Positions 1 to 64,000 of a stretch of DNA of 64,000 nt are shown here, in pieces. This DNA is from Trichoplax adhaerens (lineage: Eukaryota > Animalia > Placozoa), in assembly GCF_000150275.1 (NCBI RefSeq), contig NW_002060946.1, positions 2,189,454-2,253,453 on the forward strand. Reading direction: 5' to 3'. The notes below the pieces were generated by a model. The model was not told where the DNA came from and did not search any database. It saw only the letters and a list, made by a program, of their open reading frames with translations. How positions within the stretch are numbered: the stretch's first letter is position 1; every line of letters starts with the position of its first letter. Both the position numbers and the translations under genes were made by a program.

Positions 1-851
1 TAAAGGCTTGCCATTAGATATCTGAAAGATCTCTACTGTTATTTACACCTTTACGTAAATAGCTAATAACAAGAAGAGCCCACGGGCTATTGCTATCCGG
101 TAGAGTGGACAAATAGTCCTGGAAAACTTAAAATATGAAAGAACTAAAAAACAATCTATTCTACAATCAAAATAAACTTAGTGAACAGAATTCTAAAATT
201 ACAATCGGTGATTTCACCACAACACACACTGTTTATCTTCATAAACAGTATATCATTCACAGCGTGAAGAGACCATTAATAATAATATTGATAAATTCAT
301 CATCGCTAGCTAGGGATGATCATATTTGGAAATTACGACATTTTCACCTACCAAAATATTTCCATAGCTCTAACGATACTCCTATACCAGGATTATAATT
401 ATATTAATCAACATGATAGGAAAATCTAATAGATGACAAATGAAATCGATTTGCTGAATAGTTGTAATTTTATCATTTGTTAACTACGATAATTTTACTA
501 TAAGTAATATTGTTATTCATGAGGTATCAAGGAAATGGGACTGTAGATTTGATAATTTAAGAACTATAATTAACATCATGATTCAATAAATCATTTATAG
601 CAGTTCTCAACAGGGATTATTCCTAGCTGTTATTACCTACGAAACAGAGTTGCAATCTATAGTCAATATGAAGTAGTATTTATCAACTTCGTGCTGTTAA
701 TGATCTTAATGATCAAGCATGTTGAACGTGTGATACGTGATGTAAGTTTTATAACGGTAAAAGGACAAGATTGCCAATAGAAATGTTAAGACATCTTCCA
801 TCGTTCACGCCTTTCTAACATAATACATACGATAATAGCCGTTTTAGTAGC

Positions 852-3800
852 TTAGACGATTGCAGGAGAAGAATTCTTGCGATCTTGCACAGTTCCACGA
901 GAATAGAAAGTTTGATGAAACTGAAGACAGGGATGTAAAGTTTTACCTCTACTGTAAAAGAAATTGTATCCCAAGATGTAATCTAATATATATTTCTTTA
1001 ATACTTGTTGCTTTTGGCTCTCGCTCAAGTCTTTGCTGGTAAAGTAAGACATACTTGACATCATGGTGACAAAGGATAAAATAGTTCCTGATAGAGCATT
1101 ACTTAATGAATTGATGTTGTTGATGATATTAAAGGAAGCTACAGCCGTTATAAAGCATCCCCCAATAGTGGCTATCGCAATAATGCGACTTAGTAGTTGG
1201 CCAAAGCTTGTTGCTAATCCAGATGCTTGGTAACTAAGATAGTTATAAAACTCGATAGGAATACCCACATCAGTAAGTTCACCTTCTTCATCGTGTAGAT
1301 CATAATAGAACGGTTTCAAATTGAATTGTAGGGTATGCAATTGTTGATGACTTAATTCTTCTTCAATTTTATAACGTAAATCGTTCAAATAATCATTAAA
1401 TTGTGAGAATTTAACGCTGTAAATTTTCTCGCCATTTCCATCGGTGCCATCCTGTCGAAATTTTACAACAATTGATTGCTGCTCGTATCGAAATTCTGTC
1501 TCACATTCTATTGTTAACAATTCTAATCGAGTTCGTATCATTTCACGAAGATTTTCTAGTCTTATCGGTAGATCGACCTCCACCCCTTTTGGAGTTACAA
1601 TAAATAAAATTTCCATACGTCCCGTATCTTCCGATAAATAATTATCCTCTTCCGATTTTATTTCTTCTTGTAATTCAAGAATAGCCTTCGATAAAGCTAT
1701 TTTATCACCAGAATAGGATTGTATTGCTTGTTTTGCAAAGTAAAGAAATGGAAAACCAGGAGCGAAGTATGATGAGAAGAAGTTGCTATGGGCTACAAGA
1801 AATGCTATTGATGTAATTAAAATTCTAACTATTAATTGTAACGTTGACCATATTAAAAACATTGACAAAACACAAAATAAGACAGAAATGACATAGAGTA
1901 TAGCTTTGATGATAGCTTTAGAATGAGGCACATGTTTGCTATGGCAGTGAAATTTTTTACATAATCGGTAGGCAATAATATCTGCTTTGCGGAATGCATA
2001 ATATTCCAATGATAGCTTATTAATAATTGCGAATGGAGCGCTACAGAGTACAACTACAAATAGTGATAAAAATTTCCACCATGAGTCGATATTGCAGAAA
2101 AAATCACAACACAGTTGCTTTGTTGCTGTAACCAATTTGTCAAAATACCATACTAATCGGAAATTGAATTCTTTTTCCGTATATTTCAATATTTTTTCAT
2201 TTCTGTATGCGATAGCCTTTTCCGCTTGCTTACCACCGCAATGGAAAATTGGTATTATTACAATTATGGTTAAGCATCCATAGATGATACCTAAAATTAG
2301 GAATGCTCTGTATGCGAGAATTGGGAATGGGAGCTGATGAAGTACTGGAACGGGAAGAAAATGGTAGGGATGAAATTGTAGCCAAGACGATGCTATAAAT
2401 CCAACCATGCAGAAGATATAAAGCATGATATAGCGTATCCATAAGGTCGAATTTTGTGTAGATTGATACGAAAGTCTTCTTAAACGATCACCAATACCTT
2501 CATACATATATTTACTAACTAATCTTAAATGAACATATTCCGGTAAAGAAGGGGTACTTATATTTTCTTTTCTGAAATAGAAAATATAGAAATAGCAAAA
2601 ATGTGATTTAGACGAAGAAAATAGAAAATATAGATGTAAGATCTCAATAGTTATTCTTAGGTGGTACAGTAGATCCATTACCCTTCATAATCACGGCTAA
2701 AGTTTAATATTAAATAACCTCTATTATTTTAATGCATGACTGATCGTAGTAGACTGTTATTGTAAAGTTTGTAAAATAGGCTACATTTGTTTTATCTCAA
2801 ATAGTAACTTTCCTTTCAAAAAATTGTTGTAAAATGAGCTATCAGCACATATTTTTCATGGTTACAAATGATGACATCAGTTATGGGGGATTTTAACTAG
2901 CATATCCCTACTTTAATTTTCTATTGTAGTCTAAATCATCGTTAAAAGTTCGCTAGCAATACGTGTTTCAACTGATTGCAAATGAGAGCATCAGTTATAG
3001 GGTTCTTAACTTGCAAATACAAGCTCATTATCGACAGTAATCTAAACTGATAATTTTTCAATTAAATTTATATTTCAATTAATTGCAAAAGAAAGAATCA
3101 ATTATGACGACTGTAATTAATATATAGCTGTTAATTACTAACTGCCATTAATTTCAATAATTATAATTAAGGGCTAACGTACTATTACTGTCTGATTGCT
3201 GTTTAATAGGATTAGACGATAACATTTGATAACTGATAAGTAAAGTGTTATTAGTGCATAGCTGAATGATAAGATCGAAAACTAGGGTAAAACTTTTATT
3301 CATGTGAAAGAATCATGTGGAAAGTTGTAGTCTGCAATTCGATCTATCGATAATTACCCTGACTGAACAGCTAGTTGTAGTCAATTTTAACGTTTCAATT
3401 AAAAGAGAAAGTCGAAAGAATGCTGACGATAATGCAGTAACCATTGCTGGCAGTATCTATTTTATTTAGAGCGTAAATAGAGGTCTAAAAGAATTAGCAG
3501 TAGTTCTAAGAATTAAGCAAGCACCTGAATGGCATAGGTTATGATATATTAGAGAATTTTTTTGAAATTACAGTAGTTTACGTATAATTTTAGATTGTTG
3601 TGTAATTAAATTTTACTCGAATTTAGTCAAACTTACTGTTGAACTGTTGGTACGTCCTGGATTAACCATCTCAAGACACCCGCTGCTAAAATGATGCTTA
3701 AAAAAAGGGAAATGTAACGGAAAGCAATAAGAAATGGCGATGTAGAAAATGGAAGATCACAGACTTGAGCGTTATTGAGGACACGACAACAAGAAAATGT

Positions 3801-4313
3801 GATATGATCGAGTGGAGTTAGGACATTAATTTTTCGCTTGCATATTGTACCACAGCTAGAGCCAGTACAAGAGAGGTGGACGTTAGCAAAATGTTTCAGA
3901 GCACGAAAAGTACATCGATCACGTTGAGTAGTATTTAGTTGATGGTAACATCCCATGGGGGATTGATCAACAGTAACATTCATACTACTCTCAAAGAATA
4001 ACGGTAATAGCGAAGATAAGACGAAAAAATCCACAGGCATGGTCATTAAATTTTGGCCAAAATCTAATCGAACCCATGCGAATACCGTGTGATCATCTAG
4101 GGGAAAAAGGGATTGACCATTTATATCGTTTAGTGACAAGAACAAGACATGATTAACGTCTTGATTGGTATGATATTTTAGACGCTGTGAATCAACGGTT
4201 GATGGTAGAGTAATGCTACAATGGTCATTGCAAACAGAGTAATTTAAACATTGGATTGCAGGAAGATAAAGGAATAAGGTAATTAATACGATGAAAATTG
4301 TTGAAGCCATCAT
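852..4313 (-). CDS. Uncharacterised multi-pass membrane protein with signal peptide and Cys-rich ectodomain (~800 aa, spliced)
   Basis: ORF 4313-3633 has a signal peptide (MMASTIFIVLITLFLYLPAIQC), a Cys-rich domain and a TM helix, ending at a phase-2 donor CAACA|GTAAGT (exon end 3637). It joins in phase, via an optional 15-nt exon 2696-2682, to acceptor TTTCTATTTCAG|A at 2571, which enters the 608-aa ORF frame with several hydrophobic helices; stop at 852. Confidence 0.8.
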
Positions 4314-4949
4314 TCAATCCAAACTTGAAGGCCAAATGATAACGTAATGAATTGTGGGTGTTGAGATAGAGCGATGTCAGAGTAGATTAATGAATACTTC
4401 TTCTATTAAGATGGATATAGAAATGGTATTTTAGGCTAGCAGTAGAAAGAAACGTCTTCTACCAAATGTTAGACAAAATGAAACAGTAATCACATAAATT
4501 TTGTTATTAATCCAAGGGGTGAGAATTTCCAGTCGAGGTTGAAAGAAATTAGGATAATTTCTATCTCCTAAACAGGGTGGACGTTGTGAAAATTAAGATA
4601 GGAATGAAAGCTTGCTAATAGGATAACAGACCACTCGATAGGAGTTTATGAAAGAATCGACTACGGATAATTTGCTCTTGCCATATGTTAGTCCAAGTCG
4701 ATGACAATGATAGTTATACTGTATCTATCAGTACGTCGATGATGATTACTTTGATTTGTGTACGCTAGGACTGTAAGTCAGTTTTGCAATTCTAGCACAG
4801 TCGTTTTCAATACGCCTCTTTCGCTTGGCTTGTCAATCACTTGCTTATTCTCCGGTGTCTACGCCAATACCTAGACACGATAGGATTGGTCTATTAAACT
4901 AGAGTACTGTAAAGGGATAGTTAGGCAATGAACAAGCTCGGAAATACGA

Positions 4950-5860
4950 TAAGTCAAGGCTAACTTCTAAGTAAATTCTGCAGCTGCTTTAAAACACGTC
5001 AATTCCACTTGGCTTGTTGATTACTCAGTCGTATCTATGTAAGAAATCTTGTACTGGAACTCCAATCTGATTTAGATAAAGGCTCAATAAAATGTTCTAA
5101 CTTGAGAAGGTGGAAAATATGATCAATAACAGCGTGAAAATTTGCCTGCTAGTCAACTCCACCGTCACTTTCAAATATTTAGTTCAATTCCAACTAGCTT
5201 GTTTCATCAATGGGTCGCAACCATGTAAACTATCTTATACCATCAGTAAAACCTGATTTGGACCAACTCTTAACTTTACGATAGAAGACTACGTCTATCT
5301 TATTCTATTAATTATTAGCGGTCAAGCTACGTATTACTGTAACTTAAGAAAGCCAGTTAATACGATCAATAACGCCAATTCAGATTACTTGCAAGTGAAC
5401 TCCATTACTACTTTAAAATACGTAAATTCCACTTCATTTGCCCATCACTTGGTCATGTCGATGTAAAATCTCTTGTACTGTCGCTAAAATAAAGTTAAGA
5501 TCAACTCTTAATTGATCACGATACGATGGAGACTATGTTCACCGTCAAGCTATTCACTTAGAAAATCGGTTCAACGATCCACAATGCCCAACCAAGTTTG
5601 CTTGCAAGTCAACTTCACAGCTGCTTTAAAATATGTTCATTGCACTTCGTTAGGCAATCCTGTGCTGATGTAAAAATCTCTTGTACTGTCGCTAAAATGA
5701 GATTTTGATGAACTCTTTAATTAACTAGCATAAGATTATGAGTTTGTTTCCAATCAAGGTGGTGGTCAATCAAGTCAGAAAATACGATCAATATTTCAGC
5801 CTGAAAATTGGCTGCCGTCTTCAACCTAATAACGCTTTGGCTTAATTTGATTCGGTTGGA
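4950..5860. repeat. Degenerate tandem repeat, ~210-bp unit, 4-5 copies
   Basis: ATCTCTTGTACTGTCGCTAAAAT at ~5468 and ~5676; CAGCTGCTTTAAAA at 4981 and 5618; a TACGATCAATA-like motif at ~5118, 5362, 5573 and 5784. Confidence 0.75.
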
Positions 5861-6729
5861 GGCGAGTTTATTGATTACTCTATCGTGTCTTTCTCGACAC
5901 TCTCTTGCACCCTGATTTGATAGATTGATTGTAAGCAATTTCTTGCAGCACTAGCGGGATTTGGTGTTAACATGGAAAGCAATTCAAAGTTGCCTGTACT
6001 GTCAAGCAGCGATGTCTCGCCAATGTCTACTATTCCTATAGTCCGATTACAAGCGAATAAAAGACAATAGATGATAGGCAAGCTGTTGCATATTGATTCT
6101 ACTGTAGAACTTCTACAGCATCTTCTTCTTATGTAAACACGTAGAAATGGAAAGAAAGGAGAGCTTTTACCATGCCCCACCAGCTAAAAGGCAAAAGAAA
6201 TAGGCAGAGAATGGAGGGGAAAAGTTTTCTCAGGATGAGCTCGCCGGTAGGGTACTGTACCGAATAAGACAATGGATTATACTCTACCGTATAACGATAA
6301 CAGTATCAAATGGAATCAACTCTCCTAGTGACTGAACATGGAATAGCGACTGATAGTTTGTATGAGAAACTTGCAAGAAATTCAAGTTTTCCATACTGCG
6401 ATCCAAAGTAATCAAAATATCAACAGCCAATGGCTCAAGGTTGGGCAGATCTCTCCGCATGGAATTGGAGCCAAGCTGAAAGTTCATTTCTTCACCATTT
6501 AAAGACATAATTTAAGGCAAGACGATAGCCGAACATCTTTCAAGCATTTTCCAGGGCTCACTACGCCCTTGTAATAGTGGTCTGGTCATTCTCGGCCTAC
6601 GGTATGACCAATCTGAGCAGCTAAACAACAGTCTCGCGACCGATCCAACATAGCGCTAACATCAAATCGATCAATATCAAATTCTAAAACAGATCACATT
6701 ATTGCATGCATTTCTAGAAATTATTGAGC

Positions 6730-7390
6730 CAAAAATTTACCGCAAGCTGTACTAGTAGGTACATTTCGCCTTTGTAATTGTGGTCAGTCAAAGCTTCTTG
6801 ACAGAGTATGTCCTGCCCATTTTTATCATCGGGATGCCGATGATTGTGCCGGTATCATGCAACAATTAGGTTATAAACGATATTCCATCGTAGCCTACAG
6901 TGATAGTGGTGTAGCAAGGGTAATTTGAGCCGGTAAACATCCCGATAGGGTTAAAAAATGAATCTTAATAGCCACTCGTTCTTACATCATCGAAGAAGAT
7001 CAAAATAGATCTCGGCATAAGCAAAATAATACTCAATTTAATCCCTTCATTTTAGATAGAGCAACAGAAGTTCATGGTGGTGGTAGGGAAACTGCCCCAA
7101 AGTGATAGACTTCATACTTGAAGACCTATTCTGAGCTGTATGATTGCGATAACAATTTATATCGATCTAAATTGAGTATGATTAAATGCTCAACTATTAT
7201 CTTACATGGTAAACACAACTTTACGGTTCCAGCTTTTTTACGCTCATTATTTATATGATCATATTAAGGACTCACATTGACATTTAATTGAGACTGGTTG
7301 TCACGGTTAACAATTTCAATTTCAGATAAACTTGTAAGATTAGTGAAGACATTTTTAATCGATGATACTATCGGGTTAGGGATAAATTAG
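6730..7390 (+). pseudogene. Pseudogene copy of the BPHL-like alpha/beta hydrolase at 11639-12445
   Basis: Colinear nucleotide similarity (e.g. TGTGGTCAGTCAAAGC, ATCATGCAACAATTAGGTTATAA, TATCTTACATGGTAAACA) with in-frame stops at ~6926, ~6959 and ~7104 plus indels. Confidence 0.92.
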
Positions 7391-8799
7391 AAGTTTACAA
7401 TAGCAGATACATGGGTATATTGTATCAAGGAAGGAAGATTGTCGTCAATAATGCTTCATTTGTGTTAGTATTATGATATTTTCTTTTCACTTTAATAGAT
7501 GCAATTTACACCTACGTAGTTCCTGGAACTGCACTTGATTTTATTACTAATACAGTCTTTTAGAATAGAGTAGTGTTTAACTTACCGTAGTCTGGATATT
7601 ATCGAACATTGGAAATTTATAGATATCTCGTATACCATATGCTTCTACGACAAGTGTAGCACGTTATCTTGCAAGCCGAATTCTTTTCCTCGTGTATTCT
7701 TCGATCTCATCAAATATACAGTCGTTAGATTTACAGTGAAACGCGACTTTGATTAAAGCCAAGTTGTTGTAAATGTGACTATAAACAGGAAGTGATGATA
7801 TAAATGTAAGACACAAAATTTGTCATCTACAACTTAATACTACGATTCATTTGCAACTTTAAACTGTTTATGCACGCATTGAATATGCGAATCTTGGATG
7901 ATAGACATCAGTAAAATTGCTGCTGGATTATTCTTATTAGTCAATCATTATAAATAATGCGTAATTATATTATATACGTATGTTATATACTTTTATACAT
8001 CTCTTTTGTAACTGGCTGATAATATAATATTAGTACTACATTATCGCCTTAATTATTTAACTGGATGAACTGTAAAATATCGTAATATCGTTATTATAAG
8101 CTAGATTTAGATTGATTTGTGGCATAGTACCATACTGCTGTATATAGTATTCTATTAGTATCCGGCTGTCACGGTACTAAATTACCGTGAGTAGTTCTAA
8201 TGTGTAAATATGGAGTTTTAATCTATATTAAGGTATGACGATTGCTACTACTAAATATAGTGTAAATACATGCAGTAGAACCAAGATCGATCATATCAAC
8301 ATTTTCGTTATGAAGCTGTTATCTTGACTGGATAGATATTATTCCCTCTAGATAGTAATTGCTAGATTTAGCGGTAGAATCCCGAATATAGATGCTGGGG
8401 ACTGGTTTAGCCGATATATTATAAACCTGATTTGTAAAATGTAAATATTCTAGATTAAAATCTTATACCCAAATGTGTTCGAGAAGATATAATGATAATC
8501 GGGGATATTTCCCATATCAATTCTGTATTTAATAGGACTAGAGCATAGAGAAGTCCTAAAGGAAACATTTAGTGTGAAATATCGTCTATAAATAGTAATA
8601 TCGTAGCCTTGCGAGGCGTTGATGCAGTTAAAGTGGTTATACTGTTAAAATAGCTATTTAAAGGCTTGCCGATTCGGTTAATAAGTTAGATTTGTGATTT
8701 CATCATTTTTAAGTTGAAGACTTGAACTTATTGTCTAGATTGTTGAAGAACTCCAATATGATCTAAAGATCAGGACTGCTGTACGCTTAGTTTCACATT

Positions 8800-10020
8800 A
8801 TTACTCATAGCTATTTGGTGCAGTTTGCATACCATAGCTCTTCAGTATATCATAGAAAGTGACCATTTTATAACATGAAAGAAATTACAGAGAACGATAG
8901 AAATGATGCCAGAGACTGCTAATACAAAGTATAATAATAATGAGAACCTCACGTGGACTTCGCGATGGAAAGACATTTCAACATGAACGACTGTATCTCC
9001 ACAATTTGACCTTGCTGTAGGCGATTTTGCAAGTGCGTATATAATTAATTAGCTCAGGGAAAATTTACAAGACAATGCAATACGCTTGCTATACTCTTTA
9101 GTCAACGACCTCTCTGTCAATAAGCACAACCTTGGCGCCAAGAGGATATTAACTAACTACATTAATAAATATGCAAAACTAGTCTGTAAAACTGCGATTT
9201 GGAGTCTTTGGAGGTAAGTAAGGTCATCAATCCTATTGTACTATCATTTGCTAGTTATCAAGGTAATCTAACCTTCAAGGTAGATCTATCCTTATTATAT
9301 AATGATATTGCATCGATAACTTTTCTACAAAAAAGGTGCAGCATCGTTCTGTCTTCACAAAATTGTTTTACTATAAAGTTGGTGCAGTAACTCCTACCAT
9401 CTACAATGTCTCTACGCGCTGTAAAATTAAAATCAAATGTTAATACTTTAGAAAATAATAACATTACGATAGTGAGGTAGTCCTTATTACAGTATCAGCA
9501 AGTTCGCACGGGAACAAAAATGGTTGTACTTAAAAAATAACTAGCAGAAAGCTTGTGATATATAAGCAAAGATGATTTGTAGGAGCATACTATCCTTTTC
9601 TTCTCCGATTGCTCTCTTAGTACATTCTATTTATAGCTAACTTTTTCTTCAGGATTGATCATTTTCATTTTATTAACTTTGTGTACTATACAGTACCAGT
9701 TGGTATGACACAAATTTCGGATCTCGTTTTGTACCTTAAATCCTTGATGATAGACATTTACCCTCGGATTTCAAGGTTAATTTGCAGTATACGTGTGCTG
9801 AAAGTATCCAAATTAATGCTGCGAATACTAAGGCTACATTCAGGTTTCGGCATGTCCTCAATGCAAATTTTATCAGTGTATCATGCTATAGTCCTTGATA
9901 CAGTTCTATGATGCAGAAGAGAATTCTTAAACTCATAGTACCTTAGTAGCTCGATGTAGAATGCTTCGTTCACAATAATCGACATGAGAGACTTTTAGCA
10001 TGAGATTGCTATCATGTTGC
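8800..10020 (-). pseudogene. Possible decayed Ig-like/TM protein remnant
   Basis: Broken minus-strand fragments CSLSIRSINLD..(V)YC, DGRSYCT, KRIALSCKF and a TM-like stretch FSLLLYFVLAVSGIISIVLCNFF, interrupted by stops and frameshifts; motif resemblance only. Confidence 0.25.
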
Positions 10021-11638
10021 TCGAGTTATCTATGAATTTGTGCGCATATTAATGGAGTGAAAGCGAACCAATGACAGCTAAACATTCACTAATTCATTAA
10101 AAACAAATAAACAAGACCTGAAGACGTGTTATCACCTATCTTTATTTTGCAATCTAATTTACAAAGTCAAACACCACTCTTAAGCAATGACCCATTTTTG
10201 TGTAGGTTAGTCTTGCTCGATGAGGTGATATCGATACAGAGTTTGTTATTCATGTTAGCATCTTGTACATAATATCATCATCATCAATGATGACATTATT
10301 TCTTTATTGCTCTAACCATGTACATTTATTATGCAGACTATCAACATCGAGCAAAATGGCCATGGATAAAGAAACAATGTTAACTTTAATCAAAAGAGAT
10401 TGGAACACGGAAGTACAAAAAGATTCCTCTGTAAGATAACTATGATCAGTTAATTGAATAAGACTTTCATGATTATTCGAGCCAATCAAGGTTTTATAAA
10501 TGAGAGAGGATCAGCGAGATATCATTGGATGCTAGCATACAGTGGCATAGTGTTAAATAGGAACCAATTAGCGAGCCATTTCTACTGCATATTACCATTT
10601 AGGGACATCCAAAAAGAAATACAGTAGGATAAATGAGGCTTTCTTTTCAATTATGTTACATGTACTTTATACCTATGTAAAGATATTTGTTATGGCCTAA
10701 GACGAGGTACGATATGTTTACAGTAGTTCAGCGTAAAGATTACTGTTATGGGCTACGGCAGGATACGGTACTTTTAGCTCAACGTGAAGGATATATTTCT
10801 AAATCGAATGCATTTAATACAGTATAAGGATGATTAAGAAAGAATACTTACAGCAATAAGCATCACTTTGATTGTGCTACCATGCTACTGGAGATAGGGA
10901 CTGCAAACAAGTGCTAATCCCTACAGTAGAGCCGATGTTTTATCCCCTTAATGATTCAGTGAATAGACTCCTATTACTGCCACATTAATTAGGTTGCCAT
11001 AGTTATGCTGCATAAAGTAAATTGGATCTTTAAATTTACTGTTAAATAATCTTGTTTGATTGTAGATCGGATAACACTTATAGTACAGTCGATCTACTAT
11101 GACTAGAAGTCATGACGATTGGCAATATGAAATAGGACCGTAGCAACATAGTATTCCGATGCCAACAGCTGATCATCGATAATTATAATACAATCGAATG
11201 CTATAACAAATTATGCTTAATGGGCAAAATTAGAAATGTTCGATAATTATACTTTGATATTAAATAATTAGACATTGATATTGCATATAATATTATGGAG
11301 TGCTAGCAATATCAGTCAGGTCTACTGACGTTGAATTTCACTGTATATACTGCGGGAAAATTTTTTTTTTTGCACTTTACAGGCTATTCTACCAACTCAT
11401 ATCAGCTGATCAGCATTAATATTGTAAATCAGAAATGAACAAATAGCCTCAATTAAATTAATCTCTCGTCTTACAGAGTAATATCACTTTAACCTGATAA
11501 TTACGCATAATTTCATATTTGTTATGCTGTCATTCAGTATTCTTATACAACGGATTTATTCTTCTAATAAAAAGTGTTTCTTTTACGCAATTACCATCAA
11601 ATAACGAGTTATTTTTTACTTTGTTCTGTCTACTATAG

Positions 11639-12445
11639 TTACAGGTTAAAGGTCCAACTTCCCAGGGCTTTCTAATTGTTGATGGCCAAAAGTTATACTA
11701 TTCCACTTGGGGAGAAGGAAGCGAAATTTTGGTCATCCTTCCTGGGAATTTAGGTGTCGGGGAAATGGATATGATCCACTTAGTAAAAAATGTACCGCAA
11801 GGTGTTTTAGTAGTTACATTTCATGTTCGTGGTTGTGGTCAGTCAAAGCCTCCCAATAGAGAGTATTCTGTCGATTTCTATGAACGAGATGCTGATGATT
11901 GTGCTAATATCATGCAACAATTAGGTTATAAGCGATATTCCGTTTTAGGTTGGTGTGATGGTGGTGTATCTGCGATGCTTTTGGCTGCTAACTATCCTGA
12001 TAATGTTAAAAAATTAATCCTTTTAGGCTGCCGTGCTTTTATTTCAGAAGAGGATCAAAATAGATATAGGAATATGCAAGATATAACTAAATTTAATCCG
12101 TTTATTTTACGCGATTTTATAAAAGTTCATGGCAATAAAGAAACCGCTCAAACGATTTGGTCGTCCTACTTGAATACATTTTTTCAATTATTTAATCGCG
12201 ATAATAACTTGTGTCAATCTGAGTTAACTATGATTAAATGTCCAACAATTATCTTACATGGTAAACATGACTATTTGGTACCAGCTTTTCACGCTCAATA
12301 CTTACGTGATCACATTAAGGGTTCACGATTACACCTAATTAGTGATGGTAGACATGCATTACAATATCAGTTTCCAGCTAAAATTGAAAGATTAGTTAAA
12401 ACATTCTTAATGGAGGATGCTGTTATACCTTGGGATGAACTATAA
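11639..12445 (+). CDS. BPHL: BPHL/valacyclovir hydrolase-like alpha/beta hydrolase (main exon; first exon not securely located)
   Basis: After acceptor CTATAG| at 11638 the frame reads LQVKGPTSQGFLIVDGQKLYYSTWGEGSEILVILPGNLG...RGCGQSKPPNR..DFYERDADD..YSVLGWCDGG..IKCPTIILHGKHDYLVP..HA..L.DHIKGSRLH..DGRH, matching BPHL-family motifs, including the catalytic Asp and His positions. Confidence 0.88.
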   Translation, partial: LQVKGPTSQGFLIVDGQKLYYSTWGEGSEILVILPGNLGVGEMDMIHLVKNVPQGVLVVTFHVRGCGQSKPPNREYSVDFYERDADDCANIMQQLGYKRYSVLGWCDGGVSAMLLAANYPDNVKKLILLGCRAFISEEDQNRYRNMQDITKFNPFILRDFIKVHGNKETAQTIWSSYLNTFFQLFNRDNNLCQSELTMIKCPTIILHGKHDYLVPAFHAQYLRDHIKGSRLHLISDGRHALQYQFPAKIERLVKTFLMEDAVIPWDEL

Positions 12446-13548
12446 ATCTACCTTACTACATTGGTTTGGATTCATCAAGAAGTAATATACGTCGGCAGTA
12501 ATTAATAATTAGGCTTACAGTATTTCAAGAAATCATTTGTAACTGGGTCTAGCTAGAATTAAAAACTGTGTATTAAATAAATATTCGAATTTATGATAGA
12601 AAATTTATGATAGCTGCTAAGTTATTTTCGTGTAAATCAATCCTGAAGTATTTCTACTTTTCGAAAATCGACTGAGATGTAACTACCATTGCATTACCAA
12701 TTTTTATAATTAATAGTAAATTTTAATGTGTTAGTCAAAATTTTTAACTCTGTACATAGTAATTTTCTACATTCTAACTCGTTTTCACCAGATAAAATTT
12801 TTATTCGTCAAAATTTTGAACACTGTAGAACAATCCTTTTGGGAAGAAAATAATACGAATAACAGTGCAAATCACAATACTGTAGATTACAATCTTATAT
12901 AATTAAATTGTTACTGTAGCTATATAATTCATAATAGGTGATAATTTGCATTTTTATACAATTAAGTTTCTACAGCATTTCCATTGCCAAAATTAAGAAT
13001 GTTATTTATAGTACACGTACATAAGTCGTAATCAACGTAAATTATAACATGGTTATATTTCATACCTTAATTACTACATTCACGCTAAGGCCTACGTAGT
13101 AGAATATTCCATAATCACTAATACGGGAAAATTTATGAACAAAATTAGTCAAAAGAGCTGTTAAATAACTATGGCTAATTACATCACATAAAGACGGCAC
13201 TCGACTGAATAATTCAAATAACCGCCAACCGAAGTAGTGATATATAAATAAATAATTTTAAATGTATTTAATTGCTATTCAATCAATTTCATAAATTAGA
13301 ATGCTATATATATGCCCATTTCCTGCAACAAAAATATAAACGGTCTCTCATATTAATTCTGTATGGCACCAGTTTTTCTATAACTTTTCATAGATTTAAA
13401 ATTATTACAAGAGTCTTTATAATTCATATTAACACAATATAATTAGCTTTCCATGTTTTTGAATATTGCGCAGTATTTAAGAGTCAATTTCTTAAAATTA
13501 TAAAACAATCAAATTATCGCTGTCATCATAAGAGCGTAAAGATAACAA

Positions 13549-16500
13549 TTACGGTGCACACCGCCAAGAATATAACTGTTGCGCCGGATTTTCCATATCT
13601 TGTTTAACGGAATTGACGGATACCCTTTTAATACATCCATGAAAACCTCGTACTACTTTTATAGATGCACTGACAGGAAGGAAGGTATAATCAAAAACGC
13701 CACCAATATAAGGTGCATAGTTGAAAAATTCATTAAATGTTAATGTTCGACCAAGATTTGCAGATTGAGTTCGTCCATTTACAGTTACCGTCAAGGTCTC
13801 CCGCGATACATTTGCCGTTGCTATGTAAAGTAGTAGTAAAATTTGATTTTAATTAACAAAATCGTAATTTTATTACACAAATAAGAATGATAATAAAGAT
13901 CCTTACCATGATACCAATTTTCAGGTTCTACATCAACGCTCGATTTCACCCGGAGGCTACCTTCCCGTTGTAGGAATAGTGCCTCTAACTTTTTTTCATG
14001 TAGATATAAAAGTAACGACGTTTGTTCTATGATCTCTTCGTAACCATTATTTAGAAAAAATATCAAGCCATCCTTTACTGTTGTTCCAGCAGGTTTAAAT
14101 CTCAAGCTTACAATGTATGTACTTTCAATGCGTTGTGGAGTGTGCCTAATCTTTACATATCCTTGACCACTACTATTAAAGGCCGCGGAGTAAGCGTCAT
14201 CTATTTGAGAATGAAAGAACAGTGATTTTCAGTCAATGAGAACCATTCGCCAACGTTTACATTAGATTAAAAAATTCTGTAAGCAACACTAACCCTTTGT
14301 AATAGTTTCGCTCCATTGACCATATACTGTTCCTACTGCGTTTGTTGCAGTAAGCCGTAAGATATAAGCTGTATTACTTTTAAGAGAGGTAAGGTGGTAG
14401 TTTTGAGAATCAAGCGGTATCGTTCGCTTGTAACAGACATTGCATGGTCCCGTTATCAAGGTATCCGAAGAGCTATTCCTTTCAGCGTATTCAACAACGT
14501 AAGTGATTAGTGCCTTATCATAGCCTCCAGTATAAGCAACTGGCTTCCATGTAACGTTAACAGTGAAAACGCCAGGATTAACTTCAAATGGTAACAGATT
14601 ACCAGGAAGACCTATTAAATGATTGATATAAGGTGTACAAGCATATTAATTAATAATAAAATATATAATCGGTAAAGCCATATCAAACTATTACCTTTGG
14701 TTGCCATATAAGTAAAATCGGAAAAACTCCTGCCAGCTTTATTTTCGGCAACAATTCTGACCATATATGTTGTATTTTGTCGTAAATTTGGAATAGAAAT
14801 TAATTCATTGTTTGAAGTCCTAATAAACTGACAACTTCTGCATACATTTCCCGCGCCAATATTGGTCCCTCTAACGTAAATTTGATACTCTACATAATAT
14901 GTTACATCATTTAGTGGGTACCCTCCATTTTTAGTTATAGGTCTCCATGACACTGTCGCTACCCTGACAGTAGTAATAAAATTTCGAATCTGAGGTCGTT
15001 CGGGCACTCCTTTTTGTATAGATGTAATATTATGGATGAGTAAGTTGCATGTCTACGCAGGTTTAGTCATAATTGCTATATCAGTGAAATAGAAGTATGC
15101 ATACATTTCATAATCCGATTACCTTTTGTTGTCATTAATTGCCATTCAGAGTAGCTTGATCCAGCTTTATTGATAGCAATTAAACGTACGCTATACGTTG
15201 TATTAGTATTTAGTCCCACTATCATATGTGAGTGATCAGCAGGGTTCACAGCACTTTGTAGGCAATCCCCACAAGCTACATTTTTTGGAAGACTTTTGCT
15301 ATCCCATTTCTGATATTCTAATCTATACTCTACTTCACGTAGCTTATAATTACCATTGAATGTAACAGGATTCCAGGAAATAGTCGCAGTATTAGGAGCA
15401 GTCACTATTTGACTTATGCTAGCTTTATCTGGTTTTCCTGATGACAAAAACAAACAGAAGTACAAATGTAATGCGTACTGAAGTATGTGGTGGAGTAAAT
15501 AGTAAATTAAAATTAAACTATAATACCTTTTGTCGCAAATGTTTGCCATTTACTATTTGATTCCCCTAATGGGTTTTCAGCTATAAAGCGATATCTATAA
15601 GTAGTATTCTCCTTTAAATTCTCAATTAAAACATTTCCTTTCAAATCAGGAAGTTTCACAATTTTGCAATTTTGGCCACAATTTTCTGGATCACTTGCTA
15701 ATGTCAATTGTAGATATAAGAAGTAGTCTCTGAAATCGTATCCTCCATTATGAGTGATATTTCCGTAAGATATCTTGGCGTTGTTATTCTCGATTATCAT
15801 TCCAGAGACTAGAGGTAAATCTGGATGACCTTCAATTTAGAATAATGTATAAATATTAATTTGATTTATCAACTGATGAAATGTTAAAGGCACACTAAAA
15901 TCGTTAGTACTTTTATGCTAAGCAATCATTAAATTAAATGTTATAAATAATGTAATTAGAATACTTATGAAAAGCCGTTTAGATACACTAATAAAAAAGT
16001 GCAAGCGCTACCTTTTGTTGTAAAATGTTGCCAGTCACCGTACAGAATTGATTCCTCATTATTGTTCAATATGACCAGAACTCGAAGCACATACTTAGTA
16101 TGGCCTTCCAACGATAAAATTACAACAGGAGATCTAGTCAAAGGAGCAGTAAGTTGACATGTTCCGCAAGTACCAGAACCAATGTTTGCATTGCGAAAGT
16201 TTTCTTCTGTAGTATACTGAATTAGTGTTTGTCTGTTTGAATCTGGACTGGCCGAATTTCCACTGTACTGCCACCAAATAGTAGCGGTTTTAGAGGTAGT
16301 TTCAATCGCCGATAACTTAACATTGGTATCTAAATAAGATTATTTAAATAAACGTTACTATACATACGGTAATACTGCTAATGGATTAAAAACGGCCAAT
16401 TAAAACGATATACCCTTTATGATGTTATTATGTTAGGTTAATTTAGCTTAAATATTATTGTGATTAGTACTTGTTGTTAGTTCACGAGTTACACGCTTCT

Positions 16501-19500
16501 TCTGGTTAGTTAAAATTAGTTTTTCGTTCCGGTAATTTGATGGCAATAATTTAGAATGTGAAGGTAAAATAATATCACAGTTGGGGCCACCCCAGCCTGG
16601 CATGCAATGGCAATCGCTGCCATATTTACAAAAACCGTGTTCTATTGTAGATTCAAGTGTGGTAGATTTGGTTGAAAGATTAGGTATTAGTTGTTATTTA
16701 TGTCAAGTTAGACACTGAGAGTTGGTTTGATATAATTGTAAAGATGAAGTATATTATGAATCGAACTGCTAAATAAAAAATATAAATATAATTTAACGCA
16801 TACCAGAACAGCCTGGGGATATTTTACATTCATTACATGACTCTCCTGTCCATCCGATATCGCAGCTGAGTAAAATAAATAGCGGATTATTACAATCGTA
16901 TTTGATAAAAGCCATAAATTTTAAAATTATTCCTCATTAACGGTAATGCTTTGATCATTCTATGTCTTACTTGCACTTGCTACGATTACCAAAGCAGTTT
17001 CCATGCGCTTCGTTGCACGAGACACCACATATAGCTAGTAGTAATTACACTTTATTTACTATATCATTATAATAATGCAACACAATTTATTGCAATCATC
17101 AAACTGGTGATATACTTACGAGTTTCACAGAAGAAGCCTGTATAGCCTGGATAGCAAGAACATGGATTTCGTTCGGTGATAGCACCATTTCCTAAAAAAT
17201 GATAGTAAAAATAGTATGCAGTGAATATAGAAGGATTTATGTAGTCACATATACAGATATCGAGAAGATCCAATTACATACTGCAATATCTTCCTTTATC
17301 AAGTCGATCGCACAGAATACCAGCCCATCCGCTTTGACATCTATATCATCATGGTTAAATAAATTTATAAAATTTAATGCTACTACTGTTCGAATCACTA
17401 CAGATTAATAGTTAGTCTTTGGCCTTGTATGCTTTTATGTACGATATTAAGATATTTGTAACGTACCTGCACTCGTAAGGTTGGCTGCAAGTACCTTGCT
17501 TGCATCCGGTTCGACAAACAGCTGAATAGTAACGATATTAAATAAATAATTATGAATCTACATAAACTGAATAGATTACGAATCAACATTCATAAATTTA
17601 AAAAATGATAAACAGACCAGTTAACAGTGTTAAAAGCAAGATAGTAAATCGCAGTGATGCATTTTGCTATATAAAGCAATGATATCGAATGTACATAATT
17701 TGCCCAATTTTTTTGTAACATTTACGATCTTTTATATTAGTTAATTGTAATAAAATTTTGAATTGAGTTCCAGCCATTCTGTGTAAGCAATAATACTAAT
17801 TTGTTATATTTTAATGTACAAATAAGAGAATGTATGCAAATACTAGCTAAATGCGCCTTCTGTTTTTCTAATAAAGTTATTACTTCTGATTTACGCCGTT
17901 GGCGCCTTAAAGAACTACAATAAGAGTACAATATAAAAAATATTACGTTGAGGAATACTCAAGCAAAGAAAGTAGCGCACTGTAAATTTCACAAGTATAA
18001 TAACGCAAAGCATTGAATGTAGAAATTTTTAAAGATAGCTGAGGTTAACAATGAATAAATTATTAATTAGTTGTTTATTTTTTATCTATAGGAGGCTATT
18101 GTACCTTGATCGCATCGACTGCCCCGATAACCCAGTACACATCTATTCTCGATCGTGAGTCGCAAGCTAGCAAACAGGCCCCGTCCGGTTAGATCATACC
18201 TTTTGCCGCCTTCAATTCTAATAAATCGATACATGCGGATCAATGATGCTGTATTTAAGCGTTCGGCGTAGACACTTAGTTGGAAGAAGTAATCCTAGCC
18301 AAGAAATAACTCGAAGTTAATGTTGTCGTCTAGTATTGCATAGGTCACAAAAACGCTGCGAGATTTTTACCAGATAATTTATGCTTTCTTTACGAAATTA
18401 CCAGGTCGTTAATCGATAAAAGTACACATACTATACTATTGCTAACAGATTCTGTATTCCTTTGCATAATTATAATTATCATATTGAAGTGTAAAGGATC
18501 ATCAAATGCACATGTATTTGCACCAATTAGGTTGGCAAAAGGAATACTACAACATTGCATAAAACAATGTGGAATTCTACATACAGCACTATGCATTCAT
18601 GCTGAATGATATATAAGCCATTCACATTACGTACTACGCTTATAAATTGCGAATAACTCCTATATTTATCTGTATATTCGTATACCATTCAATAAGTTAA
18701 TTTTTCAATTCTTAAATGGTAAACAGGCCGATATTCATAGCAACTAATATATTACTAAGATATAATTTTAGATCATCACAGATTTATATTTATCTTAAAA
18801 TATAAGTTCTATTTATGACAATATGATCAATAACAGGGAGCACTAATTTTTCGGCCTGTAATAAAGCTTTAGTAAACTATTCTATTCTACATTTATTTCT
18901 TGTCGTTAATATACAATATACCGTAGTCTTTGCTAGATACTGTAAATGTTATTACTATCTAGGCGCAGAGCTAATCTTGTCGACTGAGAAAAGTAAGCGA
19001 ATTTTAATAAAAACTGAATTTCATTTTTTTTCTACGCTATTCAAACTGCTTCAATAGTTAATCTGACACCGAAGTATCGCACATAGTATACTACATTCAG
19101 GGCACACGTACTGCCAATGCCCGACATTATTTGCAGCCGCAAGTAAAAATTCTTTATAATCTAAATGTATAGCTTCTTGGATTATGTATAACAATGTACA
19201 GCAATTTGGCATTGTTTCGAGTAAAAAGAAATGAGTATCACGCTGTCATCAGTACTATACAGTATAAATCACAGGAGTGCGGAACTGTGAGTTATTATCT
19301 AATTTCCACAGTTTTATAAAATAGCTAATTAATTTAATTCATCTTACCGATTTAGTATCGACATTTTGTAATTTCATAATCGGCTGGTCCGGTGAAAAAT
19401 TAATTTCTTCACCTCCGGCGATAGGTTTTCGGACTCTTGTACCAGCAACACATGAAAAGTCGTATAATTGTGTACTTAAGCACACATCAAATATGTAAGT

Positions 19501-20163
19501 GCAATTTCCTTTGGGTTGACATGTTCGTTGAAGGGCAATAACTTGATTCGGATTAGAAAATTTTACAAAATTAACCACTAATTCCATTCGGCTCTGCGCG
19601 GAGACATGCTAAAATCCATCGGGAACAAAAGGGAGGAAAATAATCTTTAGAAAGTCATCTTTGATGATAAATTTCAATCTATTAATGGTTAGACAAAATT
19701 AATGCCGGCACATATATAAAAAAAAGCTTAAATTCATTATATGCCAGCAGACTTTACGGCGGTTTAAATAAATGAAATTTTAAGAGTAAATTTAAAAGGT
19801 GATGCAATCGGGAACAAAGGGAACATGATTTTCAAAAATAGAACGACGATATAGACAATAGACGTTCACACAGAATAAAAAAATTTCGATGGGTTATATA
19901 ATTTCCGTTAATGTAATAACGTTTGCCTTTCTGTTATTGAATTAGATATGAAATCTTTAATAATGCGGTTATTAAATCTCATGTTAACAAAAACTATTAA
20001 TGAATGATTGTATCGATCTTTCATTTAACTTAATTATCGTCGATTGACGTAGACATTGGATCTTGTATTGTACGTAGAAATAGCATTCAAAGTTATTATT
20101 TCAAATTACCTTAACTGGCAAGCTTAATATCAGAGTAGACAATAGGAGGATAAGGAACTTCAT
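13549..20163 (-). CDS. Cluster gene A: secreted Delta-like-head protein (SP - MNNL/C2 - reduced DSL - 4 EGF - 5 FN3 - laminin G)
   Basis: Exons (approx.): 20163-20110 (MKFLILLLSTLILSLPVK); 19608-19348 and 18295-18105 (C2, ending CVLGYRGSRCDQ); EGF exons 17521-17467, 17340-17283, 17191-17121, 17034-16971, 16865-16804, 16641-16471; FN3 exons 16329-16012, 15830-15527, 15439-15123, ~15009-14694, 14611-14294; LamG 14200-13907 and 13820-13549 (GLIFF..WYH..TVNG..YIGG..GFHGCIKRVSVN..C). GT-AG, phase-consistent; no TM helix. Confidence 0.85.
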
Positions 20164-20857
20164 TGTTTGATTACTATCTCAGTCTTGGAATCCAATATGA
20201 AAGTTTATCAGTCGATTCTAGATGATATTCTAGGTTACCTAGCAATAAAACGCAATCAGTTTCAGACAATGGCCAATTTATATAATAGTTTTTAAGGACC
20301 GCAGCTTAAGGATGAAATGATGTTTTTCTTTTAAGCGCTGTCACCTTTTTGATTTCTTGATCTGTAAATAATATCGTTACGATACTGTACTATATACAGT
20401 TATTTTAAGCAACAAAGTCAATAACCTCTAAATTTTTGTTTACATAGTATTTGATCACTGTTGTACTCTACGGTAGTTATTCCGTCATTTATAGTTGTGG
20501 CGTCATAAACGTACGCACAACTCGTAACATGAAATTGATTACTAATAGAAAATTTATGGATTTCTGATAGGTCACAGTACTCGATGTTATCTTATAATTA
20601 ATTCTTAGTATAAACAGTGGTTGAGTTGGAAATCCTTGCGTTTAGCGTATAGAAAGAGTACTATAAGGAAAATATGATACGATAATGTCTATTCTGGTAC
20701 AAGGTCTAATCAGTCAATCGGCGCGAAGGAACTAAACGTATCAGCGGGCGTGTAACAAGTTTCATGAAGTCAAATGTCCCTCAAAATTTAAAAGTCATAA
20801 GTCACTTGATATCAGCAAATCAGCTGGATAGAGTGTCATCATGATCTGCCACCATAC

Positions 20858-20892
20858 GTACTGTACACTGTACAGTACAGTACAGTACAGTA
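20858..20892. repeat. (CAGTA)n / GTAC-type pentanucleotide microsatellite
   Basis: GTACTGTACACTGTACAGTACAGTACAGTACAGTA; similar tracts at 23325-23360, 23650-23718, 35080-35096, 35198-35235 and 36008-36030. Confidence 0.9.
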
Positions 20893-22649
20893 TTACGGCA
20901 CCTCTAAATTAAGATTGTACGTACAGTACACTGAGTTATAGAAATTACTAGTAATTTCTAGTAGTCTATGACTCAGTCTATGAACGAGAGCTTTTTAAAA
21001 ATTTCAAGTTTCTAATGCAAAAATAGAGTCAAAATTTAGGCGGTAATCACAGCGACACATTTATACAGTATTGCACATACCCTAACTAGAAAGTGATGAC
21101 GACAATAGACTAAATCATACTGTGCTGTAGTTCGACCTATTTCATATCCCTATTCGTAGGCCGAAAAATTCAATTCGCGCACACGATGATAGTTACTTGG
21201 CCTGTTGAATCACTATCAACAGACTCTTTTTTTTGTCCCTAATCGCAACATGTGTCATCGTTATAAAATTTACCATCCAATGTTTCTAATAAATTAATCA
21301 GTGTGGGCGGTTTCCACATATGGAATCATCAAATCCAAAGCTGACGACTACAGCAATCAATCGTGTGTTATTATTTATTTTTTATTTATTTTCATACAGT
21401 CATTTAATAGTATAATAATGAGAATTCTAAAGCTGATATACGTTCTCCACATTTCAACATGTCGATAAGAAGGAATTTTACTCCACTGATAACAACGAAA
21501 CGTTGTTCAATTCGTCTTGCTAATCCAATAAGCAGCAAGCGCGCGTTTTATATCAGGGATCATCTAGTCGTTAATCTTTCAATGAACTTTGTCAACATAC
21601 GTGTTTTACATACTCGACATACCGTTCGTATCCTTTGTTTACTAATTTCGCGGGATACTTACGTAACGTACTTCCTACCAGTGACCACACTATGGTCATG
21701 CAGTACCATATAACGTAGGGCTAGGTAGGACATAATTACTGTACGCAGTGTACGGTACTGTCAATGTGGTCGTGACTCAGTGAGTAGGCGTGCCCAATGA
21801 CCACATATACTCAGTGTATGTACAGTATATATACAGGCTAATACAGCACAGTACATACTTTACTTTACAGTAAGTGAACTGCAACTGGTTTGACTCAACC
21901 GTGCCATTAATTATACTGTACTGTATGTTAATTTGAAGTTCTTTGTAAAAAAAGCTGCTAGAGTACTATACTCTATAATCAATCACATTATACCATACTG
22001 TACATAGAGAAATTGATGACTGTGAAAGTGAGAATTTTTTCCATGCTTGGCCAAAATAAAAGTGCTTGATACTCCATACCCTTCAATCTTTTAGACACTG
22101 TCACATAGTTGCTGCCAAAGAGTACACATTTAAATCCTCTATTTTGCAAGCATAATTCATCTTTTTAGATTTAATACAGTATCTGTACATACTGTACGTT
22201 GTGTCTTTAGTGTTTGGCCAACTGAATAATCGGTCAAGTCAATGAAGTGTATATTGGATTATTGGCACGCAACGGTAAACAATTTGCTTTCACCATAGCT
22301 GCATGTACGCGTACAATATGTATCGCCCGGTCATCTTTCAACATTTGCAGCTTTCAAAAACAACTAAAAAGTAGAATATCTTTCTATGCCATAAAATTTT
22401 CAACATCTAAAGCTAAATAGTATAGGTAAAAATAGACTATACGCGGGATAAATCAATATACCAGTAGAAGAAGAATTGCGCTGAATGGCACAATTACACC
22501 CTTCTAACCCTCAACTCCACTACTGTATTAGGGTAGTATACAGTACTGTACTATATCATACGGTGCTTGGACTACTGTTGGCTGGCGGGTTCTCTTTGTA
22601 CCGTATTGCACTTAGCCACTGTTTGAAGCAAGCCGGCGGTATAACAATT

Positions 22650-22690
22650 ACAACAATAATAATAATAATAATTATAATAATAATAATAAA
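22650..22690. repeat. (AAT)n microsatellite
   Basis: Directly visible AATAATAAT run; it explains the poly-Ile in ORF 22485-22727. Confidence 0.9.
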
Positions 22691-23249
22691 CGCAAAGAAA
22701 TGTTTAGTTCACTATGTTTTAGTATAAAATAAGCCTTCTTCAAAAATCCAATGAAATGTGTTAAAGGATAAATCAAAGTTAGCTTATACTGCAATTAATT
22801 CCGTGAATCCACTATCACTACAGAAGACAAGAAAAAAATGTCTTGAAGCGTATCACTATTTACTGAAACAGATACATTAACCAATTTGACGTTTGGCGCC
22901 GTATACAGCAGTCAATTTTTTAATACGCGCATTGATAAAAAAGGTAGGCCTAAAATGTGCTACCCTACAAAGCAATAGGGAAATAAATAAAAACAAAATA
23001 AATTAAAATATTTTTTACCTTGATATAAATTTCAATCAATGTATCTCGATCTGTCAAACTTGCTTGAGTCAAGCCACAAGGAATTCAACAGAAATGATAT
23101 CTGAAAGAGTGCGGAATAAGGCCAAGAAGAAAAAACGCCTTAGGAAAAGTTCATGAAAAATTAAAGTGTTGTCGTTTCTGCGATTTTACTAATTAACCAC
23201 AGATTGTTACTATGCCGAAAATAAAATAGAGAATGAATTAGATTGGACT

Positions 23250-23600
23250 ATAAATAGTACGACCGTCTCCGTACGGTACGGAAGCGTCTCGGCTTCACGT
23301 TGAATGGCTATTGTTTCGTTAATTGTACGTATACAGTACAGTACAGTACAGTACTGTACAATCTTTAATGTTCGCTAGCATACACTACTATGTACCGTGC
23401 ACTACGGTACTAGACTTAGTAGGCCGGTGGTGGACGGTTCTGTAATCGTAGTAAAATACCACGTGCACGTGGGTGTCGTAAATACTGGACGAGTTATACG
23501 ATTCACTAGTTCAGAAGAGATTCGGCATTGACAGCTTCCCTTACTCTCACTCACTTAGGCGGAAATGGCGTTTTGCGCATGATGCTTTACCTGCACAGGA
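23250..23600. promoter_or_regulatory. Putative promoter/enhancer island between divergent genes A and B
   Basis: Locally CpG-richer. Perfect palindrome CCACGTGCACGTGG (two E-boxes) at 23459-23472, CGGAAG at ~23279 and GCGGAAATGGCG (ETS/YY1-like) at ~23559-23570; flanked by CAGTA tracts. Confidence 0.35.
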
Positions 23601-26359
23601 TTGATTTGTTTACTAACAGTCTGTTGCGAATTTGCGATAGTCGCAGATCGTACAGTACAGACTGTACAGTGACAAGTACTGAATTCATCAGACTGAGTAC
23701 AGTACTGTACAGTACTGTTTTAGGTAGTATTTAACCGGGTCATTTCCTTGAAGTGGTCAGTATTGTACTGTACATTTAGTGTACAACTTGATCCTTTTTT
23801 TTTACAGTTAGTTCTAAGAGAAAGAAATAACAGCTTGAACACCTTAAATTAAAAAGCTGAAAAGGCAGCAACGTAGTTTAACTATGGTTTACTGTGCCAT
23901 ACAACATAGCACTAGAAAAAGCTGAAGAGTAAAGACGTTTACAAAAATTGATAAACGAGTAGTTTCTAGCTATCTTAAACACTGTACACTGTACAGTACT
24001 TGACCAGAGTGTGAATACTGAGCGTCAAAAGTCAACGGTACGAAATCTGTATTTTACATGGCGATTTGCCATACTGAAGTACTAACCAATACGTGACAGT
24101 ATAGGGCGTATGGAAAGTCATTTGCGATTCGTAAGTCAAATACCACCAAATTCGCCAATGACTTTTCACACAATTTTACTGTAATCGTATGTATATTGTA
24201 TAATTGTATGTTGTATTGAGTTATTCTATATACATAGAATAGAATTAGCAATCAGATTATTTCGGTTAGACAGTATACTATACTGTATACATTATTCCAT
24301 TTATACTAGATGCCTACTAGACACAATAGTATAGCACGACCGAGAACAACAACAACCGTTGTAGTCAACGCCTATTTACCAGTATGAATAAAATTTGCAA
24401 CTCCTTAAAGACCACAGGTAGTAATCTCTCGGCATTAGTTTCTTCATTACAGTACAAAGTTATGCTTTAGAGCGCTTAAAAAGAAACAAAGTCAAAAACA
24501 AAATATAACGACGTTTATGGTTAGCTCTTTTAGCAATACACGGTATAAATTGGAAAAGGAATCTCAAGTAGCGATAGCCGGTTTTACAAGCCAGCAGATT
24601 AAATAGGGTTCTCCATTTCTAAAATCGTGTACAGTACACATGTAAACTGCATAGATCACTAATTACGCTAACTTGAAGTCGACAATTTTTTTTATTTTTC
24701 GGACAAAAGCTGCACGCTGCATGCCCGAAAGACAGTGCTAAAAACAGTACAATATGACAACCACCCGCTGACTGTCCTCTGGGCAACGCATGTTGTACTG
24801 TATATACTCGGAACTGGCTACATGATGCACATAAAATTACAGTAAAGTGATCCATTCTAATGGAATCACAGTACGGTTTATTAATACGATTACTGCTTTA
24901 TATTACCGTCCATACAACTATCTAGAATTCTTCCGATTTGCGATTTGAACAAGGAAATCTTGCAAACAAACCCGTCTAGTTTAAAGGAAATAGCACAACT
25001 AGCATATAATATAAACACTATCATCGCGGAATAAAAGCTGCCGTAGGCAGGCATAATGAACAGTCTACAAACGAAAGATTGACAGTATTGTGCCTATTAT
25101 AGAATTTATTTTCGTAAAAGGAGAAATAAAGACCAACAACGCAGTCATGCGGTTATATTAAATCCTTGAATTGAACCTTCTATAAAAGTAAAATACCACG
25201 TAACTATCACATTGGTAAAAACGAGTAGACCCACAGCTCATGATACTTCGCGCACTTGTTTATTGACAGTGAGGGGAATATTTCAGTATATGGATACTCT
25301 ACTACCAGCTTTTAGTAGCTATTGCTTACTACTTGATATCAACTTATTGTACAGCAAGCTATAGTAAATTCATAAAAAAATTTTTCAATTCCTACCGAAT
25401 TTAGATACAGTTACATACGTCTAGGAGTGATACTAAGATTTGAATTAGAAAAATTAATATTTAAACGTGGGTATCAATTAATTCTATATCAAATTATACC
25501 CGTATTTTGCATTGTATGCAACAGTTTAAAATTATCTAGTGTTCGAGATATACTAAATATACAGTATGTGCGTAAGAGTAAGTAGCATATAATTAGAACT
25601 ATAATTATATACTATATCTACAGTACGTACTTTCTATGAGTGTACAGTAATATAATTTGTATTGCACAATTTATATCAGCTGAAGTAGCCAGTTTGCTAG
25701 ATTTTGCATTTATCATCGTGGCTAGATCAGGGATTTTAAGACGTCCCTGGATAGATGAAGACTACGATCCCTTAACAATTATTTTCTATATTCTACCATA
25801 TAATGAAATAGAACACAAATTTTGTTACGTAATCTTTTAATCCTTAAAATAATATACAACACGGTACTTTCGTATAGTACACGTCTATACTTGTGATGAA
25901 TTTTCGCCGATGTCGTAGGCAAGAACTTTGATTTCTCCCTAAACTTCGCGTAAATACAAGGAATAGTTTTCAACCGATGGGCACTTACAAGATAAAATCT
26001 TACAGTCTAATTTACAAACGAGATCCTTTTCGGGCTATAGTACAAATTAAATTTTAATTCATAGTTTCATTCTATCTTGATCTCTGTACTCCAACTGACG
26101 TCAGGCACCTCCTAGGCTGAAGAGATTTTCGATAGGCGCTGGGTAATACTTGAGGCGGGCCCTAAGAATTTGCACTTCTCTCCCTCCTGACTGAAAGGAA
26201 CAGTTAATTACTAAAATCTACGTGTGCACGGCTAACAGACTAAATCATATGAAAGAAGTGTCGGCATAATCAATCCCTATTTAGACAACCGAAATTGGTT
26301 ATTAAATTATTTGTAGATTAAAAGATCAATTTGCTTAATTATAATTACCACCTTAATCA

Positions 26360-29300
26360 ATGATGACTCAACAGGTTTCAAGGCTTTTATTTATTCTTTG
26401 TCTTGTACTTATACAGGTAAGATAGTAATTTAATTTAATAAAGTTTTTATTAGTGCAAGTACCATCGACATCTTTAGTTTTATGTGAATACAAGGGCCTG
26501 AAACAGGCTCATAATATTTAATTTTTTATTTTTTTCCAATCCCTTCTCATGAGATAGCTTATAAATGAACCTCTATATTTCTGTTGGAAATCTATTAGAT
26601 AATAATGTCCTAGGAGTATTATGTACTACCATTATCAAAATTGAAGATAATTCGTTAAAAAGATCTATTGTGATACATACAGAAAGAAGTTTCAATTTCA
26701 ATTACTAATCTTGACGCGTTAAACAGTAAGAAGACCCTCGAACGCGTCAGTTCTCTACGTGTTACCACCAATCCTTCTGTACATTGCCATTGTGCCATCA
26801 TTTATATAATTTTTCTTACTTCTCTGTATACTGGTAAATGCTCTTTTCTGAAGTATAAAAAAAATACTGAATACTAATAATTAGTTTGTTATTTGCCTAT
26901 TATAACTACCGTATTAGTCTATTTCACTATCAAAGGAAGGCAAAATAATCATAAGTTGCTGAAAAAAAACGATTATTTATCGTATATTTTACTTGAACCC
27001 TTGAGTATTTAAAATATGCATGACCTACATTATTGTGATATCGATACATATACTTATATAGCTTATGAATGTGATAGTAGTAGCTGATCTTAACATTTTG
27101 GTACCCTACTAATAGTGTAGTAACACTTTTTAAGGAAAATCATTTTGAAATGGCCATAAAAACAAGAGCAGCTTTGATTTAAATTATATCGAAACATTCA
27201 TTTTTTCGTAGAACCCGTACATTGTAGATGTTGATATCTGTCTTAGCCATACAGAACTGACACAGATTTTACTTTAAACGTTGACTGTAATATTTTAGAG
27301 TGATATTAATAAATAAATTATCATTATATCAACCATTATAAATGTCTTCAGCGTATGTAGAAAATATCCCCAATACCACATTTACAGGATTCTAGTAACG
27401 ACTTCAAATTTTGAACGGAGCGACTAGGATAGGTTTTAGACTGATGTTAAAAATAACAGCAATGATCGGTTGGTGCATGCATTCACGAAATTCGTAATAT
27501 AAATGCTGAACAATTTATATCCACCGGGAAATACTGAAGTTGATTAGCGTATAGATAGAACTAATTTATTGTAATTGATTAATGGATTAAGACGATATCG
27601 ATTAATAGATAAATAAATGTCATTAATGATTTAAGAATTTATTCGATCTTAATCTCATTTTATAATTTGAATGTAGTTAGTTAGTACTATAATTTTAAGG
27701 AGAAGAAAATTCATTGCATATACGGTGGTATTCTAACTAGCGAATTTTTCAAATCTGTAACGCTGTTCTAATCTGTATCTCCCTTACTATCACGGGCTAA
27801 GGTGGCAAATTTATATGCGAATCAAGCCAAGATTACCTTAACGATGGTTCAGTACCGTAATCCTAATCAACATCTTTACACCGGGAGTAAATGTGAATTA
27901 CTATCTGGCTGCGACTACATTTTTAAAATCGATATTGGAACTGTCTCTAGCAAGTCTAGATATTTTCAAATGAGATCAAATACATTGGAAGGACGTGATA
28001 TATTAATATTTACATCTGGCCAAGATTTAGCTCCTGGTATTAAAAATCCTATCTTGGTTAACTTGCAAACACCTCTACCGGTATAGATTTAGTCAAAGAA
28101 CCTTAAATTATACTAATAACCAAATTCACTAACCTTAGTACAGGCCCTGATCTATATTACAAACATATTAAAATTAGTTATAAAATATTAAAATAGTCGA
28201 TCTTATCTATAGAATGAGAGGCTTCAAATCTCTATTGTGGTTGAACATGATGAATATAACGGGAAATACAGCTTAGTCGATAACCTAAAATATGAGTCGG
28301 ATGTTAATTCTGGAACTAATAATAATGGAATCGTTATTTTGGGTGAAAGAACAGCTACTGCTAAGACGGAATTAACAGTAGATTTAAAGATAGAATGTAC
28401 TGAAGGTTGGCAAGATAGCAAATGTGATAAAGGTAATTATAGTATTTTTCCTACCGATTCAAATATTGTAGCATGCCAAAGCAATTTTATCGCATCTATT
28501 TTTCTGATTATTAATTTTTATTTTTCCAAAAAATTGAGATTATCATAACGTTCGTCATCGTCTTTACTTAAAATTATAATATATTTGTCGCTAGAATCAA
28601 ATCCATAATTAAGTTAACGCGACCTAAACGGTTCGAAAGAATGAATTTTTCGCTTATCGTCTCGGCGATAACTAATTTTAAATGAAAAGCTAGCATATTT
28701 TAACAAGACATTAGCTGATAACATAAGAACGATGAACGAGCATTAAGATAACTTGTGATTAAATTTTAGTATCTAAAGACATTTTTGTTTATAATTAATT
28801 ACACTGCAGTAGAATCATTCTATTAAATTTACTTATGCATACCCATTGCAGCTTTATCTATTAGATGATTAATACTAAATCGTCAATTATATCTGCTTCA
28901 ACACGGATAGTGCCCTCAGTATTGTAATTTGTTAAAAATTCTGCTTTAGTCCCAATCTGAACGGATTATCGATGCATTTATTGATTATATATACATTGTG
29001 AGTTTTATTTCTCGGATCTTATTTGTTCATTTTAGAAATTCCCTTAGTTTTTGAAGCTCTTAGTATTATTTTTGATCCTCACATCACATAGCTTGTTAAA
29101 TCTTATATTCTTAACATACCTTTAACTATTTAGCCAGAATCATGGCAAAAGAGATTAAGAAGTAAACTACTTAAATTGGTTCTTTATCAATGCAAATTGC
29201 TGAGGTCAAATTTTTAACGTCCAGATCTATGGTGATGTTCGATAATCATCCATAATCAAGGCAGAAAATTAGGATTGATAATTTAAGAAAATCCTGTACT

Positions 29301-32300
29301 TTTACAGTATAGGTATAGGGCACTGTAAATACTGTTACGTTAGCATTTTCATCCTTCATTAATATTGGTATCACAACTTACACTACAAGTATTTCATTCA
29401 CCGAACGATTGAAAAGGGATAGAGATAATGATTAAACGTTCATGATCTGTAGTGAAATAAAATTTATTTCTGATTTAATCAGAGATTAAAATCAAATTAG
29501 TATCATTTTGTGTTTTAGATTTTTTAGTGTACTATTGAGATATAGAGGAAATTCTTATAGTTTTCAATATTTGCTCATTAAATGTTATTTTATGAAATAC
29601 AGCAATTTGCAGTACTGGATGTAGTCCAATTCATGGGACTTGCAAAAATTCTCCGAATACTTGCAGGTATATTAATCAAGGCTAAGTTCACAATTTTTTC
29701 CAGTTTACTAAAGTAAAGCCAAGTAAATGTTTAACAATTAATTGGAATATAACAGTAGGCCATTGGACTAGAAGATTGTTATTATATATAGTTCATAAAG
29801 AAGTATCATTTTAGCCATTTTACGAATATCCATAAAATATACTTCCGTTACTAAACTTTGATACAAACACATATCACGTTTATCAGTGTAGAACTAATTT
29901 CTGAAATGTATGTATCTCTGTGTTATAGCTGTAATAGCGGTTGGACAGGATCAACCTGTGAAACTTGTCTCAAGCGAACTGACTGTGGTAAGGTGCTATA
30001 GAAATAAAATAGAGGCTGTCAGGATAACAAGTTTATTTACAGTTAAAGTATACCCTAATAAAGTGTTAGCGGTTATAAAGCATTCCATGCTTAAACCCAA
30101 ATTAGTTTTAAAGTCATTTTTTCGTTCTATATCGGTTTAGTAAATGGTAATTGTCAACAGGGAAATGATTGTGTATGTATATCAGGTTGGCATGGCTCTT
30201 TGTGCAATATAGGTGAGATTATTTCCGTATTCTAAAATGAGCCATTACGTAGTGCAAATGGTAATGCGTAATTCTTTTGTTTATACGTTTGCTTAATCTA
30301 TGATCGTTTTCGTTATCAATTGCAGCCAATTGCTCGACAGAATGTCAGCGACATGGGCGTTGCATGGAACCTAATCGTTGCATGTAAGTTGCAAAATCTT
30401 TATTTAAGGAGAAGAGATGCTGATACAATTTAGGATTAAAGAAATTTAATACCTTTTACTGAAGACAATTATGACTCCTGCCATTTTTAAACTCACGCTT
30501 TATTACTGGCCTAATTCGTAATGGACTACACGATATTAAGAATTTTATTCTATTCTGATTATATTACAGCTTAAAGATTATAATAGTATGCGAGAACAAT
30601 ATGGCAGTTATCATCACAATAATGCTTAGTATTTATTGCTGTATGTGGAATGATAGTAAATTAGACGCAATATTACAATGCTTACTTACTGTATGCATGC
30701 TAATAACAAACATATAGCTATCGATACGCTAAGAAATATAATATTTCGTACCAGAAACCACGCACTATTTTCGCTTCGAGTCATAATTAAATCGAAACTA
30801 CCATTGAAATCATTCTTACTCGGTTGATTTCTTTAGCTGTTATCTAGGATGGACTGGGAATAACTGTGATACCTGTTTGAAAAGAAGTGGATGTTCCGGT
30901 GAATTAATACGTTCCTGTCTTTTACATTTAATGCCATACTGATGTTTTATTGAATTTCAGTAATTAATAAGGAAAATATCTAATGCAGCTGTAAAAGTAT
31001 CTCAAATTTAATTTTGATATATTCGTAGAAGAATACGACGTTAATATTTCAACTACTCAATAGTGTCATTCGTACAGCAGATATAGGTGCCTTTAACTAC
31101 TTTAAATTTAGTACAGTGATATCTGGTATCATCCTGTTTGTCTCATATCTTCTTTCAATAATAATTAATACCATAATTTAACAATATTATCAGAAAATGG
31201 ATATTGTGTGAATGGGGATGATTGCGTTTGCAATGAAGGTTGGGATGGTTCAAATTGTGACCGAGGTAATAATCAGATACGTACCAGTATTTGTTTATCT
31301 AATATTACACTTGTTTTCATCAACGAATATAATCTTGAATGCCGTTTGGTATGCTATACCAGATCATTTATATGCTACCTCCCTTACCTAAACTTTATAA
31401 TCAATGTTCACATAGCGCTTCGAAACGTCCTAATAAATAATTTATAATTTGATTATAGATTTACATCCGTGTGCTAACCCGAGTCAGTGCGCAAATGGAG
31501 GTACTTGCATAAGGCTAGGAACAAGTCAATTTCAATGCAATTGTATGGCCCAATTTACTGGTAGCCGATGTGAATATCGTAAGCACAACCGTATTCTATA
31601 TGGCTTTCGCTTAATGTAATTGCAATTAGACAATTTTACACCATGCCAGGGAAATAATTGAGTATCAGTATTCTATTGCTAAGACAAGTAAATTTTTAAT
31701 CTGAATTTATAGTAAAGGTAATTACATCAAGTACTACTGCTCCTATACGAACAATATCTAATCCACAGCTAACATCCACCGTAACACCGACAGCTGAGCA
31801 AATTAGCACAGGTAGTTACTTGATAATGGAATAGCAATTGAAAAATTAGTTCTTAGGATTTAACTTACAATTTCAAAAACTGGCATTTAATTTTTATTGT
31901 ATATTATCTACCGTTGGATCAAATCAGGAAAAATTACAGAAATAATCTCCACAGCTTATTCAACAATTACCAGTACTTCCGTTAGGTCCACGAAAATTGA
32001 AACGACTAGCTCAATGAGGACTACCATCGTAACGAATTCTTTGCAATCTGCTACAAAAACTACTGAAAGATATGAAACAGCTATTACATCAGCATTTATT
32101 TCAACAACGCTTACTCAAACATCATCTACTTTAACCATGTTCACTTCAATACCATCTACTTCAGACATATTTACTCCAACATTATCTACTTCAGCCATGT
32201 TTACTTCAGCTTCATCTATATCAACCATATCTACCCCAGCTACACTAACCCCAACATCATTTATTTCAACAACTCAAGCAGTAGTTGATTCTACAATCTC

Positions 32301-33293
32301 GAAAAGCCCGACAGTATTTACTCCAACATCATCTACTTCAACTCAAACAGTATTTATTTCAACATCTAAGAACCCAACAACATTTACTTCAACCACTCGA
32401 GTAGGTACTACTGTATCTACAACTACTGGGGGATTGCCATCACAGCCTCAGATAATTGGTATAATAGAAGGTGATGATCATTTAAATATTTCGTGGTCAG
32501 CATCTACCAGTACTACAAACGACTTGATCATGTACTATATCCGATACGAAATACGAACTGGCAAAGATGAAGATAGTTCGTGCCCAAACTGCCGAAGTAC
32601 ACCAAAGGTATCTCGATTGTACCATTTACTTGATGGGCTACCTGGAAATACGCCTTATAGGCTTAAGGTTATCGCGGAGAACAGCGTAGGAGATAGCCAG
32701 AGTCAATTCAGATTTGCTAGAACTAAAGGTTTGTTTTCTAACATAGTCGTTATAACTTATATTGTTTTATATGCTAAGCTCGTATGCAGTAATTCACATT
32801 ATGTACGAATTATACGATTGCGTACAGTTTAATTTTAGTGCCTAGTCCTTATAATCATTAGAGTGTATCTTATCTTTTGATTATTGCAATTTCTATGTAT
32901 TAATTATACAAGGCAATGGGACCCCAGGAGGAATTTCAGGTGGCACTTATGGAGCCATTGCAGGAGTAATTGGAGTATGTATCTTAATAACAGGAATTAT
33001 CATTGCATATATCAAATTACGTAAAAAACCAGGTGAGCAACGCTATTGTAAGACATAAGTGGCATATTATTATGATTATGGCAGGATTTTGCCAATTTCT
33101 ACGATTAAAGTCTGAATATTTAATCGATCAACAAATACATAAAAATGTAACAGCGGTCAGATATAAATTAACTGAAACTGTTTAATTAAACTTGCTTATA
33201 TTTGCAGCGGATGACCACCGCAGGATAGAAGATCATCTGTACGACCAAGTTTACGAGTTTACTACGGCATCATCGCAAGTGAGATATGGTTAA
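26360..33293 (+). CDS. Cluster gene B: type I membrane Delta-like-head protein (SP - MNNL/C2 - reduced DSL - 5 EGF - Ser/Thr mucin stalk - FN3 - TM - short Tyr tail)
   Basis: Exons (approx.): 26360-26416 (MMTQQVSRLLFILCLVLIQ); 27802-28080; 28213-28432; EGF 29603-29666, 29929-29987, 30141-30212, 30325-30383, 30837-30898, 31194-31265, 31459-31578 (DLHPCANPSQCANGGTC); 31713-31811; 31928-32728 (mucin + FN3); 32913-33032 (TM YGAIAGVIGVCILITGIIIAYI-KLRKK); 33208-33293 (DHLYDQVYEF...YG*). The last exon could alternatively splice at CAA|GTGAGA. Confidence 0.87.
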
Positions 33294-35874
33294 AACTAGA
33301 TCCGCATTTACATACTTAGAAGATTTATACTTGTAATGCCGCATTAAAGTAATAGTATTTACGATGTAGTTTGATATATGATTTAGTCCGATAAATTATC
33401 TAGGAACTTAGCCTATTATCATACTACACTCTCATGAGCGGATATATAATCATTAAGTATATATTTAATGATCTATATTGTATTTAACGACGAAATTAAT
33501 TTGTAATGACAGCTTACTTGAGTTCAAAAGAGACTATATAGTGAAATAAATAGATTATAGTAAATTCTGCGATAAGAGTGCATATATTTATTCTAGTACG
33601 TCGTCATATTTACCTCGCGATATTTTAGATCTGCGGACTAGATCTTGCCTTGATTCCTTATTATTCATGACAGTTATTTACTTTAATTGATTTGTCAATA
33701 TCTTTATGGCATGATTGAATTGGGAGGACGGAGCGCTCATGTACAATAATTACTTTTGAGCGATAAAAAATAATATAACCATCATGTTACATTTGATGGA
33801 GAGGAAGTATTTTCTTAAACATTTTGTAGCTGATCTATGTGATGACTACATTATCAATTGCTTTTGAGGTGGAAATGCTTAGCCTCGGCGAAAGTGAATA
33901 TTTTACAAGTGTTGTAGGTTATGGGAATCTGGTTTGAAATGAAGTCGATATTTTATGCGTTAAAAATTGGAAATAAATGTTACTATAGAATAGAGTTGTG
34001 CGTATTTCTCCTATAACGAAGAATTTACTATCGTTAGTATCTTAGTTCTACACAATTGCAATATATTATGTTGGATATATTTTATTGAATCATTTTAAAA
34101 ATTTAATAATTAGTGTACGTGTGCTGGAAAGGTTTTCAAGTAACTGCCAACCACGAGTAAGTGTATTTAGCATTGATAATACAGCTACTACACTAACTCA
34201 GCAAAGCGACGGGAGTTTGCACTAGTAATACATGATACAAGAAAGAATGTTAACAATATGAAATTAAAACTGTCATGATACCAGATCTAAAAAAAGTATT
34301 AAAAAGTGCTGCGATACTGTAACATCATCAGTGGTGATTCCGTTGTTAAAAAGTCTGGCAAGAATAGTGTACACGAGATAGCGATCATGCAACACTGCTT
34401 ACAATTATAAAGTACTTTTACCAACTATGGTCACAGAAATGCTATGGGTCGTTTAATTATCCTTTAATACTACAAATATATATTGACTGTACCATAATGT
34501 TGCAATGATCAGGGACTAAATGCGGTAAAGGATCAAACATGAACTACTCAATACCTATCGTTTGCAGAGACTACTAATGTTGCTGTAAAAATGATGAATT
34601 CAAAGTCTGGTAACAATAGGCCAAGACTTTAATTCCTTGCTAAACTTTATTTTATCACCTAAATCAGTTCATCTTGCCAGGGATTATGCCATCTTACGAT
34701 CTAATCTACAAACATAATCTATTTCGGGAGTATACTATAAACCCATACCATGGATTTTTAGATTTAAAAGTCCATATCCATACGTTTATCATAACATACT
34801 GATGCAAAATAGCCCTTGCGAATGAATAAATGAGTTGTGCCATTGATCGTCATACTGGTGTGCACTCACTGTGCAGTACACTGTTATAAAACATACTCTG
34901 CGAACATTATACAGTATTATCCGAAAGATTTTACGTTGCTAAAACTAAGAACCACTAGAAGAACACCGAAGTGGTCCATGCTAAAATAAAGTTCGGAAAA
35001 GTTAGGTATAACCACGAAGAAAAGGCTACCAAAAATTGTTTTTGGTATTTCTCTCACCTCGGTCAACTACTAGATCCATACGTACAGTACAGTACTAAAC
35101 CATATACTGTTACTCGAGATACACATGGCTCAAGCCGCTCAACCACATTCAACTGGTAACCTTCGAATACAGATGCACCGAAGTACGGACACTAGTCGAG
35201 TACAGTGCAATGTACTGTACTGTACAGTACAGTATGTACCCTTGCTGCGGGCATTGTATTGTATTGTACTGCACTGCAATACTTGTGACAGTTTGTTTAT
35301 TATTATTTATTTATTTATTATTTTCAAGTTTACTCATGTTTACTTTTAATTTGTAACAACATATTTTTAATTCCAAAATACAGAGAAATATTTGTTGTGA
35401 AGATAATGACTGGTACAATACTGTGCAATAATGAACCAATCAATTCATTATTGGGTGTACTGTACTGTAAACTGAAGGTATGCAGAATAAAGGAAGAGTA
35501 ATCCCACGAGATTTTGAACTGCCAAAATGGGAAACATAATTTTATATTGATTAGAAATAAATGGGACATTCCTGATAGATTGTCAAGTGCTTGGCACTTT
35601 TTGGTAGCAACAATCATTCGATTATTTGAACAATGGGCAAGATATTTGGAAAGAACTATTTCAATTTGGAATGTTTACTCATTATTGGATTATTGATAAA
35701 ATTTGATGAGTAATGGCGGGATTATTCGGTAATGAATCGATGGTTTACTGTACTGTAGTTTCGTAGCACTATCAGTTATAGAAAGGACAGCACGAGTACA
35801 ATACAAAAGTGAAGAATATAAAAATGAGAGTACATTAGTATCATCTACGATAAATTGAATTTTATTTTAATTAG

Positions 35875-35958
35875 GGACTACTCAAGAAGAAATTACTTTT
35901 CAAGCCACTTGGAGTGGGTATTTTTTCTTAGGAAATGTAATGTTTTCTTGAGTAGTCT
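35875..35958. repeat. Inverted repeat / hairpin (~84 nt)
   Basis: Left arm GACTACTCAAGAAGAAATTACTTTTC versus reverse complement of the right arm GACTACTCAAGAAAACATTACATTTC (23/26 identical). Confidence 0.75.
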
Positions 35959-38593
35959 CGATGCCTGTCAAAGCAAGTAATTAATGAAGCTTTCCTTGAT
36001 CGATGGGACAGTACTGTACACTGTACTGTGTAATGATAGATTAATAAATGATGATTCATCGTGTAATAAACAATATGCTTATTTACTATGAATTGATAAT
36101 AGTGAATAACTCAAATGCCTGATATACGTTGCATTGTGGCGGGTACTAATTCTTTTCCCAAACAACGCATAGTTCAAATTTTTCAATGAATTCATCGATT
36201 TTGCTTGGAGCATTATGTTATTAAAGTTGCATTAATATGTTTGACAGTTCACCTGCAATCTGCTTCGCTACAGCAATTTAAAATGAAGAGATCTGAAAAT
36301 CCGTCAAGTTTACAATCAAAATTTATTCTTTGGATCTCTATTCACTTTCATTTGCAATAATACTCGGAGACTTATCATAAATCCGTATAGACGACAGTGT
36401 TGGTGATTTGCTTATTACTGCGCTTATGAATTACTTTAAGAGCGCTGTCAGAAATGGATCTTGATAGATGAGAACGGTTGCATTGTCTTGAGTACTTCAG
36501 CTAATGAAATGAATTAAACGGCTATAAGAGTATGCTGACTATGGGCTATACTATTATTTTTAATCAGTGATTTTAGAAGGAAAACTGTAGCCAGGCCTGT
36601 ATAGACTAGAAGAGTACTTTATTATAAAAATATCACAACTTTAACGTACACAATATGAACTTATGACTTATGTACATGAACCTAATCTGTTGTAAACAGA
36701 AATAAGGAACCAACAATTTATGATTGATAATAATATCATACTTAATAGAGAGTTAGTTTTCATAAAATAAGGAATAAAGTATAGCAATACATTAATTTAA
36801 CCATAATTTTGATGCAATTCATATGTATAATTGCTCGTATCATATCTAAGCTAAGCATGTTTAGTAAATAATAATGAGATTTTTCACGCAATACGTAAGA
36901 AAATTGCGTCGATATCGCTTGCAACTTGATATCAATTAATTATACGGCAAGCTATAGTAAATTCACAATTAACTTTACGATCCATGCTGGGTTTAGGTAC
37001 AATGACACATATTTGTGAGTTTTAGTAGCATTACATCTAAAATATGACTACGTAATCCAGTTGAAAACACTTAAAGCCTTACATCAATGATTGATTTGGA
37101 ATCGTAAATTATATTTATTATCAAACTCGTATTTGCTATCATGGTTTTCAAATCTATTTCAAAACTACGAGTATCTCAAGTACAATACAATCCATACGCT
37201 AACACTGTATTTCCTACATTTAAGGTTATGATTTATATCGCTTAAAATTTGCATTAAATAGCGTAGCAAATTTGGAAACTTTTCTATAGCATTATATCTT
37301 AATTTCACGAACTTTATTGATGTATCAGACAATATAAATTCTGTTGACCTATTCGATAGGAAATAATACTTGATAGCTTTTCAATCAATTAAAATTTTTA
37401 TTGGATACCGTGCCGTATTACTCAAATTATCAATATATAACGCTTAGAAGTTATCATTATTTGTAATAAGTTCATGTAGAGATAAAATCCTGAGTTAATT
37501 TTCTAAATATGAGTCGAAACCTTTTCTGCCTTTAGTCGATAATATAAATTCACTATCACAATAGCGTATTTAATTAAATAGGACAACTTTTATTATTTCG
37601 TTATGAAATTAGGTACGGTATGTGCGCTCTTACTTTGGCAACTAATATTGCATAATTTTTCATTAGAACATTGATACCAGCGTTCTTTCTATTACAGTTG
37701 CTGATATATAGTATCGATACGGATAAAGACGAATGAAACGGTTGGAGGAGCTTGAGTAATAGTACGGTAACTATTTTATTTATTTACAGACATAGATTCT
37801 AATACTACTTATAACATATGGCTAAGTATCCAGATATTATAAATTTGTGTTGTTTCACTGATATTTACTCCTATGCTTAACTCGGGATGATACGCGTTCG
37901 AAACAATTATAATGTGCGCGGCGTTACAACATAGCAAATTTTTCTTCATTGTATGCACGGACGTATTACAGTATTATGGCGCATTAAGCTTTTTCTGTTT
38001 TCATACTTTGTACTATTTTTATTATATTTCGGGCTTTTTATTCAGTTACAGTTCTTTGGCCAACAGCTATAGTGTGTGCTTAAACCCTAGAAATGTCACT
38101 ACGTGGTTAATATCTCCACTATTGAGTGAAATGCCTACCAGTAAGATATTTCTTTCAGTCAATTCTTCTTCAGCTTGCTTTCTTCGGGTATGTACACGGA
38201 TATTAAAATTGAATTACTTACCGAACTGAAATTTTGAAAATGTAAGCAAGTTTTCAGGTTATTCTAGCATTTTTTTCTTAGTATCGGTCATAGCTCGCTA
38301 GCGCTGTATCTGAGTTTTTGTAAAAATGTCAGTTTATTCCATTTGATTATTGCGCGACTAAATGAAATGTTATGTTTACAGGTATCTTATTCAGGTATAC
38401 ATTAGATGATAAATGTCTCTTGCATTAATAAATGATATATATACAATCCTTGTTAGATGTCCTAGATTAACGAACCAGTGACATTTTCTATTACGCTACT
38501 AAGAAACGGTATTTACTTACTTATACTTTATTTTAATAATTATATTGTATTGTACGATGTAATCATTGGTTATATTCAAAATAATAATTTCAG

Positions 38594-39500
38594 ACAGATG
38601 CATAGAATAAATTCGGTGATGGTCCAATTGCTTCTACCAGAGTTACGACATACAACGTTATTACTACATCACGAGCTACTGCCTTATTAGCGACTGCTTC
38701 ATCGCGAGTTACTACTCATCCACAAGTTACTTCGTCACGAGTTACTCCACCATAACGAATTTCGGACGGTCTTATTGGAGCTATTGGGGGAGTAATTGAA
38801 AGAAGTCTTGTACAGATAGTGATAATCTTTATATTTCTACAGTTCGGTAGAAAGCAAGGTATGAAATACTTTTATAAGATATAAATTATATGCGGATACT
38901 GCCATATTTATTGATTACAGTAATAATTTGTCATTTTCTATGATTAAATACAAATATTATTCGACAAAGAAGATATAAAAATGTAATGGTATTTGAATAT
39001 CTATTCCTTGAATTATTAACGTAACATATTATTTCAAAATTTAAATGTTTATTACGGTAGATCTTCAATATCTGAACATGATAGTATAATTCATATTCTA
39101 ACGTGCTATTGTGTGAAATAAATTCACATACTCGTCATTTTAATCACAACCCTGACAGATTATTGTTCATTTAAATTATTCAGCTACAGATCGACAAACA
39201 TACGGGGTAGTTCTGCCAGTATGCATTTCCGGAATGGTGCAGTAATGTGGAAATCGGTAGTATAAATAACCGTTAAGAAAATTATAGGAAAGTACTGGAG
39301 TATATTATACGGTTGATCGAGATTCTAGCACTCTGCTTGACGGATTCCATCACTGGTACTGTATACTATGGATTAGAGTTTAACTTATAGTAAACACAGT
39401 TGATGATACTGTAGTAACTCTGTGGATCTTTAGAAGTGCGTTTAGGTAGTTATGAATGATTAGAACCTTGGAGTTCTGGTGAGTTATAACGAAGCACAGT
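38594..39500 (+). pseudogene. Pseudogene remnant of a fourth cluster paralogue (mucin + TM + tail exons, gene-B-like)
   Basis: Reads DGPIASTRVTT...RVTPP*RISDGLIGAIGGVIERSLVQIVIIFIFLQFGRKQ|GTATGA, homologous to the gene B TM exon, with an in-frame TAA at ~38753. The following intron resembles 33040-33170, and 36925-37330 resembles gene B upstream DNA 25330-25720. Confidence 0.75.
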
Positions 39501-40419
39501 ACAGATATAGGATAATATGAATACCATGATGAATACCATTGCTAATTTATTTCTTAAAGTCCTTGATACAGTATAATAGCAAGGGGATTGAATGATTAAA
39601 TGACACAATAAAATTGCTATACTGTAGATATACCAAAGTGTAGGCTTCCATGTATAAATTCTGGTGAATTTAGTAATTCAAGTAGATATGTATGTACGCA
39701 TAGCAATGTCTTTTTGCTCTACATGTATCCCATCATTCCTATAGCGGGTTATTTATTATCTATAAGTTTACACTTTATTTATTTTTAATTTATTCAATTC
39801 TTATGTAAAATACAGAGAAATATTTTTGTTTTCTAGGCAGATATTGGTACAAATTATATACTTATCAGTTAGTTTTACTGAATTTGATCCAAAATACGAC
39901 GTCATCCATCTGCAGTATATGAGCGCCAAATACGGCATTCCTGATATTAATAATGACTTGATAATAGCAATAGATTCGGCATTCAGAAAGAACTATTTAA
40001 AGTCGAATTATTTACGCGTAGTAATTACTGTGCTAATTGTTGATAAAATTGATGAATGATAAATGATGATTATTGTACACCGATGTCATCTTCGATAAAC
40101 TAAAATAGACGTAAAAGCAAGCCGTCTTTTTGATCGATTAATTATTTAAACTAAATCAATTCATTAATAACTGATGATTCATCGCATAATTTTAACAACA
40201 TGCTTATTTATTGTTGAATGATAATAAAGAATAGCTGAAATGCTTATGTACGTTATATTGTGGCGGGTATTAAAATCTTATACAACTCATCATTCAAATA
40301 TTTTCAAATGATTCATCGATCTTGCTTGGAGAACATCCAAATTATATTTAACTGTGCGCCAATTTATTGTTGACAATCAAAAAAGCTATAAAATTGTCCT
40401 TAAAAAATCGTAAACAAGA

Positions 40420-41130
40420 ATAGTAGTGTTTTTACAGAGTGTGTGCTATCAACTGTTTGATAATTGTTCAGCAATTTACTAATAATAAAATAAAGGGGAT
40501 TTATAAGCCTGTATGGCTAGTATAACTCAAGTACGCCTATAATTACAATCCACTCTTTCGATATTTGTCTGCTATTATTGACAATAGCTCGGAGGTAAAT
40601 AAGCGGGCAAAGTAGTAAGACTCCTTGGTAAAACTGCCAGTTTTCCTAATTTTACCACCATGATCGTAGCAGTTACGGTGGAGGAGTATTGCTGAAATGA
40701 TTTCAGTAGTTACTCGTCTAAAGCTTATCAAAGGTATAACCCTATATTTTAATCATATTTCTACTAAACTGGCCACGATACATTGCGTTATGTTAATAGT
40801 ATGTCTCTATTCTAGGATTATACAGTAATTATATTATTATTAAAGCGGGCTAATAGATATAGCTGCCTCACATCGTCTATTCTGTTTCGATTTTCGTACA
40901 CACTGTTGATTGTCATTGTTAGAATTTCAGAATCAATGTTATTAAATATGCGTATTCACAGTGCAACAGCTCATCAGCAGTGACTGGATTTAGCTTTACA
41001 AATGAATTATTATTACAGCAGTAATGAATTGGTTGGATTTCAAAAAGAGACGTTAGATACTTTGATTAATGACGCCAAGTATCCAAGGCATAATGCCTAC
41101 GAGCGTAAAACACCCATTTCTTAGGTATCC
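40420..41130 (+). pseudogene. Possible decayed BTB-BACK (kelch-like) fragment
   Basis: Broken fragments VQQLISSD..(NE)..AVMNWLDF (40960-41045) and FLQSVCYQLFDNCSAI (~40430-40480) resemble the BACK/BTB consensus; stops and frameshifts present. Confidence 0.35.
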
Positions 41131-44039
41131 GTCGTTTGTTCTTGCATCATTCAATGATTACCAGCGCTGTTGACGATGCAATGTTTAATGTTATGGTATT
41201 ACATAGATTAGCTACGATATGAATAAGGCAGGTTAAAAGATACTGTATCTCGAGTGAACTAGAGCCGCATTTTACGAAGTTTGCATTTAACTTGACTCTC
41301 TCTTTTGATTAGTCCAGTATTCCAGTTTTCCATCCAGTGAATAATTAGCAATAGTACAGTTTAAGGTTGCACTTTGTATGTGAATTAATCAGATGATAAT
41401 TGTGCTTTCGTTGAGTGAATCAGGATTAATTTCAAATGGCACTATCTGTGAATCAGTCATTAACAAGTATACTATGGTCTAGTGAACAAATTAGGAGTAG
41501 TTTAAGGCTGTACTTTGTCTGTAAATTATATCACCTATTATAAATAAACTGTGCTATGGATCCAATGAAATTGCGTATCAGTCATTTTGACACAATAAAC
41601 TGAAGGTAAACGAAGGACTTTGGAAGGAGCCTTTCTCTCTCTGTTCCTATTACAGTCCATTTCTATTTGATCTGCACAGATCTTGGGTTTATATTGTCAC
41701 TAAATCACTGTGAATACTTGAAAATATGGGTAAAATGAATAAATTATGTTTCATTTTTTTTGCCCGTAGCCAACAAAAATAAATGAAGCCATCGCGTACT
41801 TCCACCGCACCATCACGTGATCATGGCTGCGGACATGCGGTCGTGGTTGCTTTCCCGTCGTGAGTTGAGCGTCATAGAGAGACTGTTGACTGTGCAATGT
41901 TGTCAGTCCAGTGAGGGTGTGTTTTTAGTCATCTGTAGTACCACTTGGACGACTGTAGGCTGCGAACGTAACCATCAAGCACGTCAGTTGAAGACGCGTC
42001 CGTCGGTGTCCTGTCGCTCTTGTTGCTGACGCCATTGAAAATCTTTTCTTGCCCATTGACTCTTTCCAATATTTCCCAATTTTCTTGGCTATTGCAGCAG
42101 TTGTGTCGTTTAAAATCAGCTTTTACTTGTTGGACAAACTTAATAGTAGTATTAAATGAGCTACTAGCTTGCCATTGACCGATATTCATATCAAACTTGG
42201 ATCAACAATGGTAGGTAAACTTTGGAACTTGGTCTTACTGATGTTAATCGCCGGTCATCTATCTATAAATCAAGTAAGTTTTCACTGCTCAATAACGCTA
42301 ATATAAATCCATTACTGGAAAAGTTGTACAACTTGAATGTACTGTATATTGTAGTGGAAGTGGATACAGAGTATCTCAATATATTCTTCATGCTACGTAT
42401 ACCAATACCTTTGAGGGGGGAAAAAATGAGAGAGAAAAATATTACGAAATTTCAACAATCATGAGAAAGATGAATTGTGCCTTTCGTAACATTTTGCACG
42501 ATTTTTTCCTCCCCAAAATAGTCGTTGCATCCAAGCACCTACTCAGTAGATGACGATATATGTTTGTCCGTTGATACCTTTCCAAATGGACGTCGTTGTT
42601 GACGTCAGTGAAAATGGTCATTATTACACAGGTTGAAACTTTCTATAGACAGAATGGTACTGTGCTATGACTGCGATAGATGGATATAAATGTTGATTGA
42701 GGAGGAAATTAAAATGATTATAATCGCTCTCCTTATTTTTAATTTTCCTATCATTACTGTTTCAAGCTTTCGACAATTGAGTCATTTTATAAGCTTAAGT
42801 TGAGTGGCTTTGATTGATTGACCACCGCATGTTGTTACTACATTAAATGAAATGAAAAATTGGTGACAATACTAATGCAACAACATCAATATGGAATGAA
42901 TTAATTAACACTTACCCAGCATTTTATTGGCCAACAACGGCAAATTATGGAAGAAAAATATTTCCAAGGAAATCCATGAATGATAATACCTTACTAGTCA
43001 TTCTAATTACGGGTAATTAATGAATTAATTCATTGGACATTATGAGTAATGGCAGTTTACAAATAAGGAATGCTATCATTCCATGGATGGTTGTCCTAGG
43101 CATGAAAACGATTGCAACTCATGATAAGATAAATTACATATTATTATTATTATTAATCCATCAATTAATCATACTCCTATGAAGGAACTAGCTGTTGACG
43201 CATACAATGATCATGACAAGAACGAGCATAGACACTATTTCGTAATTTGAAGTCAGTTGCGATGGTGTTCTATCCTTTTGTCACAAGTGGATTAGTAAGT
43301 TCCTTTTAAATAGGATTGCAACCATCAGAACGATCTTTTATCGCTGAACACAAAAAATACGAAATTAAACTATGTTCATGGTTGAAACCATGTACTAATC
43401 GCATCGAGAACTGACAATGTTTTCGAAAGGCAAGAGGAATAGTTTTCAAGCCAGTGCTTATTTTTTATACTCTACTGTAATTTTCTATTTCCACTCCAGT
43501 GATGATTTAGTAAGTCACGGTACTGTATCCGTCGCATGTCAACTTTCTGATATCTATGGTAGCGGCTTGCATGGAATTTAGTCTTAAGTGTACCATCCCC
43601 ATAAATGCTTTACTTGGTTGAAATGAACGACGTAAATTAAGCTAGAAAACTGGATGATGTTGCCAACTTGAGAAAGTAAAAAATGCAAACTATACGTTGT
43701 TGCCAAGTACGCAATTCGATCTTACTTGTACAATACGTGGAAAAATCGGAAGTCAGACTGCCTGTCTTAACATTTGGTACAAAAGTAAAAATAATTCTGG
43801 TTTCGAATTTACCAACTTGACATTTATCGTAGAAAGCATTCTCATTAATACAAGGCTATGAGCTTCAGCTTGAGAATCCTTTAATTATCGCATAATGATG
43901 ATAAATATTTAATATGTTCGTTGGCCTTAAACCATCTTCATTAGTGAAGGGATAGATGCTACAACATTTTAAAATTTTAATCAAGGTTTATATTTGGAAA
44001 ATTGAAGGTAATTGAGAAGTTTAGATAGAAGTCGTGTAG

Positions 44040-47000
44040 TGGCTGACAGCTGGTAGTATTGCAGCAATATTAATAATCTTAATCTCAATGTGTACTGTAA
44101 GCATGAATTATCCGGAAAAATCTTGAGGTATTCTTTATATAATTATGTGCCAAACCGCGTGAGACGGTATTAGAAATCAAAATCAAGTACTGTAGTTGAA
44201 ATAAAAGGATGTATCCTACCTTTCCAACTATATTAAGTTTTTTTATGCACATAGTACGGTAACTATTCTGCTAACTACGATAATTACTAAATTTTCAACG
44301 TTGCTCTTGGTCATCAATCAAATCATGCACGTAAAATTACTATGAATGCGTTATAGTTATAATTTTAAGCGATAAGGTGATACATACGAGTTACTTGTGA
44401 ATTAATTTAAGAACATTTACAACATATATATTAGTAGACGATGATTAGTTACTGACTAAAGTAAGCCATACATATACTTTACTATTCGCTTTGATCTTTC
44501 AGGTAAATTGCCAATATTCTACTCGTGCCAGACTGATGTTAGAACTGGTCCAATATTATAATCCTAATGAAAGACTTTATGATGGAAGGAAATGCGATGT
44601 ATTTTCCGCGTGCGATTACGTTTTTGAGATAGCAATTGGCACATCTGGTCGAAATAATAGTTATTACTCCCTCGTAACCAATACCTTTGAAAATGGCCAA
44701 TACATTCAGTTCTCATCAGGAACAGCGCTGGCATCCAATGTTGGAAATCCAATTAGGGTTCCTATTCTTACGGCATTACCGGTAGGCTATGAAAATATCA
44801 GGATATTTGATTTCAAGTACTGTAATTATGCATAACCGATACACAAAAGTGTCATTTGTTTTTGTTAATAATCTGTTACATTGCTATAAAATTTTAGCCT
44901 TATTACCAAGTTAGTACCATCATCATTGATTGGGTATTGCTTAAAATTTGGTAGTTGATGATACAGTACTTCTCGTCAAGACAGGTATACCGCTATTACA
45001 AATTACTTTTTAACCGTGCAGTGCAGTATTTTACTACATTACCAAATGTATGGTAGTAGTGGTTTATTATTAGTTCAAATATTATAACGATAGCATACTA
45101 CAGTACGTGTAGCTCCTGGTCTGCTAACGATAAACAATTATAAAGAACACTAATTTATAGCATGCTCGGATTGATTACCATCACATAATTTATTCGAATC
45201 ATTCATTATATTTAAGACAGCAACAGTGTAATGATTTTATATCTTAAATGAATTTACTATCTTATTCCAAAGGCATCCGAATCGATACAATTATCTATCA
45301 TCGTCAAAGACAACGAATTCAATTCGAAATTTGAAATTGTGGATTTTTTACGCTACTATAGCGACGCACTATCCGGAACCTCATTAAATAATCTAGTTAT
45401 TACTGGTACACGAACTAAAGTCAATCCATCCAAATTAACAGTCAACTTTAAGATAGAATGTGGGACTGGCTGGGAAGGCCCCAAATGCGATAGAGGTACA
45501 TCGACCGTATAGTATTAAAATTATCTTAGCAGTACTATAATTTGACAGTAGCAAAACTTCATTTTAAAATAGTCCAATAAAACTTTTGAATAAACTTAGT
45601 TAAATACTACCAATGTTACTTGTCCTAATGTTAAGATTGAAATATTTGTACGTAATTATTTTTAATCTTTATAAAATAGTGCAACAAAATTTTTGAATAA
45701 ACTCAGTCAAATACTACCAATATGTACTTGTCCTAATGTTAAAACTGAAATATTTGTATGTAATTATTTCAAATCTTTATAAAGCTATCTGCCGCTCAGG
45801 CTGTAGCGTTACGCGTGGTTCATGTAACAATAGTCCATTTACCTGCAGGTAAGTTTTAAAGCCTATAGCACTATCAAATTGGTATTCTTGTTGACTATTT
45901 TCTTTGTAAAGGATAAGATCTAATAGAATTGTACTTTTGCTCAGTTTCACTTTTGTTGCTGTACATATATTGTATGAATAAATATCATTAAGCCGTTCTC
46001 ATCATAAAATATGAATAGTTGCAATCCTGGCTGGACTGGATCAACATGTGATTCTTGTATAAAGTTATCAGGCTGTGGTAAATCATATAGCTAAGATCAT
46101 TTTTATTTTTTTCAATGAATATTTAATGCAGGCTTCTTAGAGATTATGTAATCTTTCATCTACATTAGTGCTTTTATTGGACACATTGACGTGGATGTGT
46201 AATTTGTAGTAGTAAGAATTAATTTATTTTAATGAACTTCAATTGCATGTTGTTTTTTAGTACATGGCTATTGCCGCCTTGGAAATGATTGTACCTGCAG
46301 CACTGGTTGGCAGGGATCGTACTGCAATATAGGTGCGTAAATAGTTGCTGGCGTTGAGTTATATTATAAAGTTTATGAATGATGTTGTCCATAAAAATAC
46401 TATTAGAGCCTATAGTGGTTTGAGTCTTTTCAACGAATTGGATGTATTACAGCTAAAACTCTAGTTTATCGAATTAATAATTTGCATATGTTATATGATG
46501 CTCTTTAACGGTAATCATTGTTGCTATTTTCAAGCGATATGTTCCGGTGGATGTAATGCTGAACATGGACGGTGTGCCTCGCCAGATAAATGTTTGTAAG
46601 TTGAAATTGATGTGTGATAAAGTAGTTATAGCAATTTGTAAACTGCTACAAATTTAGTTACGCTCTCTCTCATATGATCGTAAGTATACTTTTTCTCTCT
46701 GTTACGTTCGGTAATGATTAGCACTCCATAGCTTAACTGAAGCATAACTTATGCTGATATTTGTTTTCAACTCGAAATAGATGTGACTCTGGATGGACTG
46801 GTACAAGCTGTGATACTTGTATTAAATCGCCACACTGTTCAGGTATGAACTAACTAGTATCGCCACCTTTATACCCTATTTACTCTTAATATCGTAAGAC
46901 ATGTCAATAACGACGGCATGGTATATACTGTACTTGTTCATCCTAACTTTGATTAAATTCTTGAAGCCTGTCTTTGTTTTCTATGTGTAAAATAAAAATG

Positions 47001-50000
47001 TCTGCTTGAATTAGAATTACATGGTTATTGTCTCAATGGAAACGATTGTCTCTGCCATGATGGTTGGGGTGGTCCAAATTGTGATAAAGGTACGGATTTA
47101 GAAGCTTTGGCTTCGCGTTATTAAATTTGCGATATAATAATTACAGCTTATAATGCTTATAAAATTGATTTTGTTACGTAAAATAACATTTAAATCCTTT
47201 ATCGCAATTAACTCAATAAGTACTCGTATTTCGACATGGGATCTCTTAATTGGTTACCTTTATCAATTTGTTTTCTTTACTTATTAACGATTGTATTAAA
47301 ATTTTATTAACATTATGCGATTTTGAATTAGCCGAATAGCTTATCGCCCGTATTTTATTCTAATTTTATCATTTAATTACTGTATGTTTAGACTTAAATC
47401 CATGTAGTAACCCTAATCGTTGTAAAAATGGTGGTACATGCCAGCGTTTAGGAATAAATACCTATAGGTGCAACTGTCTACCAAGATATACTGGAGGTCA
47501 CTGTGAATATTGTACGTTAGTCATTTAAATTATATGGCTTTTAATATTTTGTTGTCAATGCTACTTTGGTAATTATCTTGAGCAAAACTTCTATGTCAGC
47601 ATATATTTACAAACTATTTGTTTGCTGTTTTCGACAATATGTTTAGCGCCACCTGATAAGCCTCAGGTACGAAATATTGCCATCAATGCTACACAAATAG
47701 CGATAACATGGGATAAATTCCAATCAAACGGTGGCTACCCTTTAGTTAAACTATACTTTCGATTAGACTATTATCAAGTTAGCAGCTTCGGCAGCCCCGT
47801 TTTCGGCACTAGATCTTCATCTAGCAACATCTCTTATGAAATTAACGAGGCCACCATTTCTCACCTACTGCCCGTAACCTATTATAGTGTTAGCGTTATC
47901 GCTTTTAATGGAATTGGTAAGAATAGCAGTTCGTGGAGGAGAGTAAAAACTATAGGTTATCCTCCACACCCTCCGATCATTAATAGAATAGTTACAACAA
48001 TGAATGCTATCGATATTGAATGGAACATTACATCAACTGGGGGTTATGATATTTCGGAGGTTCAGAGTTTCCTTGAATATCAAAAATGGTCAGATTATTT
48101 TGAAAATCGAGAAAAGGGTTTGACTAAGATACTTCTTCATCATTATCAATATCGAATTGACAAATTGCAATCAAATACTGGCTATAGATTGCGTATTACC
48201 GTAAAAAATCCTATTGCTAAGCGTTCTTCTATATGGATCAACGAAACCACTTATGGTATGGCTAGTTAAGCTTTGTACTTTATTGCTTATATTTCGTGAC
48301 ATAATTACCAGTACAATGTATCACAAGTTTGCTGCGCAAGCAGTTTTTAAGTAAATAGCGGAAGAGTTCCAATTTCACTATGGTGTTCTCTCTGAATTTC
48401 ACATTTTAAAGAATCTATTTAATTTAATTTATTTTACAGGTGTCCCTGGTCTTCCAATTATTTCTAGTTTAATTAGTACCTCCACGACTATAATTGTTCG
48501 TTGGTTACCATCTCCCTCAAATGGTGGTTATACCATGTCGAACTTATCATACAATGTAGAATACTTGCAGGCTGATGGCTATCAAGAACGTATTTGTCCA
48601 AGATGTACAGTTTCGCCATCAGTTAATAACGTTTACTTTCTATTAAATAAACTAACGATTGGAAGTCCCTATGTAATAAGAATTAAGGCAACTAATCCAG
48701 GAGGAGAAAGTTATAGCAGTTGGAGAAGAATGTCTACAAAAGGTGTGTAAGTAGTCTTGCGTTATGGGCTTGATATTTTTAAGTACAAGAATGGGCAACT
48801 AAAAAATGAGAAATCTCCTTTATCAGGTGGTCCCTGGTACATAGTGTATAGAAGTACTTCGTAAAACAACTGATTTATTTAAAAAAGTAACGGTTTAACA
48901 AAATTCAGATTCCTGTTATAGAATCCTTGAGACGTTTTATCACGCTAACATTATACTTACGGTATAACCTGCTAATTACTTTATCTAGCTTTTGTGTATA
49001 TAAAGTTGACGTAGTATTAGAACATTGTCATTGTAAATTTTTATGTAATAAGTCCTTATGCTCTATAAATATTCTTATCTAAACTTTCACTCCCTGTACA
49101 TATTTGTATCGAATACTACGGTATCATCATGGTTTGATTCATGTTTGATTGGGTTTTATCTTTAGGATATCCGCGTAACGTAAAAATTGATCAAGTCTTA
49201 CGTAATTCTACATCACTAAATATCACATGGTTTCCAGTCGTTGATAATGGCGGTTACAGTTCTTCCAGTCTCATATATTTTATTGAATACATCAACAAAT
49301 CCAGTCCTTTCAGTAATAGCCAATCTAATTGCGATGCTTGTAAAAGGACAAACAATGTTACTACAACTTTTGTAGTAGTATATAGATTGACAGTATTGAC
49401 AGAGTATTATGTTCGGTTACATGCAATTAATCCAACAGGAGACTCAAAATCGTCGTGGCAAAGTACGACAACTTTAGGTCAGTTCTTTAATCTAGATCAC
49501 ATATAATATCTTTACAGATTTTCACGCTATTTCTTCTACTCGTGTAACAGGTATGCGGATAGCTAAATATTACTACTTTCAAATAATAGTCGTATCTCAT
49601 TGCAATAGCCAAAGCTTAAAGCAATGTAATCAATAGGAATTGTCGTTATTTAATACAACAGTATTAGTATTAAGATTATCTATCTATTTTGGCTTTAGTC
49701 GTTAAATGCTTTGCAAGTTTATTCAGAAAAGTGTCTGGATTCTATCCTTTTAGCAATTTCTTGACAGGAACTCTAACATCAGGCTATTATTTGTATAGTA
49801 TCAGTAATTTAATTTATTAGTATGTCTAAACGTTGTATTACATGAGTTAAATGTGTAAATCGTTGGTAATTCATGAACTCTCCTATGAGTTTATCAAGCT
49901 GATGTCGTTTATTTTTCTAATAGAAAAAGTATTCAAACATAAAGTACTAAATACTTGCTAAATTATGCCTTTTCGCTACTAACAGCTTGCTTTTGTAAAA

Positions 50001-52808
50001 TTTGGTTACAGGATACCCTCCTGATGCTCCAACAGGTATTACAATTGTAGCCGATGCGCAAAGAGCCACGATCACATATAAAAGAATCAAATATTACGGT
50101 GGTTATAGTTTAGGAAGCATTACGTTTTATGCCAGATATCTCATCAATAACGGACAAGTGCCTAATACTGATTGTACGAACTGCTATAAGAGGACTTATG
50201 GTACAGAATCTTCGATTCAATTAACTGGTTTATTGGTTGGTACAGTTTATTACATTCAAGTTGTTGCAGCTAATGAAGCAGGGCAAAATGCCAGTCATTG
50301 GGAAAGATTCACAACGAAAGGTTATCTTTGAAATTGTATAATCGTATAACGATGTATATGTGCTTTACAGATCTAATTTTGAATCTAATATTATGCATTG
50401 ATAAATTCTTATGTACTTCTGTTTACAGGTAAACCAAGTTCAGTTACTGGCATTAGAATTACTGTTTTACCCTCGGGGGTTATAATTACATGGGATCATC
50501 CAGCGTATACCGGAGGTTACGATCATTCACAAATCACTTACTTTGTTGAATACGGTGTTGCTGGTACAGGCAGTGATGGGTGCCAAAGTTGTACGACTAT
50601 CCCTACAAATAGAAATACCACTGTGACTTTACGCGGTTTAGGGAGCTCAAGAGAATATCGAATACGCGTCATAGCAAATAGTCCAGCAGGCGTTTCAGCT
50701 AGTAACTGGACATCAGTGTGGACAAGAGGTATCAAAAATTGTTATACGAATGTTTTTAGCCACGCATTCGTAATTATTAGGTTGTTCATAAACTTGCATT
50801 GCTTTGTTATGTACCCTATGACTGTTACTTATTGCTTTTAAATCATGACGCTCAATACGATATTTTTTCTTATAATGAGGCATTACACATCGTACGTTAT
50901 GCATTATAATTTCTATTTATGATTCTGTGTATGCGTTTATGAAATATATTTTGTTCATATTTTGCTTATCACGACACCATTGTTAGCATTATACTTGCAT
51001 GCACGTAATGGTTTAATACTGATTGTTAATAAATCAATACTGTCATTTCTATCATTATATGATATGTAATGACGTCGAGGTGTTCTTCTCATTTCAAATC
51101 GGATAGATATATGTTTTGGACTAACAGATTCTTTATTACTTATTGATTGTTCCAATGGCTAATAACATTGACTAATTTTCTACTGAACGTTAATAGGTGT
51201 TCCTTCCGCTCCATCAGACATATTAATTGGAAATATTACCTCAACTTCGGTTTTAATTAGTTGGACTGCTGCTAAAAGCTACAATGATCAGAACTCAACT
51301 GATGTTGCTTACCGTGTCAAATATTCCATTCATCGTATGCGTGACATTAACTGTAGCTTTTGTCGCCTTACTTCTCCAACTTGGCGTACATTTATAGTAC
51401 TAACAGGATTAGAATCTTACACTGCTTACGATATTTCTGTTGTTGCTTCCAATAATCTTGGCAGTAAATCTTCTACTTGGTTTCGATTTGTTACTTTAGG
51501 TACGCGAAAAGTATACTAGATCATACTGCAGTTGATCATAATAATTGCTCGCTGTTTTGAATTAATGAAGAATTGTTATACCTCTTTAAATCATTTTCGC
51601 AGGTCAACAACCACAAATGCCACAAATTATTAATACAGAGGCAACATCGTCCTCAATAACAGTTAGATGGAAGTTACAAGACTACAATGGAGGGTATGAC
51701 ATGAAACAACTATCGTATTATTTGCAGTATCTGGCGGGAGAGGAGTTACGTGAAAATTCAACCTGTCATGCATGTCATAATACTTCAATCACGCAAGCAA
51801 ATCATATTCAAATCGCTGGTCTGTCACAAAACACCCGGTATAATATTAGGGTTGTGGCTGTTAATCCCGCAGGGACAAGTGTTAGCAAGTGGATGAAAGT
51901 TTCTACTACAGGTGTGTTTGTATGAAATGGTATGTGAATAATGCGCTAACATAGCTAATTTATATAAATATTAGAGTGATTTTATTATGGGTTGATGAGA
52001 TGCTTTCAGCAGTGCATAATAACAGTTAGTCTTGTTTATAATTTGTGCTGTAATATTATAGGCCTTCCAGAAAGACCCACAATTGTCAGTACTACAGCTA
52101 TCGATTCGTCTTTGATTATTCAATGGAATAAATTATCTTATAACGGTGGTTATCCTGTTGAAAATGTAATTTTTTACGTGCAATACAGCACCAAGGAGCA
52201 ACAGAGCAACAGTAGTCATTGTCAATTATGCCTACTAACTCAGCCAGTTAGGAATATCAATGTTACTGTAGGTGGTTTGAATCATTTAACGTTATATTGG
52301 ATTCGCGTTCTAGCTGAAAACGTAGTCGGTAGAAGTTATAGCCGTTGGCATCAAGCATGGACATTAGGTACTGTGTTACTATGATCGAATCCCTATTTCT
52401 AGAATGCAATTATTTTGTGTTACTTAATAGATTTCAGGCGAAGTTAATCAAACATGAAGTTACGTTGATTTTCTTATTAATCATTAGGTTATCCTCCTGG
52501 CTTAACTTCAATCACTTCTTCTTCCTCTACTCCTTACTCAATTTTTTTGACTTGGAGAGAAATCACTGATAACGGATTATATAGCATAAATGAATTAGTT
52601 CTTTACGTTCAATATGTCACAAAAGACTTTAAGACTCAAGATTGTAGATATTGTCATCGTGTAAATACTACTTCAGCAACTTCAGTCGTCATTCCGAATT
52701 TAATATCTAATACTATTTATAAAGCTAGAGTTATTGCTCAAAATACCGCTGGAAGTACTAAATCAGCATGGAAAGATATAGCGACAAAAAGTAAAGCAAC
52801 TTACATTC

Positions 52809-52843
<35 letters not shown>

Positions 52844-55800
52844 TATACACGTATGTAACAGAATTCGATACGTATAAACTTACGAATTGTTATTTTTGGG
52901 GAATTACTTTAGATTCCATACACTCTGGCATAGAATTCAATGTGATCAAGGTTACATCTGAAACAGCCACTATAAAGTGGACTGTAGAAAATCCAACAAA
53001 CCGTCACCCTCACACTTTTACGATAGAATATGTACAATCTAATATTCCTGTCTCTGGCTTAATTTGTTTACACTGTCACAAAGTAGTGAATCTCACTATC
53101 ACTCAGTATCAGCTGGTTAATTTATCGATAAATACGATTTATAAGTGGCGAATTAAGGTTTACAGCCTTCAGGAAACCAATATTACAGACTGGAAACAAT
53201 TTAAAACTACAGGTATATCTACAGTAATTTCCCTTCTTCTGAAATTAGTATGATATTAGTAAATAGTTAGATTCATACATTAGCTTAAATGTCTATAGTG
53301 TAGTGTACCTTTATTGAATCTCTATGGTATGCAAGAGAATTATCAAATTTGATTATTACAATTTTGTGATAATAGCAGATATTGTTTGAAGTTTTTTCTC
53401 CGCTTAATATCGACATTATATTTATTAATTCATTAAAGCATTTAGTCATTAAATTTTATGAGTTTTGAGAAGCATTTACTAAAGATAGTAACTCGTCATT
53501 CTAAATGTTTTCATTAAATTGAAAGGTCCTCCTGATAAGCCACATATTATCGCTGCAACTACCAACAGTTCGACAGCTGCAATTACCTGGACTTCCATTG
53601 ATTATAATGGTGGTTATGATAGAAGTCTTTTAGTCTATTATGCTCAATATACGAATAGGGAGTTACACGATGATGATTGCTTGCAATGCATGCGGTCTAG
53701 AAATATTACGGTAACGACTGCTGCAATTAAGAATTTAAATAGTAATTCAAATTACTGGGTGAGGATTATCTCGCATAATCCAACCGGCAAAAGTTACGGG
53801 AACTGGATGAAAATCAAGACTAAAGGTAGGTCATGAGATTGTCAATGTTAGGCTTAGGGTTATGTCTACATTTTCTATAGCTGTTACTTAATCACTCTCA
53901 ATTTCACCCTAGTCTTATTAAAAAAGTTAATTATAAATTTGCTGTCAAATTATCGCAATGGAATCTGTGGATAGACGCAATAAATTTATTAGTTTGCATT
54001 GTAAAAGGAAGTTTTCAACATAAGAAAAATATGAAAATATAATAAGACTGTATAAACACTTATACGGCTTTTGTAATTATACCGTATCATTTAACATTGA
54101 CGATGTCACATGTGTGAACAATACTTCTGAAAATCTTGTTAACTAATAGTTACGATCATGAGAGTCCATGATTTTAATTAAATTATAATTAGTCTCATGT
54201 ATGTAAATCTTTGTAGGATTACCTGATAAGCCGAAAATAACTAGTATCGTAAATAGCAACATCACGACAATTCTAGTCGATTGGGATCCCATTCGGTATA
54301 ACGGTGGCTACGACTTATCATTAGTAGTATACTATGTCATATTTGGTCCAAGTGTAATGGACGGTGGCATCCCAAGTCCATGTGAAAAGTGTAATCGAAG
54401 TTTGAGAACGTCCGGGAGTATGGCCATGTTAACATCGTTTATACCGCATACTTATTATAGTTTTAGAGTTGTGGCGAACAATGTAGTTGGCAGTAGTAGT
54501 AGTCCATGGGAGTATTTTAAGACTAGAGGTAAGTGAGTTTGATAGTCAGCAATGTCTCTAGAACATATGTCAAGTATTAAATTTAAAAAATATATTTTTA
54601 CTCATTACTATTGCGTTCGTACAGTACTAAAAGAGCAATACGTGTATTAAACATTTCCATTTCTTGTTTAGGTCTAGCTCCAAATCTCTTGAATATTAGT
54701 AGAATCATAGTAACAACTAATTCGATAGCTATATTTTGGCAATTACTATTCTCTGGTGGCTATCCTATAGAAGATATAGAATTTTTTATTCAGTATATCG
54801 AAGGACAGTGTCAGGAATCCTTTAATTGTACATTGTGTCAATTTATTAAGTCTGAAAATTGGTCATCCTTTACTATTAATCAGTTACCCTCAAACACCAA
54901 TTTTTGTTTCCGAGTAGCAGCATCAAACGAAATTGGAACATGCTACAGCCAGTGGATAAGCAGGCGGACTTTAGGTATGAAAAATTTATAAATGTACGAA
55001 TTGTTAGTAATATTTATTACCGCAAATTGTTAACGATATATTTCAACGTAAAAACGGAGAACGCTCGCCTACTATAACTCTAAAATTGAAAAAATGTTCT
55101 TGTTTATGCTCACGAATGAAATAATAGAGCCTACAGTATCAACAACAAAAATATCGGAAACTACGAGTATAATCACTCAAAGTCAACCGACCCTTGGAAG
55201 TACCGCGCCAGCTACGTCACTGGCAACTACTAAGTATTCAATCTTTCCACCTATACCTCATGTTACAGCAGTTGAGGGAGGTTGGAATTATATAAATATT
55301 TCCTGGATATCGCTAAAGAGAACAATTGATCCATCCACTTTTTATTTTATACGTTATAAAGAGCAAGTTGACGAGAATATGACTTGCTACGATTGCCTTG
55401 AAACATCGGCAATTTATCAACATCACTACTTGCTAAAAAATCTGCGGAATGATACAATTTACTTAATTCAGGTGGTAGCTAAGAATATGAATGGAAAAAG
55501 TTTTAGCGCTATAGTTCAAGTAAAAACAAAGGGTAATTTATATATGTCGAAACTTTAATGTATCTACTTTACTTGTTATAAAAACTTTAATAGATTAATC
55601 ATATTGGATTCTTAAACGCATATGATAATAATGGCTCTATACTTTAAACGAAGGCGATTTAAGCTTGTAATAATAATGCTGCTTTTTTTTCATTAGAATA
55701 TCTCTTTCAGGTGAAGTTTACTGTAGTTATGACTGTAGAAAATTTATATCTTATCTTTTTTAGACATCATTTTATTATCAGCCTACAATTGTTAGACATA

Positions 55801-56569
55801 TAGTACTTTTATAGGTCTAGAAATACACGCTAAATTACAATTTCTTAACACGGTACTCCTGATTAACTATTTTACTAAAATATTAAACTAAATCAATCCT
55901 ACAGCACCACCGCAATCAATCCCGGCCGTACGTACATGGCTTGGACCGATATTAGGTGGAGGAGGAGCAGCAATCGTTCTTATGATAGTAGCTGTAATTT
56001 TTTCTATTAAGATTATAAGAAAGCGAGGTATGAGTGATTTCGTTTCTTCTAACTTTGATTGCACAATTAACTATCGTAAATTTTTCAATCAGACTAATTA
56101 AAGGCTAATCCAGGATAAATTAAATTAATATACATATTGATATTCACTTAACATTTGAATATAAAATTTTATCTATTAAGGGGCATTATTATCTGGCAAC
56201 CAAAAGAATAAGCAACGGCAGCAGGATTCAATCTATGAAGAAATTGACAATTTTACTAATGTTTTATACGAAAGTGGATCAACACTTGGCTTAAAAATAA
56301 AGAATGATACAGGTACAGATTTACCTACAAATATCACTCCCGATAGTCCATTCAGACGCCAAGCAAGTAGTATCAATTCAACAACGACGTTGCTTACAGA
56401 TAGTGGAATATTTCATTGTGGGGATGATCAAAACAAACCGAAACCAGCGTTTAATCATACACCTGGAGTTCCGCAGTTACAACGATCACTGTCTGATGAT
56501 GAATGTTATAGTTACATGTATAGACAGCGTAGTAGAGCTAATACTGCAGAAGATTCATCTTTATTATAA
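44040..56569 (+). CDS. Cluster gene C: type I membrane Delta-like-head receptor (SP - MNNL/C2 - reduced DSL - 5 EGF - 15 FN3 - TM - ~135-aa signalling tail); start codon not located
   Basis: Exons (approx.): 44040-44096 (WLTAGSIAAILIILISMCT); 44503-44781; 45273-45495; EGF 45785-45848, 46019-46077, 46261-46332, 46536-46595, 46781-46842, 47014-47088, 47391-47511; FN3 47647-48256 (two domains) and exons starting ~48440, 49166, 50012, 50428, 51196, 51603, 52041, 52488, 52913, 53525, 54217, 54672, 55129; TM 55906-56027 (WLGPILGGGGAAIVLMIVAVIFSI); tail 56181-56569 ending DSSLL*. Confidence 0.87.
45566..45782. repeat. Intronic tandem duplication, ~108 bp x2
   Basis: AAAATAGT..TTTTGAATAAACT.AGT.AAATACTACCAAT..TACTTGTCCTAATGTTAA..TGAAATATTTGTA.GTAATTATTT..AATCTTTATAAA occurs twice in tandem. 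Confidence 0.9.
52811..52840. repeat. (TA)n microsatellite in a gene C intron
   Basis: Directly visible TATATA run. Confidence 0.95.
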
Positions 56570-59198
56570 TAGTTCAATATATTGATCGCTTACTAAGCAG
56601 CATAATGCAAATAATTTCGCGATATAAATAATAGGTAAGCTAGTTTTAGCCCCATCAAGGTTTAATGATTCTTTATTAGCATGCAGTAGTAGTACAGATA
56701 CTTATATCAACTTTTAAATAACTTCTGTAACATAGATACCTGTTACGTGGTTAATGTATTGAGGTAATGGTTTCTTAAAGAAGGCTATTTGTAGATTACT
56801 TGACAACAGTGATTACGGATATTTATCTTAAGTTAAAATTTTAATCTCTAACAGAGGTACCACTTCAGAATGAATTTGTCATTCTGACAAGAATTTAAGC
56901 TTATATTAAATGGGTGAAGTCAATGGTTCATTCTTATATTCGTTAAAGCACTTTTGTTAACTTTTAGTATTATTTGTATCAATATCTGATGCTGTAATTC
57001 TGTGAACGGCGACAGCCAGTCCGCAGCCGCTGACTCTTCAAACCCTCCATCACATTTATGTTATTTAAATACTGTACCATATAGAATAGCTTTATCCCTG
57101 TGCGTGTTTAGTACTGATATTTTTTCTAACTACTCTGTCAATCTTTGTCTATTTTAATTATTGCAACTTACGCAAACGGTATTACGGCGTCTTTAGTAAG
57201 CGCAAGTTGTTATAGTACATATTTAAGATGTTAATAAATAAAAATTTAAAGCATAATGAGAATTGGCAACTGAGTCAACAATTGGATTATGCAACGAGAA
57301 TCTATCTATCTCATTAGTGGCATTTATACCACCAAGTGTAGAAATTGATTGATTCCATTTAAATAAATACATGGTTAATGGCTAAGATACTTTTTGGTCT
57401 AATATATTAATATATATCGGTTTAGCATGATTTAGATACTCCCAACGCCTACGCAATGACTCCTTTGAAAAATATCTTAAAAGCTATTTTATCAGCGTTA
57501 AGTTTGATTTGTAAGACAGATGCAAGTGAGAATTCAATGTTAACTCTGAACCGACCACAGATTAACTATTTATGAACATAATTATGAAAACTTGTCAAAT
57601 TCTAAATCGAACGTGCTATAACCAGGAATTATATGTTCAGTAAAGTACGGAATATCCATATCGAAACTTATCATCGCTGTCATAAAATCATGGACTGAGA
57701 TTAATAAGTCGTGATAGGGCTTTGATCGCTAGAACTCTTTTAACCCTCTTTCTTTATAATTTACTTTAAGAAGTACTTTTCTCCCTTGTGAATATCTGGA
57801 TACCTTTGCCTAAACGACTAAAACTGACAAAATGTTCAAAATTTATCGATCAATTTTCCAAGGATTGCTTCACTATTCTTTAATATCCCGTATCCATGAT
57901 ATGTAGTGAAACTTTAATAACTATTTATTTCTCTCTCAATATGATTGTAAGTCAGCGATTTAACTCAATAGAGCTTTTAATAATTAATTTCATGTTACTT
58001 CGAGGCTTCAGGAATAACAATGTTACATATGTTTACGTAGATCAAATTAGATAGACAGAGCTATAAATATTGCTAGCCAATAAATACTTTACCGTATCAT
58101 TGGACGAAATATGATTAAGTTTTAAAATTAATTAATTTATAGGAAATTATTTAAATACTATTGCGATTATTCCAGTATGAACATTAACTTGTAAATGGGT
58201 AACGATTACCAGATAAAATCAAAATAGTCTAAATTTTCATTAAAGTAGTAGGATAGAGTGGTGTAGTGATTTCAGCTAATTACAGTAGTTTTGTGTAAGT
58301 GGGTATCAAGCGATGCAAGTATCCTAATTACAATTAATTATGGAAAGAATTTGCAATTCAAATTTCATATAGAACAAAATGATGTCACTGTATGTATGTA
58401 TTCTAGCCTAGAAACAAGCTAATGTCAATGATAATTGGTAAGAGATATTTCAAGCTAGAATATTACTTCATATGTGACATACATGCTGTAGCCTAAGTAA
58501 AAAACGGCTGTAACTTCTGCAGTATATGAATGCTATCAGATAATTTATATATTATTTTTTGGGTAAAATGGCATGATTAATTTCATTAATATCCAATTTC
58601 GAAAACGAATCGTAGAGGACAGGAAATTTACTTTAGTTAATGCCAGCATATTAAATAAAGGTAAAATTTAAAATCTGGTACTTAATCAAATCATAGCTAG
58701 CAGTAACAGTATACAAATATTGCATTAACTATCTTATTGGCCTGAATTTCACGATTAACCATGGGTGTTATTTCAGTTCATACTGAAATATAGGTATCAT
58801 AAAATTGGTGTAGAAGTGATAAGCTCCTTAAATTAAATAATACCATTAGCTAACTAAGATCGAGATAACCTGTATCTGCAAATTCATGAATTCGCAGAAT
58901 ACGCCGTATTTAGTATGGGTATAGATACTTGCACACCGCTGAAATAGAATAATGCCTACAGCGAAACAAAAATAATCTTGAATTTATACATCGATTTATG
59001 TATCTATGCAGGTCATTACAACATATTGCAAATTGAACAGTTCTGATTGAAATGACGTTCGTAGATATTAAATAGCGGACAATAAATTATCAGAAAATAT
59101 AAATATATAGACCTTTACAAATCAATGTCGTGCTTTTTATAGCCTCTAAATTATCATACTTTCTTATGCAATGGAAAATTACAATTGCAATAGCACAA

Positions 59199-62100
59199 CT
59201 ACGGGTCTAATTTTTGCTGAGAATCAGTTATGGATGGTATTTCGGATAGCCCACATTTGCTTTCTTGTTTCATTGTTTTCAACTTAATATTCAAATTAAC
59301 CAGCTCTTGATGCAATTTATGATAACGTTTATATTTCTAGAAGAGCATTGCAGCAATAGCAAAAGCAAGTTTACTTAAGATGAATACATTTTACATAAAA
59401 TGAATCTGGCTATGCAAAAATTTTTGATTAGTGGCGATAATGATATACAACAACCAGAAAAAATAATGACTAAGTTAACTAATCCATTTGATATTAATTA
59501 AGTAATTGATCATAGCTAAAATTAGGGCATTTTGCATGCTTACACAACAGGCCAATAAAGTAAAGCTAAGGGTACTATGTCTTAATATACCTTATAAGTA
59601 ATTTTATTATTGACCACTAAGTGTGGTAACTGGAAATAAAACAATGATTATGATAAGTAATTGAGTTAATGTTATATGATATTGCAATTGATCATAACTT
59701 AAGCTAAGGTATAATGTTAATTTGTTAATTTAATACGGCTGTAATCTATTCCAGAATCCTTTTGTATAGACACTTATCATGAAGGTATTAGATCTAATCT
59801 ATTTATATTCGAATCTTTATGTGTAATTCACAATTTAATATAGTATACTAAATCAGATCATCTTCTTTCAATATTTTTTTATATTTGTAGTGATCCCAGC
59901 TAATAGTAATAGATATAGTTTTTTTAATACGGTAGTAATATGAAGTAAAGCACTATATGACGAAGAATAGTCGGTTGTGCGTAGTAAAGTAGTTATAGAT
60001 TATTATTTTGGCTGTGATGATAAATTATTTTAACAACTTCAATTTCCAGTTAGTGATTTCCAGCAATAAGCTTATAAACCCATTTACTATAATAATTTAC
60101 AATATTTATAGCGATTTCTATTCTATAAGCTAAATTACATACGGTAATTTTGTGCAAAGACATAACTGATTTGAATATTGTGTCGGGTAATATCAAAGGA
60201 TTTTTATTTACTTTAGCAGAAAGCATTTTATTCTGAAGAAGCTCTAGATATACTTTTACCTGCTGAAGAACTGATTGTAGCTTTTCAACCTCTTTAACGT
60301 TCGAACTAGCAAGGCATTTTTCGTTATATGCTGCAACAGTCGCTATGGCAGTTAGTTGTAGATTTTGATGGACATGATTCCACTGATTTTTCCATGCTAG
60401 AATCTAAGCATGCATTTATAGTTAACGAGTTAGTACTGATTTAAAGTACGATGAAACGATTAATTATCAATTAGTATCTCAGTTAACACTACTTGAAATT
60501 AAAAAATAAAAAATAGCGAAACCATAATGAATAAACAATCCTGTCATTACCTTAGGTACAAATAGCATCAGCATTGTGGTTGTGGTGCAAATAATAATGC
60601 AACTACTGATCAAGCAATAACTTGTGGTAACTTGAACGGTGACAGTAATAAATGCAATTAAACCAAGGATACAAAATATCAATATATTATAGATAGAGAA
60701 GGCGATGTATTTAGAATCGTTCAGTCCAGTAATATTGATATTTCGAGTCTCGAACGCCAAGAAACTTCCAAAGACTAATAGCACAAATTTGATAACACAA
60801 ATTGTAGCAAGCCATACTGCTAAATTCTCACAGGAGCAGAAATAGTAAACACTTTGTATTTTATATCTCGGATCAACACCATCCTGAAACAAGAATTGAA
60901 TCATTTTAAAAAGAGCTCCGAGAGCAGCTTATAATACTGATTGGGAAATTAAGTACAATATCGTCTAAGCTATAGTGCTAATTGAAAAGCAAAAGCAATC
61001 TTATACATCTTTAATTTTTGAAAAGAAGTTAGGCATATCTATCCGTATAAAGGAGCTAATCAATAATCCTCTAATCATGCTATAAATTTAATACTAATCA
61101 ACATTAAAAAGGAAACTTTTTTTATCTACCTTTGTAGAAATAATATACCGCTTTTCTTCCATAGGATTGACTTGATTCCATATAATAAAAATTAGGATAT
61201 CAATAAATAGCAACATGCATACTATTGCAATAAGCTGCCAATCTTTTATAGCCTAAATATGCCAAAAAGATAAAATAGCCGCTTACGATCTGGCATATAA
61301 AGCTGATTAACTTTAATCGATGGAGGTAATTTCTAATGTTGACATTTAAAAGCTAGTAGCTATCCTGTCTAGCATTTTTAAGTAAAACAGTATGATTAAG
61401 CTTGGTTAATATAGCCTTTAATAAGAAATCTTACAACTGCTTTGGAAGTTTTATTCGTAAAAATCTTATGGATTCGCCACGTCTTAGCAAATAACGAGCC
61501 GTAAACTAAAGTAAAGCCAGTACAGATGAGCCAAATTTTGGCTTGGCACAATATTTGCATATGTCGTCTTGCGATTTTAGCTGTTTCAAAAGTAAATACG
61601 ATTACATCCAAATAACAAATTATGCAACCAATAATCAAGACGTTGTTCAAGCGTGGACAGGACAACTTTAATTGTCTGTAAAATTGAGAGATACAGAAAA
61701 GAATAAAATAAGTTCTTGTTTTACAGAATCTTTATTACTACTATCACTTCAATATCCGAGAAGAATTGATCTGTAGTAGCCTATCTAATCATATCAAAGG
61801 CTTGACCAATTTTTAACAAGATACTGAAAAAAATTTTAGCTATCCATTCATTAAATTTATTAATACTTGCATCATATGCATACGAGCATATGAATCTATA
61901 ACTTGGAAAAATCTTTATTTAAACTAGTCTAAAAATACCCACTTTTGATTTTTATGCAAGATGTTAAAAATAAAGAAACCAATGGCGGTAATAATGCCAC
62001 AAGTAGCTAAACATGCAAATATGAAACCAGCAGTGTAGGAAATTAGCTGCCTAACTTCCAGTACTTCTGGAGGAGATTTTGGAATAACACCGGCTAAATG

Positions 62101-64000
62101 AATGAAAGCAGAATAATATGCATAGAATGTAAACGATGTAATAATGCTTGCTAATGCAGCTATCTGTTAATAGTAATAATTCGCTCAAAGAAAACTAATA
62201 TTAACGGGTGCACTAATTTATGCTAGTTAATTACGCTTACAGTTTCGTCATTTCTACATAATTTTAGCTATTCTTTTTCTAAGTGGGAGTTGAGGTAGCA
62301 GTAAATGAGTACTAAATACTAAGAGAATTCTAGCAGTCTAATGGATAGCTGGTTTAAATATTTTCGAAGCTTATTTCACCACAAGTGTACAAACTGTTAC
62401 ATTTATACGCATATTACTGCAGCTATACACTTAGGCTTAGAATTAACCTAATCAGTAACGTAACCAAATTTAAGCGACTTCGACGTTTTTTAGATTCAAC
62501 AATTTCTTAGAGGTTAGACTATGTAAGATTATAATTAATATACTGGCCTGTTTTCTCATTTATTTCATCAAAATTATGTACTTTAAAATTAGAATTGTAG
62601 CCATAAATTTTCTATCAGCTACTACATTCTGTATGATATATTATATTATATTTCTACGTATTCCTAATTTACTAATTTTGTAAAAATGTTATGAGCTAAG
62701 TAATCTTACGGCATTCGTTCTAACGAAAATAAAAATATTTACATATAAACAAAATTGCACATTTCTACTAAAGAAAAATTTATGGGATCATACTTAATGC
62801 ACTAACTCTTTTGATTTATTTCTTAAAAATTTTAAAATTGCATACTTTGAAATTAGAATTATAGTCATTAATTTGCTAATTTGATATCAGCTGCTATATT
62901 CCTTTTTGATTTGCTATATCTCTAATAAATCCTAATTTACTGATTTTTAAAAATTTTATGAGTTGAATGATCAAATGAAATTCGTCCCAAGGAAATAAAA
63001 ATACTATACATATAAACAAATTGCGCATTCTATAGTAGAATATTAATTCGTCTTGGAACTAGATTAAAATAATCGTTAGGAGATGTCAGTAATGTTTTGT
63101 ACCTGGCCATGTGATTGGATTATCTTTATAGAATGATACTGATTTCGATTGTATATCGTAGATACCAACTGGAACCATTTCTAGGCTATCATTTCGATCT
63201 GTTTATTTTACCATCATGAAGTAAAAGATAGAGTAGGCATGAATAGGAAATAACAGCACTTTAGCAATATAGAAGATTAATTTAAAGAATTTTTAAAGGC
63301 AATATTATTTTTTGTTGCCATCTTGAAACGGTCATAACAGCAATAACTATTTGAAGGAAGAATAATACTTTTATTCGTGGATTTTAATGCAAGCTAATCC
63401 TATCTTACCTGGTAATTGCAAAATGTGAACATCTTCAATTCTTTCAAACCCATCGTAGCAAACATGACCCTTATGCACAATAGAAATGGTTGTAGGCTAT
63501 AAGTAAAACTTTAAGAAATAACTATCGAAAATTCTTTGTACTAATGACCATATATTATAAGTTTGTTTATGTAAATCAAGTAAAAGTCGCTAGATCTATT
63601 GATGATGTGTGGAAAATGGCGAAGCAATCATGGAAACATATTATGCCTATTATAATTTTAAAGGTATGTGGAATAACGAATAGCAATATTAAACGAGGAA
63701 ACTTTTTAGCATTTGCAACTACAAATCGTGAATACAATTAATGTAAGACTGCCATCATTTCGTTTCTAAGTTAGTTATAATGAATTGGTAGAAAGTTGAA
63801 AGGACTTACGGTTACACCATTAAATGAAGTATTTGTTAGGCTTTCATTTAGAATTGCCATAATAGCTTTATCAGAATAATTGAAATCTAATAAAGATTGG
63901 TTTCTTTTTTTCAATTCCGCATCGGTTTTATTCAAGGCCATAGCCAAAATCCAAACAGCATCGTAGGTATAGCCTTTCATATGATCATGATTGTGTGTAA
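59199..64000 (-). CDS. GABA-B receptor-like class C GPCR (5'-truncated by the window end)
   Basis: Exons (approx.): >64000-63810 (YTYDAVWILAMALN..TSFNGVT), 63469-63409, 63198-63103, 62093-61942 (TM1), 61675-61435 (LSCPRLNNVLIIG..GSLFAKTWRIHKIF), 61252-61130 (IKDWQL), 60883-60551 (FLAFETRNINITGLNDSKYIA..LFVPK), 60403-60260 and 59336-59199 (heptad-like C-tail). The motifs are typical of GABA-B subunits. Confidence 0.9.
62550..63045. repeat. Diverged ~265-bp tandem duplication in a GPCR intron
   Basis: ACTTT.AAATTAGAATT.TAG, TATCAGCT, TCCTAATTTACT, TTATGAG and TACATATAAACAAA are repeated at ~62580-62775 and ~62844-63040. Confidence 0.85.

What the first reader, a model, noticed from the sequence alone, without database searches (positions are those of the whole stretch)
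13549..56569. Cluster of chimeric Delta-head / FN3-body cell-surface proteins: one secreted, two membrane-bound, one pseudogene
Seen: three genes share the same N-terminal module and intron positions (signal exon, two C2 exons, split EGF exons) but have very different C-termini: LamG/secreted; mucin + short tail; 15 FN3 + long tail. A decayed fourth copy lies between B and C. Known: MNNL/C2 followed by DOS-type EGFs is the Notch-ligand head, and canonical Delta/Serrate/Jagged proteins lack FN3 and LamG domains. Inference: a lineage-specific family in which a Notch-ligand head was re-deployed on variable-length stalks. It could be a soluble-plus-membrane recognition or adhesion system under birth-and-death evolution, organised like invertebrate allorecognition/immune receptor clusters. 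I do not know a described family with this architecture, but could not search.
Basis: partly seen in the sequence, partly recalled or inferred. Interest (0 to 1): 0.9.

Follow-up and report, generated by a model that had tools for sequence, protein, structure and literature searches.

The report
Delta-headed FN3 surface proteins in Trichoplax
The simple marine animal Trichoplax has a small family of cell-surface and secreted proteins that carry the tip of the Notch ligand Delta, without its main Notch-gripping part, on long fibronectin or mucin stalks; this design is not described in the papers and databases I could search.

Summary
The window is Trichoplax adhaerens (gene B = TRIADDRAFT_55383).

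**Observation.** The three genes are real.
- A (- strand, 13549-20163): head, EGFs, 5 FN3, LamG, stop. No membrane anchor.
- B (+, 26360-33293): head, 5 EGF, mucin, 1 FN3, TM, short tail.
- C (+, 42208-56569): head, 5 EGF, 15 FN3, TM, tail of about 150 aa.

Spliced transcript contigs from three studies join C's signal exon, both head exons, all EGF exons and the first FN3 exons. Head and FN3 body are therefore one mRNA.

**The head.** It is a divergent Notch-ligand C2 (MNNL) domain. Paralogous exons pass Pfam MNNL, and family profiles hit DLL4. Fold and language-model searches return only Delta/Jagged heads at the top. The DSL domain is reduced to one C-x8-C loop, so these are not canonical DSL ligands.

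**Not confirmed.** I found no decayed head, EGF or FN3 copy between B and C, only a weak mucin/TM-like relic. An intact fourth member (D) lies 62 kb beyond the window. At least 10 further DSL-less MNNL genes lie elsewhere. Allorecognition-type variability is not supported.

**Function.** Unknown. It is most likely a long-reach contact or adhesion receptor, or a Notch modulator.

The scan holds three sub-notes on this same window and none on other DNA.

The parts
13549..20163 (-). Gene A, whole span (secreted member): signal, C2 head, EGFs, 5 FN3, LamG
   Evidence: Open exon series on the - strand; domain calls below. The transcript was not checked.
20110..20163 (-). Gene A candidate signal-peptide exon (MKFLILLLSTLILSLP.., GT donor)
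   Evidence: Scan for ATG, a hydrophobic run and a donor. Inferred only.
19342..19608 (-). Gene A head exon 1 (first half of the C2/MNNL-like domain; keeps both Cys pairs)
   Evidence: A profile built without it scores E=6e-11, 39 bits; alignment A1.
18085..18294 (-). Gene A head exon 2 (second half of C2 plus one C-x8-C loop)
   Evidence: h2 profile E=0.001 on its C-terminal part; pattern seen.
16451..17528 (-). Gene A EGF exons
   Evidence: tblastn to B/C EGF exons; Pfam EGF_Teneurin 28 bits, above the 24.3 cut-off.
14292..16330 (-). Gene A five FN3 domains, one per exon
   Evidence: Local FN3 HMM E 2e-11 to 5e-27; Pfam fn3 33.3 and 27.1 bits.
13549..14228 (-). Gene A LamG domain (two exons) and stop codon; no TM follows
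   Evidence: Pfam Laminin_G_2 23.4 bits, above the 22.9 cut-off, on the last exon; ORF ends at 13552.
26360..33293 (+). Gene B, whole span (= TRIADDRAFT_55383; H2 orthologue RDD43841.1, 722 aa)
   Evidence: mapping of P0008 onto the window.
26360..26419 (+). Gene B signal-peptide exon
   Evidence: P0008 residues 1-20 map here at 100% identity.
27808..28083 (+). Gene B head exon 1
   Evidence: h1 profile E=1.4e-30; paralogue-only profile E=1.9e-16.
28213..28446 (+). Gene B head exon 2 plus C-x8-C loop
   Evidence: 46% identical to C's; h2 profile E=1.9e-32.
29602..31583 (+). Gene B EGF exons: two Delta EGF1/EGF2-like pairs plus one hEGF
   Evidence: P0008 sequence and mapping; sub-threshold Pfam EGF_DL_JAG and JAG1-like_EGF2.
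31712..32415 (+). Gene B Ser/Thr-rich mucin stalk
   Evidence: P0008 residues ~355-550.
32416..32736 (+).
   Evidence: Local HMM E=1.6e-18; Pfam fn3 31.0 bits.
32909..33293 (+). Gene B TM exon (32909-33037) and short Tyr-containing tail exon (33207-33293)
   Evidence: P0008 mapping; sequence.
38600..38880 (+). Possible relic of a stalk/TM exon: S/T-rich run, then a TM-like segment with a stop and charged residues
   Evidence: tblastn with the B TM exon gives E=0.04 or 4e-4 without composition correction. No other family domain is nearby.
42208..56569 (+). Gene C, whole span (H2 orthologue modelled as 2144 aa)
   Evidence: RNA joints; H2 gene call with EGF_TEN and fn3.
42208..42273 (+). Gene C signal-peptide exon (MVGKLWNLVLLMLIAGHLSINQ, GTAAGT donor)
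   Evidence: The loose end of the transcript contigs maps here.
44503..44781 (+). Gene C head exon 1
   Evidence: RNA joints; paralogue-only profile E=1.2e-24.
45273..45495 (+). Gene C head exon 2 plus C-x8-C loop
   Evidence: RNA joints; h2 profile E=8.6e-33.
45785..47511 (+). Gene C seven EGF exons: 45785-45848, 46019-46077, 46261-46332, 46535-46595, 46781-46842, 47015-47089, 47392-47511
   Evidence: GT..AG joints in three runs; Pfam EGF 30.6 bits on the last one.
47647..55540 (+). Gene C fifteen FN3 domains
   Evidence: Local HMM, 15 hits. The first four are joined to the head by RNA. Pfam fn3 39.8 and 34.1 bits.
55892..56098 (+). Gene C TM exon
   Evidence: Hydrophobic run followed by RKRG.
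56180..56569 (+). Gene C cytoplasmic tail exon and stop (IYEEI and other Tyr motifs; ends SSLL)
   Evidence: ORF; no Pfam hit.

Best explanation
**Shown.**
- This is a placozoan family of type I membrane proteins (B, C, and D outside the window) plus one secreted form (A).
- The membrane-distal tip descends from the Notch ligand Delta. It has a C2 (MNNL) beta-sandwich, a DSL domain collapsed to one disulfide loop, and Delta EGF1/EGF2-type repeats (two pairs in B and C) ending in one classical hEGF.
- This head is spliced onto bodies of different lengths. These are 15 FN3 plus a long tail with Tyr motifs (C), a mucin stalk plus 1 FN3 (B), 5 FN3 (D), or 5 FN3 plus LamG with no anchor (A).
- The family belongs to a larger, undescribed set of DSL-less MNNL genes in Trichoplax, which also has a single canonical Delta.

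**Inferred.**
- The head is the binding end. It would contact a partner on an apposed surface: membrane lipid, as Notch-ligand C2 domains do, and/or an EGF-repeat protein such as Notch.
- The stalks set the reach. From generic domain sizes, C would extend several tens of nanometres.
- C would relay contact through phosphotyrosine motifs. A would act as a soluble bridge or competitor, tied to matrix by its LamG domain.
- My odds on the partner are about 45% Notch-independent contact or adhesion receptors, about 30% non-canonical Notch modulators and about 25% something else.
For: **Organism and gene models**
- P0003 = TRIADDRAFT_55383, on a contig of the same length as the window's.
- The H2 orthologue P0008 (722 aa) gives B's full architecture.
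- H2 models C as 2144 aa with EGF_TEN and fn3.

**One mRNA**
- Contigs of runs X5, X6 and X10 (three studies) carry 12 GT..AG joints from head exon 1 to the fourth FN3 exon.
- Their 5' loose end maps to the signal exon.
- One contig is 7214 nt long, which fits the whole gene.

**Head = MNNL/C2**
- Paralogous exons pass Pfam MNNL: 28.8, 31.7 and 22.8 bits against a 22.5 cut-off.
- A profile of those paralogues alone scores C at 1e-24, B at 2e-16 and A at 6e-10.
- A family profile without canonical Delta has DLL4 (4xl1) as top PDB hit at E=0.003. With the Trichoplax Delta exon added it reaches 1e-9.
- For the AF2 model of P0008, the 11 best Foldseek PDB hits are all DLL/Jagged N-termini (E down to 1e-5).
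- VIA gives DLL4 C2 Z 9.0, rmsd 3.4 A over 121-124 residues, against about 7 for generic C2 domains.
- ESM Atlas feature scores are 0.91-0.93, and structural TM is 0.65-0.74 over 161-177 residues. All listed structural rows are Delta-like clusters.
- The intron after 'WP/LP' is shared with the canonical Delta exon.

**DSL loss**
- Pfam DSL scores only 12.3 bits against a 24.2 cut-off.
- The genome holds a single strong DSL (71 bits), 6 kb downstream of the one strong MNNL match (105 bits).

**Family**
- At least 15 h1-like loci exist.
- Gene D has a head, 5 FN3 and a TM, 62 kb downstream.
Against: - Pfam MNNL does not hit the A, B, C or D head exons directly.
- The AF2 model is confident only for residues ~25-125 and has mean pLDDT 39. 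The margin of Notch-ligand C2 over generic C2 domains is about 2 Z units.
- B and C have lost one of the two conserved MNNL disulfides.
- Transcripts of A and D were not examined.
- Nothing here tests binding, location or signalling, so the functional half is inference from domain biology.
- The Notch-contacting core of DSL is absent, which weakens any Notch-ligand role without excluding it.
Confidence: 0.72

Rival explanations
1. They are non-canonical Notch ligands or modulators. The C2 plus EGF1/2-type head would still engage Notch, in cis or in trans, and tune the single Delta-Notch pair of placozoans. This is how DSL-degenerate DLL3 or DSL-less DLK/DNER-type proteins act in vertebrates. 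A would be a soluble antagonist.
For: - The head is homologous to Delta/Jagged.
- The EGFs resemble Delta EGF1/2, with sub-threshold PF21700 and PF21795 hits and similarity to the canonical Trichoplax Delta EGFs.
- Notch signalling is active in placozoans and only one Delta has been studied (PMC10580291).
Against: - The central part of DSL, which in solved complexes contacts Notch EGF11, is missing.
- B and C lost an MNNL disulfide.
- FN3, mucin and LamG bodies and a Tyr-motif tail are foreign to Notch ligands.
Confidence: 0.3
2. It is an allorecognition or immune-type recognition cluster. Membrane and soluble receptors would be polymorphic and evolve by birth and death.
For: - Four paralogues with different stalks lie within ~130 kb.
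- One family pseudogene lies elsewhere, at C1414:6230738.
- All 3 amino-acid differences between the two ~2% divergent copies of B fall in head exon 2.
Against: - Head exons diverge less than introns between those copies: 1.0% against 2.6%.
- H1 and H2 heads are 100% identical.
- Transcript contigs of other strains show only about 0.5% exonic differences.
- Paralogues are old (21-46% identity), and B-like and C-like lineages have separate relatives elsewhere.
- No pseudogene was found in the cluster.
Confidence: 0.06
3. They are teneurin/tenascin-type matrix proteins, as the H2 annotation 'Teneurin-a' implies. The N-terminal beta-sandwich would be unrelated to Delta and only look similar.
For: - Pfam EGF_TEN and EGF_Teneurin partial hits.
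- EGF followed by an FN3 array is the tenascin layout.
Against: - EGF_TEN scores 31.9 bits against a 65 cut-off.
- The proteins are type I with an N-terminal signal peptide, whereas teneurins are type II.
- I saw no YD, NHL or fibrinogen exon.
- Four independent methods tie the head to Notch-ligand C2, and the intron position is shared with Delta.
Confidence: 0.03
4. It is a gene-model artefact: the head exons and the FN3 exons belong to separate neighbouring genes.
For: The old JGI model of gene B is partial and skips exons. A and D have no transcript evidence here.
Against: - Spliced contigs from three studies join head, EGF and FN3 exons of C.
- The H2 models of B (722 aa) and C (2144 aa) contain both parts.
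Confidence: 0.02

Closest known systems
Canonical DSL Notch ligands (Delta/DLL1/DLL4, Serrate/Jagged), including the single Trichoplax Delta at C1403:1208815-1215107
   Same: - N-terminal C2/MNNL domain.
- An intron after the WP/LP motif.
- EGF1/EGF2-type repeats follow the head.
- Signal peptide and type I membrane topology in B, C and D.
   Different: - DSL is reduced to a single C-x8-C loop.
- The body is FN3, mucin or LamG instead of a long EGF array.
- One member is secreted.
- B and C lack one MNNL disulfide.
- The tail carries Tyr motifs.
Divergent or non-canonical Notch ligands (vertebrate DLL3 with degenerate DSL; DLK1/2 and DNER without MNNL/DSL). From general knowledge, not tested here.
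   Same: Delta-related EGF proteins that lack a working DSL. They are known to modulate rather than classically activate Notch.
   Different: - None has FN3, mucin or LamG bodies.
- DLK and DNER lack the C2 head that is kept here.
- There is no orthology; the family here is placozoan.
Other DSL-less MNNL genes of Trichoplax (clusters at C1409:1.83-1.90 Mb and 4.27-4.38 Mb)
   Same: - The same two-exon head ending in one C-x8-C loop.
- Some of these heads pass Pfam MNNL.
   Different: They are followed by many classical hEGF repeats. No FN3 of this subtype was found in the parts I could fetch.
Tenascins and teneurins (source of the 'Teneurin-a' label on the H2 orthologue)
   Same: Tenascin/teneurin-type EGF repeats followed, as in tenascins, by an FN3 array.
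   Different: - No teneurin type II topology and no YD shell.
- No tenascin fibrinogen globe.
- The N-terminus is a Delta C2 head.
Invertebrate allorecognition clusters (Hydractinia Alr, Botryllus FuHC, sponge aggregation factors). Analogy only, from general knowledge.
   Same: Clustered paralogous surface proteins, with membrane and soluble forms.
   Different: - Different domains.
- No evidence here of high polymorphism or rapid turnover.

Membership tests
DSL-family Notch ligands (Delta/Serrate/Jagged) | N-terminal MNNL/C2 domain | tested here: met
   - Pfam gives no direct hit on A, B or C.
- A profile of paralogues that pass Pfam MNNL scores C at 1e-24, B at 2e-16 and A at 6e-10.
- The family profile's top PDB hit is DLL4.
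- Foldseek and VIA top hits are all DLL/Jagged C2.
- ESM Atlas structural TM is 0.65-0.74 to Delta-like clusters.
DSL-family Notch ligands (Delta/Serrate/Jagged) | DSL domain (six Cys, Pfam PF01414) | tested here: not met
   - Pfam DSL scores 12.3 bits, E=0.22, against a 24.2 cut-off, on 14 residues only.
- Only one C-x8-C loop lies between the C2 domain and the first EGF.
- The genome's only strong DSL is in the canonical Delta.
DSL-family Notch ligands (Delta/Serrate/Jagged) | Delta/Jagged-type EGF1-EGF2 (DOS-type) after the head | tested here: inconclusive
   - PF21700 EGF_DL_JAG scores 19.0 and 17.0 bits, and PF21795 18.5 bits, all below the 27 cut-off.
- By eye the Cys and GW spacing matches the canonical Trichoplax Delta EGFs.
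DSL-family Notch ligands (Delta/Serrate/Jagged) | Type I transmembrane protein | tested here: met
   - B, C and D have a signal peptide and one hydrophobic segment followed by basic residues.
- A does not: it ends in LamG.
DSL-family Notch ligands (Delta/Serrate/Jagged) | Binds and activates Notch | not testable with these tools
No complex was predicted.
Teneurin | Type II topology with an N-terminal intracellular domain, a full EGF_TEN block and an NHL/YD/Tox-GHH ectodomain | tested here: not met
   - An N-terminal signal peptide and a C-terminal TM are present.
- EGF_TEN scores 31.9 bits against a 65 cut-off.
- All remaining exons are FN3, mucin or LamG.
Tenascin | EGF array, FN3 array and a C-terminal fibrinogen globe; secreted oligomer | tested here: not met
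   EGF and FN3 arrays are present. The C-termini are TM plus tail (B, C, D) or LamG (A), not fibrinogen.
fn3 (PF00041) | Pfam fn3 above the gathering score | tested here: met
   - C: 39.8 and 34.1 bits.
- A: 33.3 and 27.1 bits.
- B: 31.0 bits.
- D: 25.2 bits, against a cut-off of 25.
- A local HMM finds 21 FN3 domains in the window.
Laminin G (PF02210) | Pfam Laminin_G_2 above the gathering score | tested here: met
   Gene A's last exon scores 23.4 bits against a 22.9 cut-off and covers the second half of the profile. The preceding exon gives a weak Laminin_G_3 hit.

The most novel reading that the evidence does not exclude
Placozoans turned the Delta head into a general-purpose extracellular binding module. 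About 15 DSL-less MNNL genes would use it. One branch (A-D) forms a graded-reach contact-sensing system: a soluble form, short and long tethers, and a long form coupled to tyrosine-kinase signalling. This system would work independently of Notch, for example in recognising neighbouring cells, prey or symbionts. If so, the C2 head had, or gained, a function of its own apart from DSL-mediated Notch activation.
Probability: 0.25. Interest if true: 0.8.

Novelty: new variant of a known kind. Interest (0 to 1): 0.6.

Why it matters
- The literature I could search treats Trichoplax as having few Delta genes. It counts ligands by their DSL domain (PMC2770060, PMC12166595, PMC10580291).
- Databases label these proteins only as 'FN3 domain-containing' or, wrongly, 'Teneurin-a'.
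- Recognising that a dozen or more genes carry a DSL-less Delta head changes the inventory of Notch-ligand relatives in an early-branching animal. Four of those genes carry the head on FN3, mucin or LamG bodies.
- It gives a natural experiment on what the ligand C2 domain does without DSL.
- It names concrete candidates for cell-contact or Notch-modulating receptors in an animal whose cell-cell recognition molecules are largely unknown.

Tried and rejected
- **Pfam MNNL on the A, B, C and D head exons:** no hit. Homology had to be shown through paralogues, profiles and folds.
- **Decayed copy between B and C:** tblastn and blastn with all exons, plus h1, h2, FN3 and EGF profiles against 33.3-41.9 kb alone, gave nothing better than E~0.06. 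The only signal is the weak TM-like relic.
- **phmmer of C's head exon against 1.84 billion representatives:** 7 hits. Six are unnamed short metagenome or Logan fragments of 92-155 aa, so their taxon is unknown.
- **The search for homologous proteins:** the B head and a 7-row alignment (saturated at 8000 candidates) returned only the two B models. No database model of A, C or D could be obtained as a protein id.
- **The look-up of encoding contigs for P0003:** returned no record. The tool notes that records of the window's own genome may be left out.
- **The fetch from genomes:** The parts of the minus-strand C1409 paralogues nearest their heads were not inspected, so the absence of FN3 there rests and on partial loci.
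- **AF2 of P0008:** only the first half of the head is confident. A richer alignment (A5) put the second-exon fragments under the first exon, so I did not use it.
- **Joined spliced model:** none was built from window exons or sent to any search. All searches used single exons by reference or the database proteins P0003 and P0008.
- **Complex prediction:** not run, because I do not claim a binding pair.


Full report
**Source and gene content.** The window has 33% G+C and short introns. Earlier notes of the scan name the genome Trichoplax adhaerens. I confirmed this. Gene B's exons are identical to P0003, which NCBI names TRIADDRAFT_55383 [Trichoplax adhaerens]. P0003 sits on an 8,164,392-bp contig, the length of the window's own contig C1411.

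Stop-free stretches in six frames and Pfam on single exons show three multi-exon genes.
- Gene A is on the - strand at 13549-20163.
- Gene B is on the + strand at 26360-33293.
- Gene C is on the + strand at 42208-56569.

**Method limit.** Every search used a single exon by reference, or the database proteins P0003 and P0008.

**Gene C is one transcript.** Of the public runs holding this stretch, several hold about 0.33-0.43 of its words, which is what spliced RNA would give. I laid four of them on 44150-50100. Contigs from three runs of three studies (X5, X6, X10) carry the same 12 GT..AG joints.
- The joints link head exon 1 (44503-44781) to head exon 2 (45273-45495).
- They continue through seven EGF exons (45785-47511).
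- They end in the FN3 exons 47647-48255, 48440-48742, 49166-49477 and 50012 onward.

The contigs' 5' loose end maps uniquely to 42240-42269. An ATG at 42208 opens a 22-codon signal peptide there, and it ends at a GTAAGT donor. So the gene starts 2.2 kb upstream of the first head exon.

One X10 contig is 7214 nt long. That fits the whole gene, and the Trichoplax sp. H2 annotation models the orthologue as 2144 aa with EGF_TEN and fn3.

**Gene B.** The H2 protein P0008 (RDD43841.1, 722 aa, labelled 'Teneurin-a') has a head 100% identical to the window's. Its sequence runs as follows:
- a signal peptide;
- a head of about 155 aa;
- one C-x8-C loop;
- four EGFs that form two Delta EGF1/EGF2-like pairs, then one classical hEGF;
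- a Ser/Thr-rich mucin stretch of about 200 aa;
- a TM and a 30-aa tail with Tyr motifs.

Those of its exons that BLAST reported at 85% identity or more map to 26360-33290.

**Gene A.** On the - strand I find:
- a candidate signal exon at 20110-20163 (inferred);
- head exons at 19342-19608 and 18085-18294;
- EGF exons, with EGF_Teneurin at 28 bits;
- five FN3;
- a two-exon LamG domain, with Laminin_G_2 at 23.4 bits against a 22.9 cut-off, followed at once by a stop.

No TM follows, and the next gene is an unrelated hydrolase. A is therefore most likely secreted. Its transcript was not checked.

**FN3 count.** A local HMM built from eight gene C exons finds 21 FN3 domains in the window: 5 in A, 1 in B and 15 in C. 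It finds none elsewhere.

**The head is a Notch-ligand C2 (MNNL) domain.** Pfam MNNL does not hit the A, B or C exons directly. Five independent lines nevertheless support homology.
1. *Paralogues pass Pfam.* Searching the whole genome with C's head exons finds at least 15 paralogous exon pairs. Several of these pass Pfam MNNL above its 22.5-bit cut-off, at 28.8, 31.7 and 22.8 bits. A profile made only from those paralogues scores C at 1.2e-24, B at 1.9e-16 and A at 6.4e-10. The next best of the window's 1961 six-frame fragments scores E~0.1.
2. *PDB by sequence.* A family profile without any canonical Delta has the DLL4 N-terminus (4xl1, 4xlw) as its top PDB sequence hit, in register, at E=0.003. 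Adding the canonical Trichoplax Delta exon raises this to 1e-9 and brings in fly Delta and Jagged-1.
3. *Predicted fold.* An AF2 model of P0008 is poor overall (mean pLDDT 39) and confident only for residues ~25-125. Even so, its 11 best Foldseek matches in the PDB are all DLL1, DLL4, JAG1 or JAG2 N-terminal fragments (E down to 1e-5), and generic C2 domains come next. VIA-align gives DLL4 C2 Z 9.0 with rmsd 3.4 A over 121-124 residues. Fly Delta scores 8.6, Jagged 8.2 and synaptotagmin C2 about 7.
4. *ESM Atlas.* The Atlas holds P0008. For residues 21-215 the three nearest clusters by language-model features are MNNL+DSL Delta-like clusters (0.93, 0.92, 0.91). All ten structural neighbours are Delta-like proteins (TM by query 0.65-0.74, 161-177 residues aligned).
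5. *Shared intron.* The intron between the two head exons falls right after the 'WP/LP' motif, as in the canonical Trichoplax Delta gene.

A and D keep both conserved MNNL Cys pairs. B, C and their closest relatives have lost the second pair.

**The head is incomplete as a Notch-ligand head.**
- Between the last C2 strand and the first EGF there is only one C-x8-C loop of the form C..GW.G..C.
- Pfam DSL scores 12.3 bits against a 24.2 cut-off, over 14 residues.
- The loop aligns equally well with the first or the last loop of the canonical Delta DSL, so an internal deletion is plausible.
- Genome-wide, there is one strong MNNL match (104.8 bits) with one strong DSL match (71.2 bits) 6 kb downstream at C1403. 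This is the canonical Delta.
- The literature counts Trichoplax Notch ligands through DSL. It reports few Delta copies (PMC2770060), places one Delta ligand in its tree (PMC12166595), or follows one Delta gene, expressed in peptidergic progenitors (PMC10580291).
- I found no paper that mentions DSL-less MNNL genes or an MNNL-FN3 architecture in placozoans.

**Wider family.**
- The FN3 subtype of these genes occurs almost only in A, B and C and at one more locus on the same contig, C1411:2318918-2320765.
- That locus is gene D, in L037. It has head exons, at least one EGF, five FN3 and a TM, with no stops. It lies 62 kb beyond the window's end.
- The other MNNL-like paralogues form two clusters on contig C1409. 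In the parts I could fetch, the same two-exon head is followed by classical hEGF repeats and no FN3 of this subtype.
- One h1-like piece elsewhere carries three stops.

**The claimed pseudogene.** Between B and C (33.3-41.9 kb), tblastn and blastn with every exon and four family profiles find nothing better than E~0.06, even against that interval alone. H2 has no gene call there. The only trace is an S/T-rich run followed by a TM-like segment with a stop and charged residues at about 38600-38880. It matches B's TM exon at E=0.04, or 4e-4 without composition correction. It may be a relic of a stalk/TM exon. It is not a decayed copy of the family's head or body.

**Distribution and variability.**
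- phmmer with C's head exon against 1.84 billion representative proteins gives only seven hits. One is TRIADDRAFT_55383. Six are unnamed fragments of 92-155 aa, and for those checked the contigs are about 0.6-2.2 kb metagenome or Logan contigs.
- One fragment is 62% identical to C and 41% to B. Another is 48% identical to B and 40-42% to C. The B/C duplication therefore predates the split from those presumably placozoan sources.
- Contig C1267 is a second, ~2% divergent copy of B's 5' half. Its head exons differ at 5 of 492 bp (3 non-synonymous) and its introns at 23 of 895 bp.
- H1 and H2 heads are identical.
- This is ordinary purifying selection on small numbers. It does not show the hypervariability or rapid turnover expected of an allorecognition cluster.

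**How it most likely works.** What is shown is a Delta-derived C2-EGF head, a stalk of variable length, and either a TM with a tail or a LamG end, in one mRNA. The rest is inferred from what is known of the domains.
- Notch-ligand C2 domains bind membrane lipids as well as Notch.
- FN3 and mucin segments are spacers. With generic domain sizes, C would reach several tens of nanometres.
- LamG domains bind matrix or glycans.
- YEEI-type motifs are Src-family SH2 docking sites.

My best reading is a set of long-reach contact or adhesion receptors (B, C, D) with a soluble relative (A). The main rival is non-canonical Notch modulators. No step of binding or signalling was tested.

**Verdict.** The finding is real and more than chance. 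The pseudogene and the allorecognition analogy do not. I class it as a new variant of a known kind, a Notch-ligand relative with a new architecture.

Noticed in passing
L037 (G000:C1411:2314000-2323999), 62 kb beyond the window end: Fourth intact family member, 'D': head exons at 801-1100 and 1856-2101, an EGF at 3333-3509, five FN3 at 3889-6772 and a TM at 6965-7261.
   Followed up: partly
G000:C1409:1.83-1.90 Mb and 4.27-4.38 Mb (L012-L020, L022, L023, L027, L033, L038): About ten more genes have the same two-exon MNNL-like head and single C-x8-C loop, followed by classical EGF repeats. This is a DSL-less Delta-like expansion that I did not find in the literature.
   Followed up: partly
window 47647-55540, 14292-16330, 32416-32736; L037 3889-6772: Nearly every FN3 of genes A-D carries a CxxC pair mid-domain and an NGGY-type motif. 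The scan also noted this separately (s1-748264).
   Followed up: no
window 56180-56566: Gene C's tail contains IYEEI (the preferred Src-family SH2 motif) and further Tyr motifs, and it ends in SSLL. B's short tail has YDQVYEF.
   Followed up: no
G000:C1267 (L002, L011): A small contig carries a second copy of gene B's 5' half at 97.6-98.9% identity, probably the other haplotype. The three amino-acid differences all fall in head exon 2.
   Followed up: partly
window 20421-20591 (-): A weak h1-like fragment (E~0.1) lies just upstream of gene A's candidate signal exon. It is probably chance.
   Followed up: no
window 11639-12442 (+) and about 6516-7102 (+): There is an intact single-exon alpha/beta-hydrolase ORF, with a similar but interrupted copy 5 kb upstream.
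   Followed up: no
window 60053-63998 (-): Exons of a class C (GABA-B/metabotropic-like) GPCR run off the window's end.
   Followed up: no
G000:C1414:6230738-6230923: An h1-like piece with three in-frame stops: a pseudogene fragment of the wider family.
   Followed up: no

What the first reader, a model, noticed from the sequence alone, without database searches (positions are those of the whole stretch)
45273..47511. DSL domain collapsed to a single disulfide unit and DOS EGF pair doubled in all three paralogues
Seen: after the last C2 strand each gene has only CGTGWEGPKC (C), CTEGWQDSKC (B) or CVLGYRGSRC (A). This is followed by [AIC..GC...HG.C...P..C.C..GW.G..C..C....GC.HG.C....DC.C..GW.G..C] twice, then DLNPC..C.NGGTC in B and C. 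Known: the canonical DSL domain runs CxxxYYGxxC-xxxCxPRDDxFGH-xxC-...-CxxGWxGxxC, its central part contributes to Notch binding, and DSL-less DOS proteins (DLK1, nematode OSM-11) act as non-canonical Notch modulators. Inference: deletion between the two similar ends of DSL, or a pre-DSL state, gave C2 + 2xDOS proteins that could be co-ligands, decoys or Notch-independent.
Basis: partly seen in the sequence, partly recalled or inferred. Interest (0 to 1): 0.8.

Follow-up and report, generated by a model that had tools for sequence, protein, structure and literature searches.

The report
Delta-like heads lacking the DSL core
Three neighbouring Trichoplax genes encode long membrane proteins tipped by a Notch-ligand head (C2 domain plus Delta-type EGF pairs) whose Notch-binding DSL domain is cut down to one small disulfide loop; the variant is conserved in placozoans, appears undescribed, and its function is untested.

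Summary
The window is Trichoplax adhaerens. Genes A (minus strand), B and C each encode a C2/MNNL-like domain. A single C-x8-C loop follows it, then two tandem copies of a Delta/Jagged-type EGF1-EGF2 module.

There is no hidden DSL exon:
- The three introns hold no Cys-rich frame.
- The Trichoplax sp. H2 model of gene B splices the loop straight to EGF1.
- The genome's one canonical Delta encodes its whole DSL in the same exon as the C2 end, between the same introns.

- Pfam does not call MNNL or DSL on these genes. The C2 identity rests on a profile search, paralogue links and a predicted fold.
- The strict DOS consensus is not met.
- In gene A the first pair has lost one disulfide.
- The proteins are not small ligands. 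They carry 1 to about 17 FN3 domains, a mucin stretch or a LamG domain.

The same loop occurs in three Jagged-like genes elsewhere in this genome; the scan noted one of these earlier (s1-747284). All six genes form one placozoan clade, with orthologues in a second placozoan under purifying selection.

Best reading: a derived, placozoan-specific offshoot of Notch ligands, formed by an in-exon DSL deletion plus duplication of an exon block. Its function is unknown and probably not canonical Notch activation.

The parts
42208..42273 (+). Gene C, putative signal-peptide exon (22 aa, ends ...INQ, GTAAGT donor)
   Evidence: Inferred by analogy with gene B's exon, which is confirmed by model P0151.
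44503..44781 (+). Gene C exon 1: N-terminal half of the C2/MNNL-like domain; ends ...LP with a phase-0 donor
   Evidence: BLASTP to the Jagged-like paralogue exons gives E 4e-18, 9e-20 and 1e-10. Two of those exons pass the Pfam MNNL cut-off. A profile of the six exons finds canonical MNNL+DSL proteins. Pfam itself has no hit on this exon.
45273..45495 (+). Gene C exon 2: C-terminal half of C2 plus the single C-x8-C loop, then a phase-1 donor
   Evidence: No Pfam family hit.
45459..45488 (+). The loop CGTGWEGPKC, the only remnant of the DSL in gene C
   Evidence: It scores 19.2 against the DSL Cys5-Cys6 loop matrix and 7.3 against the Cys1-Cys2 matrix.
45496..45784 (.). Intron after exon 2 of gene C: no coding potential, 23% GC, 2 x 108-bp tandem repeat
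45785..46332 (+). Gene C, first EGF1-EGF2 module in three exons (45785-45848, 46019-46077, 46261-46332)
   Evidence: Junctions read. Half-exon Pfam hits are EGF_DL_JAG E 4.6e-5 and JAG1-like_EGF2 E 2e-4. It is 49% identical to the EGF1-2 of the canonical T. adhaerens Delta.
46535..47089 (+). Gene C, second EGF1-EGF2 module in three exons (46535-46595, 46781-46842, 47015-47089), with the same intron phases as the first
   Evidence: It is 57% identical to the first module and 53% identical to canonical Delta EGF1-2.
47392..47511 (+). Gene C classical EGF (DLNPC...NGGTC), the counterpart of Delta EGF3
   Evidence: Pfam EGF E 4e-7. The equivalent part of gene B aligns to DLL1/JAG1 EGF3.
47647..55555 (+). 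Gene C stalk: about 17 FN3 exons
   Evidence: ORF list. Pfam fn3 E 5e-10 on the first exon.
55892..56566 (+). Gene C transmembrane exon and cytoplasmic tail (contains a YEEI motif)
   Evidence: hydrophobic stretch, then a basic stop-transfer sequence. No Pfam hit.
26360..26416 (+). Gene B signal-peptide exon
   Evidence: Identical to the start of P0151.
27802..28432 (+). Gene B exons 1 and 2 (27802-28080, 28213-28432): C2-like domain plus the loop CTEGWQDSKC at 28396-28425
   Evidence: In the AF2 model of P0151 this part has pLDDT >90. Its best Foldseek matches are the C2-EGF3 structures of DLL4, JAG1 and DLL1.
29603..31600 (+). Gene B: two EGF1-EGF2 modules and one classical EGF, in seven exons
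   Evidence: phmmer of P0151 against the PDB gives DLL1 4e-26 and JAG1 4e-21, against teneurin-3 5e-15.
31891..33055 (+). Gene B Ser/Thr-rich mucin stretch, one FN3, transmembrane segment
18103..19608 (-). Gene A exons 1 and 2 (19342-19608, 18103-18276): divergent C2-like domain plus the loop CVLGYRGSRC at 18112-18141
   Evidence: The orthologue in L020 keeps C..GY.G.RC.
16571..17522 (-). Gene A: two EGF1-EGF2 modules; EGF2 of the first has lost Cys 1 and Cys 3
   Evidence: dN/dS is 0.20 against the orthologue.
13552..16339 (-). Gene A: five FN3 exons and a laminin-G domain
   Evidence: Pfam Laminin_G_2 E 9e-5.

Best explanation
Genes A, B and C are a placozoan-specific offshoot of the Delta/Jagged family of Notch ligands.

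Proposed origin (inferred from anatomy, introns and the tree):
- An in-frame deletion inside the exon that encodes the C2 end plus the DSL removed everything between DSL Cys 1 and Cys 5. One C-x8-C hairpin was left.
- This happened once, in the ancestor of six Trichoplax genes: three Jagged-like genes on another contig and A, B and C here.
- In the ancestor of A, B and C, the exon block encoding EGF1-EGF2 was duplicated in tandem. The block is bounded by phase-1 introns on both sides.
- The resulting head was joined to FN3, mucin or LamG stalks with a transmembrane anchor.

Proposed function (inferred, not shown):
- The deleted part carries the RDDxFGH loop, whose Phe is needed for Jagged-1 to bind Notch.
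- The proteins are therefore most likely no longer canonical Notch activators.
- I take them to be cell-surface recognition or adhesion receptors. They would present a C2 (membrane/lipid-binding type) plus EGF head on a long stalk, and in gene C would signal through their own cytoplasmic tail.
For: Organism and models: P0003 is TRIADDRAFT_55383. P0151 is RDD43841.1 of Trichoplax sp. H2, identical over the head.

C2 identity:
- Exon 1 of gene C matches three paralogue exons at E 1e-10 to 9e-20. Two of those pass the Pfam MNNL cut-off.
- A profile of the six exons finds 204 proteins at E<=1e-3 among 1.84 billion. They include MNNL+DSL proteins of Nematostella, Saccostrea and Owenia.
- The AF2 model has pLDDT >90 over residues 23-190. 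Its top Foldseek matches are DLL4, JAG1, DLL1, JAG2 and fly Serrate/Delta C2-DSL-EGF structures at E 1e-13 to 9e-20, followed by generic C2 domains.

EGF identity: PDB phmmer ranks DLL1 (4e-26), JAG1, DLL4 and JAG2 above WIF-1 and teneurin (about 5e-15). Pfam EGF_DL_JAG scores 43 bits, over its cut-off. The pairs are 43-53% identical to the canonical Trichoplax Delta EGF1-2.

Gene structure: three intron positions and phases are identical to those of the canonical Delta. One is the phase-2 intron inside the C-S-C of EGF1, which is also conserved in human JAG1 (PMC2725086).

No hidden exon.

The loop resembles the DSL Cys5-Cys6 loop.

Single origin: all six genes and their orthologues form one clade (SH-aLRT 96) that excludes the canonical Delta.

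The genes are functional: A, B and C each have an orthologue in a second placozoan-like genome. dN/dS is 0.20 over 128 codons.

Loss of binding: JAG1 F207A, in the deleted loop, abolishes Notch-1 binding (PMC3888931).
Against: - Pfam MNNL does not hit the window's own exons or P0151. The C2 call therefore rests on remote homology and a predicted model, and that model's alignment contained canonical MNNL sequences.
- The direction of change (loss versus never gained) is not settled. The tree is unrooted, has 105 columns and was made with a quick search.
- The Jagged-like nature of the three paralogues rests on weak VWC hits and on a motif I recall from memory.
- The loop also resembles any EGF Cys5-Cys6 hairpin, and the matrices were trained on only 15 DSLs.
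- No expression, binding or localisation data were available, so the functional half is inference.
- Retention and duplication of the EGF1-2 module under purifying selection could equally mean that a Notch-related role is kept.
Confidence: 0.6

Rival explanations
1. Same origin, different function. The heads still engage Notch in a non-canonical way, through the C2 site and the doubled EGF1-2 modules. They would act as co-ligands, cis-inhibitors or decoys, in the manner proposed for DSL-less DOS proteins such as DLK1 and OSM-11.
For: - The C2 domain and EGF1-2 modules are the other parts of the receptor-binding region of Jagged-1. EGF1-2 are needed for full binding (PMC2725086 discussion).
- Both are kept, and the module is even duplicated, under purifying selection.
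- DLK1 EGF1-2 were reported to bind Notch1 EGF12-13 in two-hybrid assays (PMC2504490).
Against: - The strict DOS consensus is not met.
- The DSL loop whose mutation abolishes Jagged-1 binding is absent (PMC3888931).
- The stalks of 1 to about 17 FN3 domains, and a tail with its own motifs, look like a receptor rather than a ligand or decoy.
- Trichoplax has a complete canonical Delta with both a DSL and EGF1-2, so no bipartite ligand is needed.
Confidence: 0.25
2. Ancestral state. The six genes descend from a Notch-ligand precursor that never had a DSL. In this view C2 plus one hairpin plus ex6-like EGF units is the 'primitive precursor' predicted by Pintar et al. 2009, and the DSL arose in a sister lineage by divergence of a duplicated hairpin+EGF unit.
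For: - phmmer aligns the hairpin of EGF1 plus EGF2 of the first module onto the DSL of DLL1, Cys for Cys except for one disulfide. This fits the proposed kinship between the DSL and the exon-6 unit (PMC2725086).
- The six-gene clade lies apart from the canonical Delta in the tree.
Against: - Sponges, cnidarians, bilaterians and Trichoplax itself all have full DSLs (PMC2770060). The relic lineage would therefore have to be lost everywhere else.
- The intron flanking the loop is the same intron that flanks the complete DSL in the canonical gene. That fits an internal deletion with no other change.
- Three of the six genes look Jagged-like, and Jagged elsewhere has a DSL.
- Reduced or absent DSLs arise repeatedly elsewhere, for example P0119, P0126, P0065 and P0085.
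Confidence: 0.1
3. Not Notch-ligand relatives at all. They would be teneurin- or tenascin-like EGF/FN3 matrix or adhesion proteins, as the public annotation 'Teneurin-a' implies, with an unrelated N-terminal domain.
For: Pfam EGF_TEN scores 86 bits (cut-off 65) and EGF_Teneurin scores 47.6 bits on P0151. EGF+FN3 is the tenascin layout.
Against: - There is a signal peptide at the N terminus and a C-terminal anchor, not the type II topology of teneurins.
- There is no NHL, YD or Tox-GHH domain and no fibrinogen globe.
- Solved Notch ligands outrank teneurin by about 11 orders of magnitude in E-value.
- The N-terminal fold matches Notch-ligand C2 domains first.
- Intron positions are shared with Delta.
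Confidence: 0.03

Closest known systems
Canonical DSL ligands (Delta, Serrate/Jagged), including the single canonical Delta of Trichoplax adhaerens (contig C1403)
   Same: - N-terminal C2/MNNL domain.
- An atypical EGF1-EGF2 pair with a two-residue linker, then a classical EGF beginning DLNxC.
- Type I membrane topology.
- Three shared intron positions and phases.
   Different: - The DSL is reduced from six cysteines (three loops) to two (one loop). The RDDxFGH Notch-binding loop is gone.
- The EGF1-2 module is present twice.
- The rest of the ectodomain is FN3, mucin or LamG instead of a run of EGFs.
- The C2 domain is too divergent for Pfam MNNL.
DSL-less DOS-motif proteins (vertebrate DLK1/DLK2, C. 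elegans OSM-11)
   Same: They lack a DSL while keeping EGF1-2-type repeats related to those of Delta/Jagged.
   Different: - DLK and OSM-11 have no C2 domain and no remnant loop.
- The strict DOS consensus is not met here.
- Those proteins are small or secreted, not long FN3 receptors.
Mammalian DLL3 and other ligands with degenerate DSL (for example the Rodentolepis 'Delta-like' P0065 and the metatranscriptome protein P0085, which has C2 + short Cys loop + fibrinogen domain)
   Same: They show that the MNNL/C2 domain can persist while the DSL degenerates or disappears, and that C2 heads get joined to other domains.
   Different: These are independent events in other lineages. None has the doubled EGF1-2 module or the FN3 stalk. 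DLL3 keeps a DSL-length region.
Three Jagged-like genes of T. adhaerens on contig C1409 (about 1.86-1.91 Mb)
   Same: The same C2 + single C-x8-C loop encoded in the same exon; nearest relatives of A, B and C in the tree.
   Different: The loop is followed by 20-40 classical EGFs and a VWC-like region. In one gene the EGF1-2-type pair lies after about 13 EGFs. There is no FN3.
Teneurins / tenascins (source of the public name 'Teneurin-a')
   Same: Tenascin-type EGF repeats (C..GC...G.C....C.C..GW.G..C); EGF+FN3 as in tenascin.
   Different: No teneurin or tenascin hallmark domains, opposite membrane topology to teneurins, a C2 head, and Delta-type linkers and introns.

Membership tests
DSL-family Notch ligands (Delta/Serrate/Jagged) | N-terminal MNNL/C2 domain | tested here: met
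   Met by remote homology and fold, not by Pfam. A profile search finds canonical MNNL+DSL proteins. There are links to Pfam-positive paralogues. AF2 plus Foldseek puts Notch-ligand C2 structures on top. Pfam MNNL gives no hit on the window exons or on P0151.
DSL-family Notch ligands (Delta/Serrate/Jagged) | DSL domain: six cysteines in three loops, with YYG and RDDxFGH motifs | tested here: not met
   Only one C-x8-C loop is present. No Pfam DSL hit at E<=1. No exon is hidden in the introns.
DSL-family Notch ligands (Delta/Serrate/Jagged) | Atypical EGF1-EGF2 pair directly after the DSL, with the conserved out-of-phase intron inside EGF1 | tested here: met
   The best solved relatives are DLL1, JAG1, DLL4 and JAG2. 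EGF_DL_JAG scores 43 bits, over its cut-off. The phase-2 intron in C-S-C is identical to that of the canonical Trichoplax Delta and is as described for JAG1 (PMC2725086).
DSL-family Notch ligands (Delta/Serrate/Jagged) | Type I membrane protein | tested here: met
   P0151 has a signal peptide and a C-terminal transmembrane helix. Gene C has a transmembrane exon and a tail. The C-terminal end of gene A was not found.
DSL-family Notch ligands (Delta/Serrate/Jagged) | Binds and activates Notch | not testable with these tools
   This needs binding and reporter assays. The EGF11/12-like repeats of Trichoplax Notch are split over exons, so no single reference existed for a complex model.
DOS-motif proteins (DLK1/2, OSM-11) | DOS consensus C-X3-C-X3,8-C-X2,5-C-[KVER]-C-X10,12-C-X1,3-P-X6,9-C-X1,4-W-X1,4-C (Komatsu 2008) | tested here: not met
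   The regex finds nothing in P0151. By eye there is C-S-C where C-[KVER]-C is required, and no Trp before Cys 4 of EGF2 (NDC instead). The canonical Trichoplax Delta departs in the same way. My set held no positive control.
DOS-motif proteins (DLK1/2, OSM-11) | No DSL and no MNNL domain | tested here: not met
   The DSL is absent, but a C2/MNNL-like domain is present.
Teneurins | Type II topology, eight EGFs, NHL/YD shell, Tox-GHH | tested here: not met
   Only the EGF_TEN and EGF_Teneurin models hit. The topology is type I. No other teneurin domain is present.
Tenascins | N-terminal assembly domain, EGF run, FN3 run, C-terminal fibrinogen globe, secreted | tested here: not met
   EGF and FN3 are present, but there is no fibrinogen domain and the protein is membrane anchored.

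The most novel reading that the evidence does not exclude
The six Trichoplax genes preserve the DSL-less precursor of Notch ligands that Pintar et al. (2009) predicted should exist: C2 + one hairpin + repeated 'exon-6-type' hairpin-EGF units. The DSL would then have arisen elsewhere by divergence of one such unit. In addition, A, B and C would define a new class of receptors that read neighbouring membranes or Notch through a ligand-type C2-EGF head and signal through their own tails.
Probability: 0.1. Interest if true: 0.8.

Novelty: new variant of a known kind. Interest (0 to 1): 0.55.

Why it matters
The origin of the DSL domain and of Notch ligands is an open question. MNNL and DSL are held to be metazoan inventions of unknown source (PMC2770060). 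Placozoa are usually credited with one Delta and no Jagged.

This genome holds six further genes with a Notch-ligand C2 head. In all of them the DSL is one hairpin, and three of them carry a duplicated EGF1-2 module on FN3 stalks.

This gives a natural experiment on what the C2 and EGF1-2 parts do without the DSL. It shows how the DSL relates to EGF hairpin units. It also corrects public names ('Teneurin-a', 'uncharacterized').

If the heads still touch Notch, the placozoan Notch system is richer than counted. If they do not, a ligand head has been re-used for another kind of cell contact.

Tried and rejected
- Pfam on single exons of B and C gave no MNNL and no DSL hit. The half-EGF exons tie between Delta/Jagged and teneurin models, so single exons cannot settle the EGF type.
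- An own-genome Pfam MNNL scan did not pick up the window.
- Looking up the contigs that encode the orthologous exon 1 of C and B gave only contigs of about 1 kb. The loop of C and B in the second placozoan was therefore not seen. Only gene A's orthologue was long enough (L020).
- The timing of the EGF-pair duplication could not be read from identities, because all comparisons fall between 0.53 and 0.61. It rests on shared copy-specific motifs and on parsimony.
- Pfam on the juxtamembrane Cys-rich exons of the Jagged-like paralogues gave only sub-threshold VWC hits.
- MAFFT places the loop on DSL loop 1 simply because the two are contiguous. That placement is not evidence.
- I prepared a complex model of the head with Trichoplax Notch but did not send it. 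The EGF11/12-like repeats lie in separate exons, and my report does not claim binding.
They were searched exon by exon, by reference. For gene B I used the database model P0151 instead.
- The teneurin/tenascin reading was rejected.
- An assembly or annotation artefact was rejected. Three paralogues, three more distant paralogues and orthologues in a second genome all show the same loop.

Full report
**What the window is.** The window is contig C1411:2189454-2253453 of a 105.6-Mb genome in 1414 contigs, with about 33% GC and short introns. A database protein identical to gene B is TRIADDRAFT_55383 of Trichoplax adhaerens. The fuller model RDD43841.1 of Trichoplax sp. H2 (P0151, 722 aa, named 'Teneurin-a') is 100% identical over the head.

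Three paralogues lie in the window:
- Gene A, minus strand, about 20.2-13.5 kb.
- Gene B, plus strand, 26.4-33.1 kb.
- Gene C, plus strand, 42.2-56.6 kb.

**The observation.** I read the junctions of gene C codon by codon.
- Exon 2 (45273-45495) ends the N-terminal domain, encodes CGTGWEGPKC-DR and stops at a phase-1 donor.
- Three exons follow. They encode an EGF with the frame AIC..GC......C......C-S-C..GW.G..C, a two-residue linker, and a second EGF with the frame C.....C.HG.C.....C.C..GW.G..C.
- The next three exons repeat this frame with the same intron phases.
- Exon 47392-47511 is a classical EGF that begins DLNPC.

Gene B is the same, with loop CTEGWQDSKC and DLHPC. P0151 shows the same order in an independent annotation.

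Gene A has the loop CVLGYRGSRC and two pairs. I first missed one short exon of the first pair, at 17280-17339. Its EGF2 has L and I where the orthologue has Cys 1 and Cys 3, the two partners of one EGF disulfide.

**No hidden DSL.**
- Pfam DSL finds nothing in exon 2 of A, B or C, in P0151, or anywhere in the window at E<=1. The genome has one strong DSL, on contig C1403.
- The three introns after exon 2 have 23-28% GC and no frame with a DSL-like cysteine pattern. Most of the gene C intron is a 2 x 108-bp tandem repeat.
- In the canonical Trichoplax Delta, the C-terminal half of C2 and the entire DSL lie in one exon (L015:7847-8110; DSL 70.9 bits).
- That exon is bounded by the same two introns as exon 2 of the window genes. 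The first is phase 0, after ...WP/...LP. The second is phase 1, two residues after the last Cys and one residue before the first Cys of EGF1.
- A separate DSL exon would therefore have no counterpart even in the canonical gene.

**The N-terminal domain is a C2/MNNL domain.** Pfam MNNL does not hit the window exons or P0151, so I tested the claim in other ways.
- An own-genome MNNL scan found the canonical Delta and two exons on contig C1409.
- Reading that region showed three Jagged-like genes whose first exons resemble exon 1 of gene C, with BLASTP E 4e-18, 9e-20 and 1e-10. Two of these exons pass the Pfam MNNL cut-off at 31 and 23.6 bits.
- I searched a profile of the six Trichoplax exons, without the canonical Delta, against 1.84 billion representative proteins. 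It found 204 proteins at E<=1e-3.
- The long hits include MNNL+DSL proteins of Nematostella, Saccostrea ('delta-like protein A') and Owenia.
- I folded P0151 with an alignment of these hits. Residues about 23-190 have pLDDT >90.
- Foldseek against the PDB ranks DLL4, JAG1, DLL1, JAG2 and Drosophila Serrate/Delta C2-DSL-EGF structures first, at E 9e-20 to 5e-13. Generic C2 domains follow, for example cPLA2 with a TM-score of 0.74 by target.
- Caveat: the alignment given to AF2 contained canonical MNNL sequences.

**The EGF pairs are Delta/Jagged EGF1-2, not teneurin EGFs.**
- On the whole protein P0151, Pfam gives EGF_TEN 86 bits and EGF_DL_JAG 43 bits, both over their cut-offs. This explains the public name.
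- phmmer against all solved chains ranks DLL1 (4e-26), JAG1 (4e-21), DLL4 and JAG2 far above WIF-1 and teneurin-3 (about 5e-15). It aligns the second pair plus the next EGF onto DLL1 EGF1-3, residue for residue.
- Each pair is 43-53% identical to EGF1-2 of the canonical Trichoplax Delta. The copies are 53-61% identical to one another.
- The intron inside EGF1 falls in the same AG|T serine codon between the two cysteines of C-S-C in Delta, B and C. This out-of-phase intron is the one described as conserved for human JAG1 exons 5 and 6 (PMC2725086).
- The strict DOS consensus of Komatsu et al. (PMC2504490) is not matched. The pairs have C-S-C instead of C-[KVER]-C, and no Trp in EGF2. The canonical Trichoplax Delta departs from the consensus in the same way.
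- I therefore call the unit a Delta-type EGF1-2 module rather than a DOS motif.

**What the loop is.**
- The DSL is three consecutive disulfide loops. Loops 1 and 3 are both C-x8-C hairpins.
- The first Cys of the window loop follows the last C2 strand, as DSL Cys 1 does. Its last Cys lies at the same distance from the phase-1 intron as DSL Cys 6.
- Position matrices built from 15 DSLs score all seven placozoan loops higher as loop 3 than as loop 1. For gene C the scores are 19.2 against 7.3.
- The simplest history is an in-frame deletion from just after Cys 1 to Cys 5, inside one exon.
- phmmer also aligns the hairpin of EGF1 plus EGF2 of the first pair onto the DSL of DLL1, with one disulfide missing. 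This illustrates the proposed kinship of the DSL and the 'exon 6 unit' (PMC2725086). It keeps the 'ancestral state' reading alive, at low odds.

**How widely it occurs.**
- The same C2 + C-x8-C arrangement, in the same exon, occurs in the three Jagged-like genes on C1409, with loops CCSQWTGSNC, CKSPYSGNYC and CINSWMGSLC.
- In those genes, 20-40 classical EGFs and a VWC-like region follow the loop. One of them has an EGF1-2-type pair after about 13 EGFs.
- The scan had already noted one of these genes (s1-747284).
- In a tree of the first half of C2, all six genes and their orthologues form one clade (SH-aLRT 96). The canonical Delta falls elsewhere. The tree has 105 columns, was made by a quick search and is unrooted.
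- A, B and C each have an orthologous exon 1 in a second, divergent placozoan-like genome.
- An 8.9-kb contig from it (L020) carries the whole orthologue of gene A. It has loop CPPGYSGNRC, both EGF pairs intact, five FN3 domains and a LamG domain.
- Over 128 codons of the EGF module, dN/dS is 0.20 with dS near 1. Introns do not align outside the exon edges. The genes are therefore under constraint.
- Outside placozoans the C2 domain also appears with reduced or missing DSLs and with foreign partners. Examples are a fibrinogen domain, or a direct transmembrane anchor. DSL erosion is thus recurrent.

**Whole proteins.**
- B: signal peptide, C2, loop, four Delta-type EGFs, one EGF, a Ser/Thr-rich stretch, one FN3, a transmembrane segment and a short tail.
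- C: the same head, about 17 FN3 domains, a transmembrane segment, and a tail of about 130 aa that includes YEEI.
- A: the same head without the classical EGF, five FN3 domains and a LamG domain.

**Mechanism.**
- Shown: the anatomy, the homology, the absence of the DSL core, and conservation.
- Inferred: the functional consequence. JAG1 F207, in the deleted loop, is required for Notch-1 binding, whereas mutating C2 calcium ligands (D140A/D144A) reduces lipid binding but leaves Notch binding intact (PMC3888931). The heads therefore probably cannot engage Notch in the canonical two-site way.
- I take A, B and C to be recognition or adhesion receptors that present a C2-EGF head on a stalk.
- A non-canonical Notch-modulating role is the main rival.

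**Literature.** Surveys of the Notch pathway credit Trichoplax with one Delta and no Jagged. They mention only an EGF+VWC gene (PMC2770060; PMC12166595). My searches found no description of C2-headed, DSL-less genes in placozoans.

I did not send a complex prediction with Notch (see Tried and rejected).

Noticed in passing
G000 contig C1409:1860001-1910000 (loci L010-L014): Three Jagged-like genes. Each has a C2 domain (two of the three first exons pass Pfam MNNL), one C-x8-C loop instead of a DSL, 20-40 EGFs and a VWC-like region. At least one has a transmembrane segment. Published surveys list no Jagged for Trichoplax.
   Followed up: partly
window 17118-17339 (minus strand): In T. adhaerens gene A, EGF2 of the first pair has lost Cys 1 and Cys 3 together. 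These are the partners of one disulfide. The orthologue in L020 keeps both.
   Followed up: yes
window 45565-45783: The intron after exon 2 of gene C is mostly a 2 x 108-bp tandem duplication (89% match).
   Followed up: yes
P0085 (JGI metatranscriptome, organism unknown): A protein with two copies of an MNNL/C2 domain, each followed by a short Cys loop (CMPGWCGPEC), and then a fibrinogen C-terminal domain. It is a C2 head without a full DSL from outside the placozoan clade. The Owenia protein P0063 has MNNL+DSL+fibrinogen.
   Followed up: partly
P0126 (370 aa, source unknown): An MNNL-like C2 domain followed directly by a transmembrane segment, with no DSL or EGF.
   Followed up: no
window 47647-55555: The FN3 exons of gene C share a conserved C..C pair and an NGGY motif, one FN3 per exon. 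The scan already noted this (s1-748264).
   Followed up: no
window 11639-12442 (+): A single-exon alpha/beta hydrolase ORF of 268 aa (Pfam Abhydrolase_1, E 4e-25). It lies just downstream of the last mapped gene A exon (the LamG domain), on the opposite strand.
   Followed up: partly
window 60482-61731 (minus strand): Exons of a class C GPCR (Pfam 7tm_3, E 7e-19 and 1e-17).
   Followed up: partly
window 855-2684 (minus strand): An open frame of 610 codons with no Pfam hit and a hydrophobic, low-complexity look. Its nature is unknown.
   Followed up: no
G000 contig C1413:4925279-4928700 (L028): The Trichoplax Notch gene has three LNR repeats and roughly a dozen EGFs. One EGF reads ECASSPC...C.CPTG.TG..C, which I recall (from memory, not tested) as the pattern of human Notch1 EGF12. 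The preceding EGF lies in a separate exon.
   Followed up: partly
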